Positions 1 through 64,000 of a stretch of 64,000 bases of DNA are shown here, in pieces. This stretch comes from an uncultured Gammaproteobacteria bacterium (GTDB taxonomy: Bacteria > Patescibacteriota > Microgenomatia > Levybacterales > UBA12049). The notes under the pieces are model-generated. The model had not been told where the DNA came from and ran no database searches. It worked only from the letters and a program-made list of their open reading frames with translations. The stretch is taken from assembly GCA_964521295.1 (NCBI GenBank), contig CAZFRF010000001.1, forward strand, positions 641,016-705,015. The letters run 5' to 3'. Each line of letters opens with the position of its first letter. The first letter of the stretch is position 1. The position numbers and the translations under genes are program-made.

Positions 1-279
1 ATGGGATTTTATATTGGTTTTGATGGAAATTTAACCTACGCGGGCATTGCAAAAGGAGAAACAGTTCCCTTGCCTCGACTCTGTGAACTAACCCCCGTTA
101 ATCGCATAATCGTAGAAACAGATGCGCCTTTTCTAGCACCAGAACCTCATCGCGGTAGTAGAAATGAACCTAGCTATGTTATAATTACAGGTAGAAAAAT
201 AGCTGAAATTAAAGGTATTTCCCTAGAAGAAATTGATAAAATTGCAACCAATAATACCAAATCAGTTTTTAATCTATGA
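1..279 (+). CDS. TatD-family metal-dependent hydrolase, C-terminal fragment (5' end lies outside the window)
   Basis: ORF runs from the window edge. Conserved TatD C-terminal motifs ETDAPFLAP and PxRGxRNEP are seen in the translation. Confidence 0.6.
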   Translation: MGFYIGFDGNLTYAGIAKGETVPLPRLCELTPVNRIIVETDAPFLAPEPHRGSRNEPSYVIITGRKIAEIKGISLEEIDKIATNNTKSVFNL

Positions 280-1769
280 CTAGTTTTTTTGACCACATTT
301 TTACAACTTACCCTATTAAAACCAGAAGAGCTCTAGAAATACTTCCCGGAATGGTATCTTGGTCCTTAATATTTTTTCCATTTTGGGGATCACTTATAAT
401 ACCCTGGGCTGTAGCGTATTTTATCTTATTTTTCGATGTATATTGGTTCTACAAATCATTTTCACTTGCAATCACTGCTTTTATTGCCTCTAAAAAAATA
501 AAAACGGCTGAACAGAAGGATTGGTTTAAACTTGCTAGGCCATTAGAAAATTTTGAGAAAATGTCGCATATTGTTGTTATTCCTAACTATCAAGAGAGTG
601 CAGAGAAAATAAAAATTGGCATAGAAAGTCTTACTAAGCAAAATTTTCCTCAAAAACGAATCTATATTGTCCTAGCGATGGAAGATAGAGATCCAACTGC
701 AAGAGATAGGGCTAAAACTTTGATTGATGAATTTAAAAACCAATTTGGTGATATTTTTGCAACATTTCATCCCGACATCGAAGGAGAGGTCAAAGGAAAA
801 TCTTCCAACGAAGCTTATGGTGGAAAAATAGCTTACGAAAAATTGGTAAAAACAGGCATTATTGATGAAAACTTTGCCACTATTTCATCTGTAGATGCTG
901 ATTCTATTTTTGATAAGAATTATTTTTCATATCTTTCCCATAGCTTTTTAAATGACGATAAAAGATATAACAAATTTTGGCAATCGGCAAATGTTAACTA
1001 TAATAATTTTTGGAATGTTCCTGCACCAATCAGAATTCTATCCTTTTTTGGATCCCTCTGGAGAACAGCTTTGCTTGTTCAAAAAGACAGACTTGTATCA
1101 AACTCTACCTATTCTTTATCGCTAAAGCTTTTGCATGAAATTGGATTTTGGGATACTGATGTAATTCCAGAAGATTATAGAATATTCTTCAAAGCTTTCT
1201 ATAAAAAAAAGGGCGAAGTCTGGATGGAATCCATTTTCCTAAAAACATCAATGGATGCGCCACTTTCATCTTCTTATGTAAAATCTATTAAAAACAAATA
1301 CCAACAAGAAAGAAGATGGAGTTGGGGAGCTAGTGATGATCCACTATTTATTAAATGGTGGCTTACTACTCCAGGGGTACCTTTTGTTAGAAAAACATTA
1401 ATGCTTATAAATGTATTAGTTGATCATTTCCTATGGCCGGTAAATTGGTTTATCATTACCATTGCCGCAAATATCATGCCCTTTGTAAATCCAGTATTCA
1501 CCAGAACTGCTCTTGGATATAATCTGCCAAGAATAGCAGGTGCAATTTTAACAATTTGCCTTCTCGCAACAGCAGCGATGATCATAATTGATCATCGACA
1601 AAGACAGGGTCACCAAAAGGTTTCCAAAAAAAGACAACTTTTATTTCCTTTAGAATTTCTTTTGCTACCAATTGTTGGATTTTTCTTATCAGCTCTTCCC
1701 GCTTTAATATCACATACACAATTAATGCTAGGTAAAAGATTAGAATATAAAGTTACAGAAAAACTTTAA
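276..1769 (+). CDS. Processive family-2 glycosyltransferase (cellulose/chitin/galactan-synthase-like) with N- and C-terminal TM segments
   Basis: Cytoplasmic GT-A domain with D and DxD motifs (EDRD, SVDADSI) and the processive-synthase QxxRW motif (QQERRWSWG). Hydrophobic helices flank it. A 4-nt overlap with the upstream ORF suggests an operon. Confidence 0.7.
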   Translation: MTSFFDHIFTTYPIKTRRALEILPGMVSWSLIFFPFWGSLIIPWAVAYFILFFDVYWFYKSFSLAITAFIASKKIKTAEQKDWFKLARPLENFEKMSHIVVIPNYQESAEKIKIGIESLTKQNFPQKRIYIVLAMEDRDPTARDRAKTLIDEFKNQFGDIFATFHPDIEGEVKGKSSNEAYGGKIAYEKLVKTGIIDENFATISSVDADSIFDKNYFSYLSHSFLNDDKRYNKFWQSANVNYNNFWNVPAPIRILSFFGSLWRTALLVQKDRLVSNSTYSLSLKLLHEIGFWDTDVIPEDYRIFFKAFYKKKGEVWMESIFLKTSMDAPLSSSYVKSIKNKYQQERRWSWGASDDPLFIKWWLTTPGVPFVRKTLMLINVLVDHFLWPVNWFIITIAANIMPFVNPVFTRTALGYNLPRIAGAILTICLLATAAMIIIDHRQRQGHQKVSKKRQLLFPLEFLLLPIVGFFLSALPALISHTQLMLGKRLEYKVTEKL

Positions 1770-1773
1770 ATTT

Positions 1774-3252
1774 ATGAAATTACTTTCGCTCTATGAAAAG
1801 AGTAAAAACGTTTGGTTTTTAATATTTACAAGTATAATTTTTTTTATACTTAGACTCCCATCTTTAATTGAACCATATTGGTATGGAGATGAAGGAATTT
1901 ATCAGGCCCTTGGACTTGGCATCAACAATGGAAGGATCTTATATCAAGGGATTTTTGATAACAAACCACCTTTTTTATATTTACTTTATGCTCTATTTAA
2001 TTCAGATCAATTTTTATTGAGGAGCGTATCTTTAGTATCTGGATTATTGTCAATTTTTATATTCTTCTTTTTAACTAAAGCTATATTTAAATCTCAAAAA
2101 CCTGCATATCTAGCAACATTTTTATTTTCTATTCTCTTCGGACTTCCACTAATTGAAGGAAATATTGCAAACGCAGAAAACTTCATGATATTTTTTAATC
2201 TTGCTGCTGGATTTTTGGCCATAAAATCATTAGAGACAAATATTAACCAGAGATATAAGCTTTTGTTTTTATCTGGAATATTATTGAGCATTTCTTTTCT
2301 TTTTAAAATTGTCGGAATTTTTGATTTTGCTGCATTTTTTGCATTTATATTTTTCGCCAATTTTTCTAAAAACATAAAAGATATTTTAAATCCTAAAAAT
2401 TTAATAACTGAATTTAAAAATTTATCTCCAATGATTCTTGGATTTAGTATTCTTCCCATACTAGTTATTGGATATTTTATTTTCAACAATGCTTTCCCAT
2501 ATTTCTTAAAAGCCACATTAACTAACAACGTTGGCTATGTTGGCTACGGAAATAAATTTATCATTCCCCAAGGTTTTTTAATATTAAAATTATCAATTTT
2601 ATTTTTAGCTCTCCTAGCTCTCTTTATTAAGAGACAAAAATTATTACTCGGAGAAATGTTTATTTATATTTGGCTAGCCTTCTCTCTTTTTAATGCTTTC
2701 TTTTCACAACGACCTTATACTCATTATGTATTAGTTGCTCTTCCTGCAATTTGTTTATTAACGGGATTGCTATTGATAAAAAGAAACTTTAAGTTAAACG
2801 CATTACTGTTTATTATCACAGTGTTATTAATTTATAAAAATTTTAGTTATTACCACAAAACTACTGTTTACTATCAAAATTTCATAGCATTTATCACCAA
2901 TCATAAATCACTTTATGATTATCAACGCTTTTTTGATGGAAACACTCCAAATGACTATCTATTAGCAAGTTTTCTTAATATGCATTTAAAAAAAGAGGAT
3001 AATATTTTTGTCTGGGGAAATAATGCTCAAGTTTATAAATTAACAAACAAACTTCCCCCTGGAAGATATACTGTTGCCTATCACATTACTAGTTATCCAG
3101 ATGGAATTTCAAATACCCAGCAGGGCTTAGAAAAATCACAACCTAGGTTTATTGTAATAATGCGAAATGTCACAACTTATCCATTCTCCTTGTCAAATTA
3201 TCAAAGTATTGTAAACTTAAACGGAATTGTAATTTATGAAAAAAATAATTGA
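1774..3252 (+). CDS. GT-C-type polytopic membrane glycosyltransferase (PMT/ArnT-like, GT39/83-like)
   Basis: About 12 predicted TM helices. N-terminal loop motif YWYGDEG...NKPPFLYLL resembles the DE-containing first loop of PMT/ArnT family enzymes. Confidence 0.5.
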   Translation: MKLLSLYEKSKNVWFLIFTSIIFFILRLPSLIEPYWYGDEGIYQALGLGINNGRILYQGIFDNKPPFLYLLYALFNSDQFLLRSVSLVSGLLSIFIFFFLTKAIFKSQKPAYLATFLFSILFGLPLIEGNIANAENFMIFFNLAAGFLAIKSLETNINQRYKLLFLSGILLSISFLFKIVGIFDFAAFFAFIFFANFSKNIKDILNPKNLITEFKNLSPMILGFSILPILVIGYFIFNNAFPYFLKATLTNNVGYVGYGNKFIIPQGFLILKLSILFLALLALFIKRQKLLLGEMFIYIWLAFSLFNAFFSQRPYTHYVLVALPAICLLTGLLLIKRNFKLNALLFIITVLLIYKNFSYYHKTTVYYQNFIAFITNHKSLYDYQRFFDGNTPNDYLLASFLNMHLKKEDNIFVWGNNAQVYKLTNKLPPGRYTVAYHITSYPDGISNTQQGLEKSQPRFIVIMRNVTTYPFSLSNYQSIVNLNGIVIYEKNN

Positions 3253-3592
3253 ACCCTTAATAAAAGACAAAGCAACCTTATATTTGGTTATCACAAGCAT
3301 ATTGATATTGATTGTCACATTAATTATCTCAGTGTTTTTTTATTTTAGACTACCACCCTACATACCAATTTTTAACCAATTACCTTGGGGAGATGAAAGA
3401 CTAACTCCAACAATCGGAATCTTTATCCCCGTTGCGGTTCTAACATTTGTTTTAATGTTTAATATATTTTTTTCAACCTTTTTGTATAAAAAAAATAACC
3501 CTTTACTAGGAAGAATAATTTCTTCAATTAGCTTGTTAATTTCTATAATGAATTTTATTTTTATTGTTCATACAATTTTACTTATTATTTAA
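3236..3592 (+). CDS. small polytopic membrane protein, function unknown
   Basis: 118 aa and highly hydrophobic. It overlaps both neighbours, which suggests operon membership. Confidence 0.4.
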   Translation: MKKIIEPLIKDKATLYLVITSILILIVTLIISVFFYFRLPPYIPIFNQLPWGDERLTPTIGIFIPVAVLTFVLMFNIFFSTFLYKKNNPLLGRIISSISLLISIMNFIFIVHTILLII

Positions 3593-4673
3593 AATGTTCA
3601 ATTTAAATTTTTTTCCAATACTTCCTCTATTAATCTCATTAATAATAACAGCATTAACTGTACCAATCTCACTATATTTTTTAAAAAAATTTAAAGTATT
3701 AGATGATCCACAGAAACACAAACATCCTGCAATAATTCATAAAAACCCTATACCAAGAGGTGGGGGTATTCCGCTTTTTTTAGGCGTATTTATTACCAGC
3801 TTATTTTTTGTCCAATTCAATCAAGTAATCATCGCCTCATTTGCAGCTGCTTTTATTGCGCTCGCATTAGGAGTGATAGATGATAAATTTGATATCTCGC
3901 CATACCTGCGTTTTTTTGTAAACATCGCATGTGCAGTAATTGTCGTATATTTTGGAGCAAATGTTGCCTTCATCACCAATCCTTTCGGAGGTATTTTATT
4001 TCTTAATAAAATACAAATTCCTTTTATTAACCTACCAACAATAACTTTACTATCAGATTTAATTGCCATTTTGTGGATAGTATGGGTCATGAACATGCTG
4101 AACTGGAGCAAAGGCGTAGATGGTCAAATGCCAGGAATAGTCGCGATATCTGCCTTTATAATTGGTCTTTTATCATTAAGATTTTCAGTTTTAGATCAAT
4201 CAAGCATAAACGCTGCAACACTATCTTTTATAATTACCGGTGCTGCTTTAGGTTTTTTACTATTTAATAAATACCCTGCAAAAATATTCCCAGGATATGG
4301 AGCAACGGCAATCTACTTACTACTTGCAGTTGTTTCAATAATTTCAGGAGCAAAATTAGCAACGGCAATTTTAGTAATGGGAGTACCAATGACAGACGGA
4401 TTATTCACTATTATAAGAAGGGTTGCTAGTGGGAAATCTCCATTCTGGCATGATAAGCAACATCTACATCATTTACTACTGGGTCTTGGATTAGGACAAA
4501 AAAGAGTAGCTATATTTTACTGGGTTATCTCTGCAATCTTAGGAGTAATTGCCCTAAACCTATCAAGCAAAGGAAAACTTTTTGCTATAATAATGTTAGT
4601 AATATTAGTTTTCGGAGCAATACTTTTCTTACGCTTTTTAATTAAAAAAATTAATAATGAAACTGATTTATAA
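3564..4673 (+). CDS. Polyprenyl-phosphate N-acetylhexosamine-1-phosphate transferase (MraY/WecA family, GT4 superfamily)
   Basis: Polytopic membrane protein with WecA/MraY-like motifs (DDKFDISPYLRF; NMLNWSKGVDGQ; GDxGA-like region). Overlaps the flanking ORFs. Confidence 0.7.
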   Translation: MFIQFYLLFKMFNLNFFPILPLLISLIITALTVPISLYFLKKFKVLDDPQKHKHPAIIHKNPIPRGGGIPLFLGVFITSLFFVQFNQVIIASFAAAFIALALGVIDDKFDISPYLRFFVNIACAVIVVYFGANVAFITNPFGGILFLNKIQIPFINLPTITLLSDLIAILWIVWVMNMLNWSKGVDGQMPGIVAISAFIIGLLSLRFSVLDQSSINAATLSFIITGAALGFLLFNKYPAKIFPGYGATAIYLLLAVVSIISGAKLATAILVMGVPMTDGLFTIIRRVASGKSPFWHDKQHLHHLLLGLGLGQKRVAIFYWVISAILGVIALNLSSKGKLFAIIMLVILVFGAILFLRFLIKKINNETDL

Positions 4674-5610
4674 CGTTTTAAGACTGGTAAGACCTAGGCA
4701 GTGGATTAAAAATTTTGCTCTCTTTGCATCAATAACCTTCTCGGGAGAATTATTTAATTACCCTTTACTTCAAACAGTTGCCCTAGGTTTTATTGTTTTT
4801 TGTGGACTTTCCAGCGCAACTTACATAATCAATGATATATTTGATGTAAAAAAAGACAGATTACACCCTTTTAAAAAGTTTAGGCCCTTAGCTAGCGGAG
4901 ACATCCCAATTTCCTTTGGCATCAGTTTTGCAATCCTTTTAGTCATATCTTCTCTTTATTTAGCTAAAAGTATTAACCCAACTTTTTTTACAATTGGTAT
5001 CGTCTACTTAGTTATTCAAATTTTATACTCGTCCTTTATCAAATCCTTAGCTGTTGTTGACATACTCGCTTTAGCATCGGGATATATCTTAAGAGTATAC
5101 GCGGGAGAGTTTGCTAGCGGTTTCCACATTTCTGTTTGGCTCCTGCTTACAACTATTTCAATTTCTCTTTTTCTAGCAATCGGTAAAAGAAGATCTGAAC
5201 TCACTCTTTTATCAGCAAGTAAAGACATAGATATTGCCGCAACCAGAAAAAGCTTGTCGCATTATTCAGATAGGCTCTTAGATGTATATGCTTCTATTTT
5301 TGCTACCTCAACCTTTATCGCTTATTCTTTATTTACCTTCTTAGAAAACCCGGGAGGATTTAGATTAAATTTAAGTATCTTAGTGCCCGATACCTTGTCT
5401 TCATTTTTTGAAAGAAAATGGTTAATGATAACAATCATTCCTGTCGTCTACGGATTAATGCGCTATCTTCAAGATATTTATGAAAAAAACGAAGGAGAAA
5501 GTCCTGAAAAAGTATTACTTTCTGACAAACCATTACTTGCAACAGTGATTATTTGGGCAATATTAGTAGTCGTCTTAATTTATTTCGTTAGCCCTAGTTC
5601 TGCTTTTTAG
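4657..5610 (+). CDS. UbiA-family prenyltransferase, decaprenyl-phosphate 5-phosphoribosyltransferase-like (DPPR synthase-like)
   Basis: First Asp-rich motif NDIFDVKKDRLHPFKKFRPLASGDI closely matches the NDxxDxxxDRxHPxKxxRPxAxG signature of UbiA-family DPPR synthases. About 8 TM helices. Confidence 0.65.
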   Translation: MKLIYNVLRLVRPRQWIKNFALFASITFSGELFNYPLLQTVALGFIVFCGLSSATYIINDIFDVKKDRLHPFKKFRPLASGDIPISFGISFAILLVISSLYLAKSINPTFFTIGIVYLVIQILYSSFIKSLAVVDILALASGYILRVYAGEFASGFHISVWLLLTTISISLFLAIGKRRSELTLLSASKDIDIAATRKSLSHYSDRLLDVYASIFATSTFIAYSLFTFLENPGGFRLNLSILVPDTLSSFFERKWLMITIIPVVYGLMRYLQDIYEKNEGESPEKVLLSDKPLLATVIIWAILVVVLIYFVSPSSAF

Positions 5611-6436
5611 CATATTGACTACTTATCCAACCTGTTTTTCCATCTTCTAACTTAATTTCATACCAACTCTCTTCTTCGCTAACTAATTCCAATAACTCTC
5701 CAGGCTTTACTTGCGCTATCTCTTCTCCGCTTAATGAAGCACTATCTCTTACTCTTAAAAATCCAGTAGGTGTACTTAAAATTTCAACTTGATTTTTCTT
5801 TGGACTAGAAGTTACACTTGGCGTAGGAATTTTTGCTGCAGATTTAGTTGCAATATCTGAATCAATACCTAAATAAATAACTGCATCTAATTTATATCCA
5901 GGAACTGTTCTAATTCTTACCACTTTATCTTTATAACCATCTTTACTCACCTTTATCTCATGGTCAGATTCAGTCTGATTCTTAACAAGCACCGGGGAAT
6001 TTCCAGCTAAAATACTATCAACATAGACTTGAGCGTCAGTTGGAAATGAAATAACACTAATTTGTGCGTCTTTCTTATTTTCAATTTGATCTAGACCAAT
6101 AATACTGGCTTGCGCCAAAGCTGTTTGAGCAAATGATCTATCAACAACCGTTAAAACCTTTGGGTTAATAGCGATTTTTCTCTGGAAAGGCTCAAAATTT
6201 CCCTCAGTTGGCACAATTCTAATAGTATACTCACCAACCTTGAGCATGTTTTTACTATCGCAAAGACAAAGCGGAGTTGAACCCATTAATTTATCATTTA
6301 AATATACACTCGCTCTAGGCGCAGAGGTAACTTGCAAGGCTCCTTTTTCTGGCCTTGTTCCCAGAAGAAAAATGATAATAAAGAAGATTAAGACAGCAAT
6401 AATTAAACAGAAGAATATAAATAGCAACTTTTTCAC
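5594..6436 (-). CDS. Membrane-anchored protein with PEGA-like repeats and a C-terminal bacterial SH3 (SH3b) domain
   Basis: N-terminal TM helix. Two PEGA-like segments (VYLNDKLMGSTPL, VYVDSILAGNSPVLV). C-terminal SH3_3-like motif (WYEIKLEDGKTGWISSQY). Confidence 0.5.
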   Translation of the reverse strand: MKKLLFIFFCLIIAVLIFFIIIFLLGTRPEKGALQVTSAPRASVYLNDKLMGSTPLCLCDSKNMLKVGEYTIRIVPTEGNFEPFQRKIAINPKVLTVVDRSFAQTALAQASIIGLDQIENKKDAQISVISFPTDAQVYVDSILAGNSPVLVKNQTESDHEIKVSKDGYKDKVVRIRTVPGYKLDAVIYLGIDSDIATKSAAKIPTPSVTSSPKKNQVEILSTPTGFLRVRDSASLSGEEIAQVKPGELLELVSEEESWYEIKLEDGKTGWISSQYAKKQN

Positions 6437-6477
6437 TTTTTGATTATAACTTAAAAGGTCAAATAAAAAAACCTATT

Positions 6478-8435
<1,958 letters not shown>

Positions 8436-8459
8436 AAATTTATCGGAAGGTATCAGTCG

Positions 8460-8506
8460 AGCAGTTTGACTGCTTATTTATACCATAGCCATTGAAAACG
8501 TGTCAA
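8460..8506 (-). promoter_or_regulatory. groES promoter (TTGACA-18-TATAAA) followed by a 15-bp palindrome AGCAGT-N3-ACTGCT at the presumed transcript start
   Basis: Minus-strand -35 is at plus 8501-8506 and -10 at 8477-8482. The perfect 6-bp-arm inverted repeat is at 8460-8474. It is not a canonical CIRCE. Confidence 0.45.
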
Positions 8507-8567
8507 GACCCTTGCTCATTGCTTGACATAGTGAGTGTAATTCTATACGATAAATTTAGTCTAGATT

Positions 8568-9776
8568 ATGTCATTTTTATCCGGAAAAAAGCTTCTTCTG
8601 GTCGGCTTTATTATTGTGCTTTTAGTAGCAATCCCTGTTACCGTTTATTTGGTAGAACAACAACAAAGAACTAAATCTTCAGCTGAAGCTGCTACCAAAC
8701 TATCCTTAATTCAAACTCCACAAACTGTAAAGGTAGGCGAAAAAATAACCTTTGACGTTATAGCTGACCCATCAAATATAAACCAAATAGGCTTTATTAA
8801 ATTAGTCTTACTTTATGATCCGACTAAGCTTGCTACTGTTCCTGGCTCATTTGCCGTATCTCAATGGCCATCTGCAGATGGATCAACATTTACGCCAAGT
8901 ATTCCAATCGGCCCAGAATATACTGAAGGAACTATAACTGTTTCAATGTCTGTTGGTGGAAGTCCACAAAATGTTTTACAACGTAGCTCAAAAATAGCAA
9001 CCATAACCTTCGAAGCATTGGATAAAACTGATACGGGAGTACCAACTCAGGTTACCTTCGGTAATGCAACCCAAGTACTATCACTAGGAGGAACTACTAA
9101 TACAGATGAGGGGGCAATTAATATGTTATCAAATTCTTCGCCGGGGCAAGTAAATATTACAGATGAAACCGAGCCAATAACCAGCACGGTAACAACAACT
9201 ATTACAACAACAGTTACTGGAACTACAGCAACTGAAACATCAACCCCAACAGAAACTCCTACTCCAACTGAAGAGGATGGAACTACAGCAACTGAAACAT
9301 CAACCCCAACAGAAACTCCTACTCCAACATCTGCAGTTGGACTTACTTGCTCTTCTTTAACACTTGATCCAGGTGCAAATGGAACTGCGCCTTTTGCAGT
9401 TAATTTAACTGCTGTTGGAAGCAGCGCAGACTCTACTATTAGTAAAGTTTCCTTTAATTTTGGAGACGGACAAACGCAAGATGTTACCGATTCAGGAGGA
9501 GTTGGTACTAATTCGATTAGTGTATTAACATCTCATACATATGCTACAGCTGGTAATTATAATGCGAGCGCAACATTAACCGATGTTGATGGAAACTCAA
9601 CTGTTGGATCTTGTAAAACTGTTGTTGCGGTTACAGCTCAGGAGGGAGCAAGCCCAACGGTTACGATTGCTAGTCCATCTCCTCTTCCCGCAACAGGACC
9701 AACGGGCTTAATTGCAGTTGGAGCAATAGGCGTAATGCTTACATTCATAGGGGCTCTACTTCTCTTCGCTCTCTAA
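8568..9776 (+). CDS. Secreted surface protein with T/P-rich tandem linker, PKD-like domain and C-terminal LPATG sorting-like signal
   Basis: N-terminal TM/signal segment. Duplicated TTATETSTPTETPTPT linker. PKD-like signature (FNFGDGQ...SHTYATAGNYNASATLTDVDGNS). C-terminal LPATG followed by a hydrophobic tail. Confidence 0.6.
   Translation: MSFLSGKKLLLVGFIIVLLVAIPVTVYLVEQQQRTKSSAEAATKLSLIQTPQTVKVGEKITFDVIADPSNINQIGFIKLVLLYDPTKLATVPGSFAVSQWPSADGSTFTPSIPIGPEYTEGTITVSMSVGGSPQNVLQRSSKIATITFEALDKTDTGVPTQVTFGNATQVLSLGGTTNTDEGAINMLSNSSPGQVNITDETEPITSTVTTTITTTVTGTTATETSTPTETPTPTEEDGTTATETSTPTETPTPTSAVGLTCSSLTLDPGANGTAPFAVNLTAVGSSADSTISKVSFNFGDGQTQDVTDSGGVGTNSISVLTSHTYATAGNYNASATLTDVDGNSTVGSCKTVVAVTAQEGASPTVTIASPSPLPATGPTGLIAVGAIGVMLTFIGALLLFAL
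9219..9329 (+). repeat. Exact tandem duplication (51-nt copies, 60-nt period) inside the surface-protein gene linker
   Basis: ggaactacagcaactgaaacatcaaccccaacagaaactcctactccaac occurs at 9219 and again at 9279. It encodes GTTATETSTPTETPTPT twice. Confidence 0.85.
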
Positions 9777-9777
9777 T

Positions 9778-11487
9778 TTAGCCTTCAATCATTGAGAGAA
9801 GTGCTTTCTGAGGAATTTCAACTTTTGAAACATTAATAAGTCTAGATTTACCTTTCTTTTGAGCTTCTAGTAACTTATCTTTTCTTGTTCTATCTCCACC
9901 ACTCATTTTTGCCAAAACATCCTTTCTATATGGAGATATTTCAGTTCTAGCCAAAATTTTTGCACCAATTGCAGCTTGAATAACTTGTCTAAATTGCTGT
10001 CTTGGTAAGTTTTCTTTAAGCTTGTCTACCTTATCCCTTGCAACATATTCTGCTTCATCTTTATATACCAACTCTGATAAAACATCTATAGCATTTTCAT
10101 TTACCATAATATCCATTTTTACTAAGTTAGCTTCTCTAAATCCTTCTATTTCATAATCTAAGCTAGCAAAGCCTTGGGTTGCACTTTTTAAATCATTTGA
10201 TAAACCCCTAATAAACATGGAGTAAGGCATTTCATATTTTAAAATTGCGTTATTATTGTTATAAACAATATCAAGTAAAGTTCCACGTTTTTTCTGCGCT
10301 ACTGTCATAACAGCGCCAACAAAGCCTGCAGGAATAAAAATATTCAAGTTCATATATGGCTCAAGTATTTGCTCCCCCTCTTCCTTATACAAAACTCTTG
10401 GCATTGTTAATAATGGCTCAATATTTTGCTCCTTAGTAAGTCTTTCTTTAACAATTTCTGCATGCAAAAGGCCTAAGAATCCGACTCTAAAACCGCTGCC
10501 TAAAAAAGCTGAATACTCGTTAGCAACGCTTAATGAGCTATCATTTAAGGATAATTTATTTAGCGCCTCTCTTAGGTTTACATATTCGCTTGAATCTTTC
10601 GGATAAAGTCCAAAGAAAACCATTGGCTTAGGAATTTCATATCCTGACAAAGGTTCTTCAACTGCTCCTTGATAAATTACTGTATCTCCAACACGAGTTT
10701 TTCTAATATCTTTAACACCTGTCACAATATAACCTATCTCTCCAGACTCCAATGACCCCTTAGGAATTAGATATGGAGAAAAATATCCCACTTCTGAAAC
10801 ATCAACTTTTGTTCCGTTTTGTAAAAATTCAATTTTATCTCCTTTTTTAACGCTTCCGTCAACTATTTTTACAAATATTATTACGCCTCTGTGCTCATCA
10901 AAAACTGCATCAAAAACAAGCGCTCTTAAATTAGGATGTAAAGAAATTTTTGGCGCAGGAATTTTATCAACAACAGCCTGAAGTAAACCCTCAACATTTT
11001 CTCCGCTTTTAGCACTAATATAATGTATTTCCTCTGGTCTAAAGCCAAACATCTCTACTAAATCTTTTGCAACAGCTTCTGTATTTGCAGACGGTAAATC
11101 AATTTTATTAATAGCAGGAATCAAATAAAGATTTTCTTTTTTTGCACTATTATAATGCGCTACGGTTTGCGCCTGAATCCCTTTAGTTGCATCTACTAAG
11201 AGAATTGCTCCTTCAGTAGCAGCTAAAGTTCTTGAGACTTCATAGGAAAAATCCATATGACCAGGAGTGTCAATCAAATCCAACGTGTAACCCTTATACT
11301 CCATTCTAACTGGAGCGAGCTTAATAGTAATACCTCTTTCTCTAGAAATTGGATTCTGATCTAAAAATTGTTCCTGTAATTTTTCTTTAGAAATAGTTTT
11401 TGTAATCTCTAAAAATCTATCTGCCAAGGTTGATTTCCCATGATCAATATGTGCGATAATTGCAAAATTGCGAATTTTGTCTGACAT
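9778..11487 (-). CDS. lepA: Elongation factor 4 (LepA)
   Basis: N-terminal GTPase motifs (AIIAHIDHGKSTLADR, DTPGHMDF) and LepA-specific C-terminal region. 569 aa. Confidence 0.95.
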   Translation of the reverse strand: MSDKIRNFAIIAHIDHGKSTLADRFLEITKTISKEKLQEQFLDQNPISRERGITIKLAPVRMEYKGYTLDLIDTPGHMDFSYEVSRTLAATEGAILLVDATKGIQAQTVAHYNSAKKENLYLIPAINKIDLPSANTEAVAKDLVEMFGFRPEEIHYISAKSGENVEGLLQAVVDKIPAPKISLHPNLRALVFDAVFDEHRGVIIFVKIVDGSVKKGDKIEFLQNGTKVDVSEVGYFSPYLIPKGSLESGEIGYIVTGVKDIRKTRVGDTVIYQGAVEEPLSGYEIPKPMVFFGLYPKDSSEYVNLREALNKLSLNDSSLSVANEYSAFLGSGFRVGFLGLLHAEIVKERLTKEQNIEPLLTMPRVLYKEEGEQILEPYMNLNIFIPAGFVGAVMTVAQKKRGTLLDIVYNNNNAILKYEMPYSMFIRGLSNDLKSATQGFASLDYEIEGFREANLVKMDIMVNENAIDVLSELVYKDEAEYVARDKVDKLKENLPRQQFRQVIQAAIGAKILARTEISPYRKDVLAKMSGGDRTRKDKLLEAQKKGKSRLINVSKVEIPQKALLSMIEG

Positions 11488-11499
11488 AAGTAGTGTATT

Positions 11500-13167
11500 T
11501 TAGGGATTAAATCTGCTTCCGTCAATTGTTTCTTCGGATTTAGTAAGAATCTGTCTCCAGTCCCCAAGTTTTTTAAATAATAAAATAAAAGTTGTTGCCT
11601 CCTTAACATTAAATAACCAAGTTAAGAATAAATACAAACTAAATCCAATAAATCCTGAAATAGAAGTTAAAAATATTAAATTAATTGTTTTCGTTGTATC
11701 GAAAACTAACTGATCCAAAAGCTTAATTGGAACATACAATGCGAAAGCGGTAAAGAATGCTGCCGTAGTAATCTTAATAAAGCTGACCATAAAATCTTTT
11801 TTATTAAATCCTCCAACTTTAAAATTCAAGAAAATTAACATAATTAAGAAATTTAAAACTGAACCTATTGAATATGCTAGAGCAATACTTTCAATTCCTA
11901 AATGATAAAAGAATATAAAAATAACTCCCAAGGCAATCATTACGAAAGTAGTTAAGCTACCAACCAATAAGGGAGTTTTTGTATCATGCAAAGCGTAGAA
12001 TCCCCTAGAGATTAAATAAATTAATGCTTGAGCAAATAAAGAGATGCTAAAAAATGCCAGTGTTCTTCCCGTTAACACCGTTGCTTGCCAATCAAAGGCA
12101 GACGCTCCATACACAAGCCTTACTAGAGGAATTCTTAAAACCAAAAATACTACTGATATAGGTAAAATAAGATAAAAAAGCTGATAAAAACTTGTCATAA
12201 AAGTCAGCTTAAAATCTTCCAGTTTATCTTTTTCCTTTGCCAATACCGGAAAAGCTGCTTGAGCAATTGCCTGGCCTATTAAAGCAACTGGCGCAAACGC
12301 AAGAGTTTGCGCAAGATCAAATATGAAATAATTTCTTCCGGGATTTTGTAAAAACGAAACTAGAGTAACAGTTGCAAGTGTTCCTAATTGAAAAACACCA
12401 ATCGAAATGGTTCTTGGCCAAATTAATTTAAAAAAATCAGTTACCCCCGAGGTTTTAATAAAATCTCTTGACAGATTAGGCCTAAAATTAAAACCCAGTT
12501 TCTTAATTAAGGGCAATTGAATTATTACAAAAATTAACGCTCCAAATATTACCCCGTAGGCCGCTGAGTATATTCCCACGAGCGGAGACAGCACTAGAAT
12601 AGAAATAATAATACCAAGATTATAAGAAGCAGAAGCTATACCTGGTACAAAAAAATGATTATAAGATTGAAGAATTGCTGATAAAAAACTACCAATTATA
12701 AACACTATTTCTCCAAAAATAACTATTCTAGTCAGATTTGTCATGAGCTCTAATTGTTCAACAGAAAAACCAGGGGCGAGTAACTTAGAGATACTACCTG
12801 CAAAAATAAAATAGATTATTGAAAATATCGAAAAGACCACCAAGCTTAGACATAAAAGAGTAGAAGCTATTTTATGTGCATCTCCTTCTCTGTTCTTGAC
12901 TAAATAATCTGAAAAAATTGGAATAAATGCAGATGACAGAGCGCCTGCAATAATAAGCTGAAATAAAAATTCCGGCACTCTAGTGGAGGCAAAGTAGATG
13001 CCCACTGTATTGGAAGGACCAAAAATAGATGCCAAAAGTCTTAATCTGATAACACCAAGCACTTGTGAAAGAATAATTGTCGTCATTATTACAAAAGCAG
13101 CAGAAATAATGTTGCTTTGCCTTTGCAATATAAGACTAAGGCCTTTTTTGAAAAAATCTTTAGGCAT
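11500..13167 (-). CDS. murJ: Lipid II flippase MurJ (MviN family)
   Basis: 555 aa with 14-TM MOP-superfamily topology. MviN-like N-terminus (ISAAFVIMT...LGVIRLRLLASIFG). Confidence 0.8.
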   Translation of the reverse strand: MPKDFFKKGLSLILQRQSNIISAAFVIMTTIILSQVLGVIRLRLLASIFGPSNTVGIYFASTRVPEFLFQLIIAGALSSAFIPIFSDYLVKNREGDAHKIASTLLCLSLVVFSIFSIIYFIFAGSISKLLAPGFSVEQLELMTNLTRIVIFGEIVFIIGSFLSAILQSYNHFFVPGIASASYNLGIIISILVLSPLVGIYSAAYGVIFGALIFVIIQLPLIKKLGFNFRPNLSRDFIKTSGVTDFFKLIWPRTISIGVFQLGTLATVTLVSFLQNPGRNYFIFDLAQTLAFAPVALIGQAIAQAAFPVLAKEKDKLEDFKLTFMTSFYQLFYLILPISVVFLVLRIPLVRLVYGASAFDWQATVLTGRTLAFFSISLFAQALIYLISRGFYALHDTKTPLLVGSLTTFVMIALGVIFIFFYHLGIESIALAYSIGSVLNFLIMLIFLNFKVGGFNKKDFMVSFIKITTAAFFTAFALYVPIKLLDQLVFDTTKTINLIFLTSISGFIGFSLYLFLTWLFNVKEATTFILLFKKLGDWRQILTKSEETIDGSRFNP

Positions 13168-13175
13168 AAAAAGTG

Positions 13176-13204
13176 TTGTTTTATACAGTATAACATGCTA
13201 AAAT
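13176..13204 (+). promoter_or_regulatory. rpsT promoter TTGTTT-17-TAAAAT ending 6 nt before the ATG (probable leaderless transcript)
   Basis: -35 at 13176-13181, -10 at 13199-13204, ATG at 13211. There is no Shine-Dalgarno sequence. Confidence 0.5.
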
Positions 13205-13210
13205 AGCGAC

Positions 13211-13507
13211 ATGCCACTAATAAAGTCAGCAAAGAAAAAGTTAAGAAAAGACATAAAAAGAACTGAAAGAAATGCTAAAACAAAAATTTCGCTTTCTAAG
13301 GCTCTTAAAAATGCTGCTAAAAAACCAACTCAAGAATCAGTAAAAACTGCAGCTAAACTGGCTGACATTGCAGCTAAGAACAAAATCATTCACAAAAATA
13401 AAGCTGCTAGAATTAAATCTAAACTTTCAAAATTGATTAAAACTCCGGTTAAAAAAGCAGAAACACCAAAAACAAATAAAACTAAGACTTCTAAGGCTAA
13501 AAAATAA
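13211..13507 (+). CDS. rpsT: 30S ribosomal protein S20 with Lys-rich C-terminal extension
   Basis: N-terminus MPLIKSAKKKLRKDIKRTERNAKTKIS matches the S20 signature (IKSAxKRxxxxxKRRxxN). Small and basic. Confidence 0.8.
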   Translation: MPLIKSAKKKLRKDIKRTERNAKTKISLSKALKNAAKKPTQESVKTAAKLADIAAKNKIIHKNKAARIKSKLSKLIKTPVKKAETPKTNKTKTSKAKK

Positions 13508-13554
13508 CTTTTTCTTTTGACAAACAAGCCAAATTCCCCTAGACTAAAATTGGT

Positions 13555-14121
13555 ATGTCAAAAAAAAATATCTCCATAAATTTAATCAAAGACCAAAAAA
13601 ATGATATAGTCGAAAGAATTATCAATTGGTCGCTTAGTATCGGTAGGATCCTAGTAATCGCCACAGAACTGGTTGCACTACTTGCGTTTCTTTGGAGATT
13701 CGGACTCGATCAACAATTAATTGATCTACACACACAAATTAAGCAAAAACAGGTAATTGTTGCTGCTTTTAAAAAACAAGAGGATGAATATAGAAACCTA
13801 CAGGACAGACTAAGCATTGCTTCTAATTTTTCTACAATCCAGGAAAAGAACCAACAAGATCTTAAAGCGATATTAAATATCGGCACAAAATATGCAAGTT
13901 TTAACAAAATTTCTAATTCAAGTAATAAAATTTCAATGGAAATTAATATTCCCTCTGTTATTTCATTAAGCAATTTAGTAAATGAAATAAAAAGCTATCC
14001 CTCTACTCAGAACATCAGTATTGATAAGATTGAAACTAAAACAAGCAGTGGAATAATTATCGTAGGAATATCTGTGTATCTAAAACCATTGGCAACAAAA
14101 TATGCAACTGAAAATCAATAA
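13555..14121 (+). CDS. PilN-like bitopic membrane protein (type IV pilus alignment-complex-like)
   Basis: Short cytoplasmic N-terminus with an INLIK motif resembling the PilN INLLP box. One TM helix, then a coiled-coil periplasmic segment. Confidence 0.45.
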   Translation: MSKKNISINLIKDQKNDIVERIINWSLSIGRILVIATELVALLAFLWRFGLDQQLIDLHTQIKQKQVIVAAFKKQEDEYRNLQDRLSIASNFSTIQEKNQQDLKAILNIGTKYASFNKISNSSNKISMEINIPSVISLSNLVNEIKSYPSTQNISIDKIETKTSSGIIIVGISVYLKPLATKYATENQ

Positions 14122-14713
14122 AATTTTTACATCCGTAAATAAAGAAAAATATGGTAAGTACTTAGAGCTTATTCCAGATTTTAAAAAAGAAAAGGCTCAA
14201 AAATTTACAACTATTGTATTAACAATTGTGGCAGTCATTATTTTAGCAATATTCGCAATCAATCCCACGCTATCAACAATTGCAAATCTAAACAAGCAAC
14301 TTGAGGATGCGAGATTCGTATCAAAAAGATTACAAGATAAAATTAACGACTTATCTATATTACAATCAAAATTTAACAGCATACAAGAAGATTTACCCTT
14401 AATTTACGAATCTGTTCCGAAAAAATCTGAAGCACCAAAAATTACTGGACAAATTCAAGCAATTGCCCAAGCAGCTAATGTTACTATAATAAGCACTCAA
14501 ATAAGCAACATTACTCAAGCACAAGCTAAATTTTACTATTTAGATTTTAATATTACATTAACTGGATCATATGAAAATATCATAAATTTCATAGACCAAT
14601 TAAGTAATTCTCAAAGAATTACATATATTTATAACGTTAGCATTACTAAGGGACAAAAAGAGGGTGAAGCATTAAGAGTTAATGTAAAAGGACAGGCCTT
14701 TTTCAAAGAGTAA
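14102..14713 (+). CDS. PilO-like bitopic membrane protein
   Basis: Single TM helix followed by a long coiled-coil and an alpha/beta region. Overlaps the PilN-like ORF. Confidence 0.35.
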   Translation: MQLKINKIFTSVNKEKYGKYLELIPDFKKEKAQKFTTIVLTIVAVIILAIFAINPTLSTIANLNKQLEDARFVSKRLQDKINDLSILQSKFNSIQEDLPLIYESVPKKSEAPKITGQIQAIAQAANVTIISTQISNITQAQAKFYYLDFNITLTGSYENIINFIDQLSNSQRITYIYNVSITKGQKEGEALRVNVKGQAFFKE

Positions 14714-14714
14714 C

Positions 14715-15044
14715 ATGAAAAGAAAAGATATTTTAATCATACTAATTCCAAGCTTAATTGTTGTTATTTTATGGGTAATTTTTAGCGTTTTTCATAACTA
14801 TATTAACTCCACAATTCCTAATGATATTAATATGCAAATCTTATCTATTAATCCCGATTTTGACACAGATACTATAAATAAAATTAAATCTAGGTCAACT
14901 ATTGATCCTATCTATACCTTCGAACAATCTACTGTAGACGAAGCTTCTCTCGATGAAAACCCTTCTCCTACACCAAGTGTAAACCCACCTACGGTAAGCA
15001 CTTCAAGCGCAAAAATAGCTAGCGACGAAGGAGCATTGGAATAA
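14715..15044 (+). CDS. Small membrane-anchored protein with Pro/Ser/Thr-rich tail (PilP-like position)
   Basis: 109 aa, N-terminal TM helix. 1-nt gaps or overlaps with its neighbours. Confidence 0.3.
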   Translation: MKRKDILIILIPSLIVVILWVIFSVFHNYINSTIPNDINMQILSINPDFDTDTINKIKSRSTIDPIYTFEQSTVDEASLDENPSPTPSVNPPTVSTSSAKIASDEGALE

Positions 15045-16459
15045 TGAAACAACATTTTTGGAATAAACGCATTCCAACTTTATTGGGTATTTTTTTAATC
15101 GGCGTAGGCATAATCGTTACAACCATCCTAGTTAAACAAGGTGGTTTTTTATCAATTAACGCTAGCCCAACTACTCAACCAAAAAATGTAAGAATAACAA
15201 ATATTACCCATGATAGTTTTACGGTTTCTTATGAAACTCAAGATTCGGTTTTCGGGGTTATTAGTTATGGAACAAGTATTGAATTAGGCAAATCGGGACT
15301 CGACGATCGAGACCAGGAAACCGGAAACATATCGGCACATAAATTACATAACATTACAGTCAGAAATTTAACCCCTGAAACCAAGTATTATTTTTCAATC
15401 ATTAGCGGAAAGGATACATTTCTAAACACAGACAGTCCTTATGAGGTGACTACCGGAATAGAGATTTCCGAATCACCTACTGAGCAGGAACCAGTTAGCG
15501 GCAGGATTCTTCTTCCCAATGGAAAACCTCCAGCTGAAAGCATTATCTACTTAACCACAGAGGGAACTCAAATAATATCATCTTTAGTTAAAAATGACGG
15601 AACTTTTGTTATCCCTCTTAATTCCTTACGAACAACAGATTTAATCTCCTATAGCACTCTTAGCGAGAATCAAATTCTCAAACTATTAATAACTGGCGAT
15701 AACAGTCAAACATCAAGCGTCATTATTTCATTAGATCAAATCCAGCCTATTCCACCCATCTCCTTAGGTAGTAACTACGACTTCACACAAAGTGAAAAAA
15801 AAACAGCAACCAACTCTGCAGTACTCGAGGTATTTCCATCCTTCTCCAGCACAGAAAAAACAGTTGAAACCAATAACGGACCCAAAATAATAACTCCCGA
15901 AAGAAATGCAGAAATTCCCGATCAAAAACCAAAATTTACTGGTACAGCAAACCCTAACGAAACAATTCAGGTAATTATTCATTCAGATGAGAAAATTCAA
16001 GTAGATGTAAAAACAGATTCAAAAGGCAATTGGAGCTATAGACCAACAAAAGATCTTTCTCCTGGTAACCATACTATTACTGTAGTTGCAAAAGACAAAA
16101 ATGGAATATTAAAAACAATTATCCAATCCTTCGTTGTTTATGCTTCGGGTAGTCAACTAGAAGGAGAGACAGGCTCACCAACCCCTACTGTCAAACCTCA
16201 AGCAACAAAAACGATAACACAAACGCCAACCCATACTCCAACTACAGCACCCAATATAACAACAAACACGCCTACAACTGAGCCAATTGATAGTAATAAC
16301 GTTGTTACCATCACAGAAGCAGCAACTAAATCTCCAACCCCAACTACCCCTTTACCTCCAACCGGGAATCCTACTATAATGAGCTTCGGTATAGTTGGAT
16401 TAGTAGTTACCATGTTAGGTAGTCTTCTATTTCTTCTATCTAGAAAAAATAGCATATGA
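15044..16459 (+). CDS. LPXTG cell-wall-anchored surface protein with FN3-like and Ig-like domains
   Basis: N-terminal TM/signal. FN3-like segment (NVRITNITHDSFTVSYET...KYYFSI). T/P-rich linker. Canonical C-terminal sorting signal LPPTG plus hydrophobic stretch plus SRKNSI positive tail. Confidence 0.7.
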   Translation: MKQHFWNKRIPTLLGIFLIGVGIIVTTILVKQGGFLSINASPTTQPKNVRITNITHDSFTVSYETQDSVFGVISYGTSIELGKSGLDDRDQETGNISAHKLHNITVRNLTPETKYYFSIISGKDTFLNTDSPYEVTTGIEISESPTEQEPVSGRILLPNGKPPAESIIYLTTEGTQIISSLVKNDGTFVIPLNSLRTTDLISYSTLSENQILKLLITGDNSQTSSVIISLDQIQPIPPISLGSNYDFTQSEKKTATNSAVLEVFPSFSSTEKTVETNNGPKIITPERNAEIPDQKPKFTGTANPNETIQVIIHSDEKIQVDVKTDSKGNWSYRPTKDLSPGNHTITVVAKDKNGILKTIIQSFVVYASGSQLEGETGSPTPTVKPQATKTITQTPTHTPTTAPNITTNTPTTEPIDSNNVVTITEAATKSPTPTTPLPPTGNPTIMSFGIVGLVVTMLGSLLFLLSRKNSI

Positions 16460-17739
16460 AGATAGCAATAATTGGAGCCGGTTTTACAGGGCTTTCTGCT
16501 GCCTGGGAGTTAGTTAAAAATAATCATGATGTATATATATATGAAAAGGATACATATCCAGGAGGGCTCGCTATTGGTTATCAGGAAAAAAAATGGAATT
16601 GGTCCCTAGAAAAACACTATCATCATTGGTTTACTAATGATAAAAGCGTTTTGGATCTTGCGGAAGAAATAAAATTTAAAGTTATAGTAAAAAGGCCAAA
16701 AACTACTGTTTTAATTCAAGATAAAATTTACCAACTAGATTCTCCACTTACTGTATTAAGATTTCCTTTAATGTCTTTCCTGTCTAGAATAAGAATGGCT
16801 GCAGTAATCGGCTTTTTAAAATTCAATCCATTATGGAAACCTTTGGAAAAATACAAAGCCGCAAAAGTATTACCACTTCTTATGGGAAAAAAGGCATATG
16901 AGATGATTTGGGAGCCCTTATTCATAAATAAGTTTGGTAAATATACAAGTAATATTTCACTCGCCTGGTTTTGGGCGAGAATTACTAAAAGAACTCCATC
17001 TCTTGCTTATCCAAAAGGGGGATTTTTAAATTTTGCAAACGCTTTGACAAAAACAATAAAAATAAAAAAAGGCAAATTTTTCTTTGATACAGAAATACTT
17101 GATTTAAAAGAAGATAAAAAATTAATCCTGACAATAAAAGACAAAAATGAAAAAATCACGCAAGAGGAATTTGATAAAATTATCGTTACAACTCCTTCAT
17201 TTTTATTCTTAAAAATTGCAAAAAACTTACCTAATGAATATAAAAATAAACTCGGAAAACTACATGGCCTGGGAGCAACAAATCTAGTTCTTAGACTCAA
17301 AAAACCATTCTTTAACGATAGTACCTATTGGGTAAGTGTCTGCGATAAAAATGCACCCGTAATGGCAATTGTCGAACACACTAACTTCATGAATAAAAAG
17401 TTCTACAATAATGAAAGTATTTTATATTTAGGTAATTACCGAGATTCCAATGATATTTATTTCCAAATGAATGAAGATCAAATGCTTAATCATTTCGATA
17501 CTTTTCTAAAAAAAATTAACCCTGAATACAAAAAAAACATAATCAGTAAAAAATTGTTTAAATCCCCATTTGCTCAGCCAATCATTCCAATTAATTATTC
17601 CAAAATATTACCTAAATTTATAACTCCTATTAAAAATGTATACTTAGCCAACATCGAACAAGTTTATCCATGGGATAGAGGTACAAATTATGCGGTTGAA
17701 TTAGGTCAGAAAGTTGTAAAAATTGCCCTAGATGAATAA
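16456..17739 (+). CDS. FAD-dependent oxidoreductase, UDP-galactopyranose mutase (Glf)-like / amine-oxidase superfamily
   Basis: N-terminal Rossmann dinucleotide motif IAIIGAGFTGLSAA...YEKDTYPGG. HxFHTND-like HWFTNDK. KQWG-like NKFGK block followed by the PKGG motif. Confidence 0.6.
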   Translation: MKIAIIGAGFTGLSAAWELVKNNHDVYIYEKDTYPGGLAIGYQEKKWNWSLEKHYHHWFTNDKSVLDLAEEIKFKVIVKRPKTTVLIQDKIYQLDSPLTVLRFPLMSFLSRIRMAAVIGFLKFNPLWKPLEKYKAAKVLPLLMGKKAYEMIWEPLFINKFGKYTSNISLAWFWARITKRTPSLAYPKGGFLNFANALTKTIKIKKGKFFFDTEILDLKEDKKLILTIKDKNEKITQEEFDKIIVTTPSFLFLKIAKNLPNEYKNKLGKLHGLGATNLVLRLKKPFFNDSTYWVSVCDKNAPVMAIVEHTNFMNKKFYNNESILYLGNYRDSNDIYFQMNEDQMLNHFDTFLKKINPEYKKNIISKKLFKSPFAQPIIPINYSKILPKFITPIKNVYLANIEQVYPWDRGTNYAVELGQKVVKIALDE

Positions 17740-19351
17740 ATTATTTCAATTTATAAAATCTAATAAAATAGAAACACTTATTGCTTTATTAGCCGTCTGT
17801 TTTTCAACTTGGTTAATGTTTTCATCATTTAACGTAAGCGAAGGAAATATGCAAATATCTGCAAAATCATGGAGCGATTTTGCTAGCCACATACCCTTAA
17901 TTAGATCCTTTTCTCTAGGCTCCAATCTACCACCTGAATATCCATTATTTGCAGGACCAGCTATTAAATATCATTATCTATTCTATTTAGTCGTAGGCGT
18001 GTTAGAAAGAATAGGGGTTAGGATTGATTTTGCCTTAAATATTCCCTCAATTATAGGTTTTGCTTCGTTAATATTTATGATTTATCTTTTTGCAAAAGAA
18101 ATTTTTAAATCTAAAATGGTTGGCATTATAAGTATTTTTTTGTTTTTATTTAATAGCTCATTAAGTTTTATTAATTTTTTTCGAGAACATTCTTTCTCAA
18201 TTCAGGAGATAATTTTAAATAAAGACTTTACGAATTTTGGTCCGTATGACGGAGGAGTAATATCAGCTTTTTGGAATTTAAATATTTACACAAACCAAAG
18301 ACACCTAGCCTTAGCCTATGCACTTTCCCTACTAATCATCTACACATTCTTAAAACTACATACTACAAATCATAAAAATGCATATGAAAAAACACTAATT
18401 ATTGGAATTGTACTTGGGTTATCTTTCATATTAAACATGGCTGTATTTTTAATGACAATTTCTGTTCTTATAACATTAATGCTATTTCTAAAACATCAAA
18501 GAAAATATATTTTTATATCTTTAATGTTATCTGGAGTAATTGCGCTGCCCTTTTACTTATATCAAATCTCCACGCCATCTATGGCGCCCATCACTTTTTG
18601 GCCTGGATATTTAGTAACTGATCTATCGATTATTAATTTCATTAATTATTGGGTACAAAATATCGGCCTCAATATAGTTTTAATACCAATTGGATTTATT
18701 ATCGCAAAAAAAATTCAGAAAAAAATATTAATTGCGTTTTTCAGCATTTTTATAATCGGAAATATCTTGAAATTTTCACCTGAAATTGCAGCCAATCATA
18801 AATTTTTCAATTTCTTTATTATCGTTTCAGCTATGTTCTCTGCAAATTTACTTGTTAGTTTATGGAAAAAACATGACACACTAAAGCCAATAACTATATT
18901 ATTATTTTTAGGATTAATTCTTTCAGGAATTATTGATTTTTTCCCAATATATAATGATCGAAAAATTACACTTGAAGATTATACAAACAATCCAAGTATT
19001 AGATGGATAAAAAATAGCACTCCTAGCGACTCTATTTTTTTAAACTCGCAATATTTATATAACTACGCGAATATCGCAGGTAGAAGAATATTTTTGGGAT
19101 GGCCATACTTCTCTTGGTCACAGGGGTACAATACAGAAGCAAGAGATAATCTAAGAAAAAAAATGTTAAACACTAATGATCTATCATTTTTTTGCAGCAA
19201 CGCAACAAATTATAAATTAAATTATATCGATATTAATACACGAAACGAAGATGCAATGGTAAATTTAAATTTTTTTGAGAAAAACTTTAAAAAGGTATAT
19301 GAAAATATGAAGGATGGATTTATAATCTACAGTATTAATTCAAAATGCTAA
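17732..19351 (+). CDS. Polytopic membrane protein, GT-C-like glycosyltransferase candidate
   Basis: 539 aa with at least 12 TM helices and large loops. Overlaps the Glf-like gene and the downstream YYY-domain gene. Confidence 0.4.
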   Translation: MNKLFQFIKSNKIETLIALLAVCFSTWLMFSSFNVSEGNMQISAKSWSDFASHIPLIRSFSLGSNLPPEYPLFAGPAIKYHYLFYLVVGVLERIGVRIDFALNIPSIIGFASLIFMIYLFAKEIFKSKMVGIISIFLFLFNSSLSFINFFREHSFSIQEIILNKDFTNFGPYDGGVISAFWNLNIYTNQRHLALAYALSLLIIYTFLKLHTTNHKNAYEKTLIIGIVLGLSFILNMAVFLMTISVLITLMLFLKHQRKYIFISLMLSGVIALPFYLYQISTPSMAPITFWPGYLVTDLSIINFINYWVQNIGLNIVLIPIGFIIAKKIQKKILIAFFSIFIIGNILKFSPEIAANHKFFNFFIIVSAMFSANLLVSLWKKHDTLKPITILLFLGLILSGIIDFFPIYNDRKITLEDYTNNPSIRWIKNSTPSDSIFLNSQYLYNYANIAGRRIFLGWPYFSWSQGYNTEARDNLRKKMLNTNDLSFFCSNATNYKLNYIDINTRNEDAMVNLNFFEKNFKKVYENMKDGFIIYSINSKC

Positions 19352-21465
19352 ATATAAGTTCTGCTGATTTTAATCATATTATTAGCTGGTGGATACATTT
19401 ACTTTTATTAGGAATTATATTTATTCCTATTACTTCTTTAATATTTAATAAATTCAAAGACAAAGGTTATATATTTACTAAAATAATCTCTTTAATTTTT
19501 ATTTCCTATACTATCTTTACAGCGGGCACTTTAAAGATCTTAAATTTTTCATTTCCGAATTTGATATTTATATTAGTAATTTTTGGATTCATAAACTTAC
19601 TAGTTTTTAAACGAAATAACTCAATTAAAAATCTACTCAGAGATCTTAAATTCTTTATAATCGAAGAGATCATCTTTCTATTAACACTTATTTTTTGGTG
19701 TTTTATTAGAGGAAATCAACCAGACATTCATGGGTTAGAAAAATTTATGGACTTTGGAATGGTTAATTCTATACTTAGAACTGACTTTTTTCCTGTTAAT
19801 GATATTTGGTACTCAGGCTTAACAATCAATTATTATTATTTTGGTCACCTAATGACTGCTGTAATAATAAAATTATCAAATGTTCCTTCTTACATCGGCT
19901 ACAATCTAATGATCTGCACTCTGTTTGCATTAACATTTACGTCAGTAATCTCTTTAGCTATTAATTTATTCAATAATCTAAAGATCTCCAGCAAATCCTT
20001 AATAGCTGGCATACTTTCTGCATCACTGGTAGCTTTAAGCGGAAACCTTACGTCAATTTATACTTTTTTTAAAGCCTATGTTAACGAACATCCGGTTCCA
20101 TTTTGGAAGTTAGAATTTCTACCTTTTACTTTTCCAAATAATTTCTGGTATCCTAATGCAACAAGATTTATTCCCTATACTATCCATGAATTTCCTCTTT
20201 ATTCTTTTGTAGTTTCTGATCTTCACGGACATGTACTAGATATACCAGTTGTCTTATTTACAATTGCTTTTGTTTTTAGCTTGTTTTTAAAACAACAGAT
20301 TAAGAAAATTGACCTTTTGTTTATTGGTTTTCTTGCTGCTGTTATGTATATGACAAACGCTTGGGATGGACTCATATACACCCTCCTCGGACTAATTATT
20401 CTTTTATATCTAATGTTTGTTAAAGATCACAAGATAGTTATTAAAAAAGAAAATCTTATTAATTTTTCAATAAATCTAACATCTCTTTTTATGGGTTTTG
20501 TTTTATTCTCTTTACCTTTTAGCGCAAATTTTAAACCTTTTGTTTCAGGTATTGGAGTCATGTGCGCCCCAAGCGCATTAACCAATCTCGGAAAACTAGG
20601 TCCATTTTTATTTGAAGCAAACCATTGCCAAAAATCCCCAATTTGGCAACTAGTAATTTTATACGGATTTTTTTATTTTTTTGTGATTACGTTTTTGATC
20701 TTTCTGAAATCTCGACAAAAAAATACCCACACTTTTTCCGATAAATTTATTCTCTTTTTAATTTTATTGTCTACATTATTAATAATAATCCCAGAATTTA
20801 TATACATAAAAGATATTTATCCCATGCATTACAGAGCAAATACTATGTTTAAATTAACTTACGAAGCATTTATTATGCTTTCTATTGCATGTGGATATAT
20901 AATTTTAAGAATATTTTCCGGATTAAAAAATAAATTATTAGTATTTATATTTTTCATATTTTCTTTAATACTTATCTATCTTGTATTAAGCTATCCAATA
21001 TTCGCCATAAACTCATATTATAATAATTTAAAAAATAATCCTAACTTAGATGGTTTGAGATATATGCAGAAAAATCATCCAAACGATTATGATTTAATAA
21101 ATTGGATAAATAAAAATATAGACAAACAAACAATAATACTAGAATCAGCAGGTGACTCATACACAGATTACGCAAGAATATCGGCTAATACCGGTATACC
21201 AACAATAATTGGCTGGTCAGTCCACGAATGGCTATGGAGAGGAACATACGATGTTGTAGGACCAAGGGTTAATGATGTTCAAACAATTTATACTTCAAAT
21301 AATCTTGAGCAAGTTAAGAATCTTCTTGCGAAATACAAGGTAAAATACATAGTTGTATCAAGCCTAGAAAGAGAAAAATATAAAACTTTAAATGAAAATA
21401 ATTTTAAAAAAATTGCTAAATTAGTCTATGATAAAAAAGGTGCGAGATTATATAAGCTTAATTAG
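19345..21465 (+). CDS. YYY-domain membrane protein (DUF2298 / chlor_Arch_YYY family), GT-C-like
   Basis: 706 aa polytopic protein with the characteristic motif INYYYFGHLM, followed by a soluble C-terminal domain. Confidence 0.55.
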   Translation: MLNISSADFNHIISWWIHLLLLGIIFIPITSLIFNKFKDKGYIFTKIISLIFISYTIFTAGTLKILNFSFPNLIFILVIFGFINLLVFKRNNSIKNLLRDLKFFIIEEIIFLLTLIFWCFIRGNQPDIHGLEKFMDFGMVNSILRTDFFPVNDIWYSGLTINYYYFGHLMTAVIIKLSNVPSYIGYNLMICTLFALTFTSVISLAINLFNNLKISSKSLIAGILSASLVALSGNLTSIYTFFKAYVNEHPVPFWKLEFLPFTFPNNFWYPNATRFIPYTIHEFPLYSFVVSDLHGHVLDIPVVLFTIAFVFSLFLKQQIKKIDLLFIGFLAAVMYMTNAWDGLIYTLLGLIILLYLMFVKDHKIVIKKENLINFSINLTSLFMGFVLFSLPFSANFKPFVSGIGVMCAPSALTNLGKLGPFLFEANHCQKSPIWQLVILYGFFYFFVITFLIFLKSRQKNTHTFSDKFILFLILLSTLLIIIPEFIYIKDIYPMHYRANTMFKLTYEAFIMLSIACGYIILRIFSGLKNKLLVFIFFIFSLILIYLVLSYPIFAINSYYNNLKNNPNLDGLRYMQKNHPNDYDLINWINKNIDKQTIILESAGDSYTDYARISANTGIPTIIGWSVHEWLWRGTYDVVGPRVNDVQTIYTSNNLEQVKNLLAKYKVKYIVVSSLEREKYKTLNENNFKKIAKLVYDKKGARLYKLN

Positions 21466-22609
21466 AAGATTTAGCTGGAATAGTACAATTCCCTCTATTA
21501 ATCTCGCAGTTTAAATAAGTCTTTATTTCTGAAAAGTTTCCATTTCCCACTCTAGGCACTAATACAGAAAGAAAGTCATATTCACTTGAAATTGGAGCCT
21601 CTTCTAGTAATCCAGGCCTATTATTTATATAATCTCCAATATCAACTGTAGCATTATTAATCTTTGCCCCTCTCATTTTCTGAGCTAATCTAATAAAGTC
21701 ATCAAACTCTTCGGAAGTAATATCTGTATCAATACTATCCTTAATAACTGTATAAAGATTAATTATTCTACCCGGATTTATTAATGTCTCTGCAGAGAAA
21801 ACTTTATCTCTAAAAGCTGTAATTATCTTTTGCTGCCTTTTACTTCTTGCGAAATCACCACTCTCAACTCCCAATGCATGCCTAGATCTAACATATTCCA
21901 AAGCAGTTTCGCCATCCATATGATTTGGTCCCTTGTTAAAATGTAAGTGCTTGTATCTACACGCAAACTTTTCCTGTAATTCGACCTCAGCAGAAGTGGT
22001 AGCTACGAAAGCAGTAATTTCCTCATCTGTGAATCCACACTTATCATCTTCCTTTCCAGAAATTGGATACTCATAATCATCAAAGGTGTTATCGATGTTT
22101 ATTTCTAGGCCTCCGATAATATCAACTGCCTCAACGAAGCCCGAGAAATCAATTCTAACCGCATAATCTATTGTTTGACCCGTTACCTTCCCCACAACTG
22201 CCTTTGCCAAGCTTAACCCTCCACCTTTACGCTTTTGCTCGCCTTCATTATAGGCTTCATTTATTTTTTTAACAGACGTTGCAAGATCTGGAACCCATAA
22301 ATCCCTAGGAATAGATGCCAGAGTAACTCTATTTTTTGCCTCATCTAAATTAGCTAATATTATTGTGTCTGTTAGATTAGGACCATCGTGTCTTCCTCCA
22401 CCAATGCCTAATAATAAAATATTTATTTTTGTTGGGGTTGACTGTTTGAGCTTTACTTCCTTATCAAACATCAAATGAAATATAAATGGATAAAAAGATG
22501 CTGTTTTCCAAACAAAAATACCCAGTATCACAACCACAAAAACACCAGCAATAATAATTCGCCTTCTTTTTTTAAGCATTTTGGATAATCTTAACAAACT
22601 CTTGTGCAT
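21458..22609 (-). CDS. LytR-CpsA-Psr (LCP) family glycopolymer-peptidoglycan ligase
   Basis: N-terminal TM plus LCP core motifs (LLLGIGGGR...LTDTIILANLD...TLASIPRDLWV). The start may be at the second Met (MLKK). Confidence 0.8.
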   Translation of the reverse strand: MHKSLLRLSKMLKKRRRIIIAGVFVVVILGIFVWKTASFYPFIFHLMFDKEVKLKQSTPTKINILLLGIGGGRHDGPNLTDTIILANLDEAKNRVTLASIPRDLWVPDLATSVKKINEAYNEGEQKRKGGGLSLAKAVVGKVTGQTIDYAVRIDFSGFVEAVDIIGGLEINIDNTFDDYEYPISGKEDDKCGFTDEEITAFVATTSAEVELQEKFACRYKHLHFNKGPNHMDGETALEYVRSRHALGVESGDFARSKRQQKIITAFRDKVFSAETLINPGRIINLYTVIKDSIDTDITSEEFDDFIRLAQKMRGAKINNATVDIGDYINNRPGLLEEAPISSEYDFLSVLVPRVGNGNFSEIKTYLNCEINRGNCTIPAKSSN

Positions 22610-23231
22610 CTAAACTCGCGCTGCCGACTAAAACTCCAGATATATCATCTTTTCCTGTAAATGCCTTAATATTTTCTGCTTTCACACTGCCACCATATAA
22701 CACCGTATAATTTCCTTTTTGCTTAATCTTTAATGCAACCTCTTCTGCCTTGTCTGGAGATTCTGGATTACCGCTACCAATAGCACTAATTGGCTCATAT
22801 GCAACTAACTCAACGCCCTCCGGTATTAAATCATTTGGATTTTGAATAATAAATATCGGAACTAAGTTATACTTATTAGCCATTTGAACTTTTTTTGCCA
22901 ATACTTCATTGCTCTCATTAAAATTAATTCGTCTTTCTGAATGTCCAATAAGAACAAAATTAGCAAACTCTTTTATTTGTCTCGCGTTAACTTCACCTGT
23001 GTAAGGTCCTTCATCAAATTCAGAGATATTTTCAGCAGCCAAAGATATTTTTAATTTTTCCTCAATAATTGATCTCTTAAAAAAATCCAAAAGAGTAAAA
23101 GGAACTGAAACAATTATTTCATGTCTAAAAAAGAATGATTTATCTAGTTTTTTTAGCTCTTCCAGCCATATTTTAGCTTCAGATTCGGTCTTGTGGGATT
23201 TAAGATTTGCAACCAAAATTACTCTATCCAT
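22572..23231 (-). CDS. tpiA: Triosephosphate isomerase (short form)
   Basis: TIM signatures NLKSHKT, IGHSERR and AYEPISAIGSG, with a YGGSV phosphate loop. 219 aa. Confidence 0.85.
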   Translation of the reverse strand: MDRVILVANLKSHKTESEAKIWLEELKKLDKSFFFRHEIIVSVPFTLLDFFKRSIIEEKLKISLAAENISEFDEGPYTGEVNARQIKEFANFVLIGHSERRINFNESNEVLAKKVQMANKYNLVPIFIIQNPNDLIPEGVELVAYEPISAIGSGNPESPDKAEEVALKIKQKGNYTVLYGGSVKAENIKAFTGKDDISGVLVGSASLDAQEFVKIIQNA

Positions 23232-23249
23232 GTGGTATCATTATACGGT

Positions 23250-25091
23250 ATGAACAAAGATTTTCTCAAGGACTTGAACAAAGAACAAGTTAATGCAGTA
23301 ATCCAAAAAGATGGCCCCATGATCATTTTAGCGGGTGCAGGCAGTGGTAAAACAAGAGTCCTAACCTACAGAGTTATTAACTTAATCAAAGAAGGAATAG
23401 ATCCTTTAAATATTCTAATGGTTACTTTTACAAATAAAGCTGCAAAAGAAATGAAGGAAAGAATGGAAAATTTCTTTACAAAACAAGAGGAAAAGTTATT
23501 TGATCTACCTACGATCTCAACATTTCATGCTCTTTGTGCAAAACTTTTAAGAATTGAGGGAATCAATATTGGAATTCCTAAAAATTTTGTTATTTATGAT
23601 ACCCAAGATCAAAAAGATGCAATTAAAGAAGCCTTTGATTTACTTGGACTCTCTGTTAAAGAATATAAACCATCTTCTGTTTTAAATACAATATCTCAAG
23701 CTAAAAATGAGTTAATAAACGAATCTCAGTATCCTGAATACGCACGAGGGCATTTCCAGGAAGTAGTATCTAGGGTTTATTTAATTTACCAAAAAATACT
23801 TAAGGAAAACGGTGCGTTAGATTTTGATGATTTAATATTAAAAACCGTTGAACTTTTTAAGCAAAATCCAAATATCCTAGAAAAATATCAAGATAAATTT
23901 AAATATATTATGGTTGATGAATACCAGGATACAAATCACGCTCAATATTTACTTACAAAAATGTTAGCGGCAAAGTTTAGCAATATATGTGTAGTCGGTG
24001 ATTTTTCGCAAAGCATTTATAGCTTTAGAGGCGCAGACTATTTAAATCTTGCAAAATTTAAAGATGATTTTAAAAACACTAAAACATTTTCTTTATCACA
24101 AAATTACAGATCCACGCAAAAAATTTTAGATGCGGCTTCTGCGGTAATTTCTAAAAATACAAGTCATCCCGTTCTTCAATTATGGACAGAAAATAAAACA
24201 GGTGAAGACTTGTTTATATTTGAAGCAATTAATGAACAAAAAGAGGCAGAATTTATTATCAATAATATTATTAAATTAAAAGAGGATTTTCCCTCGCTTA
24301 AATACAATGATTTTTGCGTACTATACAGGACTAATGCTCAATCCAGGAATATAGAAGAAGTTTTTTTACACAATTCTCTTCCATATACATTAATTGGTGG
24401 CACCAGGTTCTATGACAGAAAAGAAATAAAAGATGTCCTTGCTTACTTAAAAGTAATTGCAAATCCAAAAGATAAAATTGCCTTAAAAAGATTAGAAAAA
24501 ATTGGCAAAACAAGATTTAATAAATTTATGGAATTTACATTAACACTTGAAGATAAAAATACTGAAGATATCGCAACAATTGAATTAATGGATAATATCC
24601 TTAAGGCAACAGAATATTTAAGCTTATTTGATGATAAAGACGAGGAAGACATAGCTAGACTTGAAAACATTAAAGAATTAAGGTCAGTGGCTCTATCCTT
24701 TCCCAACTTAGAACAATTCTTAGAAAACGTTGCACTTGTTGAGCAAGAATATATGCCAGACCATGTTGAAGAACAAGAAGGTAAAAAAGATGCAGTAAAT
24801 CTAATGACCTTGCACGCAGCAAAAGGACTCGAATTTAAAATCGTATTTATGGTGGGAATGGAGGAAGGTTTATTTCCACATTCCAGAAGTCTTATGGAAA
24901 AAAGTGAACTTGAAGAAGAAAGAAGACTCTGCTATGTTGGAATGACTAGGGCAAAAGAAAAACTCTTTATAAGCTATGCTCGAAAAAGATTATTTTTCGG
25001 ACAAAGAACAATGAATATTGTATCAAGGTTTGTATTAGAATTACCTGAAGGAACATTACAAAAAAATTTACATTCAGCATTTAACGATTAA
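23250..25091 (+). CDS. ATP-dependent DNA helicase, UvrD/PcrA/Rep family
   Basis: Walker A AGAGSGKTRVL, motif II VDEYQDTN, and the remaining SF1 motifs. Start is trimmed to MNKDF at 23250 relative to the longest ORF. Confidence 0.9.
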   Translation: MNKDFLKDLNKEQVNAVIQKDGPMIILAGAGSGKTRVLTYRVINLIKEGIDPLNILMVTFTNKAAKEMKERMENFFTKQEEKLFDLPTISTFHALCAKLLRIEGINIGIPKNFVIYDTQDQKDAIKEAFDLLGLSVKEYKPSSVLNTISQAKNELINESQYPEYARGHFQEVVSRVYLIYQKILKENGALDFDDLILKTVELFKQNPNILEKYQDKFKYIMVDEYQDTNHAQYLLTKMLAAKFSNICVVGDFSQSIYSFRGADYLNLAKFKDDFKNTKTFSLSQNYRSTQKILDAASAVISKNTSHPVLQLWTENKTGEDLFIFEAINEQKEAEFIINNIIKLKEDFPSLKYNDFCVLYRTNAQSRNIEEVFLHNSLPYTLIGGTRFYDRKEIKDVLAYLKVIANPKDKIALKRLEKIGKTRFNKFMEFTLTLEDKNTEDIATIELMDNILKATEYLSLFDDKDEEDIARLENIKELRSVALSFPNLEQFLENVALVEQEYMPDHVEEQEGKKDAVNLMTLHAAKGLEFKIVFMVGMEEGLFPHSRSLMEKSELEEERRLCYVGMTRAKEKLFISYARKRLFFGQRTMNIVSRFVLELPEGTLQKNLHSAFND

Positions 25092-25099
25092 AATTAAAT

Positions 25100-26038
25100 A
25101 TGACCAATATACATCCTCTTCAGTCGAAAAAATGGGGTGAATTTAGAAAAAAAACAGGAATTAAAGTTGTAACGGGTAAAAACTTTTTATTAACGATTCA
25201 CCCAGTTCCAAAAACAAATTTTACCATTGGCTACTTACCTAAAGGAAATAATATCGATCAAGAATTATTAAACGAATTAGAAATTATAGGGAAAAATGAA
25301 AATTGTATTTTTATCCAAATTGAACCAAATATTGAAAAGGGTGAAATAGAATATAATTTTAATAAATTAGTGCCCGCAGCGCATCCTTTATTTACAAAAT
25401 ACAACTTTATTTTAGATATTAGTAAATCTGAAGAAGAAATTTTAAAAAATATGAGTCAAAAAACCCGCTATAACATTAGACTTGCAGAGAAAAAAGGAGT
25501 TACTATTTATAAAGATAATTCTGAAAATGCCTTTAAAGATTATCTGCGTTTAACTAACGAGACAACTAAAAGACAAAACTTTTATTCACACACACAAGAA
25601 TATCATCAACTAATGTGGGATACTTTAAAAACATCAGAAACAATAAATAAAGATGAATTATCTGCTCATCTTTTTACTGCAAGATACAATAATGAAACAT
25701 TGGCCGCTTGGATACTTTTTGTACTTGGCGATACGCTTTATTATCCTTACGGATCATCAAGTAGCAAGCACAGAGAAGTAATGGCATCCAATCTCTTAAT
25801 GTGGGAAGCGATTAAATTCGGAAAAAGTTTGGGATTAAAAAACTTTGACATGTGGGGAGCATTAGGAACAAATCCAAACCCTAAGGATCCATGGTTTGGA
25901 TTTCATAGATTCAAACAGGGATATAATCCAAGAGCAGTCGAATATGTAGGAAGCTTTGATTTGGTAATTAATAACAAGATGTATTTTATTTATAAAATTG
26001 CTGACAAAATAAGATGGGCACTACTAAAATTTAAATAA
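25100..26038 (+). CDS. FemAB-family peptidyltransferase (peptidoglycan cross-bridge / aminoacyl-tRNA-dependent)
   Basis: FemABX-like pattern (LQSxxWGEF...YNIRLAEKKGV...YYPYGSS...LLMWEAIKFG...DMWGA). Confidence 0.65.
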   Translation: MTNIHPLQSKKWGEFRKKTGIKVVTGKNFLLTIHPVPKTNFTIGYLPKGNNIDQELLNELEIIGKNENCIFIQIEPNIEKGEIEYNFNKLVPAAHPLFTKYNFILDISKSEEEILKNMSQKTRYNIRLAEKKGVTIYKDNSENAFKDYLRLTNETTKRQNFYSHTQEYHQLMWDTLKTSETINKDELSAHLFTARYNNETLAAWILFVLGDTLYYPYGSSSSKHREVMASNLLMWEAIKFGKSLGLKNFDMWGALGTNPNPKDPWFGFHRFKQGYNPRAVEYVGSFDLVINNKMYFIYKIADKIRWALLKFK

Positions 26039-26540
26039 TATATAACCTCAAATTATTTTCTTTATCAATCTTTGTAGGCTTTAAGTTCATATCATATCGA
26101 TAACTTACTATTCTTGTACCTTTTTTTAATTGTTTTTTAAACTTAGGCAATAATTTATTTAATGTTTTTGGAACCAAATAAACAATAACTACGGATGCTC
26201 TAGATAAATTTTCATCAAATAAATTACTTCTTTTGATAAAGATGTTTTTGTTTAATTTATTGAAGATTACTCTTAATCGTGCGATATATACCCTCGTTGG
26301 ATCAATTTCTACCCCAAGGCCATGAGCACCAACCCTGCCTGCCTCAATTAACACCTCTCCATCACCACATCCCAAGTCAATTACAAAATCTTTGTTACTA
26401 ATTTTTGCAAGCTTACATATTGCCTTTGCAGTTTTCTTATTTGTTCTCCACCAAGGAGCCCAAGGACTATCTGGTGGCCAGATCATCGACAAAAAGATTA
26501 ACAACAAAACTATTATTAATAAGATTGCGAAATTAATCAT
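26031..26540 (-). CDS. Membrane-anchored class I SAM-dependent methyltransferase
   Basis: N-terminal TM helix, then methyltransferase motif I VIDLGCGDGEVL and post-I acidic residue. Start codon overlaps the SodX-like stop. Confidence 0.55.
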   Translation of the reverse strand: MINFAILLIIVLLLIFLSMIWPPDSPWAPWWRTNKKTAKAICKLAKISNKDFVIDLGCGDGEVLIEAGRVGAHGLGVEIDPTRVYIARLRVIFNKLNKNIFIKRSNLFDENLSRASVVIVYLVPKTLNKLLPKFKKQLKKGTRIVSYRYDMNLKPTKIDKENNLRLYII

Positions 26541-26827
26541 TAATATTTATAAATTACTTTACCACAAATATCCTTAAAAGATATTTCTCCAAATTTTCTA
26601 CTATCCAAGCTGTCAGATTTATTTTCTCCTATTACAGTATATCCGCTTGTTGTTATTTTAGTAATTTTTTTAATAAAATGTTGTCCGTATTTCCTAAAAA
26701 CCACGATATCGTTATTTTTTAATCTTTTTAAAACAAAAGGAAGATTTACTGCAACAACATGATCTCCATTCTTTAATTTAGGTTCCATGCTGTGACCTAC
26801 TACTTCATATCTTGAGAGGAAAAACAT
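26540..26827 (-). CDS. S26-family (signal-peptidase-I-like) small peptidase, probable Ni-SOD maturation protease (SodX-like)
   Basis: GHSMEP (Ser nucleophile box) and NKSDSLDSRKFG (box E GDNxxxSxDSRxxG-like). Sits immediately downstream of sodN in the same orientation. Confidence 0.6.
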   Translation of the reverse strand: MFFLSRYEVVGHSMEPKLKNGDHVVAVNLPFVLKRLKNNDIVVFRKYGQHFIKKITKITTSGYTVIGENKSDSLDSRKFGEISFKDICGKVIYKY

Positions 26828-27307
26828 TTATTTGTAAGACACAATTTCCAATTCGGTTGGGAAAATTGATTTCATCCTAAATGGGGTAACATTTTTTGTC
26901 TGATAAAATATCTCTGCAATTTGCAAGACGTTTTCCAAAGCCTCCTTTGCCGATTCCATCTCTATGCCTTGTCGCGCTTTTGCAGTCGCCTTGAATGCAT
27001 TAGCAAATAATGTTTTCAAATTTGAATATTTACTAAAATGCTCTTCTTTAAAATAATCATTCATTAATGTCATCAACTCCTCTTCCAATCTATTTGCATG
27101 CTCCTCTTTAACATGCGTTACTCTTGCAATATCATGCTCTGCTTTTACTTCATTATCCCTGTTAATATCGAGCAGAAAAGATGTCATCCTAATTATGGTA
27201 TGTGCGGCTAATTGAGCTGGGTTAGGGTCATATAGGCCGCATGGAATATCGCAATGCGCAAAGGCGACTTTTTCTGGAAAAAATTTACTGAGTAAACTGT
27301 TTAACAT
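26828..27307 (-). CDS. sodN: Nickel superoxide dismutase precursor
   Basis: Short propeptide, then the Ni-hook motif HCDIPCGLYDP (HCxxPCGxY) and a four-helix-bundle-length body of 159 aa. Confidence 0.85.
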   Translation of the reverse strand: MLNSLLSKFFPEKVAFAHCDIPCGLYDPNPAQLAAHTIIRMTSFLLDINRDNEVKAEHDIARVTHVKEEHANRLEEELMTLMNDYFKEEHFSKYSNLKTLFANAFKATAKARQGIEMESAKEALENVLQIAEIFYQTKNVTPFRMKSIFPTELEIVSYK

Positions 27308-27313
27308 TAATCA

Positions 27314-27342
27314 ATAATAATACCTATGCGAATGTTTGTCAA
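27314..27342 (-). promoter_or_regulatory. sodN promoter TTGACA-17-TATTAT ending 6 nt before the start codon (leaderless-type)
   Basis: Minus strand. -35 is at plus 27337-27342, -10 at 27314-27319, ATG at 27307. Confidence 0.5.
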
Positions 27343-27344
27343 AA

Positions 27345-27959
27345 TTAATATCCAATTGGCTCTTTAATAATTACTACAGTTGTCCTATTTGGAATTGGCT
27401 CGATATTAAAAATTAATATCTTAGCAACTTCGCTACCATTAGATCCATATGCCTTTCTAGCTCTTTCTGATTCCAAAGGTAAATCATATTCATAAATTCT
27501 TTTAAAACCTTCATCTAAATCATTTACTAATTTTTGACTCCCCACAAACCAAATAACATGATCTGCACCATATGCATAACCCGGGATTTGACTACCTGAT
27601 CTTGATGCAATCATTATTTTGCCCTCTTTTGTAATTGCATGTACGCTGCCTATACTATACTCTGAAACTGAGCCAATTTCTTTCATCTTTTTCTTCTGGG
27701 TTGAGTTGTTCATACTCATTAACTTATTCTTAACACTATCATATTTACCTGATTCTAAGACTTCCCATGCTATTCCTGATTCCTCAAGAGTAACTGAAGT
27801 ATTAGTCATGACCTCAGATCCTTCTGGAACAAGATCTAGAAATTTTTGTCTTGCTTGATCTTTAGTATCAACAACAACTGCTGTAATATTATTTTTCTGT
27901 AGAGAGCTAACAACCTCATTGATTAATTTTTCATTTGCTTTTTTATTCCATTTATTCAT
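27345..27959 (-). CDS. LUD-domain (DUF162, LutC-like) protein
   Basis: About 200 aa with LUD-like sequence blocks. Modest recognition only. Confidence 0.4.
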   Translation of the reverse strand: MNKWNKKANEKLINEVVSSLQKNNITAVVVDTKDQARQKFLDLVPEGSEVMTNTSVTLEESGIAWEVLESGKYDSVKNKLMSMNNSTQKKKMKEIGSVSEYSIGSVHAITKEGKIMIASRSGSQIPGYAYGADHVIWFVGSQKLVNDLDEGFKRIYEYDLPLESERARKAYGSNGSEVAKILIFNIEPIPNRTTVVIIKEPIGY

Positions 27960-27987
27960 ATTGACATTCTAATTTTTAAAATATACA

Positions 27988-28314
27988 ATGTCAAGTAGTT
28001 ACAAAAAGTATAGTATGGAAACAGACTTATTAGAAATATCAAAAGCAGCTAAAATTATTGGCAGTAAATGGACACTTATGATTTTAAACTCTCTTTTAAA
28101 GGGCACCAAAAGATTTGGAGAGCTACAAAAAGAAATAGGCCAAATTAACCCAAGAACCTTATCGAAAAGATTACACGATCTAGAACAAGACGGATATATT
28201 AATAAGAAAATATATGCTCAGGTTCCACCAAAAGTTGAATACTCCCTAACTCCCAAGGCTAAAATTTTCAAACAAGTAATTAGCGCGGTAAAAGATTGCG
28301 GAGAAAAAATGTAA
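27988..28314 (+). CDS. HxlR-type winged-helix transcriptional regulator
   Basis: 108 aa. HxlR signature KWTLMILNSLLKGTKRFGELQKEI...RTLSKRLHDLEQDGYI...VEYSLT. Confidence 0.75.
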   Translation: MSSSYKKYSMETDLLEISKAAKIIGSKWTLMILNSLLKGTKRFGELQKEIGQINPRTLSKRLHDLEQDGYINKKIYAQVPPKVEYSLTPKAKIFKQVISAVKDCGEKM

Positions 28315-28363
28315 TACCCGTACCACATTGAAACTAACCTGAGTAATCATGTAACATAAATAT

Positions 28364-29350
28364 ATGCTTGATCTTTTATGCATTGGCGATTCAGTAGTAG
28401 ATATTTTCCTTGAAATACCACCCGAGAACAGACATTTTGGTCTAAACAGGGAAACGAAGAAATTATTCATCGACTTAGGATATAAAATAAATTTAAAGGG
28501 CTACACTAAAGATGTTGGCGGAAATGCTACGAATACCGCAATAGGAGTATCAAGATTAGGAAAAAGAGTCGGATTATGCACAGAAATAGGTGATGATGAA
28601 TTTTCGCATTTTATTCTCAATAAATTAGAGGCAGAAAAAATTAATACTAATTTAATGATTAAAGATAAAAATACAAAAACATCATTTTCAGTAAGCTTAA
28701 ACTACTTAGGAGAAAGAACATTATTAGTTGAACACGTTGAAAGACAACATGATTTTAAAATAGATAATTCCTCAGCAAGATTTATTTACCTAACTAGTCT
28801 TGGAAATGAATGGAAAAAAGCCTATGAAAACGTACGTATATTCCTTAATAAAACCAATTCAAAACTTGCTTATAATCCTGGGACACTTCAACTTGAAGAA
28901 AAAGGTAAAATATTTTTTGAATTAATTCAAAGTAGCGATTATTTTTTTGTAAATAAACAGGAAGCAGAAAAAATATTGTATGGTAATGATAAAAAAGACG
29001 CTGATATTAAAAAATTATTATTTGGAATTAAAAATTTAGGAGCTAAAAATATAATTATTACTGACTCAAGTCGCGGGTCTTACCTAATTGACACGGAAAA
29101 TAATATATATCACCTTGGGATAGTTAAAACAGATGTTATTGAAAAAACAGGTGCCGGAGATGCTTATACCTCAGGATTTATCGCTGCCATATTAAATGGA
29201 GAAATAATTCTAGATGCAATGAGATGGGGAGCGATTAATTCAAGCTCTGTAATATCTAAGATAGGAGCCCAAGAAGGACTTTTAAATTTAAGAGTATTAA
29301 AAGATAGGTTAAATTATCTAAATAGCTTTAAACCCAAAATATTTACTTAA
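28364..29350 (+). CDS. PfkB/ribokinase-family carbohydrate kinase
   Basis: N-terminal LCIGDSVVD, a GGNATN box and the C-terminal GAGDAYTSGF anion-hole motif. Confidence 0.8.
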   Translation: MLDLLCIGDSVVDIFLEIPPENRHFGLNRETKKLFIDLGYKINLKGYTKDVGGNATNTAIGVSRLGKRVGLCTEIGDDEFSHFILNKLEAEKINTNLMIKDKNTKTSFSVSLNYLGERTLLVEHVERQHDFKIDNSSARFIYLTSLGNEWKKAYENVRIFLNKTNSKLAYNPGTLQLEEKGKIFFELIQSSDYFFVNKQEAEKILYGNDKKDADIKKLLFGIKNLGAKNIIITDSSRGSYLIDTENNIYHLGIVKTDVIEKTGAGDAYTSGFIAAILNGEIILDAMRWGAINSSSVISKIGAQEGLLNLRVLKDRLNYLNSFKPKIFT

Positions 29351-29870
29351 TTCCCATTAATTCAACCTCGAAGATCAAAACTGAATTGGCTGGAATTGAA
29401 CCTACTGCTTGATTCCCATAACCCAATTCAGCGGGAATCGTAAGCCTTCTCTTTCCCCCTACCTTCATTCCAATTACTCCCTCGTCCCAACCCTTAATAA
29501 CAGCGCCAACGCCAATTTGCGTTTGAAAAGGCTGACCTCTATCGTAAGAGCTATCAAATTTTTGACCATTCTCTAAAGTGCCTAAATAATGAATAGCAAT
29601 TGTATCTCCTGATTTTACTTCAGCTCCCTCTCCAATTTTCTCGTCCTCAATTTTTAATCCATTCTCTAAAGTTTTAGAACTAATAATAGTTGGAATAGCG
29701 GTTGGGGTTGCTGGTTGATTCGTTGGAGCTTGAGTAATTGTACTAAATACATTTTCTGACTTTACTTCTTTTATATTTGGTGTTTGTTGATTCATAATAA
29801 AATAAATTCCTAATCCTCCCATAAACAGTATTGTTATTACTATTATTAAGGGTACAAAATTTTTAAACAT
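29343..29870 (-). CDS. Secreted FKBP-type peptidyl-prolyl cis-trans isomerase
   Basis: N-terminal TM/signal, P/T-rich linker, and an FKBP domain (IHYLGTLENGQKFDSSYDRGQPFQTQIGVGAVIKGWDEGVIGMKVGGKRRLTIPAELGYG). Confidence 0.8.
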   Translation of the reverse strand: MFKNFVPLIIVITILFMGGLGIYFIMNQQTPNIKEVKSENVFSTITQAPTNQPATPTAIPTIISSKTLENGLKIEDEKIGEGAEVKSGDTIAIHYLGTLENGQKFDSSYDRGQPFQTQIGVGAVIKGWDEGVIGMKVGGKRRLTIPAELGYGNQAVGSIPANSVLIFEVELMGIK

Positions 29871-29879
29871 ACATTTTTC

Positions 29880-30218
29880 TTATTTTAGAAAGTTGTTAAC
29901 GACAAAATTAACAATAGAAAGGAGTATACCAAATAATAATGCCCAAATAAAACCATCAATCTTAAATCCCGGAACAATACTTCCCATTAAAAGAATTAAT
30001 AAAGCATTCATTACTAAGCTAAATAACCCTAAGGTAATAATTGTAATTGGAAGAGTTAAAATAGTTAACACAGGCTTTACCAACGCATTTATCACCCCTA
30101 AAACCAAAGCAACCACTAAAGCGGCAGTAAAATCCTGAATATGCACTCCTGGTAAAACATATGCAACGCTAAATATAACCATTGCACTTACCAACCAGTT
30201 AATTAAAAGACCAATCAT
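29880..30218 (-). CDS. DUF360 / YvlD-like four-TM membrane protein (phage-holin-IV superfamily-like)
   Basis: 112 aa, 4 TM helices, with a GVHIQDF...LVKPVLTILTLP pattern typical of YvlD-family proteins. Confidence 0.4.
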   Translation of the reverse strand: MIGLLINWLVSAMVIFSVAYVLPGVHIQDFTAALVVALVLGVINALVKPVLTILTLPITIITLGLFSLVMNALLILLMGSIVPGFKIDGFIWALLFGILLSIVNFVVNNFLK

Positions 30219-30278
30219 TGGTATAGATTATAACTATTTGCTTAATTTTGCAATATTAAAATTCGATATAATATCTAT

Positions 30279-30824
30279 ATGGAAGTAGCAACGCTAGCTA
30301 ACGGCTGTTTTTGGTGCACAGAAGCAATATTTAAAAGATTAAAAGGAGTTTCATCTGTTAAGCCCGGATATTCTGGAGGAAATACAAATAACCCCACCTA
30401 CGAAGATGTATCATCTGGAACAACAAATCATGCTGAAAGCGTACAAATAGAATTTGATCCCCAGCTTATTTCTTATAAAACTCTTTTGGAAATATTTTGG
30501 CTAACACATGACCCGACAACCTTAAATAGACAAGGAAATGATGTTGGAACGCAATATAGATCTGTAATCTTCTATCACTCAGACGAACAACGTCAAACTG
30601 CGGAAAATTTAAAGCAAGAATTAACTGCAAAAAAGATTTATGAAAATCCAATTGTGACTCAAATAGTTAAATTTGAAAAATTTTATGAGGCAGAAAATTA
30701 TCATCAAGATTATTATGATAAAAATAGGGATTATCCATATTGCAGAATTATTATTGATCCAAAAATTAAGAAGCTAATTACTAAATATTCTTCTTCTGTA
30801 AAAAATGAATTTTTAGAAGATTAA
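30279..30824 (+). CDS. msrA: Peptide methionine sulfoxide reductase MsrA
   Basis: Active-site motif GCFWC near the N-terminus and overall MsrA length and blocks ([19 protein letters not shown]). Confidence 0.9.
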
Positions 30825-30827
30825 ATT

Positions 30828-32363
30828 TTAAACAAATCCTGGAAAGAAATCTTTTTTAATTTTCTTCACATTCAAACTTTCTAATGTTTCTTCAAAGCCT
30901 GTAATCATCCCATGCGGACCTGAAAGATAAAAAACTCGGTCTTTATAATCTGGTATCAATTTTTTAATCATTTCTGCATTTATTCTTCCTCTTTCTCCAA
31001 TCCAATCCTCGGGAATACTTTGTAAGTCGGTAAGATTATAATAAGTTTTAATTCCAAGTTTCTCAAATGCCTTATTAAAAATATCTATATAAACTATTTC
31101 ATCTTTTTGTTTATTTGAATAAAGTAAAATAATATCTTTTTTTATATTTTTATCAATTAAATACTTCAATATGCTTCTAAAGGGAGTTATCCCGATTCCA
31201 CCTGCAATGAAAACAAATTTTTTTTCTTTAGACTTTGCAATTGTAAAATCTCCAGAAAGACTACCCGCGAGGACCTTATCTCCTGCTTTTAAGTTTAATA
31301 AAGATTTTTTAAAAGAGCTAGAATTTTCATAAAACTTAATTCCCATTCTTATTTCTGATTCTGTAGGTGACGAAGAAATTGTAAAGTATCGTCTATTACC
31401 CCTAGTATCTTGTTTTTTAACATCCAATGTCCACTCTAAATATTGACCAGGAATAAAGTTAAATTGAGAATTATTTTTAAAAACAAAATCATATATATCA
31501 TTTGCTAGTTTTTCTTTTTTTTCTAAGATCAACATCAATTTTTCCTTTGGACTCACTAAATATGAAAAAATATTACCAATTAGCAATGCTAATTCAGGTG
31601 TTGTGTAAAACATTCCTATTTTTAATTGAGGTGAAAATAAAACACCAACAAGTGCTCCATACATGATTCTTAATTGATTTGTTGGAGGAGCTGTCAATGG
31701 CTCCGTTAACATTACAATTGCAAAAAACAAAACTGGGGAGTCTAAAAGGGTCTTTTTAAGAGTGATCAAAATATCATAACCATTAATAAATGTAAAAAAC
31801 GAAATAGTCATAAGCGCTGCTGCAATAAATCCTAAAACCATTTCAAATCGCTGTAATTTTCTCACCAAAAATAATCCTCCCAACAATACCACTGGAAACA
31901 TAATTGCCGTACCCACCCACCAACTAGCTGAACCCATTGTTAACACTGAGGCAGTGTAAATAGCAATCGCTACTGGGTTAAAGATATGTTTCATTTTATA
32001 TTCAATAATAAATTTAGAAGCAACTGTAATTAGAGATACCACACTCAAATACATATATTCTTCAATTTTATTAGCTGGAGTAATTATTAATACGAGTATT
32101 AGTGCAGATATATAAATCGACTCGAGATTAGTTATAGTATTAAATATTTTTGCAAATACCCTATTGAACAACCAACAAATAGTAATAATAAAAATGGTTG
32201 AGAAAAATAATTCAATTGGGGAAAATGCTAAAAATCCTAATAGGCTTAAAAAAAGTGCGAAAAATATTAATCCAATTAGATAATATAAAACCAATCTATA
32301 CATTGTTATTAAATTTAAAACTTTATCGATCGGATTAATTATTTTTTTTAACATATTTTTCAA
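30828..32363 (-). CDS. Polytopic membrane domain fused to ferredoxin-NADP-reductase-like FAD/NAD(P)-binding domain
   Basis: About 330 aa of hydrophobic helices (one His only, so a di-haem ferric-reductase domain is unlikely; an FNPxxxA segment is present). C-terminal FNR-like motifs RRYFTISSSP (RxYS) and GGIGITPFRS. Confidence 0.6.
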   Translation of the reverse strand: MKNMLKKIINPIDKVLNLITMYRLVLYYLIGLIFFALFLSLLGFLAFSPIELFFSTIFIITICWLFNRVFAKIFNTITNLESIYISALILVLIITPANKIEEYMYLSVVSLITVASKFIIEYKMKHIFNPVAIAIYTASVLTMGSASWWVGTAIMFPVVLLGGLFLVRKLQRFEMVLGFIAAALMTISFFTFINGYDILITLKKTLLDSPVLFFAIVMLTEPLTAPPTNQLRIMYGALVGVLFSPQLKIGMFYTTPELALLIGNIFSYLVSPKEKLMLILEKKEKLANDIYDFVFKNNSQFNFIPGQYLEWTLDVKKQDTRGNRRYFTISSSPTESEIRMGIKFYENSSSFKKSLLNLKAGDKVLAGSLSGDFTIAKSKEKKFVFIAGGIGITPFRSILKYLIDKNIKKDIILLYSNKQKDEIVYIDIFNKAFEKLGIKTYYNLTDLQSIPEDWIGERGRINAEMIKKLIPDYKDRVFYLSGPHGMITGFEETLESLNVKKIKKDFFPGFV

Positions 32364-33081
32364 AACCAGATGTACTTATAGCCATCTTATCTTTTGTAAT
32401 CATGTATCCCTCACAGCTAGACAATTCTTCTATAAATTTTATCCCCTTTGTACCCATTGCAAACGCTGCTGTTGCATACCTATCAGCGTCTAATACGTTT
32501 TTTGCAATTATTGTCATACTTACAACATCATCTGATAATTCATTTTGTGTTTTTGGATTATATATGTGATTTCCCCGAATATAATTACCAGATGTTGCGA
32601 TCCCTTTATTATATACCGAAAGTATTTTTACAATTTTAGACTGGTCAAAAGGATTCTTAATTCCCACTATCCAAGCCTTACCATTCTTTGTTCCAGAAGT
32701 CTGAATATCTCCACCACAATCAATATAAAAATTTTTATAACCGGATTGTTTAATTATTTTTGCTGCATTAAATATCGCCCATCCTTTAACAATACCCGAA
32801 GGGTCACAATAATTTCTATTAAAAATATTAAAATAACCACGAGTTTCAGTTTTTGTTTTTTTAGCCAATTTAAATATACTTTTCATGTCAGTACTAAAAT
32901 CTGAATATTTAATTCTTTTTTGATTAAATAAACTAATCTCACTCGTATTTTTGTATGTACTAAATTTAGCATCTATATATTTAAAATAATTGAATACTTT
33001 AGTAAAAATTTCTTTTTTGACATCTTCATCTATAATTTCTACCAAAATTGGCATTCCCATTATTACTTCTAATTGCTTCAT
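32335..33081 (-). CDS. FAD:protein FMN transferase (ApbE family), short form
   Basis: ApbE blocks MGMPI..., FSTYKNTSEISLFN and DCGGDIQTSG. Confidence 0.65.
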   Translation of the reverse strand: MKQLEVIMGMPILVEIIDEDVKKEIFTKVFNYFKYIDAKFSTYKNTSEISLFNQKRIKYSDFSTDMKSIFKLAKKTKTETRGYFNIFNRNYCDPSGIVKGWAIFNAAKIIKQSGYKNFYIDCGGDIQTSGTKNGKAWIVGIKNPFDQSKIVKILSVYNKGIATSGNYIRGNHIYNPKTQNELSDDVVSMTIIAKNVLDADRYATAAFAMGTKGIKFIEELSSCEGYMITKDKMAISTSGFEKYVKKNN

Positions 33082-33082
33082 T

Positions 33083-33556
33083 TTATAATGCTTGATTTAA
33101 TGCGGATTGAAGAGATTCTTTAAACGCAACGCTACTCTGTGTTGCGCCGGAAACAACATCTACTTCGGCATTTTGGTTCTTAATTGCTTCTTGTCTAAAA
33201 AGCGGAATCGCCTGCTCGTTTATTTGGATCGATGTGCTCCTATCATTAGGATAAATTAAAAATTCTATATCTTTTATCCTACCGTTTTCTATAATTGCCT
33301 TTACTTGAAAATCTCCATAAAATGCATCTGCAATTTTACCTGTATAATTTCCATCTTTATATTTTAAATCAGAACTTAATGTAATTGTCGGTATTAATGT
33401 TGTTTGACTACTGCTTGAATTTTCTGATGAAAATGAATTAGTACTTGGTGCATTATTAAGTTTCTTTTCTAATAAATTCGCTAATCCCAGTTTTTGGAGC
33501 AATAAAAGTGCGCTAATAATTAAAAAAACGCCTAAGGTAACTGTAATTTTCTTCAT
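33083..33556 (-). CDS. Membrane-anchored FMN-binding domain protein (ApbE substrate-type)
   Basis: N-terminal TM/signal, and the FMN_bind flavinylation motif DVVSGATQSS (Dxx[ST]GAT). Confidence 0.65.
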   Translation of the reverse strand: MKKITVTLGVFLIISALLLLQKLGLANLLEKKLNNAPSTNSFSSENSSSSQTTLIPTITLSSDLKYKDGNYTGKIADAFYGDFQVKAIIENGRIKDIEFLIYPNDRSTSIQINEQAIPLFRQEAIKNQNAEVDVVSGATQSSVAFKESLQSALNQAL

Positions 33557-33598
33557 TTTAACTACATTATTAATTTTAGCTGAAAAATAACTGAATTG

Positions 33599-34597
33599 TT
33601 AGATTGAAGAGCTAATGATATTAAATATTTCCTCTGCAAACTTTTGACTATCATGACGAATTATACTTCGCTTTAACTCATCGCTATGATTTTGAGTAAT
33701 AATTACATCTTTTAATAAATCTTTTCTAAGTATGGTAAATTTAGCCTTATTGCTTAAATCATCTTTTACGGGGTACTCTTCATACTCTTCGTACCAAGAC
33801 AAAACTTTTTTAGATGGAGTCCTATCATTAACTAAAACGTAAGTAACTACATCCTTACCTAAGTATTTTTCCAAAACCTCTATGTGTTTATGAGCGGTAT
33901 AGCTAGTGGTTTGCCCATACTTTGTCATTAGGTTTAAGACGAATATCTTCTTTGCCCTAGATTCCTTTATAGCCTTTGACACACCTGTTACCAATAGATT
34001 GGGAATGATGCTGGTATATAAATCCCCAGGACCAATTACAATGAAATCTGCCTGTAAAATTGCAGCCTCTGCATCTTCGTTAATTTCCGCTTTTGGCTTA
34101 AGATATGCCTTTACTATTGGCGCTCTTTTTTCTTTATTTTCAACAACATCAATATGTGTTTCGCCAACAATAGTTTTTCCATCTTCTAAATCTACACATA
34201 AGTTTGCATTTTTAGTAAATGTAACAGGCACAACATTTCCTCTTATTCTCAAGATCTTACCAACTTCAGCAATTGCCTTTTTCATACTACCTGTTTGTTT
34301 TTCTAAGGTTGATAAAAAAATATTTCCAAAACTATGACCTTTTAAACCTCCTTCTTCAAACCTGTAATTAAACATGTTTCTTAAAAGACGTGAAGACTCG
34401 GATAAAGCAACTAAACATTGCCTAACATCACCAGGAGGCAATACGCCCAACTCATCTCGTAGCTTTCCACTTGATCCACCACTGTCTAACATGCTAACTA
34501 TAGCTGTAAGCTTTAACGGATACTTCTTGAGGCCTGTAAGAGCAACGTAACTTCCTGTTCCACCGCCAATTGTAACAACTTTAGGAATTTTGTTCAT
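33599..34597 (-). CDS. YvcK / CofD-family (UPF0052) gluconeogenesis-factor-like protein
   Basis: N-terminal IGGGTGS motif and MLDSGGSSGKLRDELGVLPPGDVRQC block typical of the YvcK/CofD family. Confidence 0.8.
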   Translation of the reverse strand: MNKIPKVVTIGGGTGSYVALTGLKKYPLKLTAIVSMLDSGGSSGKLRDELGVLPPGDVRQCLVALSESSRLLRNMFNYRFEEGGLKGHSFGNIFLSTLEKQTGSMKKAIAEVGKILRIRGNVVPVTFTKNANLCVDLEDGKTIVGETHIDVVENKEKRAPIVKAYLKPKAEINEDAEAAILQADFIVIGPGDLYTSIIPNLLVTGVSKAIKESRAKKIFVLNLMTKYGQTTSYTAHKHIEVLEKYLGKDVVTYVLVNDRTPSKKVLSWYEEYEEYPVKDDLSNKAKFTILRKDLLKDVIITQNHSDELKRSIIRHDSQKFAEEIFNIISSSI

Positions 34598-34648
34598 TCA
34601 GTCTTTGTATTTTACAGTAAAATTAATACAGAGTAAATTCTAGCTAGC

Positions 34649-34927
34649 CTACCTAATCTCCTTAATCGATTTATCCATCTTTTTATATCTTATATATCCT
34701 AGTAGCAATACGAATATCCCCATTACAATTAATAAGATACCGAATAAATCAATAACTAATCCATTTAAGAAATGCATTAAAGTAACTCCTCCAGCAATTA
34801 AAGCCAAGGCTGTTCTAATATGCGCTAGGAAAGTAGATTCGTTAGCCAAAATTGTTCTATCAATTGCCAAATGGTCTCTTAATATCAATTGTTTCTCTGA
34901 AAATCTTTTATATGGATTTATTTTCAT
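34649..34927 (-). CDS. DUF202 (YidH-like) small membrane protein
   Basis: RDHLAIDRTILANESTFLAHIRTALAL motif followed by 2 TM helices. Confidence 0.55.
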   Translation of the reverse strand: MKINPYKRFSEKQLILRDHLAIDRTILANESTFLAHIRTALALIAGGVTLMHFLNGLVIDLFGILLIVMGIFVLLLGYIRYKKMDKSIKEIR

Positions 34928-34963
34928 GTAGAGATTATAACAAAAACATGTATAATCTTAATA

Positions 34964-36004
34964 ATGGCAACCGAAGATATCTTAAAAAATGTTAGATTAA
35001 GATACAGTAATGATAAAAAGCCTGGATATACGCGAAAAATTATAAATGGTAAATTTATCTATTTTAATACTGACGGCAAAAAAATAAATGATCAATCCAC
35101 AATTGAAAGAATAAATAAATTAGTAATTCCCCCTGCTTATAAAAATGTCTGGATCGCTCCCTATGAAAATGGTCATATTCAGGCAATTGGCTATGATGCT
35201 AAAGGCAGAAAGCAATATAGATACCACCCGTTATGGATAAAGATGAGTCAAGAAGAAAAGTTCTCACACCTTATTAATTTTGGCAAAAATCTACCAAAAA
35301 TTAGAAATAAAGTAAGGATAGATATGGAAAAATCTGGCATGCCAAGAGAGAAGGTTTTAGCAACAATCGTTTGGCTTTTAGAAAAAACTTTAATCAGAAT
35401 TGGTAATGACGAATATGAAGAAGATAATAAATCTTATGGCCTAACAACTTTAAAAAATAAACATGCACAAATAAAAACAACTAATCATATTGTTTTTCAA
35501 TTTAAAGGAAAAAGTGGGGTCTATCACAACGTTAGCTTGAAAAACAAAAAAATTGCAAAGATACTTAGACGATGCAAAGAAATTCCTGGACAAGATCTTT
35601 TTCAATATCTCGATGAAAATAAACAAATTCAAACCATTGATTCATACGATGTAAATGAATACTTACGAGAAATTACCAGCGAAGATATTACAGCTAAGGA
35701 TTTTAGAACTTGGGGAGGAACAATTCTTGCTGCAAAAGCATTTTCAAAAATAGGCATACAAACAGAAGAGACTATTATTAAAGAAAACGTTTCTAGCATA
35801 ATCAAGGAGGTTGCAAGCTTCCTAAGGAATAAACCTGCAACCTGCAGGAAATATTACATTCATCCATTAATAGTAAGTGCTTATGAGAAAGGCTTTGTTC
35901 TATCAAATCTAAATTCTCTACCTAAAAAAACTCGTTATTATACAATTAATGGATTAGAACAAAAAGAAAACGAAGTGCTGGCTCTGCTTACATACATTAT
36001 GTAA
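34964..36004 (+). CDS. Type IB DNA topoisomerase (poxvirus-like bacterial TopIB)
   Basis: N-terminal DNA-binding block (PGYTRK...YFxxDGKKI) and catalytic-domain blocks. Active-site tyrosine context CRKYYIHP near the C-terminus. Confidence 0.75.
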   Translation: MATEDILKNVRLRYSNDKKPGYTRKIINGKFIYFNTDGKKINDQSTIERINKLVIPPAYKNVWIAPYENGHIQAIGYDAKGRKQYRYHPLWIKMSQEEKFSHLINFGKNLPKIRNKVRIDMEKSGMPREKVLATIVWLLEKTLIRIGNDEYEEDNKSYGLTTLKNKHAQIKTTNHIVFQFKGKSGVYHNVSLKNKKIAKILRRCKEIPGQDLFQYLDENKQIQTIDSYDVNEYLREITSEDITAKDFRTWGGTILAAKAFSKIGIQTEETIIKENVSSIIKEVASFLRNKPATCRKYYIHPLIVSAYEKGFVLSNLNSLPKKTRYYTINGLEQKENEVLALLTYIM

Positions 36005-36035
36005 TTCATCTACTAAATTGTGGTAATATTACGAC

Positions 36036-36554
36036 ATGCAAATTAAGATACGTATTATTTGCATTCAATTCGTTATTATTTGCTCGCTTGTAGCTGTTAT
36101 TTTTCATGCTCCTCAAAAATATGAAATAATCAGTCCTTTAGCAAAACAAAAGCTCATTTTGGCAGAAAAAGTAAAAAGCCATACTCCGACACCAACTCCC
36201 TCTCCCGCACCAACCACTACACCCACCCTCACACCAACTCCAGCACCTACCGTAGTCCCTTTAACATATGATGAATTAGAAAGTCTTTTTACAAAACACA
36301 GTGAAAGATTTAGTGTTGCAAAAGATTTATTAAAAAAAATTGCAAATTGTGAATCTGGATTTAACCCAAATGCAATAAATGGGAATTACATGGGTATGTT
36401 TCAGTTTTCTCCTAATACTTGGATTAATAATAGAATGCTGCTTGGAGAGAATACAGACATAAACTTAAGAACTAACGCTGATGAAGCAATTAAAACAGCA
36501 GCTTTTATGATTTCTCGGCATATTACAAATGCATGGCCAAATTGCAGTAAATAA
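36036..36554 (+). CDS. Membrane-anchored transglycosylase-like (Rpf/lysozyme-like) protein with P/T-rich linker
   Basis: N-terminal TM, HTPTPTPSPAPTTTPTLTPTPAPT linker, and C-terminal transglycosylase-like motif IANCESGFNPNAINGNYMGMFQFSPNTW. Confidence 0.6.
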   Translation: MQIKIRIICIQFVIICSLVAVIFHAPQKYEIISPLAKQKLILAEKVKSHTPTPTPSPAPTTTPTLTPTPAPTVVPLTYDELESLFTKHSERFSVAKDLLKKIANCESGFNPNAINGNYMGMFQFSPNTWINNRMLLGENTDINLRTNADEAIKTAAFMISRHITNAWPNCSK

Positions 36555-37814
36555 TTACTGAGATTTTCTTAAGCTGCTAATATAATTTCTAAAAAAAATT
36601 ACACATATTAAAATAGAAAATAAAAAAACCTTCGGATTATATTGAATAAAAGAAAATACAGGAATAATGTTAACTAAAGCAATAAATGAAATTAATAAAT
36701 TTTTATTATATTTATTAAAAAACAAAAACACTTCTAACATCAGTAACACTACGGGGATGTAAATATAACGCATGTCTGAAATTATATGAAATAATTCAAT
36801 TTCATATGCAGGGGTAATCGGTAAAAATAAAGAAACCAAAAGAGTTGAGATTGTGAGGATAATTAATTTATGATCTAAAAATTTAATACTTCTTTTTTTA
36901 TGTTTAAAATAAATAATTATTCCCAAAAATAGTATAAGAGAAAAAGACCAGACCATATACTCTGAAATAAATGAATTAATCAACGGTATTATTCCTTGAG
37001 GATAATCAAATGGTATTTTCCATAACATCCAATCTTGCTGAACAAAACCATCCAACCCCTTAAACCCTAAAATTCCAGCTGGATATATTGGCGAGCCCAT
37101 TATTATTAAATTCCTAAGATACCAAAATATTCCAAACACAAAAACTAAAGCAATCGATACCAAAAATCTTATTAAATTGTAATTTTTAATAATTGACTTA
37201 AAATAAATCAATACTAAAGGGATTGCAAAAAGTGGCCCAGAATATTTTGTACCTATTAACATACCCAGGGAGAAACCGAAAATTAAACTAAAAGCCCAAC
37301 TTGTTCTTGGTTTTTGTAAAGTTAGTAAGCACAAAATAAACCACGCGCATAACCACTTATCTATACTCTGATCTGGAATTGTCCTAACAATAGATACTAC
37401 CCCAACAACACTACCAGCGAAAATTACCGAAATTAATTTATCAAATCCAAAATTTTTTGCCAAAAAATAACAAACACTCAACAAAAAAACCCAACCAAGT
37501 AAGCCAAAAAGATTTAAAGGAATTTTTAGTAAAATAAAAATTACAAGAATCAAGTTAGTTGCACCAGGTGAATAAATATACGGATCATCTAGTCTATACT
37601 TTAAAAAATCTCCCGAAATAATACTATTGGCAATTGGAATATTATAATCAGGACTTGTAGGGGTAAGATGTGTTAATCCATGATAAAAAAATATTGCAAA
37701 AATAAATACTAACATCGCAGTAATTATTTTTGAAATTAAATCAATTAATTTAGTTTCTAATAAAAGATTATTTTGATGCATTAATTTTTCTAATTTTTTT
37801 GGCGGGCACACCAA
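36555..37814 (-). CDS. Polytopic membrane protein, GT-C-like glycosyltransferase candidate
   Basis: 419 aa with about 11 TM helices. Sits at the distal end of the amino-sugar operon and overlaps the acetyltransferase gene. Confidence 0.4.
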
Positions 37815-38250
37815 TAACTATCTCATTATCTTTAACATTTTTTGTCACAACACTTCCAGCGCCAACCATTGCATTTTCTCCAATAGTTATTCCTCCTAAA
37901 ATTGTAGAATTTGAACCAATAGACGCGCCTTTTTTAATTAAAATTGGTAATAAATCCCAATCTTTATCATTTTGTTGTTTTCCTTTCGAATTTAAAACTC
38001 GTGGATACTTATCGTTCACAAAAACAACATGATGACCAATAAACACATTCTCTTCAATAATTACACCACTACAGATAAATGAATGTGATTGAATTTTTAC
38101 ATTATTACCAATTACCACATCTTTTTGAATTTCTACAAAAGTTCCAACCTGAGAATCTCTACCAATACTACAACCATATAAATTTACGAAATCGTAAATT
38201 TTTACTCCCTTTCCAATTTTGCAGTTTTTAATTATTTGATTTTTTTTCAT
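37768..38250 (-). CDS. Left-handed beta-helix (hexapeptide-repeat) sugar N-acetyltransferase, WbpD/PglD-like
   Basis: Tandem hexapeptide repeats ([31 protein letters not shown]...[25 protein letters not shown]). Confidence 0.75.
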
Positions 38251-38251
38251 G

Positions 38252-38938
38252 CTACAGACTGAAACGAAACTTTAATGCATCTAAAAATGACTCTATAACT
38301 ATTTTATTATTTACTCCACTTTTATTTTTCTTATTTCTTCCATGATAAACCGGTATTGCCTTAATATTATACCCCAAATTTGCTGCTTTTATTAAAAATT
38401 CAGCCTCAAAAAATACGCTTTTAGAGTTAGTTTTTATTTTTTTAAATATCTTTGTTTTAAATATTTTAATACTACCAACATCAAAAAGATTTTTACCAAA
38501 CATTAATAATGGTATTATATTGTAAACAAACGAGATGGTTCTTCTTAAGAATGTATATTTTTTATTTGTTCTTTTCCCTATTACTATGTCTCCATTTGTC
38601 TTTAAAATAAATCTTATTAAACGCAAAACGTCTATAGATTTCCAACCGCCATCAGCGCTAAATAAAACTGTGTATTCATTAATTGCTTGTGAATACAAAT
38701 CTTTTAAAGTTTCGGCGATACCTTTATTTTTCTTATGAATGATAATTGATACATTTTTATGATTTTTTTTAAATTTTTGCATAATTATTAAAGAATTATC
38801 TATGCTTCCATCATCACACAATAATATTTCAAATTTAATTTTCTCCTTATTCAACAACTCATAACATTCCGCCAAATATTTATTAAGTGTTGAAGCATTA
38901 TTGAAAACAGGGATTACAAGGCTTACAGAATTATTCAT
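38252..38938 (-). CDS. Family-2 glycosyltransferase
   Basis: GT-A N-terminal motifs [14 protein letters not shown] and [11 protein letters not shown]. Confidence 0.75.
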
Positions 38939-39938
38939 ACAAATTAATTTCTTTTTTTAATTTTAAACTCTTTTCCGCAGCGGCTAATAACTTAACCACA
39001 TTTAACCCGGATTTTCCGTCAGTCATAGGTGTTATGTTTTTTTTAACACAATCAACAAGATGTCTCAATTGAACCAAAAGAGTTTCTTCTTGAGACAATT
39101 TAGGAATTAGAATATCTCCACTTCTATATGCAGGGGTAAAAGGAGTAATTGAAGCCTCTGAATAATTATCTCTATTATAAATCTTAATTTTTTCAGTTGG
39201 CTCAATATCGTTAAATTGAATCATTTGCCTACTTCCACCGAGCAAAATTGTTCTTATTTTTACAGGAGATAACCAACTAACATGAATGTGTGCTGAAATA
39301 TTATTTTTATATCTTAGAAAAACATGAGCAAACTCAACATTCGACTTCCCCAAATGTCTTGAAGCTGCAACATAAATAGAAATAGGAAGAGATTCAAATA
39401 GAAAATTTAATATTGCAAAATCATGAGTTGCTAAATCCCAAAGCACATTAGTATCGGAATAAAACCTCCCTAAATTAGTACGCGTACTATCATAATAATA
39501 AATTTGTCCCATTTTTTTCTTAGAAATTTGTTCCTTAATTTTTCTAATCGCAGAGCTATAAATAAAAGTGTGTCCCACCATTAATATTTTTTTATTTTTC
39601 TTAGCCATATCCACAAGCTCTTTAGCCTCTTTAATGCTTTGGGTAACTGGTTTTTCAATAAAAACATGTTTATTCATTAATAAAGCTTTTTTTGCTAATA
39701 AGTAATGGGTGGATAATGGAGTTGCGATAGCAATTATATCTACATTATTATCATTTAATACTTCTTCGTATTTTTTTGTTGTTCGTAGAAATGGATAATC
39801 TATTGTTATTTTTCGGAGATTTTTTTCACTAACATCACAAAGGTAAGCTATGTTTACTCCGGGAATTTTTAAAAAATTTCTAACTAAATTTGGCCCCCAG
39901 TAGCCTAAACCAACTACTGCAATATTAATTTTTTTCAT
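38931..39938 (-). CDS. Gfo/Idh/MocA-family NAD-dependent sugar oxidoreductase (WbpB-like)
   Basis: N-terminal Rossmann motif [19 protein letters not shown] and family-typical EKP motif (FIEKPV). Confidence 0.8.
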
Positions 39939-41034
39939 TTTTAAAATAGCTACTTAAAACTTTGGCAACTTGTAATATTTCTGTCCTTTTAATCTCTGGA
40001 TACATTGGTAATGCTATTGATTGAGACATTAATCTTTCTGCATTCGCTAGCTTTTTTTTACCAAATCTTGAATAATAAAATTTTTGCAAATTTAGCGGTT
40101 TATCATAATAAAAACTAGTGCCTATATTATTTTTTTTCAAAAACTTATTTATTTTATCTCTATTTTTAATAAAAATAGGCAAAACATAATAAACTGGATT
40201 AGTATTTACATCGTTTTGAATAAATCTTATTGGCAAAGATTTCAATAAACTCTCGTATAACCTGACTGCTTTTAGTCTTTTTTTATTTTGAATATCCAAG
40301 TATTTTAATTTATTTAACAATACAGCTGCCTGAAAACTATCAAGCCTACTATTTGTTCCCAATATTTCATGTACATTTCTATTTTTTTGTCCATGATTTC
40401 TAAGCATTAATATTTTTTTGTAAATTTGGAAGTTATTTGTAGTTATGGCACCTGCGTCACCAAATGCCCCTAAGTTTTTGGTTGGATAAAAAGAAAAAGT
40501 TCCAATATCACCTAAAGAGCCGACCTTTTTTGAATTAAGCAGGCTTCCTTGAGCCTGAGAACAATCTTCAATTACTATTAATTTATGTTTCCTAGCAATC
40601 TTATTTATTCTTGCCATATCACAAACAAAACCATACATATGAACGACTATTATTGCTTTTGTTTTTTTTGTAATTGCTTTTTCAATCGCATCTGGATCTA
40701 TTAATGGACTATTTAAATGTGAATCTACCAACATTGGTTTTGCATTTAACATAATAATTGGAGAAATGGATGCGGAAAATGTATATGCTGGAGCAATAAC
40801 TTCATCTTCGGGCTTTATATCAATTGCCATTAAGGCAAGGAGTATTGCATCAGTACCCGAAGCAACTCCTACGCAATATTTAACCCCAATATACTCAGCA
40901 AATTTTTCCTCAAATTTTACTACCTCTTTACCTAATATAAAATCAGAAGAATTAATAATTCTTTTAAAACTTTTTAAAATATCTCCAGAGTATTTTCTAC
41001 TTTCTCTTGATAAATCAATAAAATCAACTTTCAT
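39925..41034 (-). CDS. DegT/DnrJ/EryC1/StrS-family PLP-dependent sugar aminotransferase (WbpE-like)
   Basis: Family blocks [28 protein letters not shown] and the [16 protein letters not shown] lysine region. Confidence 0.85.
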
Positions 41035-41048
41035 TTAAAATTACGAGC

Positions 41049-41057
41049 ATTATATCA
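41049..41057 (-). promoter_or_regulatory. Extended -10 element TGaTATAAT 14 nt upstream of the aminotransferase start codon
   Basis: Reverse complement of plus 41049-41057 reads TGATATAAT. There is no SD between it and the ATG at 41034. Confidence 0.45.
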
Positions 41058-41340
41058 AAATTAAAAGAGGGCAGACACAGCTTAATCGCTTGGGTTTTTT
41101 TAATATTTCATATAAAAGAAGTATTTCCAACTTTTTTATAAAGTATCTATTAAGCTAAATAGATTTAAGTTTGAAAAATAACCTCAGAATTAGAATATAA
41201 ATATTCCACATGCATTATGCGAGAAAAAAATCAAAAATAAATACAATACTGAAGAAACCATAAAAAATAATACCTAAAACCAATTTAATTGAGAAAAATT
41301 TAGCTGTTAAAATAAGTACACCTATTATAGCATTTGGAGA

Positions 41341-41916
41341 TTATTTCCAATTATTTGAGATTGTAAAATTAAATTTATTCAAAATTTCAGACAATAAATT
41401 AACTGGCATTCCCATCACATTAAAGTATTCTCCTTTTATTTCCTTAATGAATATTCCTGCCTTACCTTGAATTCCATAGCCTCCAGCCTTATCAAGCGGC
41501 TCTTTGGTTTTTAAATAACAATCTATTTCCACTTTATTCAATTTTTTAAACTTAACTTTTGTTTCTGCAATCTTAGTAATTATTTTTTTATTCCTAATAA
41601 CAGATACTCCAGTAATAACTGTATGTGTTTTGCCGCTTAGCAATTTAAGCATTTCTTTGGCTTCATAATTATTTTTAGGCTTGCCCATTATTCTTTTTCC
41701 CAAAACCACTACCGTATCTGCAGCAATTATTAAATCAAAAGGATATTTATTAGCCAAAGATTTTGCTTTTTCAGCTGCTAAGAATTTAACAATGGATTCT
41801 GGTTTTTTTAAGGTTGTTTTTTCTGCAAAACCACTTTCTTCAACTATAAATTTTAGACCAATTTTTTCCAATATTTCTTTTCTTCGAGGAGAAGCTGATG
41901 CTAAGATGATTTTCAT
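41341..41916 (-). CDS. maf: Maf-family nucleoside triphosphate pyrophosphatase
   Basis: N-terminus KIILASASPRRKEIL and Maf-length body of 191 aa. Confidence 0.85.
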   Translation of the reverse strand: MKIILASASPRRKEILEKIGLKFIVEESGFAEKTTLKKPESIVKFLAAEKAKSLANKYPFDLIIAADTVVVLGKRIMGKPKNNYEAKEMLKLLSGKTHTVITGVSVIRNKKIITKIAETKVKFKKLNKVEIDCYLKTKEPLDKAGGYGIQGKAGIFIKEIKGEYFNVMGMPVNLLSEILNKFNFTISNNWK

Positions 41917-42179
41917 CGCATAGATTATAACATGAACATTAAATTGCAGATATTAATCTATAATAAATTTCTTTTTTTAATCTCTTCAAGTATTTTTCCA
42001 TCTAATGGCCTACAATTACAATTCCTAGAATGATTTAAATGCCAAATTATTCTTTGCTCCAGCTTTGGATTATTAGGCATTTTATTGTTCTTATGCCATT
42101 CTGCATTAATTCTCACAAATTTATTATATACCTTAATTATTATAATAGTTAGTAAATATTAAAATGCTATAATTAATAT

Positions 42180-42485
42180 ATGCAGATTAACAACTTTCTC
42201 CGTCCTTTAATTGCGACAACCATTATCTTGATTATCCCTCTTGCTCTTACGATTCGCGATGGTGGAGTAGAGGGTGTTGGATGGAATTGGGGAATTGCTG
42301 ATTTTATAATAATGGGATTATTAATTTTTACCACTGGGTTTCTGATTGAATTTGTAAATAAAAGAATAAAAAATAAAAATTTAAAACTAGCCTTAATACT
42401 TGGTATCCTACTCGCGCTTTTTTTAACCTGGCTAGAGCTTGCAGTAGATGGAGTCTCTCACATCTTTAATTTAATAGGCAATTAG
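42180..42485 (+). CDS. small membrane protein, unknown function
   Basis: 101 aa with 3 predicted TM helices. Confidence 0.35.
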   Translation: MQINNFLRPLIATTIILIIPLALTIRDGGVEGVGWNWGIADFIIMGLLIFTTGFLIEFVNKRIKNKNLKLALILGILLALFLTWLELAVDGVSHIFNLIGN

Positions 42486-42493
42486 AGAAAACA

Positions 42494-43261
42494 TTACTTC
42501 TTAGGCGGTAAGGGGATAAAAACGCTTGTTCTTTTCTTATATTCTTCAAAATCTTCTCTGCCTTTATACTTCTTTTCCAGCAATGGCACTCCAGATACAA
42601 ATAGTATTAAAAAACTAATTGTTAAAGGACTAACCACTGTATAAATTCCATTAATAATTCCTAAGGTGATAATCCAAAGTCCCCACCACTGTGTAACCTC
42701 TCCGAAATAATTTGGATGCCTAGAATATTTCCATAAACCCTGGGTCATAAGTACTCCTTTATTTAGAGGATTTTTGATAAATTCTGATAACTGTTTATCA
42801 GCAGTTACTTCAAAAAGAAAACCAACAAACCAAATCAATGCACCAATGATTGAAAAAATATTAATACTCTCATTTGCATTTTTATTAACAAATATAACCG
42901 GTAGAGCAATGACAAATAGAAAAATTCCTTGGAGGACAAATACTTGCAAATAAGATCTAAGTGTAAACCATTTTCCCCAACTTTTTCTCCATTCTAAATA
43001 TCGACTGTCTTCCTCCTTGCCTTTATGTCGATTATGAATGTGAATAAACAACCTAACACCCCAAATACTGATTAAAATATTAACTAAAATGTTTTGCAAC
43101 AATAAATTTCCAGAAATCAATAAAGCAGTCCATGCTAAAACAACAAATCCTAGCCCCCAAGCTTCATCTGCGACATCATTTCTTTTTTTAATTATTGAGA
43201 TAACAAACCATACATTTATGTAAATAAATAATATTAGGAAAAGAAGTAAATAAAAGTTCAT
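42494..43261 (-). CDS. DUF1295 / ICMT-steroid-reductase-like membrane protein
   Basis: C-terminal motif KYSRHPNYFGEVTQWWGLW is typical of the DUF1295/isoprenylcysteine-methyltransferase-like fold. Confidence 0.6.
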   Translation of the reverse strand: MNFYLLLFLILFIYINVWFVISIIKKRNDVADEAWGLGFVVLAWTALLISGNLLLQNILVNILISIWGVRLFIHIHNRHKGKEEDSRYLEWRKSWGKWFTLRSYLQVFVLQGIFLFVIALPVIFVNKNANESINIFSIIGALIWFVGFLFEVTADKQLSEFIKNPLNKGVLMTQGLWKYSRHPNYFGEVTQWWGLWIITLGIINGIYTVVSPLTISFLILFVSGVPLLEKKYKGREDFEEYKKRTSVFIPLPPKK

Positions 43262-43662
43262 AACCCTAATTTAGAAGCAATAAAAAATGTAATACCAGAA
43301 ACAGACCCTGCCAAAACAACTCCCCATATGATATCAACTATTGATACCGCTAACGGCCAATTTTTTAAAGTCGCAAGATTAGTAAGATCATAGGTTATGT
43401 ATGAAAAGAAGCCAAACAAACCACCCAAAACTATAGCCAAAATTAAAGATTTCTTTTCCAATGCTGGATTTATTGCAAAAATAATAAGACCTAATATGAA
43501 TAATAAATAAAAAGTAAAAGCAGCAACCCAGTTAATATTGGTTTTCATAAGGCCTGCAAGCTGCTCAAAATAAAATTTTCTTGCTACAAAACCAAGCCAA
43601 AAAAAGTCAATAATAAAAAATATAGGAAGCGCAATTAAATAAAGCTTAATTTGTGGTATCAC
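43258..43662 (-). CDS. DUF2177-like small membrane protein
   Basis: 134 aa with 4 TM helices. Overlaps the upstream gene. Confidence 0.35.
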   Translation of the reverse strand: MIPQIKLYLIALPIFFIIDFFWLGFVARKFYFEQLAGLMKTNINWVAAFTFYLLFILGLIIFAINPALEKKSLILAIVLGGLFGFFSYITYDLTNLATLKNWPLAVSIVDIIWGVVLAGSVSGITFFIASKLGL

Positions 43663-43758
43663 AACATTAGTATAGCAAATAATATTTGCAAATTGAAAAT
43701 ATTAATTCTGTCTACCTTAAAACATTTGGAAAATATACTAAAAATTATTTAAAAACTA

Positions 43759-44340
43759 TCACTCTTTTAATACTGAATACACCACAAGTCTCTTTAGATA
43801 ATTTTTATCATCATTATCCCACGATCCATTACAAGTAATAAGGTTGAGCTTTTTGCCTGATGTATCTGCAAAGACCTCATTTAACGGAAGTTTATCATAG
43901 TCATATATTTCCTTACTCTGAACTACAAAAATAAAGTTATTTCCTTTACTATCAATTACTTCAATTTCATCGCCTGGTTTTAAAAAAGTAAGTTTAAAAA
44001 AAACCGCAGGTGAACCATTTGGAGCATCTAAATGCCCAGCGATTACTGCACTTCCTATAGAGCCTGGTTTGGGACCCAAATTATACCAAGCAACATTCTC
44101 CACTTTTTTTGGCACATCCATCCTGCCTTTATTGTCTATACCAACACTTTCAATGTTAGCTTTAACATTAATACTATTAATTAAAATATTTGTGGGAATT
44201 CCGGAATCATTATTTATTTCCTGATCTAAAGTAATATTTTTTACCTGCTTATCTATATTCGGACTAAGTTTACCACCTAGACCATAACCCACAAAAGATA
44301 AACTGATTAATAGAAAAATGGCAAGAACTATTTTTCTCAA
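43759..44340 (-). CDS. Sortase (cysteine transpeptidase), TTG start
   Basis: N-terminal membrane anchor. Catalytic triad contexts AVIAGH (His), LNLITCNG (TLxTC Cys) and KRLVVYS (Arg). GGAGGT SD lies 6 nt upstream, embedded in the preceding ORF. Confidence 0.8.
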   Translation of the reverse strand: MRKIVLAIFLLISLSFVGYGLGGKLSPNIDKQVKNITLDQEINNDSGIPTNILINSINVKANIESVGIDNKGRMDVPKKVENVAWYNLGPKPGSIGSAVIAGHLDAPNGSPAVFFKLTFLKPGDEIEVIDSKGNNFIFVVQSKEIYDYDKLPLNEVFADTSGKKLNLITCNGSWDNDDKNYLKRLVVYSVLKE

Positions 44341-44487
44341 CTAGTTACCTCCAAATCCTGTTGCCGGTGCCCCGCTAGGAACCGTAGTAGTTGGTGTAGG
44401 AGTCATAGTGGAAGTCTGTGCCACAGCTGATCCCCCAATCATAAACGAGAAAGCTAACGTAAGTAATGCCAAAACTAAATATTTCAT
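44341..44487 (-). CDS. 48-aa secreted Thr/Pro-rich peptide (MKYLVLALLTLAFSFMIGGSAVAQTSTMTPTPTTTVPSGAPATGFGGN), candidate minimal sortase substrate
   Basis: Not in the ORF track because it is under 60 aa. Perfect SD AGGAGGTG lies 5 nt upstream of the ATG. Signal-peptide-like N-terminus with an AVA-Q cleavage motif. C-terminal PATG. Its last codons form the SD of the sortase gene. Confidence 0.5.
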   Translation of the reverse strand: MKYLVLALLTLAFSFMIGGSAVAQTSTMTPTPTTTVPSGAPATGFGGN

Positions 44488-44681
44488 ATTTTCACCTCCT
44501 TTTTTTATATAACATAGATTCTAATAGATAAAATAAAGTAAGGAGTATTATTAACGTAAGAAACTATTAAGAAGTCGTATTAATAATTGATTTCATTGCA
44601 CTTTAAAGATTTCTTTGCCATAGCAAAAATAGACTACACCCCTTTGTAGCAGGATGCTTATCTTAATTAGCTATTTTGAGG

Positions 44682-45074
44682 TCAATTTCCACTGGCTCCT
44701 TCAACTTCAACCCTAAACCCACCATAGGCCATACGCTTCATATCAAAAGGCATTACCATATCTTTATACTTCTCGGCTTGTTTGCCCATTTCTTCCATTA
44801 CTTTCGCATTGACCTCATCTCTATGTTCTTTGGAATTAAAAACAATAAAGGAAAACCAAACTGTTTCCTCATTTGTTGCTCCAGCCATTTCAGTAAATGC
44901 ACGAGCTTTTTCATCGCCCATCTCCTGAGGAACAAGATCATCACCACGACATTCATAATACTCAAGTGCACCATACTTCATCCAAGTATCTCGACCTTCT
45001 TCCGCCATTTTTTTGTATTCTTCAACTTTATCACTTGGAACAACTAATACAAATCCGTCTACATATTTTCCCAT
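44682..45074 (-). CDS. DUF1428-family protein
   Basis: N-terminus MGKYVDGFVLVVPSDKVEEYKKMAEEG...GALEYYECRGDDL matches the DUF1428 pattern. GGTGGTGA SD upstream. Confidence 0.55.
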   Translation of the reverse strand: MGKYVDGFVLVVPSDKVEEYKKMAEEGRDTWMKYGALEYYECRGDDLVPQEMGDEKARAFTEMAGATNEETVWFSFIVFNSKEHRDEVNAKVMEEMGKQAEKYKDMVMPFDMKRMAYGGFRVEVEGASGN

Positions 45075-45272
45075 ACTTTATCACCACCTTTCTTCTAAAA
45101 ATAGAATAGTTACCAGTATAGCAAAAATGGATTTTTTCTACTTAGAAGATTAATAACCTGAAGCTAAAATTTGCTCCCTCTAAATGACTTATTGATCAAC
45201 AGGAAAATTGAACTTGATATAACTTCCGAAGATCTAGGTTTTTTGGAATTAAAGACAGTCTCTAAAAATACT

Positions 45273-45605
45273 CTAGAAAAAAAATATAGACAATAATACC
45301 AATAAAAATATTATTCCTGGAAAAAGAAATATTAAAACATAAAGGTTTTTTACCCTCTTATTCAAGTCTTTTATAACTACTGTTTCTTGAGCATATTGAA
45401 ATATTCTATTGCATTTAATACATCTATAAGCAATTACTCTTCTAATGTCTGTAAAATTTGCTTCATTATTACCAACAATAAGAAATTTAGGATCAGATGG
45501 AATATTATCGCTTTTAGCGAATCTTTGAACTAAGTTTGTACCATATGAGGTATCTATCAGGGCCCCTTTTTCTAAATCTCCTTGGCAGTCTGAACATTTA
45601 TTCAT
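45273..45605 (-). CDS. Zinc-ribbon (CxxC...CxxC) protein with C-terminal TM helix
   Basis: CSDC...CIKC pairs and a hydrophobic C-terminus. Confidence 0.4.
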   Translation of the reverse strand: MNKCSDCQGDLEKGALIDTSYGTNLVQRFAKSDNIPSDPKFLIVGNNEANFTDIRRVIAYRCIKCNRIFQYAQETVVIKDLNKRVKNLYVLIFLFPGIIFLLVLLSIFFF

Positions 45606-45675
45606 TATCTAAATTAAACTATAATCTTAAACCTTTGTAAATAATCAACTTTGTTGCTCCGAGGAACGGAGGATG

Positions 45676-46167
45676 TTAGAAATTATTTAATAAAGATTCT
45701 GTTTCCTGACTATTCTTAACAATAAATATCTTCTTAGTATCTTGATATGCTTTCAATTTATCTCTGGTCGCTTGACGAGGATACGCAATAATAAATTTTA
45801 ATAAACCTAAGCTTACCCTCTCTTTAGTTCCTTTGGGCTTATCAAAAGCTTGCTGAGCTCCAAAACTTCTCCTGAATACTCTATATACACACAGCCATTT
45901 GGGGAAATCAAAAAATATTATTGTATCTGCAGCCTCTATTCTTAAATCAATAGTACTCTTATAATTTCCATCAATAATCCAATTATCCCTTCTTATTAAT
46001 TCTTTTTGAAAATCTACCCATTCTATTTTTGAATATTTTTGCCTCCATCCAGGCAAAAAATATTCTTTATCAAGATGGATAACTGGCCTATTCAATAGCT
46101 TTCCTAATTTATTTGCAAACGTTGATTTACCGGAGCCTTGCAATCCAATTATTGCTATTTTATTCAT
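45676..46167 (-). CDS. P-loop NTPase/kinase, topology-modulation-protein / adenylate-kinase-like
   Basis: Walker A IIGLQGSGKST at the N-terminus. 163 aa. Confidence 0.6.
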   Translation of the reverse strand: MNKIAIIGLQGSGKSTFANKLGKLLNRPVIHLDKEYFLPGWRQKYSKIEWVDFQKELIRRDNWIIDGNYKSTIDLRIEAADTIIFFDFPKWLCVYRVFRRSFGAQQAFDKPKGTKERVSLGLLKFIIAYPRQATRDKLKAYQDTKKIFIVKNSQETESLLNNF

Positions 46168-46209
46168 TAAACTTAGTATATCAGATGAATTTTGAGGCTA
46201 ATAAATTTG

Positions 46210-46281
46210 CTCCGCGGCTAGGACTCGAACCTAGAACCTTGTCGTTAACAGCGACCTGCTCTACCATTGAGCTACCACGGA
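46210..46281 (-). tRNA. tRNA-Asn (anticodon GUU)
   Basis: Manually folded cloverleaf. Acceptor TCCGTGG/CCGCGGA, D-arm GCTC-AATGGTA-GAGC, anticodon loop CTGTTAA, T-arm CTAGG-TTCGAGT-CCTAG, discriminator G. CCA is not encoded. Confidence 0.85.
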
Positions 46282-46331
46282 ATGCGATACTATTGGAACG
46301 ATTCTAATTTTATCATTTATCCTCTTTTAAC

Positions 46332-46883
46332 TCAAGATGAAGCTGGAATAGGAATATTACTTCTGTATGCAACCAATTCACAGCCCCTAATTCTTTCGGA
46401 TTCCTTTGTATATCTTCCAGTAGATTTAAATAAAACTGGAACATCTGGATCCTGAGGAACAACTATTGAAGAAGGTAAAACTTTCTCCCCCGCAGCAAAA
46501 TTTATTATTGTTGGGAAAAAAGTTGGATCCTCCCTAAAACCAGCTAGGCAATCAGCAAAGCCCCGCATTTTTCTTTCTAAACCTACGTGTCTAGTCCTCT
46601 TTGCTTCTACAATACTTGAAAGAGTATCTCCTTCAAATATGGTCATGTCCCACCTAACCACATGAAATAAACCGTCTGTTAAAAAAGCAGCTAAATCAAA
46701 TAAATTTGGTCCAATAATAAATTCACTTGGACTAGCATGGGTTAACAAATGCTGAAAAACTAACTGTTCATATTCAAAGCCTTTTTTAGCAGAATCTCGA
46801 AGAGATGTAGAATCAATAACTAAATCCACTCCTTGCCTATATCTTCTTAAAATTGGTGGACCTTCTTTTATAGGAGCTAACAT
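46332..46883 (-). CDS. hypothetical protein, compositionally atypical (GC-richer, different codon usage)
   Basis: 183-aa ORF with no recognisable motifs. Divergent from the 47007 ORF. Confidence 0.45.
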   Translation of the reverse strand: MLAPIKEGPPILRRYRQGVDLVIDSTSLRDSAKKGFEYEQLVFQHLLTHASPSEFIIGPNLFDLAAFLTDGLFHVVRWDMTIFEGDTLSSIVEAKRTRHVGLERKMRGFADCLAGFREDPTFFPTIINFAAGEKVLPSSIVVPQDPDVPVLFKSTGRYTKESERIRGCELVAYRSNIPIPASS

Positions 46884-47006
46884 CTCTTGCAGATTTTAAA
46901 ACATCGATTATATTATTTCAATATTTAATTCTGATAATTGCTTCATTACGCCTATAAATCAATCTAATCTCTTGACAAAATTATTTAAAAATAAGAATAT
47001 TCATAT

Positions 47007-47540
47007 ATGGCAATTGTTGTTCGTCCAGAGCAAAGATCGATATCCCCACGCCACGAAATTGCAGATTATTCTGCAGTAAACCCAGATCAATTCCGCTGGC
47101 AACTAAATGGTTACGAACAAGAGATAGGCCTAAAAGATAGATTAAGAAATGGTGATACCACAACCATTGCGGCTTGGAGACCAGATTTTAACGCACTAAC
47201 TCCCTTAACCCCAGAGCAAGAAAAATTTGCAGGAAAAATAAGAAGATTAATAAGATCTCAAGACCCTTATTTAGTAAATTTTGGTCCAGGTGCTTTTTCT
47301 CAAATAAGAGGGAGTGTGCTTGATGAGTCCATAGACTCTTTATCCCTAAAACTCGAGACAATAAGAGCACGATACAGAGAACACGAAGGAGAACCAGATT
47401 CAACATTCTGGCTTTACCAAGAACCAATCGGTAGCTTTTCACCAGCCATGCTTTACCGAGCAGACCTAGAAGCACAAATTAGAGAAGAGCAAGAACAAGC
47501 CGCCCGAGAAGCAGCTATTGAAAGAGCTAAATTAACATAA
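47007..47540 (+). CDS. hypothetical protein, compositionally atypical (GC-richer), Arg/Glu/Gln-rich C-terminus
   Basis: 177-aa ORF. Candidate promoter TTGACA...TATTCAT lies upstream. No recognisable motifs. Confidence 0.45.
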   Translation: MAIVVRPEQRSISPRHEIADYSAVNPDQFRWQLNGYEQEIGLKDRLRNGDTTTIAAWRPDFNALTPLTPEQEKFAGKIRRLIRSQDPYLVNFGPGAFSQIRGSVLDESIDSLSLKLETIRARYREHEGEPDSTFWLYQEPIGSFSPAMLYRADLEAQIREEQEQAAREAAIERAKLT

Positions 47541-47581
47541 ACTTCTTTACGCATCAGCGATAATTAGGTAAAATAGTTTCT

Positions 47582-49015
47582 GTGAATAAATTAACAAAAA
47601 TTATCGCCACTATTGGACCCGCTTCTGATAGCCTAGAAACAATTGAAGAATTAATAAAATTAGGTGTAAATGTTTTTAGATTTAATTTTAAACACAGTGA
47701 TATTGAATGGCACAGGGAAAGAATAAGAAGAGTTTTAGAAGTATCTCAAAAAATTAATGTACCTGTCGCAACCCTACTTGATCTACAAGGACCAGAGATA
47801 AGACTCGCAATGCCTTTTGACAAAATGGAAATTTCTGAAAATGAAAAAATTCTACTTTCTCCAAATATTCTTGAGACAAAAGAAAAAGGAATTACTTTTT
47901 CAGAAACTGAAATTATTTCTCTTTTACAAACCGGGCAAAAAGTTTTAGCCGATGATGGCAATTTTGAATTTGAAGTATTAAGAGAAAATAATTCAACATA
48001 TTTAATTTCAAAAACTACAGGAATTTTAGGAAATAAAAAAACAGTTAATATTGTAAATTTAAATTTCGATTTCCCTGTAATTCATGATCGAGACAGACAA
48101 GGTTTAATATTAGCTAAAGAATTTAATTTAGATTTTATCGCCCTTTCTTTTGTCAGAAATGAAAATGACCTAATCAGCTTAAAAGAAGAAATGGATAAAA
48201 TAGAGTTAAAATCAAAAATTGTTGCAAAAATTGAAACGCCAAAAGCAATTGAAAACATAGACAAAATTCTAGAAGAAACAGATGCGATTATGATCGCTAG
48301 GGGAGACCTAGGTGTTGAAATGCCGCTTGAAGAAGTTCCATATTATCAAAAAGAAATAATTAAAAAATGCATTGAATTAGGAATTCCTGTTATAACAGCT
48401 ACTCAAATGCTTGAGTCAATGATTTCTAAGAAAATTCCTACAAGGGCTGAGGTATCTGATGTTGCTAACGCAATTTATGACTACACTGATGCAATAATGC
48501 TTTCAGGAGAAACAGCTAATGGATCTTTTCCAAAAGAAACAGTAAAGGTAATGGCGAAAATAGCAAGGTTTTCTGAGGAAAAAGATAGACATTTAGATAT
48601 ACGAAATTTATATTCTTATGATCTAGGAGACTTGTCGAAGATGGTTTGCGATAGTGCTTTTAATTTATATAAATCATTAAAAACAAAAAATCAAAAACCA
48701 AAAGGATTTATTGTCTTTACTCATACAGGAAAAACAGCAAAAATGCTTTCTAGATATAGACCTCATGTAAATATTTTTGCATTTTGTCCAACAAATAATG
48801 TTGCTCAAAATCTTAGCTTAAGTTTTGGCATAACACCAATTCTTCAGGAATCTGTGAAAAAGGATGAAATATTAAAAGAAGATATTAGTAAGGCAATGGA
48901 CTTTTTAAAGCAAAAAAATATGGCAGAAAAAGGAGATTTATTTATTGTTCTACATGGAGATTATTGGACTTCAGAAGCAGGAACGTCAACAATAAGAATA
49001 GTAAGCTTAGCCTAA
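47582..49015 (+). CDS. pyk: Pyruvate kinase
   Basis: N-terminus [10 protein letters not shown]...FRFNFKHSD and the [10 protein letters not shown] active-site block. Confidence 0.9.
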
Positions 49016-50095
49016 ATAATCTTTTAATTTATTTCCCCTAGAAGGATGTCTTAGTTTTCTTAATGCCTTTGCTTCAATTTGTCTAATTCTTTCTCTAGTA
49101 ACAGCAAACATTTTACCAACTTCTTCTAATGTTTTTGGTCTTCCATCTTTTAGTCCAAATCTTTCTTCTAATACTCTTTTTTCCCTGTCAGATAAAGTTG
49201 ATAAGACTTGCTCAATTTGTTCTTTAAGAAGCTCTCTACTTGCTGTATCAAATAGCGTTGGTGCTGAACTGTCATGAATAAAATCTCCAAGTCGTGAATC
49301 TTCTTCATCTCCAACGGGAGACTCAAGACTTGCTGGTTCTTGAGAAATTTTAATAATTTCTAATGCCTTATCTGGTTCAATGCCTAAAGCTTTTGCAACC
49401 TCTTCTGGAGTGGGCTCGCGCCCTAATTCTTGCATTAATTTCCTAGAAGCTCTTAAAAATCTATTAATGTTTTCGACCATATGAACAGGGATTCTAATTG
49501 TTCTGGCTTGATCTGCAATAGCTCTAGTTATAGATTGCCTAATCCACCACGTAGCGTAAGTTGAAAATTTAAAACCTCTCCTCCAGTCATATTTTTCAAC
49601 CGCACGAATCAAACCTTGATTTCCTTCTTGAATTAAATCAAGTAAAGTCAAACCCCTACCTACGTATTTTTTGGCAATAGAAACGACCAATCTTAAATTT
49701 GAATTTATTAATACTTGCTTTGATCTTTTGTCGCCTTTTTCAACTTTTTTAGCAAGTGCAATTTCTTGATTGAAATCAAGAAGGGGAATTCTACCAATTT
49801 CCTTTAAATACATTCTAACCGGATCTGAAACTGTTCCTTCAGTTAAAACGGTTAATGCTTCTAATTCTTTTTCTAAATCTTCAATTGGTTTTTCTTCTTC
49901 ATTTTGAGCTGCTACTGATTCAAATACGTCAATATCTGAATGCATTAACTTATCATAAAGCGTGTCAAGCTCTTCTAAGTGCTCCTCTGGCCTAGGATAC
50001 AGCTGAAGTATTTCTTCCTGAGTTACGTATCCTCTTTTTTTCGCACTGGACACAATCTCAGAAATTAAATTGGGTTGTTTCATGAAAGTACTCAT
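49007..50095 (-). CDS. rpoD: RNA polymerase primary sigma factor (sigma-70/SigA family)
   Basis: Region 2 [27 protein letters not shown], region 3, and region 4 ([28 protein letters not shown]). Confidence 0.93.
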
Positions 50096-50132
50096 TATTT
50101 TACCACGAATTAAGATTAATTGGAAGATTTAG

Positions 50133-51887
50133 CTATTTTTTCAAAAAAGGGAGCAGATTATTAAATTCTTCTCTTAAATTTTCTACACTCTCTCCCTGTT
50201 TCTCTTTAATATTTATTTCCTCTGAAATTTCTTTAACTCTTTCTTTAGCATAGATTGCTAGAAGATCTATTATTACTTTTTTGACTTCGCCTAAATAGGC
50301 TTCCGCTTTTTCAAATTTTGGTAAAGGATACAAATAGCAAAAGTCGTAAAGCTTAACAACATCATTTTGTAAGTAGTTGGCAAAAGCCTTATGATCAAAC
50401 GTTGAATTATTTACTAAGTAATCTTTTAAAGCTTCTAAAATTATTGCAAAAGATTTTGTTTGAAATTTATATTTACCCAGTATTTCTTGGTTCTTTTCTA
50501 AAATGATATTAGGAGTTTGCGATTGAATTATTAACGCTAAGAGATATTCCTCAAGAACATCCCTTCTTGGTCTTTTATCTTTAGGAAGTATTTTTATTTT
50601 TTCTTCTTCTTTATTATTTTGAAACTTATCTATTTCCTTTGTAATACTTTCGATTGAAGTGTCAATACTTGTACTCAATTTTTTAATATAATGTTCCTTA
50701 ATAATTTCATTAGAAATTTGTCCAATTAAAGATAAAATACTATCAGTAATTTTCTTTTTCCCATCCATTGTTTTTACATCATATTTATTCACATAGTAAT
50801 TAATTAAATAATCATAAATACTTCCACTTTCTTTTAATGCAATTTTAAATTGTAGGGGATTATTCTTAATTACTTCGTCAGGATCCTTACCATCTTTCAA
50901 CGAAATAATATTTACAACAAGTCCTTTTTTTTCAATAATTCCTAGACTTCTTTTAGTTGCTTCAAAACCAGCTTCATCTTGATCTAAACAAAGGGTCACT
51001 TTCGGAGTAAATCTCGATAGTAAATTTACTTGCTCTTCTGTTAATGCTGTTCCTTTGATTGCAACAACATTTGTAATTCCCTCTGAAAAAAGTGAAATTG
51101 CATCAAACTCTCCTTCAACAATTATTGCATCTTGTTTAGTTTTAATCTCATCTTTAGCCATATTCATACCAAAAAACATACTTCCCTTATGGTATACAGC
51201 TGTTTCTTTTGTATTGATATACTTAGGCATTTGAATATCATCCATTGCTCTACCTGAAAAACCACATATATTTCCCCTGTAGTCATAAAGAGGGAAAATA
51301 ATTCTATTTCTAAAAAAATCAAAAACTCTACCTTTATTTTCAAATGCAATTCCAGCATTTATTAAATCTTTAACTTTATAGTTTTTCTTATTAATTAAAA
51401 AATTGCTCAATGTATTTCCGCCTGGAGCATAACCTATTTCAAAAGTATTAATTAATTTTTCATTTAGTTTTCTTTTTGATAAAAGGTAGTCTTTTGCCTT
51501 TGTTCCAACTTTATGCTCATTTAAAATATAAGTATAAAATTTTAGAGCCAGTTTATTAATTTCAAATATTTTTTCCTTTTCAAAACTTTGACCTTTTTTA
51601 AAATCAGATTCTTTTATTTCTATGCCTGCTCTTTTTGCCAAAAATCTTAAAGCTTCTGGAAATTCCATGTTTTCATATTCCATTAAAAATGAGAAAACAT
51701 CTCCACCCTTACTACATCCAAAACAATGCCAGATTTGTCTTTCCGGAGAAACAACAAATGAAGGGGATTTTTCATTATGAAAAGGGCAATTAGTTTTAAA
51801 ATTTCTACCTAACTTTTTTAATGGCAGATATTCGGATAAAAAAGCAACGATATCAATTTTTTCTCTGATTTGGGAAACTTCATCCAT
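50133..51887 (-). CDS. dnaG: DNA primase DnaG
   Basis: Zinc-binding CPFHNEKSPSFVV...WHCFGCSKGGD, followed by Toprim blocks (EGEFD). Confidence 0.9.
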   Translation of the reverse strand: MDEVSQIREKIDIVAFLSEYLPLKKLGRNFKTNCPFHNEKSPSFVVSPERQIWHCFGCSKGGDVFSFLMEYENMEFPEALRFLAKRAGIEIKESDFKKGQSFEKEKIFEINKLALKFYTYILNEHKVGTKAKDYLLSKRKLNEKLINTFEIGYAPGGNTLSNFLINKKNYKVKDLINAGIAFENKGRVFDFFRNRIIFPLYDYRGNICGFSGRAMDDIQMPKYINTKETAVYHKGSMFFGMNMAKDEIKTKQDAIIVEGEFDAISLFSEGITNVVAIKGTALTEEQVNLLSRFTPKVTLCLDQDEAGFEATKRSLGIIEKKGLVVNIISLKDGKDPDEVIKNNPLQFKIALKESGSIYDYLINYYVNKYDVKTMDGKKKITDSILSLIGQISNEIIKEHYIKKLSTSIDTSIESITKEIDKFQNNKEEEKIKILPKDKRPRRDVLEEYLLALIIQSQTPNIILEKNQEILGKYKFQTKSFAIILEALKDYLVNNSTFDHKAFANYLQNDVVKLYDFCYLYPLPKFEKAEAYLGEVKKVIIDLLAIYAKERVKEISEEINIKEKQGESVENLREEFNNLLPFLKK

Positions 51888-51927
51888 CGTGTGCCTATTG
51901 TAACACTTTACCTATTGATTTTACTAA

Positions 51928-53226
<1,299 letters not shown>

Positions 53227-53272
53227 AATTAGCTATTGACAACATGTTGCTTTTTAAATAGATTAAGACACA

Positions 53273-53788
53273 ATGGGATTTAGCAGATTTGAATACTTAA
53301 GAGGAAAAGGAGAGCCTGGTCAACCAACCCAGCCTCGTCGAGAAAGAACGCTTCAGGAAAAACTCGCTGATCAATATAGATCAAGCACCCCACAAAGACG
53401 AGCAGTTCCTTTGTCTGATGGACAAGGACATGTAATTGGCGGAACAGGGGGAACAGGAAGAGACGCTTTGCCTTATGAAATTTCCTCTTTTTTAGCAACT
53501 GGTGTTCATGAACCTGGCGATGCGCCTATTTCAAGAGGCTATTCAGAAGACACAACGCCAAGCTACAGAACTCTTGCTATGGGAAGAGCGAGTCAAAGAA
53601 TGCAAGAATTTTCCGGCGACAACGTACCCGAAGAAGCTCCAGGTCTCCAATCTATCTTAAAGCAAACTGTTCGAAGAAGAACACAAGAATTTTTAGACGG
53701 GACAAGAACTGGTAGTCAAAGATCTCCTAAGCACCCCAAAGGCGAAAGAAGAGATAAAGGTGGAAGACCACGAGGCAGTAGAAGGTAA
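53273..53788 (+). CDS. hypothetical low-complexity Gly/Arg/Pro/Thr-rich basic protein (possibly spurious); GC-rich relative to flanks
   Basis: 171-aa ORF filling the purA-MBL gap. Candidate promoter TTGACA-17-TAGATT sits at 53240-53270. No SD. Predicted to be disordered. Confidence 0.3.
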   Translation: MGFSRFEYLRGKGEPGQPTQPRRERTLQEKLADQYRSSTPQRRAVPLSDGQGHVIGGTGGTGRDALPYEISSFLATGVHEPGDAPISRGYSEDTTPSYRTLAMGRASQRMQEFSGDNVPEEAPGLQSILKQTVRRRTQEFLDGTRTGSQRSPKHPKGERRDKGGRPRGSRR

Positions 53789-53791
53789 ATT

Positions 53792-54451
53792 ATGGATAAC
53801 ATCAATTGGCTTGGACATGCAGGATTTTCTTTCTTGGATTTAAATGGTAATAAAATTTATTTTATTGATCCGTTTGAATTAAATAATAAACCTCAAGATA
53901 AAGCCGATATTATTCTCATAACCCACGGTCATCCTGATCATTTTTCCCAAGAAGATATTGATAAAATCATTAAACCTGACACATATATCGTTGCAACTAA
54001 GGATGTACTAGATAAATTAAACATAAATGCTTCTCTAAAAATTCAGGTAGAACCAAACAAAAATTACATTGTAAAAGGCTTTCCTTTTAAAACAATTCCA
54101 GCGTACAATAATCATCCACAAAAATTAGGATTTCATCCAAAACAAAATAATTGGGTAGGCTATATCTTTAACATCAATGGTTTAAAGATTTACCATGCAG
54201 GAGATACAGATTTTATTGAAGAAATGAAATCTTTAAATAAAGCAAACTTAGATATTGCCATGCTGCCAATCGGTGGAACCTATACAATGGATTGGAAAGA
54301 AGCAGCAGCAGCTGCAAATGCAATTGAGGCTAAAATTACCATACCAATACATTACAAAAAACCATTAAAAGGGAGTTTTAAAGAAGCAGAGGAAGGGTTT
54401 AAGAAAGCAATAAAAAATTCTAAAGTAATAATTCTTGATGAATTAATTTAA
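53792..54451 (+). CDS. MBL-fold metallo-hydrolase
   Basis: HxHxDH motif ITHGHPDHF and downstream His/Asp ligands (HAGDTDF). Confidence 0.7.
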   Translation: MDNINWLGHAGFSFLDLNGNKIYFIDPFELNNKPQDKADIILITHGHPDHFSQEDIDKIIKPDTYIVATKDVLDKLNINASLKIQVEPNKNYIVKGFPFKTIPAYNNHPQKLGFHPKQNNWVGYIFNINGLKIYHAGDTDFIEEMKSLNKANLDIAMLPIGGTYTMDWKEAAAAANAIEAKITIPIHYKKPLKGSFKEAEEGFKKAIKNSKVIILDELI

Positions 54452-54706
54452 ACCATTAGTTGAATTTACTCTGTCAACAACCATATCAAATGCTCCACTA
54501 GTTGCTTTCAAAATAACCCCTGCAGCAAAAATAGCCAAAGTAGTTTTATTTCCCACTGGTCTTTTCTTATAAAGATCCAAAGCGGTTAAGCCTCCTGCTG
54601 CGAGAAAAGATAAATTTGATAATCTTTCAGCAACATGAGCTGTTCTGTTTGCGCTATCTGCAATAATATTTGCGTGAATATCTGCACGACTTTCTAATCT
54701 AGACAT
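54443..54706 (-). CDS. hypothetical small protein (paralogue-like to the upstream 130-aa ORF)
   Basis: 87 aa. Shares the FLAAGG...L motif with ORF 54733-55125. Confidence 0.35.
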   Translation of the reverse strand: MSRLESRADIHANIIADSANRTAHVAERLSNLSFLAAGGLTALDLYKKRPVGNKTTLAIFAAGVILKATSGAFDMVVDRVNSTNGLN

Positions 54707-54732
54707 CGGGTAAATATATCAAATTAGATCAT

Positions 54733-55125
54733 TTAAGTCAAACTTGCTCTTTTTTGAGCTTCCTCTAAGGCATTTATTCTACCTTGAGTTTCATGTTTCA
54801 TAGAATTTATTCCTTGCTGCCAATCCAAAAGACCTTTACCTAAGCCTACAACTGCAACACCACCAGCAGCCTTTAAAAATTTATTATTCTTAAATACCCC
54901 ATGATCTAAAACTAGAGGTAGAGAATAGGCTGAAGCAGAAATTGTAGCTGATAATAAACTTAAACCAAGTCTTCTTCTCCCCAAGACCGTATTTGCTCTA
55001 CCTACAGACTCAAATTCTTCTCCCCAAACGTGACCCAAGTCATCAGTACTATAAAGTCTTACTAAAGAACTTCCGTTGTTTCCTATAATCTCAGCATGGT
55101 GATGTACAGTAGATTTCTCCTTCAT
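54733..55125 (-). CDS. hypothetical small protein with glycine-zipper-like hydrophobic segment
   Basis: 130 aa, HHH near the N-terminus, FLKAAGGVAVVGLGKGLLD segment. Lies downstream of ruvB in the same orientation. Confidence 0.35.
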   Translation of the reverse strand: MKEKSTVHHHAEIIGNNGSSLVRLYSTDDLGHVWGEEFESVGRANTVLGRRRLGLSLLSATISASAYSLPLVLDHGVFKNNKFLKAAGGVAVVGLGKGLLDWQQGINSMKHETQGRINALEEAQKRASLT

Positions 55126-55171
55126 AAACGCTTAGGACTATAGCAATTCGGAAATAGATTGTCAAACCAGC

Positions 55172-56185
55172 CTATTTCTTTGGATAAGGAAGTTTAAAGT
55201 GTTGATATGCAAGTTCAGTAGCAACTCTTCCTCTAGCTGTTTTTTTCAAAAAACCAATTTGCATTAAATATGGCTCGACTACTTCTTCTATTGTTCCCAT
55301 ATCCTCAGAGATGGTTGAGGCAATTGTCTCAACTCCAACTGGGCCACCATTGTGCTTTTGAATAATCGCTTTTAAATATCTTACATCTGAAGAGTCTAAG
55401 CCAACCTCATCGACCTCGAGAAGATCTAGAGCTTTTTTGACCATTTCTCGGACTAACTTTCCATCACCCTCTACCTGAACAAAGTCACGAGCTCTTTTTA
55501 AAAGTTTTAATCCAATCCTTGGTGTTCCTCGAGCTCTTTTTGCTATTTCTTTTATTGACTCTGCGTCAATTGGCATTTTTAATTTTAATGCTGCTTTTCT
55601 AATTATTTCTTCTAGATTTTTTGGCTCATAGAAAGAAAGTCTTTGAGTTACTCCAAATCTATCTCTTAAAGGAGCTGACATTAGCCCAATACGCGTAGTC
55701 GCACCGATAATTGTAAAGGGAGGAAGGTCTAGCCTTAAAGTACGAGCGGATGGGCCTTTGCCAATAATAATATCTAAAGCGTAATCCTCCATGGCTGGAT
55801 ACAAAGTCTCCTCAACTACTTTATTTAATCTATGAATTTCATCGATAAAAAGAATGTCTCCTTTTTCTAAATTTGTTAAAATTGAGGCTAAATCACCAGC
55901 TCTTTCAATAGCTGGACCAGATGTTACTCTAATATTTACTCCCATTTCCTTTGCAATTAAGTGCGAAAGTGTCGTTTTACCAAGACCAGGGGGGCCATAC
56001 AGTAAAACATGCTCTATAGATTCTTTACGCTTTTTAGCTGCTGAAATAGAAATCTGCAATGATTTCTTTAAATTCTCTTGTCCGTAAAACTCATCCCATG
56101 AAGACGCGCGTAGGGAAGTAAACAATATCTCTTCTTCTGGAGATTTAGTTTCTTTTTTTGTTTTTTCTTTAGAATTATCTTTCAT
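55172..56185 (-). CDS. ruvB: Holliday junction branch-migration helicase RuvB
   Basis: AAA+ Walker [14 protein letters not shown], Walker [11 protein letters not shown] and sensor regions. Confidence 0.93.
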
Positions 56186-56757
56186 TTACCTAAACTCTTT
56201 AAAGCAAACTTAATCTTTGCGTCCACCGATAAATTTTGATCCTTAATTTCTCCTAAAGCTTTTTGAGATTCTGCGACGCTAAAGCCAAAATTCTTTAATG
56301 CCTCTATTACATCTTTATTATCCTCAAAATCCTTGCCTGAAAGATCTAACTGCGAAGTATTTCCCATTTTATTTTTAAGTTCAATTATCACCTTTTGCGC
56401 ATTTTTTGTACCTAACCTAGGTACAGCTGTAAAAAAAGAAACATTTCCTTTTATTATTGCCTCAATTATATCTTTTCGCTCACCAAATGAAAAAATATTC
56501 AAAGCAGTTTTGGGCCCAATTCCAGAAACAGAGATTAAATCTTCAAATAAATCTAAATCTTCAATCTCGGAAAATCCAAACAAATCCAAGGCGTCTTCGC
56601 GAACATACGTAAAAGTATAAAGTTTTATATTTTGTCCAACGGTTAATTTTTTATAGACATTATCTGAAACCAAAACTTTGTATCCAACGCCACTTACATC
56701 AATAAGCACATATGGTCTTTTAAGAAGATCTATTTTTCCAATGAGGGAACCTATCAT
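56182..56757 (-). CDS. ruvA: Holliday junction DNA-binding protein RuvA
   Basis: N-terminal OB-fold MIGSLIGKI...VSGVGYKV and HhH motifs ([10 protein letters not shown]). Overlaps ruvB. Confidence 0.85.
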
Positions 56758-56781
56758 AAACTTTACTGATTATAGCACAGC

Positions 56782-57270
56782 TTATTTAGAAAACTGAGCT
56801 GTTTTTACAGAGAACGCATAAGTTGCGGCAATTGCTAAAGCATCAGCAGTATCATCGAACTTGGGAATCTCTTTAAGGCCATACAAAAGCTTAATCATTT
56901 GACCGATTTGTTTTTTTTCAGCCCTCCCATAACCAGTAATTGCCATTTTTACCTCTAGCGGTGTATAAATCCCCAATTCTAAATTATTCTGCGACGCTAG
57001 CAGTAACACCACACCTCTTGCTTGTCCAACTACAAATGCCGTCTTGGCATTACTACCAAAAAACAATTCTTCAATAGATAATCTATCAGGTTTATATTTT
57101 TTAATTGTTTTTGCTAAAAATAAATAAATTTCTTCCAACCTCTTCTCTACCTCCAACTTAGAGCTAGTCTCAATACAGCCATAATCTATAGCTTTTAGCT
57201 TGGAACCACTATAATCTACAATTGCCCATCCGCACCTACCTATTCCGGGATCAATTCCGAGGATTCTCAT
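56782..57270 (-). CDS. ruvC: Crossover junction endodeoxyribonuclease RuvC
   Basis: RILGIDPGIGRCGWAIVD N-terminus with a catalytic Asp. RNase-H-like length of 162 aa. Confidence 0.85.
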   Translation of the reverse strand: MRILGIDPGIGRCGWAIVDYSGSKLKAIDYGCIETSSKLEVEKRLEEIYLFLAKTIKKYKPDRLSIEELFFGSNAKTAFVVGQARGVVLLLASQNNLELGIYTPLEVKMAITGYGRAEKKQIGQMIKLLYGLKEIPKFDDTADALAIAATYAFSVKTAQFSK

Positions 57271-57323
57271 TTTTCGATTATATCACTTGCCAAACCCCAA
57301 GCATTCAGGTAGAATAGTTAACT

Positions 57324-58031
57324 ATGAAGCACGAAAAGCTTAAGGTAGAGACAAGAAAAGTCTTAGGTAAAAAAGTTAGAAAGCTAAGACGCGAAGGCAT
57401 ATTGCCTGCAAATGTCTATGGGAAAGACATTGAATCAACCGCAGTTCAAGTTTCAACACAAGCATTTATCGATGTTTATTCCAAAACTGGCGAAACCGGC
57501 CTTGTAGACTTGGAATTAGATGGAAAAACAATTCCAGTTTTAATTCAAAACGTATATCAAGATTTCAGACAAAATTATCTCCATGCAGATTTCTTCAAAG
57601 TTAACTTAAAAGAAAAAGTTAAAGCCAATATCCCACTTGAAGTTATTGGTGAACCAAAAGCAGTTACTGAAAAGGTCGGAATCTTAATGAATATTATCTC
57701 AGAAGTCGAAGTTGAAGCTCTTCCATCAGAACTTCCTGAAAAAATTGAAGTTAATGTTGAAAATCTTTCTAATGTTGGAGATCAAATTACCGTTGCTGAT
57801 TTAACAATTAGCCCAGACGTAACTATCTTAACAGATGCAGGTCAAATTGTAGCTAAAATTGACGAATTAGTTTCCAAAGAAGCTCAAGAGCAAGCTGCCG
57901 AAGAAGCCGCAGCAGCTGAAGCCGCAGCAGCTGAAGGTGCTGAAGGCGAAGCACCAGCTGAAGGATCAGAACAACCAGCAACCGAAGGCGAAGCACCAAC
58001 ACAAACCGAAGAAGCTCCCAAAGAAGCTTAA
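57324..58031 (+). CDS. rplY: 50S ribosomal protein L25 / general stress protein Ctc with Ala/Glu-rich C-terminal tail
   Basis: N-terminal L25 block (LKVETRKVLGKKVRKLRREGILPANVYGK) and Ctc-type C-terminal beta-domain, then a low-complexity AAAAEAAAAEGAEGEAP tail. Confidence 0.8.
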   Translation: MKHEKLKVETRKVLGKKVRKLRREGILPANVYGKDIESTAVQVSTQAFIDVYSKTGETGLVDLELDGKTIPVLIQNVYQDFRQNYLHADFFKVNLKEKVKANIPLEVIGEPKAVTEKVGILMNIISEVEVEALPSELPEKIEVNVENLSNVGDQITVADLTISPDVTILTDAGQIVAKIDELVSKEAQEQAAEEAAAAEAAAAEGAEGEAPAEGSEQPATEGEAPTQTEEAPKEA

Positions 58032-58480
58032 TACCCCTTTTGTTTTAATTCTTTATCCAATTCTAATAATTCTTTCTCATTTGGACTATACTTTAAAGCT
58101 GAATCCAAAGAATCTCTACTCTCTTTAAATTTACCTAATTGAAAGTATAAAATCGCAATATTAAAATACCCATGAGAATATCCTTCATATTTTTGAGTTA
58201 TAGACTTCCAAAAATTTATTTTTCCTTCTATCTGAACTCTTTGGTTTGACAATTTTGTGTATGTGTCTAAATTTTGTGAAAATCTAAAGGCTAGAAATAT
58301 TGTTAAACTTGCTAAAATTACAATTAAAATTAAGGTTAAAATTGTCGAAGCTACTACGATACTCTTCTTAATTACTGGAGTTTTATTTATTTGTTGCCAT
58401 TTTTTAGAAAGAACCCCAAAATATGAGTTTTCGGTAAATCTTCGGGGAATATTCGGGAATTTATTCGGTAATTTTTTCAT
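58028..58480 (-). CDS. Membrane-anchored TPR-like repeat protein
   Basis: One TM helix, then a TPR-like helical segment (GYFNIAILYFQLGKFKESRDSLDSALKYSPN). Confidence 0.4.
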   Translation of the reverse strand: MKKLPNKFPNIPRRFTENSYFGVLSKKWQQINKTPVIKKSIVVASTILTLILIVILASLTIFLAFRFSQNLDTYTKLSNQRVQIEGKINFWKSITQKYEGYSHGYFNIAILYFQLGKFKESRDSLDSALKYSPNEKELLELDKELKQKGY

Positions 58481-60644
58481 CTGCTAAATATTTAGCTTCA
58501 AAATTTGGCCATCTTGAAATCATCAGGTATTCCCCACTACCCCACAGCTTTTGATAGATCTCTTCTGTAATAAAAGGCATAAAAGGATGCAAAAGCTTTA
58601 AGATGACCAAGAAGCTTGATGTTAAGACCTCAAAAGTATCTTTTGAATTCAAATCCTCTTCGCTAAGCGCTTCTTTAGATTTTTCAATATAATAATCAGC
58701 AAATCTATGCCAAGCAAAATCATAGAGCTTTTCTGAAGCTAAATTAAACTGAAAAGCATCAATATTTTTAGTAATTTCTATGGCTAGTTCTTTAATTTCT
58801 GAAGTAAGCTCTTTGTTAGAATTTAACTTGTAAGCTTTTTGTTTTTCTAATAATTCATTTAAAGAAAGACTTGAGACATGTAAATCTGGCTTTTGACTTA
58901 TTTGATATTCAATAAATCTAGCCATATTCCAAAGTTTATTAGCGAATTTTCTAGCTGCATCTAACTTAGTGTATGACAAAGACTGATCGTTACCAGTAGC
59001 GTTTCCATATATAAGCGCAAATCTAACAGCATCCGCTCCATACTGATCAATTAGCTCTAAAGGATTAACTACATTGCCCTTACTCTTACTCATCTTTTTA
59101 CCATATGGGTCATTCACTAAACCATGAAATAAAACATTTTTAAATGGTATCTCCCCTGTTACATATACTCCTAACATCACCATTCTCGAGACCCATGCTT
59201 TTAAAATATCGTAAGCAGTCTCCATGACTGAAGTTGGATAAAATGTTTCGAAATCCCCTGCCCCTGCGGTTTTTAATGTAACATAGGGCCATTGTCCTGA
59301 AGAAAACCAAGTATCAAAGGTATCCGTATCTTGAACTAAATTAATTCCCGAGCATTTCCCGCATTTTTCCCTAATTTCCCCTTCTGTTACGCTCCACTCT
59401 CCACAATCCTGACATTTCCAAGCTGGAATTCTAATTCCCCAAACGATTTGCCTAGAAATATTCCAATCCCTTAAGCCCTCTAGCCATTGAAAATAAATAG
59501 TTTCAAAATTTTTAGGGGTAATTTTAATCTTACCTTCTTTAACTATTTCAATAGCTTTTTTCTTCAACCCCTCAACTTTAATAAACCATTGCTCAAGAGG
59601 AAGCGGTTCAATTGGATTCTTACATTTATAGCAAAGGGCAATTCTGTGAACATAGTTTTCGTCTACATGATCAATCAGCCCTTTTTCTTGCATTTCAGCC
59701 ACTATCTGCTTTCTGGCCTCCTTGGCATACAAACCTGCAAATTTTCCTGCTTTAGTCATCATCTTACCGTCATAACCTATTACTTGAACCAGGGGTAAAT
59801 CATGCCTTTTAGAGACTTCAAAATCATCGAAATCATGAGCAGGAGTAATTTTTACCACACCTGTGCCAAATTCTGGATCAACGAACTCATCGGCTACTAC
59901 TTTTATCTTAGCTTTACCCAAAACTGTCTCGATTTCAATTTCTTTACCGATATACTCAAGATAGCGCTTATCCTTAGGATTAACTGCTACAGCTGTATCG
60001 CCAAATTTAGTTTCTGGTCGAGTTGTGGCTAAAACTAATGGACCATATTTAATGTAATACAAAGGATTTGTTCTTTCTTCGTAAACTACTTCTAAATCCG
60101 AGAAACTTGTACCATCAAATGTACAATAATTAACTAATTTGTAGTCTCTATAGACTAGGCCATCATCATACATTTTTTTGAATGTTTGATAAACTAGCTT
60201 AACAATATCTGAATCTAAAGTATATTTTTCCCTAGACCAATCTAAAGAAAGCCCTAATTTTCTTAATTGATTTTCAATTCCTCCCCTATTCTCTTCTACG
60301 TAATCAAAAATCATTTTATAGAGTGTTTCTTGATCAAAATCTAAGCGAGATTTACCCTCTGATTTTAATTTTTTCTCAAATACAAATTGAGTCTCTATCC
60401 CCGCATGATCTGTCCCTGGAAGCCAAAGAGTTTTGTCGCCTAACATCCTGTGGTATCTAACTAGAATATCTTCGACTGTAAACATTGCATGACCAAAATG
60501 AAGTGCTCCATTAGCGTTTGGTGGGGGTAAAATTATGGAAAATGGCTTTCCATTAGGATTAATTTCTGGTTTAAAAAAACCTTTTTCTTCCCATGTTTTG
60601 TAATTTTTTTCTTCTGTAACTTTATGATCGTAAATTTTGTCCAT
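58461..60644 (-). CDS. valS: Valyl-tRNA synthetase (short form lacking the C-terminal coiled-coil)
   Basis: HIGH region PPPNANGALHFGHA, WLPGTDHAGIETQ ValRS-specific block, and KMSKS motif KMSKSKGN. 727 aa. Confidence 0.85.
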   Translation of the reverse strand: MDKIYDHKVTEEKNYKTWEEKGFFKPEINPNGKPFSIILPPPNANGALHFGHAMFTVEDILVRYHRMLGDKTLWLPGTDHAGIETQFVFEKKLKSEGKSRLDFDQETLYKMIFDYVEENRGGIENQLRKLGLSLDWSREKYTLDSDIVKLVYQTFKKMYDDGLVYRDYKLVNYCTFDGTSFSDLEVVYEERTNPLYYIKYGPLVLATTRPETKFGDTAVAVNPKDKRYLEYIGKEIEIETVLGKAKIKVVADEFVDPEFGTGVVKITPAHDFDDFEVSKRHDLPLVQVIGYDGKMMTKAGKFAGLYAKEARKQIVAEMQEKGLIDHVDENYVHRIALCYKCKNPIEPLPLEQWFIKVEGLKKKAIEIVKEGKIKITPKNFETIYFQWLEGLRDWNISRQIVWGIRIPAWKCQDCGEWSVTEGEIREKCGKCSGINLVQDTDTFDTWFSSGQWPYVTLKTAGAGDFETFYPTSVMETAYDILKAWVSRMVMLGVYVTGEIPFKNVLFHGLVNDPYGKKMSKSKGNVVNPLELIDQYGADAVRFALIYGNATGNDQSLSYTKLDAARKFANKLWNMARFIEYQISQKPDLHVSSLSLNELLEKQKAYKLNSNKELTSEIKELAIEITKNIDAFQFNLASEKLYDFAWHRFADYYIEKSKEALSEEDLNSKDTFEVLTSSFLVILKLLHPFMPFITEEIYQKLWGSGEYLMISRWPNFEAKYLADEKITE

Positions 60645-60670
60645 TAAGCTATTTTAACATAGCCTCGAGG

Positions 60671-61981
60671 CTAACTCAATGCAGCTTCAATTAATTTATA
60701 TCCTCTGGTTTTAACTGTTAAAATTTCAAATTTATTACTCTGATCCTTTAATTTTCCCCTAACTCTAGCCACTAATTTATCCACTGCCCAATCCGAAACG
60801 CCCAACTCCTCTTCTTCTGGCCAAACAACCTCTATTATGTCTTCTCTCTCGCAGAGTTTATCTTTATTTTCAAGCAAGAAATTAAAAAGAATATTTTCTT
60901 TTTTACTAAATTCCCTTGCGCTATCCTTAGTCTCTGTTTGTAGGGATTTAGCTAAAACAAATTCTTCAAAAAGAAGACTAAATATCTTATCATGGACTCC
61001 GCCAGTTACGATAAATCCTGTATCCCACAAGTATGCTCCCTCTCGTTTTTCCTCAGATAAAATATTTTCTTTTTTAGCAATTTTTATTAACACATCTTGT
61101 TCTTTTTTATCTAGTGTTTCCCACAACTCTTCTGATTGGAAACTAATTCTTTCATCATTTATTAAGCCTAAATACAAATCCTCTTTAGTTTTAATCTCGC
61201 CTCCTTTTTCATGAAGAAAGATTAAAGCAAGTTGCAAATACTGCGTATAACCATCAACTAAATCAAAAAAGTAATTTTCAAATTCAGATTTTAATTTAAT
61301 ACCTGATCTTTTTTTATATGCATCATAAATTACCTTAACATCGTCTCGCTTGGCTGGTTTTAAATACATGTTTCTAAAAAAGACTGACCAAGAAGTACTT
61401 GGAGCAAGCTGGGGAATTAACTTTTTTAACGATCTATAACTCGTGAATACAAAAGACACTTGTTGATTAAATGCTTTTATGCCTTCGAGGTTTGCGAAAA
61501 ACTCTGAGGTAACAACATTTTTGATTCTGTCGAAGCGCAGAAAAAATAATGTAGTTGAATACCCCTGCTCTGTGATCAAAGACAAAGCAATTCTCACGCA
61601 ATCAATTGTAAAGAAAAGATCTTGAAGCTGAATACTTTCCAGAAACATATTACCTATTCTCTTCTTCACCTTTATATCAATTGGTGATTTATCTACCAAA
61701 TCAACTAACCTTTTTAGGGTTAGTGTCCAAAAAGGAATAATCTCTGTTTCAACCAAATCATTCAGATCAACTGCGATAAATAAGTGTTTTTTGTAATCTT
61801 TAATGTATGTTCCCGGAATATCAATGTTATTTATAAAAAATCTTAAAAAATTACTTATTCCAACTTTTCTCATCCCTACCAAGACAACACTGTGTCTGTT
61901 TTTTAAATGCTTTCCAAGCTCTATAGAATCCCCTTGCCTAAAGGTTAACGGATAACTTGTTTCAATAATTCCTTCAATCAT
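60671..61981 (-). CDS. Transcriptional regulator: N-terminal ATPase-like (archaeal-ATPase/AAA_16-like, degenerate P-loop) domain plus C-terminal OmpR/PhoB-type winged-helix DNA-binding domain
   Basis: C-terminus REDIIEVVWPEE...VDKLVARVRGKL...ILTVKTRGYKL matches the trans_reg_C signature. N-terminus VLVGMRKVGISNFLRFF resembles GxRRVGKTsLL but has Ile in place of the Walker-A Lys. Confidence 0.55.
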   Translation of the reverse strand: MIEGIIETSYPLTFRQGDSIELGKHLKNRHSVVLVGMRKVGISNFLRFFINNIDIPGTYIKDYKKHLFIAVDLNDLVETEIIPFWTLTLKRLVDLVDKSPIDIKVKKRIGNMFLESIQLQDLFFTIDCVRIALSLITEQGYSTTLFFLRFDRIKNVVTSEFFANLEGIKAFNQQVSFVFTSYRSLKKLIPQLAPSTSWSVFFRNMYLKPAKRDDVKVIYDAYKKRSGIKLKSEFENYFFDLVDGYTQYLQLALIFLHEKGGEIKTKEDLYLGLINDERISFQSEELWETLDKKEQDVLIKIAKKENILSEEKREGAYLWDTGFIVTGGVHDKIFSLLFEEFVLAKSLQTETKDSAREFSKKENILFNFLLENKDKLCEREDIIEVVWPEEEELGVSDWAVDKLVARVRGKLKDQSNKFEILTVKTRGYKLIEAALS

Positions 61982-62100
61982 ATTGCTAATTGTAATTTTT
62001 TAGCCTTAATATAGCAATAGCCTCAAATGTCAGTTTAATGTCAGACAAAAATCTAACTTGAGTCAAGCTCATTTCCTATATTTGACGTATCATATTTAAC

Positions 62101-62286
62101 ATGGCAACACCAGAAAGACCAATTGAGGTAAGACATCTTTCTCCAAAAGGAGATAGATTAGTAAGAGCAGGAGCTATTCACTTAGCTATTGTTGGAGGAG
62201 AAGTAACTCCCATTGCAGGAGTTAGAATAAAAAACCTAAATACAGGTGAAATTAGAGAACCTTTAACCTCCGGTATTAAAGCTTAA
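62101..62286 (+). CDS. small hypothetical protein
   Basis: 61-aa ORF, moderately GC-rich, in the regulator-nth intergenic region. No recognisable motifs. Confidence 0.25.
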   Translation: MATPERPIEVRHLSPKGDRLVRAGAIHLAIVGGEVTPIAGVRIKNLNTGEIREPLTSGIKA

Positions 62287-62326
62287 TCACTTTGCGATAA
62301 TACGGCAATTTTGAGATAATTATGCC

Positions 62327-62989
62327 GTGAATAAACAACAAGCTCTTAAGATTTTTAATATTCTTAAAAAGCATTACCCCAATGCAGAAACCATACTTAA
62401 ATTCTCAAATAATTTTGAGCTTCTTGTAAGTGTTATGCTCTCGGCACAAACTACAGATCTACAAGTAAATAAGGTTACTGCCCTTCTTTTCCCTAAATAT
62501 CAAAAACAAAATCCTAAATGCTTAAAACATTATGATCAGCTTAAAAACCTAGATCTTTCAAAAAAAGAATTAATCGAGATAATTAACTTTGCAGAAGCAA
62601 ACCTTGTTGAACTCGAAAATGATATTAAGTCAATTGGACTCTTCAAAACCAAAGCTAGAAATATTCAAGCAATGGCCAAACTGTTACTTAGAGATTTTAA
62701 GGGTTTAATTCCTAAAACAATAACGGAACTTACTAGCCTTCCAGGCGTAGGTCGAAAAACAGCAAATGTAGTTTTAGCAAATGCTTATGGTATTACTGAA
62801 GGAATTGCTGTTGATACTCATGTAAAAAAATTATCACTAAAATATGGACTTACCAAAAACACAAATCCCGATAAAATTGAAAAAGATTTAATGCATCTTT
62901 TCCCCAAAGAAAAATGGATAGAACTTACCTATCTTCTGATTGATCATGGAAGAAATCTAAAAAATTTAAAACAAGACTTTATTTCTTAG
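62327..62989 (+). CDS. nth: Endonuclease III-like HhH-GPD base-excision DNA glycosylase
   Basis: HhH-GPD blocks LLVSVMLSAQTTDLQVNKVT and LPGVGRKTANVVL with a catalytic Asp. A C-terminal 4Fe-4S Cys cluster is not evident. Confidence 0.7.
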   Translation: MNKQQALKIFNILKKHYPNAETILKFSNNFELLVSVMLSAQTTDLQVNKVTALLFPKYQKQNPKCLKHYDQLKNLDLSKKELIEIINFAEANLVELENDIKSIGLFKTKARNIQAMAKLLLRDFKGLIPKTITELTSLPGVGRKTANVVLANAYGITEGIAVDTHVKKLSLKYGLTKNTNPDKIEKDLMHLFPKEKWIELTYLLIDHGRNLKNLKQDFIS

Positions 62990-63995
62990 CAAGATTCAAC
63001 ACAAGCCTTTGGTCTGTTAAAACATCTTTAGACATGTATACCCTTGCCCCCTCAGTTTTAAACTTATCAGAAGCATTAACTAATCTAAATGTCCCAGGAA
63101 AACTTACTGACAAAACATAGGGAAAACTATCTATACCTGGTTGTTTATATAATTTTAAATCATAAATAAATTCAGGCCTTAGTACATTTATTTTCTCAGG
63201 CATATCGAAAGTTAACTCTATCTTTTTTAAAGAATTAGCTTCTACTGAATTTAAAAAGCCAAAAATCGTCTTTCCTTCTTCATTTTGCTGATCAACCTCA
63301 AATCCGACTGGGGGAATAAAATTTTTTGCCTCATATTTAATTGGGTTGGTAATCGCAGGAGTGATGCTTTGCACTGTATCATTAATCTTTAATCCCACTA
63401 ATTTCGTTCCAGCAGGAGTGAGTAGTCTAAGATAGCTTTTATAAAAGCTTTTTTTACCTAAAGACGCTGGCGCATTGTTTTTAAAATTAATTTGAATTTT
63501 TTGAGCAACATGTCCTTTATCATCAATAACTACATTTTGCGAAACGCTCCTGCTAATATAATAGTTCACTTTATTTGCACCTAAATTTGCTTCATTAATT
63601 CCAAAATAATCATTAAAAATTGTGTCGCTTTTCTTACGTGTATCCAAAAGGGTTGATCCCCATCCATTTACAGAAAAAACAGATTGTAGGGCAACATTAT
63701 TAAAAGCAAATAAAATATGCTTTTCAAATATTGAATCTGATAAAGATTTAATAAGAGATGTATACGCTAAGTTCTTGTCTTGATTAAGCTTTGTCTGAAG
63801 TGATTTATATAATGCATTTAAAAAATCTTTTTTCTGAGTAGACCCAGGGAAAAAGTTATCCTCTACATGTGCCGTAACAACCCTAAGTAAATTATCCGCA
63901 CTTACTGTTTCATTGTAATCTAAAACTTTAACTGGACCAGTAGCACTTAAAATACTTTTTACAAACGATAAGTCTACTGCCATTACCCCATCCAC
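62979..63995 (-). CDS. hypothetical protein, probably N-terminally truncated by the window edge
   Basis: ORF reaches the 3' edge of the window. No confident motif. Ser/Asn/Lys-rich, predicted secreted or soluble. Confidence 0.35.
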   Translation of the reverse strand: MDGVMAVDLSFVKSILSATGPVKVLDYNETVSADNLLRVVTAHVEDNFFPGSTQKKDFLNALYKSLQTKLNQDKNLAYTSLIKSLSDSIFEKHILFAFNNVALQSVFSVNGWGSTLLDTRKKSDTIFNDYFGINEANLGANKVNYYISRSVSQNVVIDDKGHVAQKIQINFKNNAPASLGKKSFYKSYLRLLTPAGTKLVGLKINDTVQSITPAITNPIKYEAKNFIPPVGFEVDQQNEEGKTIFGFLNSVEANSLKKIELTFDMPEKINVLRPEFIYDLKLYKQPGIDSFPYVLSVSFPGTFRLVNASDKFKTEGARVYMSKDVLTDQRLVLNLAKK

Positions 63996-64000
63996 AGCTT

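Follow-up and report, generated by a model that had tools for sequence, protein, structure and literature searches.

Systems that comprise a polyprenyl-phosphate phosphoribosyltransferase (PPPRS), a phosphatase, an optional epimerase, a flippase and a GT-C glycosyltransferase put Ribf, Xylf or Araf on glycans (PMC11127046). The prototype is that of Citrobacter youngae O1/O2, which consists of the PPPRS-PRP ORF15, the MATE flippase ORF14, the GT-C ORF12/GT136 and the SDR epimerase ORF13 (Kelly et al., PNAS 2024, PMC11127046). This three-component pentofuranose glycosylation pathway is the closest known system to the locus described here. The claim in the original prediction that such a route had yet to be described beyond Actinobacteria no longer holds. 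A search of the literature found no report of such a route in bacteria of the candidate phyla radiation (CPR). Other known systems include the synthase-dependent, WecA-primed assembly of polysaccharides (e.g., the Salmonella O:54 WbbF type) and, in Gram-positive bacteria, the LCP-mediated attachment of wall glycopolymers.

The window analyzed here is a 64-kb stretch (64,000 nucleotides) of the genome of a Levybacteria-like member of the CPR. Its first third contains two operons, and the locus is most likely a variant of the recently described pentofuranose pathway and does not reproduce the arabinogalactan route of mycobacteria. On balance, we favor the view that the two operons are one module for extracytoplasmic glycosylation, which uses a PRPP-derived, polyprenyl-phosphate-linked pentofuranose in a monoderm, peptidoglycan-containing CPR bacterium. 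The ORFs listed in the original prediction are real and are correctly placed. Operon 1 and its flanking genes are as follows:

1–279, plus strand: 3′ end of a TatD-family gene (PF01026, E = 6.5e-22)
276–1769, plus strand: GT2, membrane-embedded, processive-synthase type, 497 aa (PF13632, E = 1.2e-8)
1774–3252, plus strand: GT-C of the PMT_2/GT39-like type, 492 aa (domains of homologues, loop-1 motif)
3236–3592, plus strand: conserved membrane protein, 118 aa, about 3 TM segments (conserved position)
3564–4673, plus strand: WecA/MraY-family (WecA/TagO-like) polyprenyl-phosphate N-acetylhexosamine-1-phosphate transferase family protein (PF00953, E = 8.4e-24)
4657–5610, plus strand: polyprenyl-phosphate 5-phosphoribosyltransferase, that is, a PPPRS/DPPR-synthase type UbiA (NF008978, 8j8j)
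5594–6436, minus strand: PEGA/SH3 domain protein (PF08308 and PF08239)

UbiA scores 220.7 bits on NF008978, above the cut-off of 207, and 222.6 bits on NF008977, slightly under the cut-off of 234. In contrast to these DPPR-synthase scores of about 221 bits, the quinone, haem-O and chlorophyll prenyltransferase models give at most 46. The best solved relative is Rv3806c (8j8j, E = 6.4e-42), with which the NDxxDxxxD motif is aligned; N73, D74, D77 and D81 are conserved, as are Y70 and Y138 of the catalytic site. These sequence comparisons support the assignment of UbiA as a polyprenyl-phosphate phosphoribosyltransferase of the Rv3806c type, as had been proposed, and not as a menaquinone or haem-O enzyme. 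The PEGA/SH3 gene is convergent with UbiA and is the next gene after it in 39 of 66 loci; it is a conserved neighbor, with no pathway role indicated beyond its position.

Related loci, 160 in all, were compared, and counts around UbiA refer to metagenome loci while those around the flavoenzyme of operon 2 refer to 75 species-level genome loci. The gene orders of both operons recur across these relatives, in keeping with the predicted synteny. For operon 1 the recurrent order is TatD-GT2-GT-C-118 aa-WecA-UbiA, which is found in dozens of metagenome loci. Here, WecA lies directly 5′ of UbiA in 56 of 71 loci, and a GT-C is within four genes of UbiA in 43 of the 59 loci that have at least four genes. 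TatD is a conserved upstream neighbor (TatD-GT2 is seen in many loci), which in our sequence has the same orientation as the GT2 gene and overlaps its start by 4 nt. The operon had been described as a run of genes that all overlap. The run itself is confirmed; a gap of 4 nt separates GT2 from GT-C, and the 118-aa membrane ORF at 3236–3592 was left out of the earlier gene list. In related loci, 39 ORFs that separate GT-C from WecA are homologous to this protein. It had no match in Pfam and NCBIfam searches and is a candidate accessory or flippase-like component.

The 492-aa GT-C is estimated to have about 9 TM segments followed by a C-terminal soluble domain. It has no Pfam match itself, and its homologues (54–92% identity) have PF13231, PF02366 and PF27757 and are named as GT39 family; the loop-1 motif E33-P-x-W-Y-G-D39-E40-G is invariant. 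The WecA-family protein scores higher on the WecA model TIGR02380 (95.9 bits) than on MraY (52 bits), both being under the cut-off, and its best PDB matches are MraY (E = 7e-11). It is a putative initiator of a lipid-PP-linked glycan. The catalytic domain of the GT2 is flanked by hydrophobic segments, and DAD (207–209), PED (298–300) and QERRW (344–348) are invariant among homologues. Besides PF13632 there is a weak PgaC-like match; a solved relative of the family was not detectable by sequence. A low-confidence model (pLDDT 63.6) has PcManGT, hyaluronan synthases and BcsA as its best fold matches. The predicted QxxRW motif is present, and the proposed likeness to GlfT2 does not hold for this D,D,D,QxxRW membrane synthase, which has no GlfT2 match.

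Operon 2, its flanking genes and two further genes of the window are as follows:

11500–13167, minus strand: MurJ-family (MOP superfamily) flippase (PF03023, E = 9.5e-64)
13555–14121, plus strand: PilN-like bitopic protein, 188 aa, single TM segment (conserved 5′ of PilO in relatives)
14102–14713, plus strand: PilO-family bitopic protein, 203 aa (PF04350, E = 1.4e-13)
14715–15044, plus strand: single-TM protein, 109 aa, with a Ser/Thr/Pro-rich tail (translation, TM estimate)
15044–16459, plus strand: LPPTG surface protein, 471 aa, fn3/Big_13 domains (PF19077, PF00041, LPPTG in the sequence)
16456–17739, plus strand: cytoplasmic FAD enzyme of the uncharacterised NF005560/PRK07233 family (PF01593 Amino_oxidase, full length)
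17732–19351, plus strand: polytopic protein, 539 aa, divergent DUF2298 paralogue, putative GT-C (PF10060, weak, E = 3.3e-7)
19345–21465, plus strand: DUF2298/chlor_Arch_YYY polytopic protein, 706 aa, putative GT-C (PF10060, E = 1.6e-95)
21458–22609, minus strand: LCP-family glycopolymer ligase, 383 aa, N-terminal TM anchor (PF03816, E = 2.5e-33)
38252–38938: GtrB-like GT2
43759–44340: sortase gene

Operon 2 was thought to start with the flavoenzyme at 16456. Instead, it consists of seven overlapping or abutting genes that start at 13555, as the PilN-like, PilO, 109-aa and LPPTG genes precede the flavoenzyme. The best plus-strand promoter-like site, which is weak evidence, is at 13517–13545, just 5′ of the PilN-like gene, whose product has no Pfam match. 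A PilO homologue occurs within five genes 5′ of the flavoenzyme in 33 of the 75 loci, and homologues of the 109-aa protein hold the same position in related loci. The last 4 nt of the LPPTG gene are shared with the start of the flavoenzyme gene. The LPPTG protein combines fn3/Big_13 domains with a stalk rich in Thr and Pro, and it has LPPTG, a TM segment and a basic tail. In homologues, a stalk with an S/T/P content of about 0.45–0.6 is followed by an LPxTG-like motif. The protein is a candidate sortase substrate and glycosylation acceptor. The adjacent MurJ is probably the lipid II flippase and might conceivably flip the pentose donor; together with the LCP ligase, the sortase and FemAB, it gives the window a cell-wall context.

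The flavoenzyme scores 369.6 bits on NF005560 and is 63–72% identical to most of the best matches listed, the named ones being Levybacteria. It had been taken for a Glf-like enzyme, an assignment that we reject, as it matches PF01593 and NF005560 and neither PF03275 nor a UDP-galactopyranose mutase (UGM) model. It is closest to amine oxidases, protoporphyrinogen oxidase (PPOX) and phytoene desaturase. With the family profile, PPOX is matched at 2.4e-18 and phytoene desaturase at 1.3e-16 (residues 2–396), and UGM is absent both from the best 60 matches of that profile and from the Foldseek top 50. These results bear on the route originally proposed, in which WecA primes, Glf and a GlfT2-like GT2 make galactofuran, UbiA and an epimerase provide polyprenyl-phosphate-arabinofuranose, GT-C arabinosyltransferases extend and an LCP ligase joins the product to peptidoglycan. 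GT-C enzymes, a WecA-family transferase and an LCP ligase are all present. Against this route stand the identity of the flavoenzyme, a GT2 that is not GlfT2-like, GT-Cs of the PMT_2/DUF2298 type and not of the Emb/Aft families, and a window in which DprE1/DprE2 homologues were not found. Its galactan half is largely refuted, and as a whole it is very improbable. From the same GT-C, GT2 and DprE1/DprE2 results it follows that nothing points to galactofuranose and that arabinose is not specifically indicated.

The two polytopic proteins predicted to follow the flavoenzyme, one carrying YYY, are indeed there. The 706-aa YYY protein (TIGR03662, 515 bits) has about 12–13 TM segments and a C-terminal domain, and its gene is the last of the cluster. 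The 539-aa protein has about 10 TM segments and a C-terminal domain that shares 27% identity with its counterpart in the YYY protein (E = 8e-5); its gene lies directly 3′ of the flavoenzyme in Levy-, Blackburn-, Davies-, Shapiro-, Gottesman- and Woesebacteria loci. DUF2298 and the PMT_2-like family showed no significant match when their profiles were compared. The flavoenzyme is followed immediately by a GT-C in 41 of 72 loci and has one at most three genes away in 49 of 75, and a YYY homologue is within seven genes in 29 of 75; YYY also closes the UbiA-containing clusters L093–L095. The LCP ligase (TIGR00350, 101 bits) is where it was predicted, on the minus strand and convergent with operon 2. 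The same arrangement, YYY(+)/LCP(−), recurs in Levy-, Blackburn-, Chisholm- and Shapirobacteria loci.

Do the two operons belong together? In Levybacteria the whole 25-kb neighborhood is collinear, GroEL, LepA and UvrD included, and therefore closeness of genes in that clade alone is little proof. The equal collinearity of the flanking GroEL/ES, LepA, MurJ, TIM, UvrD and FemAB genes would suit a reading in which vertical inheritance in a small genome alone keeps unrelated housekeeping enzymes (for making peptidoglycan and teichoic-acid-like polymers, for prenylating quinones or haem, and for an unrelated oxidation) side by side. This reading is disfavored, and we give it very little credence: UbiA scores poorly on the quinone, haem-O and chlorophyll models, start and stop codons overlap inside each operon, and the module genes are re-assorted yet stay together where flanks differ (L051, L059, L062, L063, L084, L086, L093–L097).

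The one-module view that we favor rests on other lineages. In other Microgenomates, UbiA lies beside the flavoenzyme, or in its place, inside an operon-2-type cluster, which bears out the predicted linkage. UbiA is directly 3′ of the flavoenzyme in four loci: L055, where a single GT-C gene comes next, L084 and L086, where at least two do, and L102, which ends with UbiA. The order MurJ-PilN-PilO-LPXTG-UbiA-GT-C(x2–3)-...-PAP2-YYY is found in L093 and L095, and L096 stops after UbiA; in these three loci MurJ is co-oriented and heads the cluster. LPXTG-UbiA-GT-C is seen in L090 and L097 and LPXTG-UbiA in L092. All of these arrangements argue against the operons having separate products, as does the presence in operon-2-type clusters of a HAD-like or PAP2 phosphatase, an enzyme that only a phosphorylated sugar, for example ribose-5-P, would require. 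Relatives often have an SDR epimerase-type gene in these clusters as well. The SDR (PF01370) and a HAD-motif protein (DxD, K and D invariant, S near-invariant) are in the flavoenzyme cluster in 17 and 20 of the 75 loci, respectively.

If the products were separate, UbiA would serve only the operon-1 GT-C on a WecA/GT2 wall polysaccharide, and operon 2 would use a polyprenyl-phosphate-hexose for PMT-like O-glycosylation of the LPPTG protein or of a PilN/O-associated surface structure, with the flavoenzyme saturating or desaturating the polyprenyl carrier and not the sugar. In line with this, operon 2 includes the gene for the S/T/P-rich LPPTG protein, the GtrB-like GT2 at 38252–38938 could supply the hexose donor and the window has a second, hexosamine-type donor cluster. 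In addition, PPOX and phytoene desaturase handle hydrophobic, membrane-associated substrates. Outside Microgenomates, LPG_synthase_TM flippase-like proteins are among the genes 5′ of the flavoenzyme (9 matches), with one fusion of the two, a context that also suits the one-module view. Two counts speak against a single module: of 75 genome loci just 1 has UbiA within seven genes of the flavoenzyme, and of 79 metagenome loci around UbiA just 4 have the flavoenzyme anywhere. Several lineages instead have GtrB-like GT2 genes beside the flavoenzyme (Roizman-, Woese- and related loci L041, L043, L045–L047, L057), and therefore its substrate may not be pentose-specific. Given the UbiA-containing clusters, we consider separate products unlikely, and propose that the flavoenzyme modifies a lipid-linked donor, either its sugar or its polyprenyl chain.

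In the pathway that we propose for the single module, UbiA would transfer 5-phosphoribose from PRPP to polyprenyl phosphate, the step with strong homology behind it. A phosphatase, for which relatives have a HAD-like or PAP2 candidate in the cluster, would then remove the 5-phosphate, and the flavoenzyme, in many relatives together with the SDR, would alter the lipid-linked donor. After being flipped across the membrane, the donor would be used by the GT-Cs (492 aa PMT_2; 539 aa and 706 aa DUF2298) to move pentofuranose on the outer face. The acceptor could be a glycan that the WecA-like enzyme initiates, the synthase-type GT2 builds and the LCP ligase attaches to peptidoglycan, and/or the Ser/Thr/Pro-rich stalk of the LPPTG protein, which is predicted to be co-transcribed. 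Ribo-, xylo- and arabinofuranose are the candidate sugars. As a phosphoribose phosphatase, SDR or DprE1/DprE2 homologue was not found in the 64-kb window, the pathway is incomplete as seen here; nor was a pentose-donor flippase identified in it. If the proposal is true, a lipid-linked five-carbon sugar is put on a cell-surface glycan or protein of a tiny uncultured bacterium.

Like the Citrobacter prototype, the locus clusters a UbiA-family polyprenyl-phosphate phosphoribosyltransferase with GT-Cs, and its relatives add a HAD-motif protein and a GalE-like epimerase/dehydratase-family SDR, which correspond to the HAD phosphatase and SDR epimerase of the prototype. The phosphatase is fused to UbiA in Citrobacter, whereas UbiA is unfused here and no phosphatase for this step was found in the window; unlike the prototype with its MATE ORF14, no MATE or SMR flippase was identified. 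The GT-Cs here, several per locus, are assigned by PMT_2 and DUF2298 type alone, while the prototype GT-C is GT136. The NF005560 flavoenzyme, a near-constant partner here, is without a counterpart in Citrobacter, and the host, a monoderm CPR bacterium, has LCP and sortase where the prototype has an LPS O antigen.

The mycobacterial decaprenyl-phospho-arabinose pathway shares its first enzyme, as Rv3806c is homologous to UbiA with conserved active-site residues. Lipid-linked donors for GT-Cs outside the membrane and an LCP ligase (Lcp1 there, nearby here) are further likenesses, and some relatives have a PAP2 phosphatase of the Rv3807c family type. Unlike the mycobacterial route, which has DprE1 (VAO-type)/DprE2, Emb/Aft GT-Cs, Glf/GlfT1/GlfT2 and Rv3789, the locus is without DprE1/DprE2, Emb/Aft, Glf/GlfT1/GlfT2 and galactan logic; its only cluster-associated redox enzymes are the amine-oxidase-fold flavoenzyme and, in relatives, the extended SDR.

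In the D-arabinofuranosylation of Pseudomonas (para)aeruginosa Pa5196/PA7 pilin, a PPPRS and a GT-C (TfpW) O-glycosylate a surface protein. The locus also has a PPPRS and putative GT-Cs, the genes of which are predicted to be co-transcribed with PilN/PilO-like genes and that of an S/T/P-rich surface protein. Pa5196/PA7 has DprE1/E2 homologues, which the locus lacks, and its acceptor is a type IV pilin, whereas the operon here has no pilin, PilB/C or PilM gene and the candidate acceptor is the LPPTG-anchored protein, protein glycosylation being hypothetical. Finally, the WecA-family initiator beside a membrane-embedded D,D,D,QxxRW GT2 resembles the Salmonella O:54 WbbF type of assembly, and the LCP ligase and sortase in the same genome segment resemble the Gram-positive attachment of wall glycopolymers.

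Good evidence indicates that a lipid-linked pentose glycosylation module spans both operons of the window. Every ORF named by the original prediction is present at the position assigned to it, and the genes of operon 1, all on the forward strand, are as follows.

276–1769, +: GT2, matching PF13632/PF13641 only (Pfam)
1774–3252, +: predicted GT-C of 492 residues, with ~9 TM segments and a C-terminal soluble domain
3236–3592, +: membrane ORF of 118 residues and three TM segments, conserved in position and absent from the original prediction
3564–4673, +: PF00953 transferase, with a WecA-model score above its MraY-model score and both under cut-off
4657–5610, +: UbiA protein of the polyprenyl-phosphate phosphoribosyltransferase (PPPRS) or DPPR-synthase type

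The host is placed among small-genome CPR bacteria of the Microgenomates group, because the window proteins are closest in sequence to Levybacteria-labelled proteins. The flavoenzyme of operon 2 is 63–72% identical to proteins labelled Candidatus Levybacteria or Levyibacteriota (most of the matches listed) and the GT2 is 71–95% identical to proteins so labelled (matches listed). The G+C content of the window is ~32%, and Pfam scans show that it encodes the peptidoglycan-related MurJ and FemAB, together with an LCP ligase and a sortase. Several related loci with Microgenomates-like order and sequence (for example L008, L009, L013, L017, L034 and L057) come from records titled 'uncultured Gammaproteobacteria' or 'Pseudomonadales', and these are probably mislabelled MAGs. 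Also encoded in the window are a 511-residue protein in which an RnfD/NQR2-like membrane domain is fused with FAD- and NAD-binding domains of the ferredoxin-reductase type, whose gene is overlapped by one for an ApbE flavin transferase (the pair at 30828–33081, −), and a eukaryote-type topoisomerase IB with PF01028 and the bacterial Top1B N-terminal domain (34964–36004, +).

The UbiA protein is, by homology, a predicted PRPP-dependent polyprenyl-phosphate phosphoribosyltransferase. It scores 220.7 bits against NF008978, the decaprenyl-phosphate phosphoribosyltransferase equivalog (cut-off 207), 222.6 bits against NF008977, slightly under the cut-off of 234, and 166 bits against NF006088, which is named only 'UbiA family prenyltransferase'. 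The closest solved structure is that of Rv3806c (8j8j, E=6.4e-42), and in the alignment to it N73, D74, D77 and D81 of the NDxxDxxxD Mg/PRPP motif are kept, as are Tyr70 and Tyr138. These tyrosines lie at the reaction centre of Rv3806c, for which residue roles have been described (PMC11127046, PMC10994848). The competing assignment, that the protein clusters with the menaquinone or haem-O enzymes, is not borne out, as models for quinone, haem-O, chlorophyll and archaeal-lipid prenyltransferases reach at most 46 bits. Thus, the DPPR-synthase type originally proposed for this protein holds, given the NF008978 cut-off passed, the Rv3806c match and the catalytic residues kept. At its 3' end, the UbiA gene overlaps by 17 nt a convergent gene for a PEGA and SH3 protein (5594–6436, −), and a gene of this kind is the next one after UbiA in 39 of 66 related loci.

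The remaining products of operon 1 include two predicted glycosyltransferases and an initiator. The GT2 carries a D,D,D,QxxRW signature (DAD 207–209, PED 298–300 and QERRW 344–348, invariant in two alignments) and has hydrophobic or TM segments on either side of its catalytic domain. These features point to a membrane-embedded enzyme of the processive-synthase type, with processivity itself only predicted. PDB sequence searches with the protein and with its family profile detected no solved relative. Its AlphaFold model has a mean pLDDT of 63.6 and is confident in the GT-A core alone, and the best fold matches of this low-confidence model are the membrane mannosyltransferase PcManGT, hyaluronan synthases and BcsA, with GlfT2 absent from the top 50. 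A GlfT2-like identity was rejected in view of the PF13632/PF13641 match, the TM-flanked QxxRW motif and this lack of a GlfT2 fold match. The 492-residue protein, encoded three genes upstream of UbiA, has no Pfam match itself, and single-sequence and profile searches of the PDB returned nothing. Its homologues (54–92% identity) bear PMT_2/PMT domains (PF13231/PF02366) and are named GT39 family, and an acidic motif in the first outer loop, D39–E40, is invariant. The homologues, the motif and the architecture therefore all argue for a PMT_2-type GT-C. No family match was found for the 118-residue protein in Pfam or NCBIfam, and the PF00953 protein is by homology a likely PNPT-family initiator.

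Operon 2 was originally predicted to start at 16456. The genes are real, and this start is too short, as the cluster begins at 13555 and comprises seven overlapping or abutting forward-strand genes (13555–21465). In order, these and the convergent LCP gene are:

gene 1, +: PilN-like bitopic protein
gene 2, +: PilO-family protein (PF04350)
gene 3, +: single-TM protein of 109 residues with a Ser/Thr/Pro-rich tail
gene 4, +: fn3/Big_13 protein of 471 residues with a Thr/Pro-rich stalk, LPPTG, a TM segment and a basic tail
gene 5, 16456–17739, +: flavoenzyme
gene 6, +: polytopic protein of 539 residues with a weak DUF2298 match
gene 7, 19345–21465, +: YYY protein of 706 residues (DUF2298/TIGR03662, 515 bits)
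21458–22609, −: predicted LCP ligase, convergent with operon 2 (PF03816, E=2.5e-33; TIGR00350, 101 bits, cut-off 62.3)

The 539-residue protein is a divergent YYY paralogue, its C-terminal domain being 27% identical to that of the YYY protein (E=8e-5). Membership of DUF2298/TIGR03662 is solid for both proteins and their polytopic architecture fits a GT-C; DUF2298 itself is a family that we take to belong to the GT-C clan of Pfam. An hhalign comparison of DUF2298 with the PMT_2-like family was not significant (probability <1%), and PDB sequence and profile searches found no match for the YYY protein. The LCP-domain protein has a single N-terminal TM segment as membrane anchor and, from its family matches, is a predicted LCP ligase. 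Homologues of the 471-residue LPPTG protein have an S/T/P fraction of ~0.45–0.6 ahead of the LPxTG-like motif. A sortase (PF04203) is encoded at 43759–44340 (−) and fits this LPPTG protein. One small gene (43258–43662) lies between it and a gene for a DUF1295/steroid-5-alpha-reductase-like membrane protein (42494–43261, −), which could in principle act on polyprenols. Promoter and terminator scans gave the same counts as in shuffled sequence.

Originally, the flavoenzyme was taken to be Glf-like, that is, related to UDP-galactopyranose mutase (UGM). Instead, PF01593 (Amino_oxidase) covers the whole protein, which also scores 369.6 bits against the uncharacterised NCBIfam model NF005560/PRK07233 (cut-off 252) and has no match to the UGM models PF03275 and TIGR00031. 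In a profile search with 32 diverse members of the family, the matches include protoporphyrinogen oxidase (PPOX, 2.4e-18), phytoene desaturase (PDS, 1.3e-16, residues 2–396), L-amino-acid oxidases (LAAO) and monoamine oxidases, and UGM lies outside the best 60. The AlphaFold model (pLDDT 77.7) likewise has LAAO, PPOX and PDS as top Foldseek matches. Since no UGM model is matched and PPOX, PDS and LAAO are nearest, the flavoenzyme is outside the UGM family, though it shares a broad fold superfamily with UGM. Neither a signal peptide nor a TM segment is predicted. The family comprises about 625 clusters at 50% identity (E<1e-30) and has the specific invariant motifs YHHxF, EHTN and YPWDRGTNY. 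Two fusions occur among its homologues: an 824-residue protein (P0389) with an LPG_synthase_TM (lipid flippase-like) domain and a 666-residue protein (P0255) with a SAM methyltransferase.

Three reactions may be considered for the flavoenzyme. By analogy with DprE1, it may oxidize a sugar, an option favoured by the SDR partner seen in relatives and by adjacency to UbiA. It may instead tailor the polyprenyl chain, which is favoured by the PPOX- and PDS-like affinities, by GtrB-like GT2 neighbours in some lineages and by the flippase-domain fusions; a literature search on archaeal and bacterial polyprenol reductases offered no lead for such lipid modification. Finally, it may rearrange a lipid-linked sugar in a UGM-like, non-redox reaction, for which fold kinship is the sole basis. 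The data do not separate these three reactions.

The linkage of the two operons comes from comparative genomics. The set comprised 80 species-level genome loci around flavoenzyme homologues, for which the genome scan limited the alignment to sequences keeping YPWDRGTN, and 80 metagenome loci around UbiA homologues. ORFs were labelled by local HMMs, built iteratively with the window proteins as seeds, and cross-checked by Pfam on neighbouring genes; tblastn searches with these proteins lacked the sensitivity to detect the GT-Cs of distant loci, and the local HMMs were used instead. The operon-1 order TatD-GT2-GT-C-118aa-WecA-UbiA-PEGA(−) is widely recurrent. UbiA directly follows WecA in 56 of 71 loci, and a GT-C lies at most four genes from UbiA in 43 of the 59 loci with at least four genes. 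Around the flavoenzyme, a GT-C follows directly in 41 of 72 loci and lies at most three genes away in 49 of 75. A YYY gene is within seven genes in 29 loci, and one of the two upstream genes encodes an LPXTG-type protein in 38. This neighbourhood is kept in Levy-, Blackburn-, Davies-, Shapiro-, Gottesman-, Woese- and Chisholmbacteria loci and persists where the outer flanks differ (L051, L059, L062, L063). Outside Microgenomates, in Chloroflexota and one Nanoarchaeota record, the flavoenzyme neighbours include LPG_synthase_TM (9 matches), PMT_2/PMT and DUF2298 proteins. Flavoenzyme and DUF2298 proteins are found in Chloroflexota too, and at least one archaeon also encodes the flavoenzyme.

Levybacteria loci are collinear over the entire region, including GroEL, LepA and UvrD, so that only rearranged lineages carry weight for linkage. 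What is decisive is that in other lineages UbiA sits inside an operon-2-type cluster. The flavoenzyme and UbiA genes are adjacent in L055, L084, L086 and L102, followed by one GT-C gene in L055 and by two or more in L084 and L086; the L102 contig stops after UbiA. The order MurJ-PilN-PilO-LPXTG-UbiA-GT-C(x2–3)-...-PAP2-YYY is found in L093 and L095, and part of it is visible in L096, where UbiA is at the contig end. In addition, L090 and L097 carry the order LPXTG-UbiA-GT-C, and L092 has LPXTG-UbiA. Between the GT-Cs and YYY, many relatives encode two extra proteins, namely an epimerase/dehydratase-family extended SDR (PF01370; 17 of 75 loci) and a ~190-residue HAD-motif protein with invariant DxD, K and D and a near-invariant S (20 of 75 loci), for which, as protein and as family, searches gave no database match and nothing in the PDB. 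Directly upstream of YYY in relatives stands either a PAP2 phosphatase of the Rv3807c family type or the HAD-motif protein (L093:15676–16245, L094:6835–7410, L019:15808–16383). Other loci (L041, L043, L045–L047, L057) pair the flavoenzyme with GtrB-like GT2 genes instead of UbiA.

Several components have no recognizable counterpart in the 64-kb window. A phosphatase was sought with the relatives' HAD-like and PAP2 proteins as tblastn queries and in Pfam scans, and none was found; nor was an SDR found in the window. Pfam searches of every plausible non-nested window ORF of at least 300 residues gave no FAD_binding_4 or adh_short match that would mark DprE1/DprE2, and no Arabinose_trans-type match that would mark an Emb/Aft GT-C is present. 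MurJ (MOP superfamily) adjoins operon 2 and is probably the lipid II flippase. Elsewhere, 36555–41034 (−) encodes a DegT aminotransferase, a Gfo/Idh/MocA oxidoreductase, a 228-residue PF00535 GT2 (GtrB/ArnC-like), a hexapeptide acyltransferase and a 419-residue protein with ~12 TM segments and no Pfam match. This looks like a second glycan-donor cluster, resembling a three-component glycosylation set of the acetamido-sugar, polyprenyl-P-hexose type.

We propose the following as the most likely pathway. UbiA would make polyprenyl-P-ribose-5-P, from which a phosphatase not recognized in the window would remove the 5-phosphate. The lipid-linked donor would next be modified by the flavoenzyme, joined in many relatives by an SDR, and would then be flipped across the membrane for the GT-Cs to transfer the pentofuranose on its outer side. 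The acceptor may be a glycan that WecA primes, the GT2 builds and LCP then links to peptidoglycan; alternatively or additionally, the co-transcribed LPPTG protein may be the acceptor, through its S/T/P-rich stalk. A bolder version of this pathway, which we consider possible but rather doubtful, makes the NF005560/PRK07233 flavoenzyme a new kind of enzyme acting on polyprenyl-phosphate sugars. It might, for example, be a non-homologous replacement of DprE1 that, alone or with the cluster SDR, converts polyprenyl-P-ribofuranose to another pentofuranose, with the DUF2298 'YYY' GT-Cs building a pentofuranose wall glycopolymer or glycoprotein widespread in Microgenomates.

CPR bacteria account for a large part of bacterial diversity and, to our knowledge, almost nothing is known of their envelope chemistry. 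The locus predicts a PRPP-derived, lipid-linked pentofuranose on a wall glycan or LPXTG surface protein of these organisms. It also gives two function-less families, the DUF2298/TIGR03662 'YYY' proteins and the NF005560 flavoenzymes, a context in polyprenyl-phosphate-dependent extracytoplasmic glycosylation. A flavoenzyme acting in place of DprE1 would mean that the epimerization step has been solved independently, by a possible new route; the DprE1 step is a validated tuberculosis drug target. Literature searches returned nothing relevant on DUF2298, TIGR03662, PRK07233, or DPPR synthase or arabinofuranosyltransferase in CPR.

Overall, the original prediction of an arabinogalactan-like pathway was largely right in observation and half right in interpretation. 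The arabinogalactan pathway needs Glf, GlfT2, DprE1/DprE2 and Emb/Aft, and the locus provides none of these (DprE1/DprE2 by the window scan). Its galactan half is without evidence, as neither Glf nor GlfT1/GlfT2 could be recognized, and arabinose is not specifically indicated. The novelty claimed for finding such a pathway outside Actinobacteria does not stand either, as the general type is already known there (PMC11127046); the apparent novelty lies in the CPR/Microgenomates variant and in the functional context for the two families.

Among described systems, the three-component pentofuranose pathway of Kelly et al. 2024 comes closest. It comprises a PPPRS, a GT-C, a HAD phosphoribose phosphatase and a flippase of the MATE or SMR type, with epimerization by an optional SDR epimerase to Xylf or by DprE1/E2 to Araf (PMC11127046). 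That study makes no mention of CPR bacteria, Chloroflexi or a flavoenzyme (PMC11127046). In both systems the PPPRS is clustered with a GT-C. The phosphatase of the Kelly system is a HAD PRP domain or a separate protein, whereas here none was found in the window and candidates lie in the clusters of relatives. The Kelly flippase is of the MATE or SMR/GtrA type, and its possible counterparts here are the 118-residue three-TM protein, which has no family match, and the adjacent MurJ, probably the lipid II flippase. The mycobacterial DPA/arabinan route and Pseudomonas pilin arabinosylation also have the first enzyme and the GT-C logic in common with the locus. Unlike all three systems, the locus includes no phosphatase, flippase or epimerase that could be identified in the window; its GT-Cs belong to the PMT_2 and DUF2298 families, with several per locus, and it combines a near-constant NF005560 flavoenzyme partner with co-transcription of PilN/O-like and LPXTG proteins.

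Follow-up and report, generated by a model that had tools for sequence, protein, structure and literature searches.

Gene content of the window

The window, that is, the whole stretch of 64,000 nucleotides analysed here, is part of a Levybacteria genome (CPR, Microgenomatia). A first-pass annotation had drawn attention to two open reading frames in it, here called P1 and P2, and both proved to be real genes for exported beta-sandwich proteins. The features considered are listed below.

8568..9776, +, P1, exported surface protein of 402 aa with a cohesin fold and a PKD domain (ORF, Pfam PKD, AlphaFold2)
8694..9161, +, P1 N-terminal beta-sandwich with cohesin fold, residues 43-198 (Foldseek against the PDB)
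9180..9317, +, P1 disordered stalk rich in Thr, Pro and Glu, (pLDDT <50 for residues 211-247)
9330..9635, +, P1 PKD domain, residues 255-356 (Pfam PKD and PKD_4; AlphaFold2 strands)
9684..9773, +, P1 C-terminal signal: LPATG (9684-9698), then PTGLIAVGAIGVMLTFIGALLLFAL, without a basic tail
11500..13167, -, MurJ lipid II flippase (its L001 orthologue, at 71% identity, carries a precomputed PF03023 match)
13517..13545, +, promoter-like site just 5' of pilN: TTGACA, 17-nt spacer, TAGACT (consensus scan)
13555..14121, +, PilN-type protein of 188 aa (N-terminal ISINLIK motif, one TM helix, coiled coil, C-terminal domain)
14102..14713, +, PilO, 203 aa (Pfam PilO 1.4e-13; T2SSM_b 2.3e-6)
14715..15044, +, small bitopic protein of 109 aa (TM helix, conserved segment of ~45 aa, disordered tail)
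15044..16459, +, P2, 471 aa, fourth gene of the pilN-pilO-small-P2 module
15176..16141, +, P2 ectodomain: FN3 (residues 45-137), second beta-sandwich (150-250), Big_13 Ig-like domain (280-366)
16151..16351, +, P2 disordered stalk rich in Thr and Pro, residues 370-436 (pLDDT ~40)
16352..16456, +, P2 C-terminal signal: LPPTG (16352-16366), hydrophobic helix, SRKNSI
21458..22609, -, LCP (LytR-CpsA-Psr) family ligase (Pfam 2.5e-33)
25100..26038, +, FemAB-family peptidyltransferase, a cross-bridge builder (Pfam FemAB 7.5e-30; weak NCBIfam FemX-like match)
36036..36554, +, secreted protein with an SLT/Rpf-type transglycosylase domain (Pfam SLT 6.2e-10)
43759..44340, -, membrane-anchored sortase of 193 aa (Pfam Sortase 1.3e-19)

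P1 is monocistronic and lies between groES and lepA, both on the minus strand. The synteny GroES-P1-LepA-MurJ-S20-pilN-pilO-small-P2 was fixed across Levybacteria, where P1 and P2 were each single-copy and uniform in length. All of the envelope enzymes that had been named beforehand (sortase, FemAB, MurJ, LCP and the SLT/Rpf-like protein) were recovered, MurJ through its orthologue and the others with Pfam; PF06737 matched the SLT/Rpf-type protein at 28.4 bits (cut-off 27). These genes support the proposal that the window encodes the toolkit of a monoderm, Gram-positive-type wall. The general picture was in the literature beforehand (PMC6744442; PMC7143001): a Gram-positive-like envelope with sortase has been published for CPR/Microgenomates, a sortase family has been reported for nearly all Microgenomates (PMC6744442), and the envelopes of CPR have been described as resembling those of Gram-positives and as being without PilQ (PMC6744442; PMC7143001). 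LPxTG-type tails on two conserved surface proteins of Levybacteria are to be expected for the group.

Architecture of P1 and P2

P1 and P2 share one build, consisting of an N-terminal hydrophobic segment, beta-sandwich domains, a disordered Thr/Pro-rich stalk, and LPxTG followed by a hydrophobic helix. In their export signal, Ig-like ectodomain and Pro/Thr-rich wall-spanning stalk they resemble the LPXTG proteins served by the housekeeping sortases of Firmicutes and Actinobacteria (SrtA; class E/F). The PKD-like and FN3-like folds claimed for the two proteins were borne out by Pfam, with PKD in P1 and FN3 in P2, to which it added Big_13 in P2, and the stalks that had been described were present and disordered in the AlphaFold2 models.

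The P1 model had a mean pLDDT of 82. The best PDB matches of its N-terminal domain in Foldseek were cohesins (2w1n, E 2.8e-10), and the domain superposes on cellulosomal cohesins (for 1g1k, a target-normalised TM-score of 0.79 and rmsd of 4.0). Pfam Cohesin (PF00963) is precomputed in many homologues of P1, a family centred on Levybacteria; it did not match the P1 of the window itself at E<=1. Residues ~205-250 were left disordered by AlphaFold2, an imperfect 18-nt tandem repeat lies inside the stalk (9229-9316, Tandem Repeats Finder), and one homologue (P0122) is 95% identical to P1 and yet 20 aa shorter. With 26.7 bits (E 5.6e-6), the PKD match passed its cut-off of 23.5, and Cys261 and Cys349 of this domain were invariant in the family alignment.

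Sortase-anchored scaffoldins with a single cohesin, of the ScaE type of Ruminococcus flavefaciens, serve in anchoring to the cell surface. P1 is like them in having one cohesin fold, a linker and a C-terminal LPxTG-type signal. However, it differs from ScaE in its lack of a significant Pfam Cohesin match, its additional PKD domain and the absence of a cellulosome context, and a motif scan of the window and of 80 related loci gave no candidate for a dockerin-like partner. We regard P1 as a cohesin-fold and PKD surface scaffold; the fold is shown by the structural comparison, and we infer that P1 probably docks another protein or a glycan at the cell surface.

Weak RbmA fold matches to P1 also appeared in Foldseek. 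In the CPR Pam pilus, the RbmA-like terminator/anchor is PamR, a protein with two beta-sandwich domains and a TM helix at its C-terminus that was proposed to tether a surface structure (bioRxiv 10.64898/2026.03.03.709456). P1 was rejected as a member of the PamR family, with an NCBIfam score of 16 bits against a cut-off of 300 that came from the PKD domain only, and the NCBIfam scan, which covered 17 proteins of the window, gave no match to the other Pam-pilus models.

In P2, fn3 (E 1e-6) and Big_13 (E 7e-12) flank a second beta-sandwich that is CarboxypepD_reg-like in homologues, where PF13620 is precomputed. AlphaFold2 placed the three domains, all with pLDDT >90, between two terminal helices, with disorder at about residues 370-440; the stalk was the hypervariable part of the family alignment. 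The N-terminal segment was still recognisable at 26% identity, and its K8, I10, P11 and G15 were invariant in the alignments. Foldseek found nothing for P2 beyond generic tandem FN3/Ig arrays. Structural modelling, which the first-pass annotation had suggested as a check, thus confirmed the beta-sandwich folds of both proteins, while no ligand could be deduced from them.

The LPxTG motifs and probable membrane-wall tethering

Among the 20,048 residues encoded by the 68 ORFs taken as genes there were just two LPxTG motifs, one in P1 and one in P2, and an independent six-frame scan of the window returned the same two copies and no more. Both lie 25-30 residues from the C-terminus and are followed by a hydrophobic helix. 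From composition, 0.27 copies would be expected anywhere and 0.04 in C-terminal zones. The details reported for the two tails were also correct: P2 ends in ...TPLPPTGNPTIMSFGIVGLVVTMLGSLLFLLSRKNSI, with LPPTG, a hydrophobic stretch and the basic tail SRKNSI, and P1 in ...SPLPATGPTGLIAVGAIGVMLTFIGALLLFAL, with LPATG and no K or R beyond the helix. The likeness to Firmicutes and Actinobacteria extends to LPxTG plus hydrophobic helix in both proteins, while the basic tail is shared by P2 only.

In profile searches for sorting signals, a refuting test named in the first-pass annotation, neither P1 nor P2 at full length matched any LPXTG model of Pfam or NCBIfam at E<=1. When the tails were scanned alone, TIGR01167 or PF00746 was among the best matches (E 0.006-0.03 against the whole libraries), and the scores stayed just under the curated cut-offs, one of the differences from the proteins of Firmicutes and Actinobacteria: 15.7 bits for P2 and 13.8-15.1 for P1 with TIGR01167 (cut-off 15.9), and 16-16.9 and 8.1 bits with PF00746 (cut-off 20).

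The window encodes no sortase other than that at 43759-44340, which adjoins neither putative substrate, lying 27 kb away. In alignment with S. aureus SrtA, its IAGH and LITC motifs fall on His120 and Cys184, and a downstream Arg lies within KRLVVYS; in these motifs, in its membrane anchor and in the FemAB-type cross-bridge enzyme of the same genome the system resembles those of Firmicutes and Actinobacteria. It differs from them in its host, a CPR bacterium, and in a best NCBIfam score (class F, 134 bits) under the cut-off of 166; no sequence-detectable relative was found in the PDB. Judged from sequence, sortase anchoring of P1 and P2 in this lineage is plausible. Each protein is exported via its N-terminal hydrophobic segment, and its most likely fate is then the standard Gram-positive route: its C-terminal helix would hold it in the membrane, and the single sortase would cut between Thr and Gly and transfer it to the lipid II / peptidoglycan cross-bridge built by the FemAB-type enzyme.

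The motif was less stable over larger distances. Among the closest homologues, an LPxTG-type motif was conserved beside the hypervariable stalk: 77 of the 120 closest P2 homologues have LPPTGN, or ~80% when related LPxTG/LPxAG forms are counted. Of 80 P2 orthologues at species level, only 28 (35%) have canonical LPxTG, as do 26 of 97 cluster representatives; other orthologues have SPGN, PPPGN, LAPGGNSPGPDGK, xPPG or, in the most distant ones, no more than a TM helix and a cytoplasmic tail. In the P1 family the consensus is (L/M/I)(P/A/V)xTGP followed by a helix ending in FAL, and LPPTG or LPATG was found in 70 of 120 members (P1 and 119 homologues among the matches listed), the remainder including other xxTGP variants. 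None of these 120 has a terminal K or R as basic tail. Considering that the P1 family lacks the basic tail and that the P2 motif is mostly non-canonical, wall anchoring is not conserved in either family. The motif states of P1 and P2 within one genome did not co-vary significantly (Fisher p = 0.15).

These observations could also mean that neither protein is processed by sortase and that both stay in the membrane permanently through the C-terminal helix, as bitopic or doubly anchored proteins, with the Pro-x-x-Gly before the helix a mere helix cap and LPxTG its lineage-specific spelling. The scores under the cut-offs, the P1 family without basic tails, the many P2 orthologues (most of them) without Thr at the cleavage position and the plain TM helix of the most distant ones are all in keeping with it, and the Pam-pilus proteins PamC, PamD and PamR of CPR are reported to be anchored by C-terminal TM helices (bioRxiv 10.64898/2026.03.03.709456). 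We nevertheless consider it less likely, because exact LPxTG is kept within the clade beside a hypervariable linker, the only two copies in the window both stand at the expected distance from the C-terminus, P2 has a classical basic tail, and the encoded sortase with its catalytic-type motifs needs substrates. The drift of the C-terminal element to xPPG or a plain TM anchor elsewhere suggests that the conserved requirement is tethering at the membrane-wall interface, for which covalent linkage to the wall by sortase would be a lineage-specific solution.

P2 as the last gene of the pilN-pilO operon

P2 is the terminal member of a tightly, translationally coupled pilN-pilO operon. Its operon membership, conserved gene order and substitution rate are shown by the data, and its function is inferred from there on. 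From pilN through P2, starts and stops abut or overlap and no terminator-like site was found: pilO overlaps pilN by 20 nt, the P2 start shares one base with the preceding stop codon, and the P2 stop overlaps the start of the next gene (16456). The promoter-like site upstream is a pattern match only, such sites being no more numerous in the region than in shuffled sequence.

The PilN copy of the window had no Pfam match; orthologues in the same position passed PF05137 (L076 41.6, L078 43.3 and L065 24.1 bits; cut-off 22.8), with N-termini reading INLLP, INLVP or INLLK. Homologues of PilO are named 'type 4a pilus biogenesis protein PilO' by NCBI, and PilO of the window also matched T2SS GspM models. 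The small bitopic protein matched no Pfam or NCBIfam family; in 76 sources its gene separates pilO from P2.

The order pilN>pilO>small>P2 was kept in essentially all of 78 GTDB species loci containing upstream DNA. These loci include those of Pace-/Woesebacteria, where P2 orthologues are 26-28% identical and the neighbouring S20 gene is inverted (L076-L079). Median identity over 62 species-level loci was 44% for P2, 43% for PilN and 40% for PilO, and over 38 loci 41% for P1; P1 and P2 diverge no faster than PilN and PilO.

PilN followed by PilO, in overlapping genes, is the arrangement of the PilM-PilN-PilO-PilP-PilQ alignment subcomplex of type IVa pili (and of T2SS GspL/GspM). The next two genes stand where diderm operons have pilP and pilQ. 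In contrast to that subcomplex, PilM, PilP and the secretin are absent here, the third position is taken by the gene of a 109-aa bitopic protein that belongs to no known family and the fourth by P2, with three beta-sandwich domains and a sortase-type tail, and the module is remote from any gene for a pilus ATPase or pilin. PilM, PilB, PilC, PilT and pilin genes were missing from the window, and in none of the related loci did a motif scan detect a PilB/PilT-type Walker A motif or a prepilin N-terminus up to 7 kb from P2, so that only PilN and PilO link P2 to type IV pili. The type IV pilus locus of Microgenomates lists PilA/B/C/D/M/T and omits PilN and PilO (PMC7143001), which is compatible with their being encoded elsewhere, as in the window.

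With modest confidence for the account as a whole, we favour the reading that P1 and P2 belong to the conserved core of envelope proteins in Levybacteria and are not accessory adhesins, P2 being a pilus accessory, P1 a scaffold, and both anchored by sortase. P2 would most likely assist the alignment complex of the type IV pilus from outside the cytoplasm, as an accessory that extends from the platform of PilN and PilO into the wall and takes the role otherwise filled by PilP/PilQ, which are absent in these monoderm cells.

The first-pass annotation, whose observation was confirmed and whose interpretation was partly supported, had instead seen a defined set of surface adhesins that would fit an epibiotic or attached lifestyle. 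According to this assumption, P1 and P2 are displayed by sortase to bind a host cell or surface, and P2 stands beside pilN/pilO by inherited synteny only. CPR bacteria are generally thought to be attached to other cells (PMC11623550), PKD, FN3 and Big_13 on Thr/Pro stalks with LPxTG tails are adhesin-type domains, and the Big_13 profile of P2 also matches giant repetitive adhesin-like proteins. Host-specific adhesins, however, are expected to be more variable, and single-copy proteins of uniform length that diverge at the rate of PilN/PilO speak against such a set. Moreover, the module has outlasted broken flanking synteny, pilN through P2 are translationally coupled, and the folds allow no inference on ligand binding. 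Adhesins in this sense therefore seem improbable to us.

It is very unlikely that P2 is instead a cargo of ~45 kDa, pushed folded through the peptidoglycan by a PilN/PilO machine acting as the piston of a Gram-positive type II secretion system and then anchored, even though a large matrix protein of Clostridium perfringens needs type IV pilus genes for its secretion across the wall (PMC11580942) and PilO matches the GspM models, since a cargo gene would not be expected to stay so strictly ordered and coupled in widely diverged genomes and a tether at the C-terminus of P2, possibly also at its N-terminus, would hinder piston-type release. What is mildly new under the favoured reading, with P2 as a pilus accessory, is that one LPxTG protein closes a pilN-pilO pilus-assembly operon and is probably not a free-standing adhesin.

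Architecture of the two exported proteins

Both open reading frames (ORFs) that the first-pass annotation had read as sortase-displayed adhesins were present exactly as described there:

P1: 8568-9776, forward strand; 402-aa PKD-domain protein with an LPATG tail
P2: 15044-16459, forward strand; 471-aa FN3-domain protein with an LPPTG tail

Pfam and AlphaFold2 agreed on the PKD domain in P1 (Pfam E 5.6e-6) and the FN3 domain in P2, the Thr/Pro stalks are present, and both proteins were modelled with an N-terminal hydrophobic helix at their start. In P1 the N-terminal domain is a beta-sandwich of 155 residues, whose fold Foldseek matched to cohesins (2w1n, E 2.8e-10; 1g1k, target-normalised TM-score 0.79). 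The Cohesin profile PF00963 found no match to the window P1 at E≤1, and PF00963 is precomputed for many P1 homologues. In its build P1 presumably comes close to scaffoldins like ScaE, which have a single cohesin and are anchored by sortase. Nothing convincing emerged from a crude regular-expression scan for dockerin-type calcium loops over the window and 80 loci, each a partial genome; the single ORF matched overall lay outside the window and its loops were unpaired. The P1 stalk is disordered and rich in Thr, Pro and Glu, with an imperfect 18-nt tandem repeat at 9229-9316. The listed homologue P0122, 95% identical to P1, is 20 aa shorter, and this suggests that stalk length varies by repeat number. 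P1 was also considered as PamR of the CPR Pam pilus (NF058578) and rejected (16.1 bits against a cut-off of 300, residues 294-345 only); other Pam-pilus models had no match in an NCBIfam scan of 17 proteins of the window.

Three domains, each with pLDDT >90, make up the P2 ectodomain: the FN3 domain, another beta-sandwich and an Ig-like Big_13 domain. After them comes a Thr/Pro stalk, disordered over about 70 residues. A Foldseek search of the PDB for a functional analogue of P2 returned generic tandem FN3/Ig arrays only. Near-invariant Ala39 of P1 and invariant Ala40 of P2, each after the N-terminal hydrophobic helix, would fit a signal peptidase I site. The N-terminal segment of P2 (FWNKRIPTLLG..., 15044-15160) has K8, I10, P11 and G15 invariant in the alignments (columns 1-40) and is still recognisable in the most distant loci, L076-L079, down to 26% overall identity. 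At the sequence level such conservation is far beyond what is usual for a signal peptide, so the segment may be an uncleaved anchor or a recognition element; the P2 N-terminus may be cleaved after Ala40 or retained as a second anchor.

Putative sorting motifs and wall enzymes

P1 ends in LPATG-PTGLIAVGAIGVMLTFIGALLLFAL, its last residues being LLLFAL, and P2 in LPPTG-NPTIMSFGIVGLVVTMLGSLLFLL-SRKNSI, so that the P2 tail is positively charged and P1 has no basic tail, as the first-pass annotation had stated. The motif stands 25 residues before the end of P1 and 30 before the end of P2, and is followed by a strongly hydrophobic stretch (mean Kyte-Doolittle hydropathy >2.5 in both) modelled as a helix (381-401 in P1, 443-468 in P2). 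Among the 68 ORFs taken as genes (20,048 residues) LPxTG occurred only in these two proteins, and the window as a whole has no further copy. From amino-acid composition one would expect 0.27 copies in all these residues and 0.04 within C-terminal zones. Two occurrences, both 25-30 residues from the C-terminus, are therefore more than chance.

Set against profile models, the claim that these tails are sorting signals formally failed. Full-length P1 and P2 gave no match to LPXTG-anchor models. LPXTG models ranked among the best matches for the isolated tails, but neither tail reached the cut-off of TIGR01167 (P2 15.7 bits, P1 15.1; cut-off 15.9) or of PF00746 (P2 16.9, P1 8.1; cut-off 20). In practice these scores are a near miss, neither a confirmation nor a refutation, and both models are expected to lean to sequences of Firmicutes and Actinobacteria.

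The orthologues showed how far the motif drifts. Among the P2 homologues listed, the 120 closest include 77 that kept LPPTG(N) beside a hypervariable stalk, which argues from sequence comparison that the motif is functional in the clade nearest P2. In a census of one genome per species (n=80), canonical [LIVM]PxTG was found in 28 P2 orthologues, Px[TSA]G in 15, xPG forms in 21 (e.g. SSPGN, IPPPGN, LAPGGNSPGPDGK) and none of these classes in 16. A second census used 97 full-length 50%-cluster representatives from a profile search of 1.84 billion representatives, a search dominated by giant Big_13 repeat proteins; the same four classes numbered 26, 17, 27 and 27. In the most distant P2 orthologues, which come from Pace-/Woesebacteria and share 26-28% identity, the C-terminus is a simple TM helix with a cytoplasmic tail. 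The P1 family kept Thr-Gly more often than P2 ([TS]G in 29 of 38), and the residues before Thr-Gly drift (LAPTG, MVPTG, NEQTG). Thus, as far as the alignments indicate, the feature conserved in both families is a C-terminal helix after a Pro/Gly-containing element, and true LPxTG appears to be a trait of some lineages, the window's included. Loss of the scissile Thr in P1 and P2 of the same genome was not significantly associated (15/14/2/7, Fisher p = 0.15, on phylogenetically non-independent data); a positive result would have pointed to a shared enzyme.

This drift bears on the strongest alternative, in which sortase processing is absent and the C-terminal helix is a permanent anchor. The sub-threshold scores of the tails, the lack of a basic tail in all 120 listed P1 family members (window P1 included) and the non-conserved Thr of the P2 orthologues favour it, and CPR Pam-pilus proteins are reported to use C-terminal TM anchors (bioRxiv 10.64898/2026.03.03.709456). 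Nevertheless, the LPxTG statistics and the conservation of the motif within the clade speak against permanent anchoring, which we consider possible but rather unlikely.

The wall enzymes reported alongside the two proteins are all real. The window sortase belongs to PF04203 (E 1.3e-19); its IAGH and LITC motifs align with His120 and Cys184 of SrtA, and KRLVVYS, downstream and beyond the stretch that aligns, contains an Arg. Among the NCBIfam classes, class F scored best at 134 bits, below its cut-off of 166 (class E, 22 bits), and a sequence search against the PDB gave no match at E≤0.001. Pfam identified the FemAB and LCP genes, and MurJ and a small SLT/Rpf-type transglycosylase are also encoded. 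This toolkit would operate as the Gram-positive housekeeping sortase pathway does, though its membership there is incomplete: the tails score under the profile cut-offs, P1 has no basic tail and the sortase falls short of the class F cut-off. A Gram-positive-like envelope with sortase has already been published for CPR/Microgenomates (PMC6744442), and our finding re-derives that generalisation; P1 and P2 are new as proteins and belong to an already known type. They are two concrete candidate sortase substrates in Levybacteria and, if the sortase truly anchors them, a so far uncharacterised CPR sortase could be tested on them. A 280-aa PEGA and bacterial SH3 protein (5594-6436, reverse strand), adjoining groEL, is probably a further envelope or wall-binding protein.

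The pilN-pilO-small-P2 module

The main new point is that P2 sits at the end of a four-gene module, and we consider this outcome more useful than the sortase tags. The three genes before P2 are:

13555-14121: PilN-type protein, whose positional orthologues pass PF05137
14102-14713: PilO (PF04350, E 1.4e-13, 51.7 bits; cut-off 22)
14715-15044: small bitopic protein of 109 aa, of no known family

Pfam did not match the window PilN-type protein, whose N-terminal motif reads ISINLIK; its positional orthologues scored 41.6, 43.3 and 24.1 bits with PF05137 (cut-off 22.8) and carry INLLP or INLVP. The reading frames of pilN and pilO share 20 nt, the stop codon of the small gene has one base in common with the P2 start, and the P2 stop overlaps the start of the next gene. 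A promoter-like site was found upstream of pilN, and no terminator-like site within the array from pilN to P2. The order pilN, pilO, small gene, P2 was kept in essentially all of the 78 species-level loci with upstream DNA (at least 75 genomes). In L076-L079, at 26-28% identity, it was kept although the neighbouring S20 gene was inverted, and on this comparative evidence the order is therefore more than inherited local synteny.

The module resembles pilMNOPQ in its first two genes only. PilM, PilB, PilC and pilins were absent from the 64-kb window, and a motif scan of 80 loci for PilB/PilT-type Walker A sequences and prepilin N-termini found none up to 7 kb from P2. One Microgenomates genome has PilA/B/C/D/M/T at a single locus, without PilN or PilO (PMC7143001), which fits a separate encoding of PilN and PilO. 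The 120 best matches listed for PilO look like one Levybacteria family and are thus silent on P2-like partners in other CPR classes. No published description of the module was found in the literature searched, and we infer its function from context alone.

Divergence was gauged at 62 loci (38 for P1) by the median identity that each protein shares with its counterpart in the window: 52% for S20, 44% for P2, 43% for PilN, 41% for the small protein, 41% for P1 and 40% for PilO. P1 and P2 thus diverge at the pace of PilN and PilO. Both families are well populated, of even length (about 355-520 aa for P1, 430-515 aa for P2) and essentially confined to Levybacteria and close Microgenomatia. The view of the first-pass annotation that P1 and P2 are classical host adhesins fared less well than its description of their domains: it is weakened because both proteins are conserved and single-copy and P2 belongs to an operon, and with a PilN/PilO-like divergence as well we regard it as unlikely. 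FN3, PKD or Ig domains alone should not label CPR proteins host adhesins. It is highly improbable that P2 is the cargo of a pilus machine used in a type II secretion-like manner, an analogy with the use proposed for BsaC of Clostridium perfringens (PMC11580942).

The array continues without a gap past P2 into a FAD amine-oxidase-like gene (16456-17739, forward strand) and then a pair of polytopic membrane proteins with DUF2298 (17732-19351 and 19345-21465, forward strand), with overlapping starts and stops throughout. The search covered 81 sources, and in 58 of them P2 is followed by the FAD gene; locus L001 has a 392-aa membrane protein in its place and a convergent PMT-family glycosyltransferase just beyond. 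That these downstream genes serve glycosylation of the Thr/Pro stalks or wall-polymer synthesis is speculation.

Proposed mechanism and other genes of the window

The analysis shows how the two proteins are built from domains, that the motif is there and is conserved within the clade, that enzymes for wall anchoring are encoded, and which operon, conserved gene order and rate of substitution go with these genes. From there we lean slightly towards a picture of P1 and P2 as exported, sortase-anchored proteins, with P2 an accessory of the pilus platform and P1 a docking scaffold. After export, the single membrane sortase of this lineage would cut both proteins after Thr and attach them to lipid II or peptidoglycan at the cross-bridge that FemAB builds. 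P2 would work with PilN and PilO as an accessory to the type IV pilus platform, outside the cytoplasm and extending into the wall, and P1 would act as a cohesin-type docking scaffold. PilQ is absent from CPR cells (PMC6744442), and the module is a specific candidate for type IV pilus support across the wall in such secretin-less cells.

A stronger version, which we put forward tentatively and hold to be doubtful, makes P2 an undescribed structural subunit of the Microgenomatia type IV pilus machine. Its N-terminal helix, so strongly conserved, would remain in the membrane beside PilN/PilO, and in LPPTG-bearing lineages sortase would couple the C-terminal Thr covalently to peptidoglycan, giving a covalent membrane-to-wall tether or collar that replaces PilP and PilQ in the monoderm CPR envelope, with the 109-aa protein as adaptor.

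Several other genes of the window deserve mention. A nickel superoxide dismutase (Sod_Ni, 7e-34; 26828-27307, reverse strand) is encoded in this CPR genome, with a LUD-domain protein and an HxlR regulator as neighbours. Amid housekeeping genes stands a membrane protein of the Phage_holin_4_2 family (2e-33; 29880-30218, reverse strand), with no phage context seen. The three genes clustered at 30828-33556 (reverse strand) encode a 511-aa fusion of an RnfD/NqrB-like membrane part with a FAD/NAD-binding part, the flavin transferase ApbE, and a protein with FMN_bind; together they make up a compact redox module of membrane flavoproteins. A DNA topoisomerase IB of eukaryotic type (34964-36004, forward strand) combines Topoisom_I (2e-40) with the bacterial Top1B N-terminal domain. 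In a 436-aa protein (60671-61981, reverse strand) the sole recognisable domain is the winged helix of OmpR type at its C-terminus (Trans_reg_C), and a receiver domain is absent.

The window has a G+C content of about 32% and encodes GroEL/GroES, LepA, MurJ and S20; the closest relatives of its proteins come from Levybacteria (CPR, Microgenomatia) metagenome bins. Many MAG records with a Levybacteria-type locus (L003, L004, L007, L008, L011 and others) bear the title 'uncultured Gammaproteobacteria bacterium', which looks like bulk mislabelling at source.

Follow-up and report, generated by a model that had tools for sequence, protein, structure and literature searches.

The closest described counterpart of the locus analysed here is the "NQR/RNF-like system", a class defined by Méheust et al. 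2021 (eLife; PMC8238504). It comprises two structural subunits and an ApbE: one protein in which PF03116 and PF00175 are fused and the flavinylated Thr of the membrane domain is lost, and an FMN_bind protein that is anchored in the membrane and carries an SGAT motif. Members occur in CPR bacteria and in Ktedonobacter. The complex of Ktedonobacter racemifer has been modelled by Huang et al. 2024 (PMC10979944), with the partner protein placed outside, and a conduit from NAD(P)H to an external flavoprotein is the published hypothesis for this cluster type (PMC8238504, PMC10979944). No experiment on any member of the class was found in the literature. RnfD and NqrB have a riboflavin close to the cytoplasm and, about 8 Å from it, an FMN towards the outside; the riboflavin of RnfD is described as exchanging electrons with RnfC (PMC12174285). 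Other related arrangements are the MsrQ-like and PepSY-like NAD-binding fusions that cluster with apbE and a flavinylated external protein (PMC8238504), and the Listeria EET system (Ndh2/EetAB/PplA/FmnB), in which an ECF-type exporter supplies FAD to FmnB, an exported lipoprotein (PMC9973259).

We analysed a 64-kb stretch of DNA (the window) from a low-GC CPR bacterium whose closest named relatives are Levybacteria. One of its loci is a copy of the NQR/RNF-like system, with the same subunits, gene order, fused domains, lost Thr and SGAT-bearing partner and with a host from the same taxa. It shows no essential difference from the class and, since the concept, architecture and taxonomic range have already been published, is one more example. 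The probability that it encodes a complete, flavin-only transmembrane electron-transfer system of this kind is, in our estimate, roughly 70 %. One property of the whole class, a short ApbE without a leader, seems to have gone unremarked in the available text of the literature on these systems.

The gene trio and its conservation

A preliminary description of the window had placed three co-oriented, nearly overlapping genes, for FMN_bind, ApbE and an FNR fusion, at 30828-33556. Three tightly coupled ORFs lie exactly there, on the minus strand, and profile searches with PF04205, PF02424, PF03116, PF00970 and PF00175 all gave matches (Table 1). As in other NQR/RNF-like clusters, FMN_bind and ApbE are encoded directly upstream of the fusion on the same strand. 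A single nucleotide separates the FMN_bind stop from the ApbE start, and the ApbE and fusion genes overlap by 20-29 nt. The fusion counts 511 aa from a TTG start at 32363 and 508 aa from an ATG at 32354; an identical database protein (P0001) has the latter length. Upstream, neither an FMN riboswitch nor any other riboswitch was found.

Table 1. Features of the gene trio in the window
Feature	Position	Strand	Details
FMN_bind protein	33083-33556	-	157 aa; PF04205, E=4e-8
N-terminal TM anchor / signal-anchor of FMN_bind protein	33497-33547	-	residues 4-20, ITVTLGVFLIISALLLL, preceded by MKK
Flavinylation motif D133-V-V-S-G-A-T139 (predicted)	33140-33160	-	read from sequence
ApbE-family FAD:protein FMN transferase	32335-33081	-	248 aa; PF02424, E=2e-40
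Fusion protein, RnfD/NqrB-like membrane domain and FNR-type FAD/NAD(P)H domain	30828-32363	-	PF03116, PF00970 and PF00175
RnfD/NqrB-fold membrane domain	31539-32363	-	residues 1-275, ~10 helices
Loop-loss junction G144-SASWW149	31917-31934	-	MAFFT global alignment with E. coli RsxD
FAD-binding beta-barrel	31272-31529	-	residues 279-364, motif RRYFTISSSP; PF00970, E=1e-4
NAD(P)H-binding Rossmann subdomain	30897-31211	-	residues 385-489, motif AGGIGITPF; PF00175, E=4e-16

Databases hold at least 7993 homologues of the fusion, mostly about 505 aa long, with at least 595 matches in species-representative genomes. In a set of 80 fusion loci, FMN_bind was found upstream in 71 and ApbE in 68, and the order FMN_bind-ApbE-fusion is kept across CPR and Chloroflexota. 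Over residues 8-511 the fusion is 49 % identical to that of Ktedonobacter racemifer DSM 44963 (locus L065), where the trio has the same order. Beyond the trio, all-against-all clustering of the ORFs within ±8 kb in the 80 loci revealed neither an acceptor gene nor any other conserved neighbour. In particular, the preliminary description had envisaged a reductase substrate gene beside the trio in relatives, and neither a conserved terminal reductase (urocanate- or fumarate-reductase-like, or MsrP-like) nor VIT1 was found in this survey. MacB-type ABC exporters (20 loci have the ATPase, 10 the permease and 12 HlyD) and two-component regulators of the OmpR type (16 loci) recur most often; P-type ATPases (9), DUF5666 (8), ECF sigma factors (7) and FMN_red (5) recur as well.

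The fusion protein compared with known systems

The N-terminal part of the fusion has the fold of RnfD and NqrB. PF03116 matches residues 156-270 with 28.5 bits, barely above the cutoff of 27.7, and the sequence likeness to RnfD resides mostly in the C-terminal half of the membrane domain. PF03116 is thus N-terminal to PF00175 in one protein, the combination that characterises the class. A tblastn search of the window with RsxD matched 31569-31937, inside the fusion gene (E=1.4e-5), and hhalign paired the membrane domain with E. coli RsxD at 89 % probability (E=2e-6). In a Foldseek comparison with the PDB, the top 15 matches are all RnfD or NqrB (TM-score 0.58-0.71); after a gap, Amt and urea transporters follow at E about 1. 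The possibility, raised beforehand, of an unrelated transporter fused by accident is rejected, since RnfD/NqrB is the only significant fold match and the length and architecture of the fusion are kept in thousands of proteins. The protein starts with a conserved amphipathic helix (residues 2-16) followed by an invariant TMYR.

In a MAFFT global alignment, the membrane domain is colinear with RsxD from end to end save for one gap of ~79 aa, which spans roughly RsxD residues 149-227 and includes DGISQAT187PL. On this alignment, the external loop that bears the flavinylated Thr in RnfD and NqrB is lost from the fusion, which agrees with the description of the class in PMC10979944. A cryptic flavinylation site at the loop junction (SAS/SAT) is rejected: where the window protein reads SAS, the corresponding position in relatives is occupied by S, T or N, and the N speaks against such a site.

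The membrane domain contains exactly one His (H126, which is invariant) and one Cys, and hence can hold neither a bis-His haem nor an Fe-S cluster. The single His had been noted earlier, together with the resulting doubt about a di-haem ferric reductase, and both points stand; the length then given for the domain, ~330 aa, has to be corrected to about 275 aa. A di-haem ferric reductase is rejected on account of this one His and of an RnfD/NqrB fold instead of a ferric reductase domain. The match to PF08030 (18.4 bits) is below its cutoff of 22.2 and falls in the NAD subdomain.

The C-terminal part is an FNR-type module. Foldseek relates its FAD domain to those of flavohaemoglobin, b5 reductase and NqrF (E=1e-16 to 1e-13), the dehydrogenase domain of SpNOX is among the structural matches of the module, and phmmer relates the NAD subdomain to b5 reductase 2eix (1e-11) and NqrF 2r6h (9e-10). 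Of the two motifs reported earlier, GGxGxTPF is present as AGGIGITPF, while "RxYS" in fact reads RRYFT, the same FNR motif with Phe for Tyr. A conserved tail, DFFPGF, follows the Rossmann subdomain. The AF2 model of the full-length fusion is confident (pLDDT 89.9, pTM 0.84), which implies a fixed interface between the FNR module and the membrane domain.

With RNF, or more precisely with its RnfC-RnfD-RnfG branch, the system shares the RnfD fold, a single-pass FMN_bind partner with a predicted ApbE-dependent covalent FMN and, as likely cytoplasmic substrate, NAD(H). It differs by an FNR domain where RnfC would be, by the absence of Fe-S centres and presumably by a one-way electron flow, as opposed to the semicircular path of RNF that is coupled to ion pumping. 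No homologues of RnfA, RnfB, RnfC or RnfE were found in the 64-kb window; with E. coli RsxA, B, C, E and G, tblastn against the whole window gave nothing below E=2.6, and only RsxD matches. Like Na+-NQR (NqrA-F), the system has an NqrB-fold domain, an NqrF-like FAD/NADH module, an NqrC-type partner and an ApbE in the operon, but it lacks the ferredoxin domain of NqrF, NqrD/E, NqrA and the Thr236-type site of NqrB, and in a CPR organism electrons are unlikely to end on a quinone. Unlike in RNF and Na+-NQR proper, the RnfD-like domain itself has no covalent FMN site, the loop being deleted.

MsrQ-like, PepSY-like and NOX/ferric-reductase-domain proteins likewise join a membrane electron-transfer domain to an FNR module. 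However, these rely on bis-His haems in a 6-TM or 3-TM fold, whereas the window protein combines the RnfD fold with an absence of haem ligands. The likeness to Listeria EET is that, in a monoderm, an external FMN_bind protein tethered to the membrane is flavinylated by an ApbE-type enzyme, with NADH as the ultimate donor. Ndh2, the quinone step and EetA/B have no equivalent in the window system, and its ApbE, unlike FmnB, is leaderless; the PplA model NF041941 gives only a partial match (24.6 bits against a cutoff of 325).

The FMN_bind partner and its leaderless ApbE

In the FMN_bind protein, an S/T-rich linker connects an N-terminal anchor to the FMN-binding domain at the C-terminus. The anchor has a mean Kyte-Doolittle hydrophobicity of 2.75 over 17 residues. 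Taken alone, the window protein is ambiguous as to topology, with a charge of +2 on both anchor flanks. Across 72 relatives, the flanks average a net charge of +2.0 N-terminally and +0.2 C-terminally, a bias that predicts the N-terminus inside and the FMN_bind domain facing outward.

The motif DVVSGATQSS, singled out in the preliminary description, is present (D133-T139) and is the sole match to [DN]xx[ST]G[AS][TS] among 74 window ORFs. In an alignment with the solved FMN-binding domain 8p2a (E=5e-12) it falls on DAVSGAT, which disposes of the concern, voiced at the outset, that the flavinylated Thr might be missing. None of 16 aligned homologues deviates at G137, A138 or T139, and 70 of the 72 relatives keep the motif. 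The FMN phosphoester is predicted to form on Thr139. Judged by its sequence, the protein is an NqrC/RnfG-type flavinylation substrate, membrane-anchored and with an [S/T]GA[S/T] site, whose location outside is predicted. A closer relation to RnfG than to other FMN_bind domains could not be demonstrated with hhalign (probability 0.2 %).

Aligned to FmnB (7esa) and V. cholerae ApbE (6nxi), the window ApbE starts at the first strand of the mature enzyme and is ~60 aa shorter internally. It retains the ApbE fold and the H of nHIYNP, ATSGxY and DxxxAT, residues with catalytic, FAD-binding and metal-binding roles in ApbE. The H of nHIYNP falls on the position at which chains 6nxi and 6nxj differ from each other (H to G); ATSGNY and DADRYAT align with conserved stretches of solved ApbE enzymes. 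An N-terminal lipoprotein or secretion signal is typical of characterised exported ApbEs, although not strictly defining. No signal peptide, TM segment or lipobox was found in the window ApbE, which begins 7 residues ahead of the first strand of the mature fold, in a frame that opens 5 codons upstream of the ATG. The leaderless start is common to 62 cluster-linked homologues, and all lengths among the 120 best database homologues fall between 236 and 261 aa. As far as these alignments can tell, the cluster ApbE is a short, leaderless form of ~247 aa, here and family-wide.

The missing leader had been overlooked in the preliminary description and complicates the simple picture of an outward conduit. 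Together with a substrate domain that faces outward, it makes the route of flavinylation puzzling, and this counts against the best explanation. One tentative answer, which we consider possible but doubtful, is that throughout the class the short ApbE would flavinylate the SGAT site, which lies close to the C-terminus, in the cytoplasm, before the C-terminal ~100-130 residues cross the membrane, the pre-flavinylated domain then being exported without a Tat signal. If this is true, monoderm CPR and Chloroflexota would be spared the export of FAD, and the biogenesis of extracytoplasmic flavoproteins would depart from the paradigm of a periplasmic or lipoprotein ApbE. A programmed frameshift that joins FMN_bind to ApbE, and would so tether ApbE outside, is unlikely, since intergenic spacing and frame differ among loci.

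Electron path, competing readings and significance

In the preferred reading, cytoplasmic NAD(P)H would reduce the FAD in the C-terminal FNR module, and electrons would then cross the membrane through the fused RnfD/NqrB-fold domain, where the carrier is probably a non-covalent flavin at the position of the RnfD/NqrB riboflavin or FMN sites. They would reach the FMN attached covalently by ApbE to Thr139 of the anchored FMN_bind protein on the outer face, and would finally pass to an acceptor encoded outside the cluster. The whole would amount to the RnfC-RnfD-RnfG branch of RNF, run from NADH outward, in which FNR replaces RnfC and the covalent FMN normally borne by RnfD would be supplied in trans by the FMN_bind partner. 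The preliminary description had already proposed a minimal electron conduit of this kind, ending on an extracytoplasmic flavoprotein and comparable to NQR/RNF subunit fusions, and every homology test run supports the proposal.

A more specific form of this explanation makes the system an assimilatory reductase of iron or other metals, the external flavin reducing Fe(III) or its chelates for uptake. Méheust et al. suggested such a role for the MsrQ-like and PepSY-like systems, which are analogous, and reported VIT1 iron transporters in 6 of 127 NQR/RNF-like clusters (PMC8238504). P-type ATPase genes near some of the surveyed loci would fit as well. However, neither a VIT1-like nor an iron-uptake gene is found among the recurrent neighbours of the 80 loci or around the trio in the window, and the predominance of MacB-type exporters and two-component regulators points elsewhere, so that we regard this form as unlikely.

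The ApbE that is leaderless in every cluster examined could also mean that all flavin chemistry is cytoplasmic, with FMN_bind inside and flavinylated there; the RnfD-like domain would then conduct ions, couple energy or lead electrons to a membrane acceptor. Cytoplasmic ApbEs that modify cytoplasmic FMN_bind domains are described in PMC12052999, the charges around the window anchor would permit this topology, and both our Foldseek search and PMC12174285 connect the RnfD/NqrB fold with Amt and urea channels. Against this stand the family-wide positive-inside bias and the long FMN_bind linkers, rich in S, T, P, G, A, N and Q, which are typical of external tethers. Moreover, the loop that was lost is the external, FMN-carrying one, as would fit an external partner as supplier, and the multimer model in PMC10979944 has the partner outside. 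We consider an all-cytoplasmic arrangement decidedly improbable.

Highly unlikely, in our view, is a miniature NAD(P)H:quinone oxidoreductase, in which electrons would end on a quinone at the NqrB-like domain and FMN_bind would be an intermediate or an accessory. Menaquinone could be used by Chloroflexota members, but quinone biosynthesis and respiratory chains are as a rule absent from CPR bacteria. In Na+-NQR, the quinone is reduced by NqrB, at a site built from N-terminal amphipathic helices (PMC12174285), and the amphipathic helix at the start of the fusion recalls this feature. Nevertheless, the structural matches to RnfD are at least as strong as those to NqrB, and a flavoprotein tethered outside, the partner in most loci, would be needless for a quinone reductase.

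The genes for MsrA, an FKBP with a hydrophobic N-terminal anchor, Ni-SOD and DUF360 (Phage_holin_4_2) that flank the trio in the window are all confirmed by Pfam. That the conduit feeds an envelope oxidative repair (e.g., of the Msr type) encoded by these neighbours, as the earlier term "envelope oxidative-repair neighbourhood" suggested, can be virtually dismissed. MsrA does adjoin the fusion in L047 and L068, neither of which is syntenic, but only 4 of the 80 loci have it within 8 kb, and for FKBP, Ni-SOD and DUF360 the count is 2 each. Only syntenic Levybacteria loci (L002 and L023) keep these neighbours, and both lack FMN_bind and ApbE. Moreover, the window MsrA is on the opposite strand and starts right at its catalytic GCFWC motif, thus without an export signal. 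Across the loci compared, the MsrA/FKBP/Ni-SOD neighbourhood appears as lineage synteny only.

Very little redox metabolism is recognisable in CPR bacteria. The FMN_bind-ApbE-fusion trio also occurs in culturable Ktedonobacteria. For CPR bacteria, a compact conduit that uses flavins only and leads from NAD(P)H to the exterior, as the preferred reading has it, could be among the few means of disposing of reducing equivalents, of reducing iron or of interacting redox-wise with hosts.

A compact member of a published class

The preliminary description placed three genes of one strand side by side, encoding an FMN_bind protein, an ApbE-family flavin transferase and a fusion protein, and all three open reading frames are found on the minus strand at exactly the coordinates it had proposed. 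The trio is translationally packed: a single nucleotide separates the FMN_bind stop codon from the ApbE ATG, while the start of the fusion overlaps ApbE by 20-29 nt depending on the start codon chosen (TTG at 32363 or ATG at 32354). The ATG is favoured because an identical database protein has 508 aa. The window has a GC content of about 31 %, its nearest named relatives are Candidatus Levybacteria/Patescibacteria, and it contains no riboswitch near the operon.

Genes and sites in the window
Feature	Position (nt)	Strand	Length	Domain or note
Ni-containing superoxide dismutase, directly followed by S26/S24-type peptidase	26540-27307		159 aa; 95 aa	PF09055 (dismutase)
Fusion	30828-32363	-	511 aa	PF03116 156-270 (28.5 bits, cutoff 27.7); PF00970 279-364; PF00175 385-489
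Fusion residues 144-149	31917-31934	-		W148, W149
ApbE	32335-33081	-	248 aa	PF02424, E=2e-40
FMN_bind	33083-33556	-	157 aa	PF04205, E=4e-8
DVVSGAT of FMN_bind	33140-33160	-		D133-T139
CofD/YvcK-family protein	33599-34597	-		PF01933, E=3e-88; ends 42 nt upstream of FMN_bind
Type IB DNA topoisomerase	34964-36004			PF01028, E=2e-40; PF21338
Polytopic membrane protein	36555-37814		419 aa	no Pfam match at E≤1e-3
Sugar-modifying ORFs	37768-41034			hexapeptide transferase-like, glycosyltransferase-like, oxidoreductase-like

The locus is a further member of a known, bioinformatically defined class whose architecture has already been published. According to passages of Méheust et al. 2021 (PMC8238504), who defined and named the 'NQR/RNF-like systems', Actinobacteria and the candidate phyla radiation (CPR) account for most of them. 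The complex of Ktedonobacter racemifer was modelled by Huang et al. 2024 (PMC10979944); the fusion of that organism is 49 % identical to the window protein over its full length, and the gene order is the same. Our literature search retrieved no experimental study of any member. Unlike RNF, the system has no homologues of RnfA, B, C or E in the 64-kb window. The core of the preliminary reading, a putative conduit from NAD(P)H to an extracytoplasmic flavoprotein, agrees with both the homology and the published hypothesis.

The membrane domain and a proposed electron path

The membrane domain of the fusion comprises about 275 residues and not the 330 first estimated. The single histidine reported for it is indeed there (H126, invariant in the family), together with one cysteine, and ligands for haem and Fe-S clusters are absent. 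In a model of this domain alone (pLDDT 83), significant Foldseek matches are restricted to RnfD and NqrB chains, the top 15 having query-normalised TM-scores of 0.58-0.71; the next entries, after a jump, are Amt and urea transporters with E-values near 1. An unrelated transporter accidentally fused to a reductase, one outcome that could have overturned the initial reading, is thus not what the fold indicates. Profile alignment by hhalign with E. coli RsxD, the RnfD of that organism, gives a probability of 89 % (E=2e-6), and a global alignment is colinear end to end save for one gap, pairing LILVLIITP with LLLAVSIPP, HIFNPVA with NPFNPAM, WWVG with WQWVN and MLTEPLTAPPT with ILTDPVTASTT (fusion first). 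The gap, of about 79 residues, corresponds to a missing external loop which in RsxD carries DGISQAT187PL, the site of covalent FMN. As stated in passages of Huang et al., the NQR/RNF-like subunit does not retain the flavinylation site of NqrB/RnfD, and the NqrB/RnfD-like subunit is proposed to have its flavin site sampled by the flavin of an NqrC/RnfG-like partner (PMC10979944). Exactly at the junction of the lost loop lie the invariant W148 and W149, which align with GWQW of RsxD; they might stack against the flavin of the partner.

The remaining, C-terminal half of the protein forms an FNR module of the standard type. By sequence, it is closest to cytochrome b5 reductase and the FAD domain of NqrF; by structure, to flavohaemoglobin, b5 reductase, NqrF and the dehydrogenase domain of SpNOX. 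Confidence in the full-length model is high (pLDDT 89.9, pTM 0.84), which suggests a fixed interface between this module and the membrane domain.

The partner protein carries the predicted flavinylation motif DVVSGATQSS; no second motif of this type occurs in the window's 74 ORFs. Its domain matches the solved FMN-binding domain 8p2a (E=5e-12) with DVVSGAT over DAVSGAT, so the threonine whose absence would have spoken against flavinylation is in place. Across 72 sequences, the mean charge of the flanks of the membrane anchor is +2.0 on the N-terminal and +0.2 on the C-terminal side; S, T, P, G, A, N and Q abound in the linkers, and a twin-arginine motif is absent from the FMN_bind proteins. 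The domain is predicted to face outwards.

In RnfD/NqrB, as described in part of PMC12174285, about 8 Å separate a riboflavin close to the cytoplasm from a covalent FMN close to the outside, and in RNF electron exchange takes place between this riboflavin and the NAD-binding RnfC. Given this arrangement, a four-step path is the most economical reading. The analysis establishes the homologies, the missing loop, the lack of haem and Fe-S ligands and the conservation of the trio; which cofactors are bound, which way the electrons flow, which nucleotide is preferred and what accepts the electrons we infer. NAD(P)H would reduce the FAD of the fused FNR module, which would take the place of RnfC. 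Electrons would then pass to a non-covalent flavin within the membrane domain and on to the FMN that the external partner bears at Thr139, which would substitute for the one carried by the missing RnfD loop. They would finally exit to an acceptor not encoded in the cluster, perhaps a small molecule.

Conservation and genomic neighbourhood

Homologues of the fusion number at least 7993 in the database (E≤1e-5), mostly of about 505 aa; a search with the profile of the membrane domain yields 585 representatives of clusters at 50 % identity (E≤1e-30), mostly of 480-515 aa, and at least 595 fusion loci were confirmed in species-representative genomes. In the best 80 of these loci, which span many CPR lineages and Chloroflexota, the fusion has FMN_bind beside it in 71 cases and ApbE in 68, with FMN_bind-ApbE-fusion as the nearly invariable order. 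A few loci (L003, L031, L043, L036 and L040) have other layouts: FMN_bind-ApbE-FMN_bind-fusion, ApbE-FMN_bind-fusion, two FMN_bind genes and the fusion without ApbE, or FMN_bind and the fusion only. One Levyibacteriota MAG encodes two paralogous fusions (L003 and L069), just one of them next to an ApbE. Although the GC content of the loci varies from 30 % to 64 %, every fusion from CPR and Chloroflexota (Ktedonobacter, Dictyobacter, Anaerolineales) shares about 48-60 % identity with the window protein, which suggests lateral transfer between phyla or very strong constraint.

Clustering of the flanking ORFs of the 80 loci yields no conserved neighbour besides FMN_bind and ApbE. MacB-type ABC transporter parts, OmpR-type regulators, P-type ATPases, DUF5666, ECF sigma factors and FMN reductase recur in 5-20 loci each; the reductase gene that was to be sought beside the trio in relatives did not emerge, as the clusters contain neither a candidate terminal reductase nor VIT1. 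The suggested oxidative-repair neighbourhood is not supported either: MsrA, FKBP, Ni-SOD and DUF360 reappear as a set in just L002 and L023, which are syntenic Levybacteria loci, and the MsrA of the window lacks an export signal.

These two loci (L002, 1-3600; L023, 6900-9600), compared with positions 30828-34597 of the window, have the order CofD-fusion-MsrA-DUF360-...-NiSOD-SodX-MTase-FemAB. In both, CofD directly abuts the fusion, its match ending 27-89 nt before that of the fusion, and neither FMN_bind nor ApbE is present. The trio is kept on contigs more closely related to the window, those of the proteins P0002/P0122 and P0003/P0123; at this one syntenic site, the FMN_bind-ApbE pair is therefore polymorphic in its presence or absence. 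CofD adjoins the fusion in 3 of the 80 loci, only within Levybacteria synteny, and is therefore probably unconnected with the flavin system. Several TPA MAGs titled 'uncultured Gammaproteobacteria' have Levybacteria-like synteny and may be mislabelled.

Elsewhere in the window, the peptidase following Ni-SOD is probably the SodX maturation protease, a pair notable for a CPR genome. The bacterial type IB topoisomerase gene is divergent from that of a DUF202 membrane protein. The 419-aa membrane protein, which adjoins the sugar-modifying ORFs, may be an uncharacterised glycosyltransferase or flippase.

An ApbE without a leader

The ApbE aligns with Listeria FmnB (7esa) and Vibrio ApbE (6nxi). 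Its ATSGNY and DADRYAT match conserved stretches of these solved enzymes, and the H of nHIYNP falls in a column where chain 6nxi and chain 6nxj differ (H to G). Like the rest of its subfamily, it is short: about 60 internal residues, corresponding to FmnB 7esa chain positions of about 102-164, are missing, as is anything ahead of the first strand in the mature enzyme. Since the reading frame opens only 5 codons upstream of the ATG, no signal peptide is possible. All 62 cluster-linked ApbEs from CPR and Chloroflexota begin alike (MKxTRxxMGMP...), with no hydrophobic segment in their longer in-frame extensions, and the best 120 database homologues all measure 236-261 aa.

In part of PMC12052999, lipoprotein ApbEs flavinylate the characterised exported substrates, and the known substrates of cytoplasmic ApbEs are all cytoplasmic. 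The mismatch between a leaderless ApbE and an outward substrate goes unmentioned in the searched passages of the relevant literature. FMN might be attached to the FMN_bind protein before its export, the FMN_bind domain might not be located outside, contrary to the prediction from its anchor, or a second, exported ApbE might be encoded elsewhere in these genomes; each is possible. Within an otherwise published architecture, the leaderless ApbE is the sole element that might open something new.

Follow-up and report, generated by a model that had tools for sequence, protein, structure and literature searches.

Organization of the small ORF and sortase genes

The window (the whole 64-kb stretch of DNA that was analysed) contains a small ORF of 48 codons plus a TAG stop (44341..44487), located immediately upstream of a sortase gene (43759..44340); both genes, and all features of this locus described below, are on the reverse strand. 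The translation of the small ORF is MKYLVLALLTLAFSFMIGGSAVAQTSTMTPTPTTTVPSGAPATGFGGN. Its ATG at position 44487 is preceded by the Shine-Dalgarno sequence AGGAGGTG (44493..44500) and a 5-nt spacer, AAAAT, and the same AAAAAAGGAGGTGAAAAT is kept ahead of the small ORF of the closest relative, L003. Codons 46 and 47 of the peptide (gga ggt, 44347..44352) form GGAGGT, which lies 6 nt ahead of the TTG start of the sortase and is its ribosome-binding site. After this site come AAC and TAG and then the TTG at 44340, such that the stop of the small ORF abuts the start of the sortase; at the equivalent position L003 has AGGAGGA. The sequence-level statements of the initial annotation on the ORF, the spacing of AGGAGGTG, the abutting TTG-initiated sortase and the GGAGGT in the last codons all hold, and the two large surface proteins with LPATG and LPPTG motifs that it mentioned are present at 8568..9776 and 15044..16459, each having a hydrophobic tail. 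A terminator-like hairpin with a T-run (44636..44657) follows the upstream DUF1428 gene and weakly suggests that the peptide and sortase genes start a new transcription unit; it comes from a consensus scan only, with one such element found versus 0.8 expected.

The sequence features of the small ORF predict a Sec signal peptide at residues 1-23 (MKYLVLALLTLAFSFMIGGSAVA, 44419..44487), with cleavage between A-V-A and Gln24. Up to its scissile threonine, the predicted mature peptide spans Q24 to T43 (QTSTMTPTPTTTVPSGAPAT, 44359..44418); it starts with this glutamine, which is invariant in the alignments, and continues as a Thr/Pro-rich spacer whose length varies among relatives. The sortase-type pentapeptide is A-P-A-T-G (residues 40-44, 44356..44370), in which P41, T43 and G44 never vary and A40 rarely does. 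The residues after the glycine of the motif, FGGN (44344..44355), make up the rest of a short predicted leaving group that has neither a hydrophobic segment nor a charged tail. The features by which anchors of the TIGR01167/PF00746 type are recognized (hydrophobic span, positive tail, anchor HMM) are absent from the small ORF. When all six frames of the window are considered, no other ORF has a C-terminus of xPxTG followed by 10 residues or fewer.

In the comparison with L003, 15 codons have changed, 12 synonymously and 3 non-synonymously, with 13 of the 15 nucleotide differences at third positions; the ratios are similar for three further close pairs. The pattern of codon changes marks the small ORF as a genuine gene, with purifying selection on its amino acid sequence.

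In the sortase (193 aa), a membrane helix at the N-terminus (residues 2-21) is followed by a disordered linker and a β-barrel. The enzyme matches the Pfam Sortase family (PF04203, MEROPS C60) over residues 54-191 with 70.6 bits, the curated cut-off being 26.6, and the catalytic residues His103 (44032..44034), Cys170 (43831..43833, in LITC, a TLxTC-type motif) and Arg184 (43789..43791) are invariant in 38 homologues. The AF2 model, having a pLDDT of 88.7, also shows the helix at residues 2-21, and comparison with solved sortases by Foldseek gives E-values of about 5e-9 and TM-scores of 0.5-0.75. With an intact catalytic triad and this predicted fold, the enzyme looks competent. The TTG start is backed by the predicted helix and by the homologues P0002 and P0003, which begin with the same MRK/MKK and hydrophobic helix; one public gene call starts at an internal GTG (177 aa), which would remove the membrane anchor of the sortase.

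Of the sortase class models, that of class F (NF033748) scores far better than those of class E (22 bits) and class GN (29 bits), at 134 bits being below its curated cut-off of 166. With phmmer, the PDB sequences give no match; the solved sortases are reached only by searching with a profile and by fold, neither of which assigns a class, and by fold the enzyme is about as far from class A as from classes C, D and E. A class-C lid signature is not detected in it. The presence of a lipid II pathway is indicated by the MurJ gene of the window (11500..13167). Nearly all Microgenomates have sortases (PMC6744442).

A family of small secreted peptides encoded next to sortases

The small ORF is a member of a family of anchorless APxTG peptides in the CPR bacteria. 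A single-sequence homologue search with the 48-aa peptide yields one match, and the family emerges only via the genomic neighbourhoods and a profile. The family set has 261 distinct members (156 and a further 105), and a profile search of 1.84 billion representatives finds at least 345 clusters at 50% identity. The shared plan is a Sec signal peptide, a glutamine at position +1, a Thr/Pro/Ser-rich spacer of 14-48 residues, the motif T-V-P-S-G-A-P-x-T-G-[FRM]-[GA], 0-3 further residues and the stop. As judged from sequence features, the signal peptide, with a positively charged n-region, a 15-20-residue hydrophobic core and an A-x-A site, occurs in essentially all members. An A/G-x-A/G cleavage site followed by glutamine is seen in approximately 257 of the 261, and the first mature residue is near-invariantly glutamine (46/46 and 49/49 in two alignments). 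This Gln+1 and the proline, threonine and glycine of the C-terminal A-P-x-T-G are the only invariant positions of the mature peptide.

The C-terminal xPxTG is within 12 residues of the C-terminus in all members (156/156 and 105/105). Alanine precedes the motif proline in 152/156 and 97/105 members, proline is found at -4 in 150/156, and P3' is Gly or Ala in 148/156. The tail, counted from and including the motif glycine, has 2-7 residues, mostly 4-5, with one outlier in each set (10 and 9 residues), and no hydrophobic anchor or stretch follows the motif in any of the 261 members. The spacer consists of 32% Thr, 21% Pro and 14% Ser, without cysteine, and lysine is found in only 14/154 members.

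A small ORF of this type (42-110 aa) is found 0-162 nt upstream of the sortase, on the same strand, in 62 of the 74 non-Chloroflexota loci with related sortases, and in none of the 12 Chloroflexota loci (62/86 overall). When the look-up is anchored on the peptide (P0121, P0157, P0192 and P0205), the gene next downstream is a sortase in all four cases, with the remaining neighbours differing. The linkage of peptide and sortase is conserved across CPR lineages. The initial annotation had named a lack of the small ORF in relatives as evidence against its proposal, and the conservation of the pair is what is observed. Its term 'obligately co-expressed' fits the locus of the window, where stop and start abut and the ribosome-binding site is in the last codons, but it does not describe the family, with gaps between the two genes of 0-162 nt (median 56). 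Because the abutting stop and start, and hence the tight translational coupling, are seen only in the lineage of the window, an obligate coupling is limited to this lineage.

The view that the arrangement had not been described before is consistent with the searches. There is no Pfam or NCBIfam model for the family, the named database members are all 'hypothetical protein', and no paper describing such peptides is found in the literature that was searched. The Pfam/NCBIfam search with the single peptide gives only sub-threshold matches, to New_glue and PhrK, which stem from its signal peptide and composition, and among 46 members there is no match to a Gram_pos_anchor or LPXTG model. The peptide is not a fragment of a larger LPXTG protein: its 261 relatives are all 42-110 aa long, and in 716 kb of loci such a C-terminus is found on 84 small ORFs and on no ORF longer than 130 aa. 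A lipoprotein signal and a type IV pilin signal are also ruled out by the sequence, which has no cysteine and no G|F-x-x-x-E motif.

Possible functions of the peptide

The comparative data make it probable that the peptide is a dedicated, anchorless sortase substrate, which would be cut between Thr and Gly and joined to the wall or to lipid II. In this respect, the 'minimal dedicated sortase substrate' of the initial annotation gains strong comparative support from the conserved pair, the invariant Gln+1, Pro, Thr and Gly and the short, non-hydrophobic tail; the regulatory leader peptide that it offered as the alternative does not. As a substrate, the peptide would be encoded with its sortase in a two-gene module whose genes are transcribed together and, in this lineage, also translationally coupled. 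The pre-peptide would be exported via Sec and cut by signal peptidase I after A-V-A, and the exposed N-terminal glutamine would probably cyclise to pyroglutamate, blocking the N-terminus. The membrane-anchored sortase would then read the extended motif V-P-S-G-A-P-A-T-G; Cys170 would attack the Thr-Gly bond, the 5-residue GFGGN would depart, and the Thr/Pro-rich peptide of about 20 residues (14-48 in relatives) would be passed to an amine acceptor, most likely lipid II or a peptidoglycan stem peptide. The product would be a short, protease-resistant and possibly glycosylated 'headless stalk' on the wall.

In classical sorting signals, the hydrophobic segment and the charged tail are required for retention, and their removal leads to secretion. 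The lack of both in the peptide speaks against the substrate reading, as does its first motif position, which is Ala and not Leu. In place of a membrane anchor at the C-terminus, a still-uncleaved signal peptide or local co-synthesis would have to keep the peptide near the sortase. In favour of the reading, sortases in vitro need just the pentapeptide and one or a few further residues, which is the basis of sortase-mediated ligation (PMC8248031). Against it, wild-type Staphylococcus aureus SrtA accepted APxTG only after directed evolution (PMC8248031). The canonical substrates of the window use LPATG and LPPTG, with anchors, and any preference of its sortase for APxTG is therefore putative. 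There is also no alignment column that separates 62 peptide-linked from 24 peptide-less sortases, and thus a specialisation of the enzyme for the peptide cannot be argued; a single-sequence fold of a peptide-sortase fusion, with a pLDDT of 39.9, is uninformative on docking. The Gly/Ala bias at P3' and the narrow distribution of tail lengths are not explained by a pure leaving-group role.

A variant that we regard as unlikely is that the substrate is joined to itself: the sortase would use the α-amine of the N-terminal glutamine, generating a mucin-like Thr/Pro-rich polymer in a head-to-tail manner, or cyclised single peptides. Head-to-tail ligation and cyclisation by sortases in vitro are established chemistry. 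A sortase nucleophile would call for a constant residue at the N-terminus, as is found here, and every monomer bears a sorting motif as well as a potential nucleophile; an A-x-A site followed by glutamine is absent from both canonical LPXTG proteins of the window, and the near-absence of lysine excludes the lysine chemistry of pilins. A protective pyroglutamate explains the N-terminal glutamine equally well, and would block this reaction, and to our knowledge no natural sortase uses an N-terminal glutamine. With a heuristic signal-peptide finder, whose cut sites are unreliable, glutamine is at +1 in 2 of 98 background proteins. The full form of this proposal, in which the peptide is a self-contained building block that a natural APxTG-specific sortase polymerises head-to-tail or cyclises into a CPR-specific mucin-like surface fibre, is slightly less probable again.

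It is improbable that the peptide instead acts as a modulator or decoy, that is, as a poor Ala-for-Leu pseudo-substrate that tunes the housekeeping sortase, or that caps the acceptor amines of lipid II and so modulates cross-linking. Such a role would suit a peptide that is made together with the enzyme, as judged from the conserved same-strand adjacency and, here, the abutting stop and start. It would also suit the replacement of Leu by Ala in 152/156 members, with Leu retained in the anchored substrates, and sortases without peptide-specific residues, which suggest that the same enzyme probably serves LPxTG proteins too. However, a decoy needs neither a Thr/Pro-rich spacer of 14-48 residues nor an invariant Gln+1, the conserved extended VPSGAPxTG motif suggests optimised recognition over poor binding, and there is no sign of inhibition.

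The small secreted pro-peptide architecture, the partly conserved P2' and P3' positions ([FRM][GA]) and the weak matches, through the signal peptide, to the PhrK and AimP pheromone models would agree with a secreted signalling or effector peptide, for which the sortase would be a mere maturation protease freeing the body or the short C-terminal tail. This function is very improbable, given that the PhrK match has 16.5 bits against a cut-off of 35 and that AimP is matched by 1 of 46 members at an E-value of 0.008. The low-complexity body varies in length and sequence, and the tail of 2-7 residues varies in sequence, neither being ligand-like; a linked receptor gene is lacking, and every locus has different neighbours. 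Least of all is a leader peptide to be expected, with the small ORF as a uORF that regulates transcription or translation of the sortase. The ORF is immediately 5' of the sortase and carries its ribosome-binding site in the 3' end, but selection acts on the product, 261 sequences retain the signal peptide and the motif at the C-terminus, the distance to the sortase is variable, and neither an Rfam match nor a terminator is found between the two genes. This role, like an attenuator, is therefore rejected, and a chance ORF is ruled out by the codon-change pattern and the conservation.

Comparison with known sortase systems and implications

The dedicated-substrate reading can be compared with several known systems. 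Canonical LPXTG sorting by the housekeeping sortases of classes A, E and F shares with it the Sec signal, the C-terminal x-P-x-T-G and a membrane-anchored His-Cys-Arg transpeptidase. In both, a wall-spanning segment rich in Thr and Pro precedes the motif, as the two anchored proteins of the window (LPATG and LPPTG) illustrate. The peptide differs from the canonical substrates in that it has no hydrophobic segment or charged tail, only 1-6 residues following the glycine (up to 9 in outliers). It has Ala for Leu within a longer motif, V-P-S-G-A-P-x-T-G, it has no passenger domain, its N-terminal glutamine is invariant, and its gene has a constant place just ahead of the sortase gene. Class F sortases are known from Actinomycetota and Chloroflexota, and NCBI names the homologue P0014 'class F sortase'. 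The Chloroflexota relatives, with 45-50% identity, adjoin anchored LPDTG proteins, and the peptide partner is missing from all 12 Chloroflexota loci that were sampled.

The pilus clusters with class C sortases also have dedicated substrate genes that are linked to, and co-oriented with, the acting sortase. The peptide has no pilin fold, no lysine pilin motif (there is no lysine here) and no anchor domain, its mature form being about 20 residues of Thr, Pro, Ser and Ala; without a lysine nucleophile and Ig-like (CnaB-type) domains, a sortase-assembled pilin is ruled out. Braun's lipoprotein (Lpp) of Escherichia coli provides a functional analogy only, as a tiny, passenger-less secreted polypeptide with C-terminal attachment to peptidoglycan. 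Lpp is lipidated and helical and is attached by L,D-transpeptidases via its C-terminal lysine, which is a different chemistry, and it has no homology to the peptide.

The same APxTG pentapeptide is recognised by the engineered S. aureus SrtA variants F40, A1-22 and cW11, and APATG is the exact sequence of residues 29-33 of histone H3 for which these variants were evolved (PMC8248031). The variants are derived from a class A enzyme by mutation in the laboratory, whereas here APxTG would be the natural motif of a distant sortase clade. Re-engineering the S. aureus sortase for APATG cost it some of its activity (PMC8248031). If a natural enzyme with a preference for APxTG exists, it would be directly useful in biotechnology, APATG being the native histone H3 junction.

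As judged from its sequence and that of its relatives, the peptide most likely serves the sortase as a minimal, dedicated substrate of a previously undescribed kind. In Pfam and NCBIfam, a model for the family is still missing, which is an annotation gap, and this conserved partner gene is perhaps the most constant sortase client in the ultra-small, mostly uncultured CPR bacteria. If self-joining is true, the peptides would form a polymer of a new and minimal type among those assembled by sortases. Should the sortase process the peptide, the hydrophobic-anchor rule for sorting signals would not be universal, and passenger-less 'headless stalk' peptides would be a component of CPR cell walls.

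The peptide gene and its sortase

The small ORF of 48 codons (44341..44487, minus strand; product MKYLVLALLTLAFSFMIGGSAVAQTSTMTPTPTTTVPSGAPATGFGGN) precedes the sortase gene (43759..44340, minus strand), and its stop codon TAG directly abuts the TTG start of the sortase at 44340, with 0 nt between them. The Shine-Dalgarno sequence AGGAGGTG (44493..44500, minus strand) is located 5 nt upstream of the ATG of the small ORF, and the penultimate codons of this ORF, gga ggt (44347..44352, minus strand), form a GGAGGT that is positioned 6 nt ahead of the sortase TTG. Re-reading of the sequence bears out all that the initial annotation had stated about these four elements. When the six frames of the whole window (G+C content 32%) are considered, the small ORF is the sole case of an xPxTG motif followed by at most 10 terminal residues.

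In the closest relative, a Logan contig (L003), the sortase is 78% identical to that of the window, the gene order is the same (DUF1428, peptide, sortase, DUF2177, DUF1295), and a 48-aa ORF likewise abuts the sortase gene. Comparison of the two small ORFs shows 15 differing codons, 12 of them synonymous, and third positions hold 13 of the 15 nucleotide differences; the same codon comparison of three further close peptide pairs gives 13:5, 9:5, and 14:4. A more distant homologue (P0121; 54 aa, ...AVPSGAPATGFGPN) precedes a 198-aa sortase at a distance of 82 nt. Judged by its sequence, the small ORF is a genuine gene, which would be translated into a Sec-type pre-peptide. The approximately 60 nt ahead of the peptide ribosome-binding site (RBS) (window 44501..44560, minus strand; L003 650..715) are also well conserved between the window and this relative, including the blocks TTCTTACGTTAATAATAC...TTTATTTTAT...AAAAAAGGAGGTG. 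This region probably serves as the module promoter; a sigma-70 consensus scan did not flag window 44501..44560.

The downstream enzyme is a sortase by domain, catalytic triad, and fold. The 193-aa protein matches the Pfam Sortase model with 70.6 bits (cut-off 26.6), and His103, Cys170 (in LITC), and Arg184 are invariant in 38 homologues. In the AlphaFold model (pLDDT 88.7), residues 2-21 form an N-terminal helix, and a disordered linker and a beta-barrel are also seen; solved sortases of classes A, C, D, and E resemble this model to about the same degree (E ~5e-9, 15-22% identity). The top class model is NCBIfam class F, for which the score of 134 bits is short of the curated cut-off of 166. 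The TTG start is favored because the homologues open with the same MRK/MKK and hydrophobic segment. One public gene call (P0001, 177 aa; locus L090, 533..1066) uses an internal GTG, 16 codons 3' of the TTG, and this version loses the N-terminal membrane helix that is present in all homologues. The TTG, with its GGAGGT, looks to be the correct start.

Occurrence of the two-gene module

A sortase profile scan was done with one genome per species; its best 80 loci (39-56% identity) and those collected first, plus the window, provide 86 sortase genes. The 80 loci are mostly from Microgenomates (Levy-, Davies-, Roizman-, Gottesman-, and Curtissbacteria) and also include some Saccharimonadales and one Parcubacterium; 12 loci of the scan are from Chloroflexota (Thermogemmatispora, Caldilineae, and others). 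An ORF of the same design (42-110 aa) is found directly upstream, on the same strand, of 62 of the 86 genes, being present in 62 of the 74 non-Chloroflexota loci and in 0 of the 12 Chloroflexota loci. The pair proposed from the window is therefore present in its relatives. Peptide-less loci have no peptide copy within ~4 kb, and several have an anchored LPxTG protein nearby, the motif being LPDTG for the Thermogemmatispora loci, and LPSTG and LPNTG for L080 and L081. In the Thermogemmatispora loci L039, L045, L047, and L057, a larger nearby protein ends with LPDTG, a hydrophobic segment, and RSRR, and is predicted to be a canonical anchored substrate.

In four of four peptide-anchored look-ups, the next gene downstream is the sortase and all other neighbors differ; what is conserved is therefore the pair of genes as a module. 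The distance between the peptide stop and the sortase start is 0-162 nt (median 56), and 10 nt or less in only 5 of 59 cases. Tight translational coupling is a trait of the lineage of the window and not of the peptide family, such that the coupling via the abutting stop and RBS, initially described as obligate, holds in this lineage only.

Several loci deviate in their arrangement or naming. The Roizmanbacteria contig L082 has two tandem sortase genes (3830..4573 and from ~4900, with the match from 5046) with a peptide gene between them (~4690..4871), and in L029 two sortase matches occur in tandem without a peptide. Two separate modules are found in MAG CAZILC01 (L030, L060) and in MAG JBBRMU01 (L031, L073). 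In L089, the module is flanked by two peptidoglycan enzymes, a YkuD L,D-transpeptidase (2412..2861) and a class A PBP (5690 onward), which are not kept in other loci. Many TPA_asm MAG records (L004, L006, L007, L010, L011, and others) are titled 'uncultured Gammaproteobacteria bacterium' or Pseudomonadales; the sortase-peptide module in them is of the CPR type and they group with Levy- and Daviesbacteria sequences, and the titles therefore look wrong. L059 is titled Methylomirabilota.

Peptide architecture and predicted function

The anatomy set comprises 156 distinct peptides (sources: 46 from loci, 120 from the profile search). PxTG lies within 12 residues of the C-terminus in all 156, and the logo is T-V-P-S-G-A-P-[A/S/N]-T-G-[F/R/M]-[G/A], with Ala before the motif Pro in 152 and Pro four residues earlier in 150. 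The tail, counted from the Gly, has 2-7 residues (4-5 in 128 peptides, 10 in one member) and is never hydrophobic; P3', the third residue after the predicted T-G cut, is Gly or Ala in 148. Gln directly follows the A/G-x-A/G signal-peptidase site and is invariant in both alignments. Counted up to the Thr, the predicted mature peptide has 14-48 residues (median 30), and its spacer (32% T, 21% P, 14% S, 11% A) is without Cys, having Lys in only 14 of 154. In the two members of JBBRMU01, the spacer is Asn/Gly/Met/Gln-rich instead of Thr/Pro-rich, and MPNGAPxTG is kept. A profile search covering 1.84 billion representatives finds 345 clusters at E <=1e-3 and 70 at <=1e-10; the top 150 matches are all 48-90 aa and align end to end. 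The C-terminal xPxTG is present in 105 of 105 new sequences, with Ala in 97 and the A-x-A↓Q site in 103. Within 716 kb of fetched loci, such an ending occurs in 84 small ORFs and in 0 ORFs of more than 130 aa.

It is likely that the peptide is a dedicated, anchorless substrate of the paired sortase. This is in agreement with its conserved linkage to a membrane-anchored sortase with intact catalytic residues, and with conservation being concentrated on the extreme C-terminal sortase-type pentapeptide and the first mature residue, the polar, disordered spacer being free to vary. The spacer resembles the wall-spanning Thr/Pro segment ahead of LPATG and LPPTG in the anchored proteins of the window. 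Comparative genomics supports this proposal of the initial annotation. Signal peptidase would expose the N-terminal Gln, which would probably be converted into pyroglutamate. Nucleophilic attack of Cys170 on the Thr-Gly bond would release the short tail, and the peptide would be transferred onto lipid II or peptidoglycan, the missing C-terminal anchor being replaced by the uncleaved signal peptide or by local co-synthesis. The peptide would work like a sorting-signal substrate, yet it is no member of the LPXTG-anchor family: it lacks both the hydrophobic segment and the charged tail, its motif begins with a different residue, and it matches no anchor model. Several points count against a substrate: classical sorting signals need a hydrophobic segment as well as a charged tail, the Leu that is retained by the anchored substrates of these genomes is replaced by Ala, no residue marks the peptide-linked sortases among the 86 sortase loci, and the conservation of P3' Gly/Ala and of tail length is not accounted for.

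The invariant Gln is accounted for as well by head-to-tail polymerization or cyclization, with the Gln amine as the nucleophile, as by pyroglutamate, although we regard this alternative as unlikely. A role as a modulating pseudo-substrate, or as a cap for acceptor amines, is somewhat less likely still. A signaling peptide matured by sortase is improbable, since body and tail are of low complexity and variable, and there is no linked receptor. A chance ORF or a leader peptide is most improbable; the regulatory leader initially considered is rejected in view of the 12 synonymous changes among 15 codons and the variable gap. Pilin and Phr-type precursor assignments were also rejected.

Envelope context and novelty

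Two anchored proteins are encoded in the window, one with LPATG and a PKD domain (8568..9776, plus strand) and one with LPPTG and Big_13 and fn3 domains (15044..16459, plus strand). The latter gene is followed by overlapping, co-directional genes of an amine-oxidase-like flavoprotein and two DUF2298 membrane proteins (16456..21465, plus strand), and these may together form a surface-modification operon. The MurJ lipid II flippase (11500..13167, minus strand) implies that the lipid II pathway is present; MurJ and a PilO-like pilus assembly protein (14102..14713, plus strand) are consistent with a CPR cell bearing peptidoglycan and type IV pili.

None of 46 peptide members has a match above noise in Pfam or NCBIfam, and all members are named 'hypothetical protein' in their sources. 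Searches of open-access papers and bioRxiv preprints on class F sortases, on CPR, Microgenomates, or Patescibacteria sortases, and on APxTG motifs yielded no description of the family. In the papers found, CPR sortases receive only passing mentions that CPR genomes encode one, such as sortase being 'near ubiquitous in Microgenomates' (PMC6744442), and the APxTG motif turns up solely in connection with S. aureus SrtA, of which variants were engineered to act on histone H3 (residues 29-33: APATG; PMC8248031). This is consistent with the earlier suggestion that the arrangement is undescribed. As far as sampled, the predicted anchorless APxTG mini-substrates form an undescribed, widespread, and CPR-restricted family.
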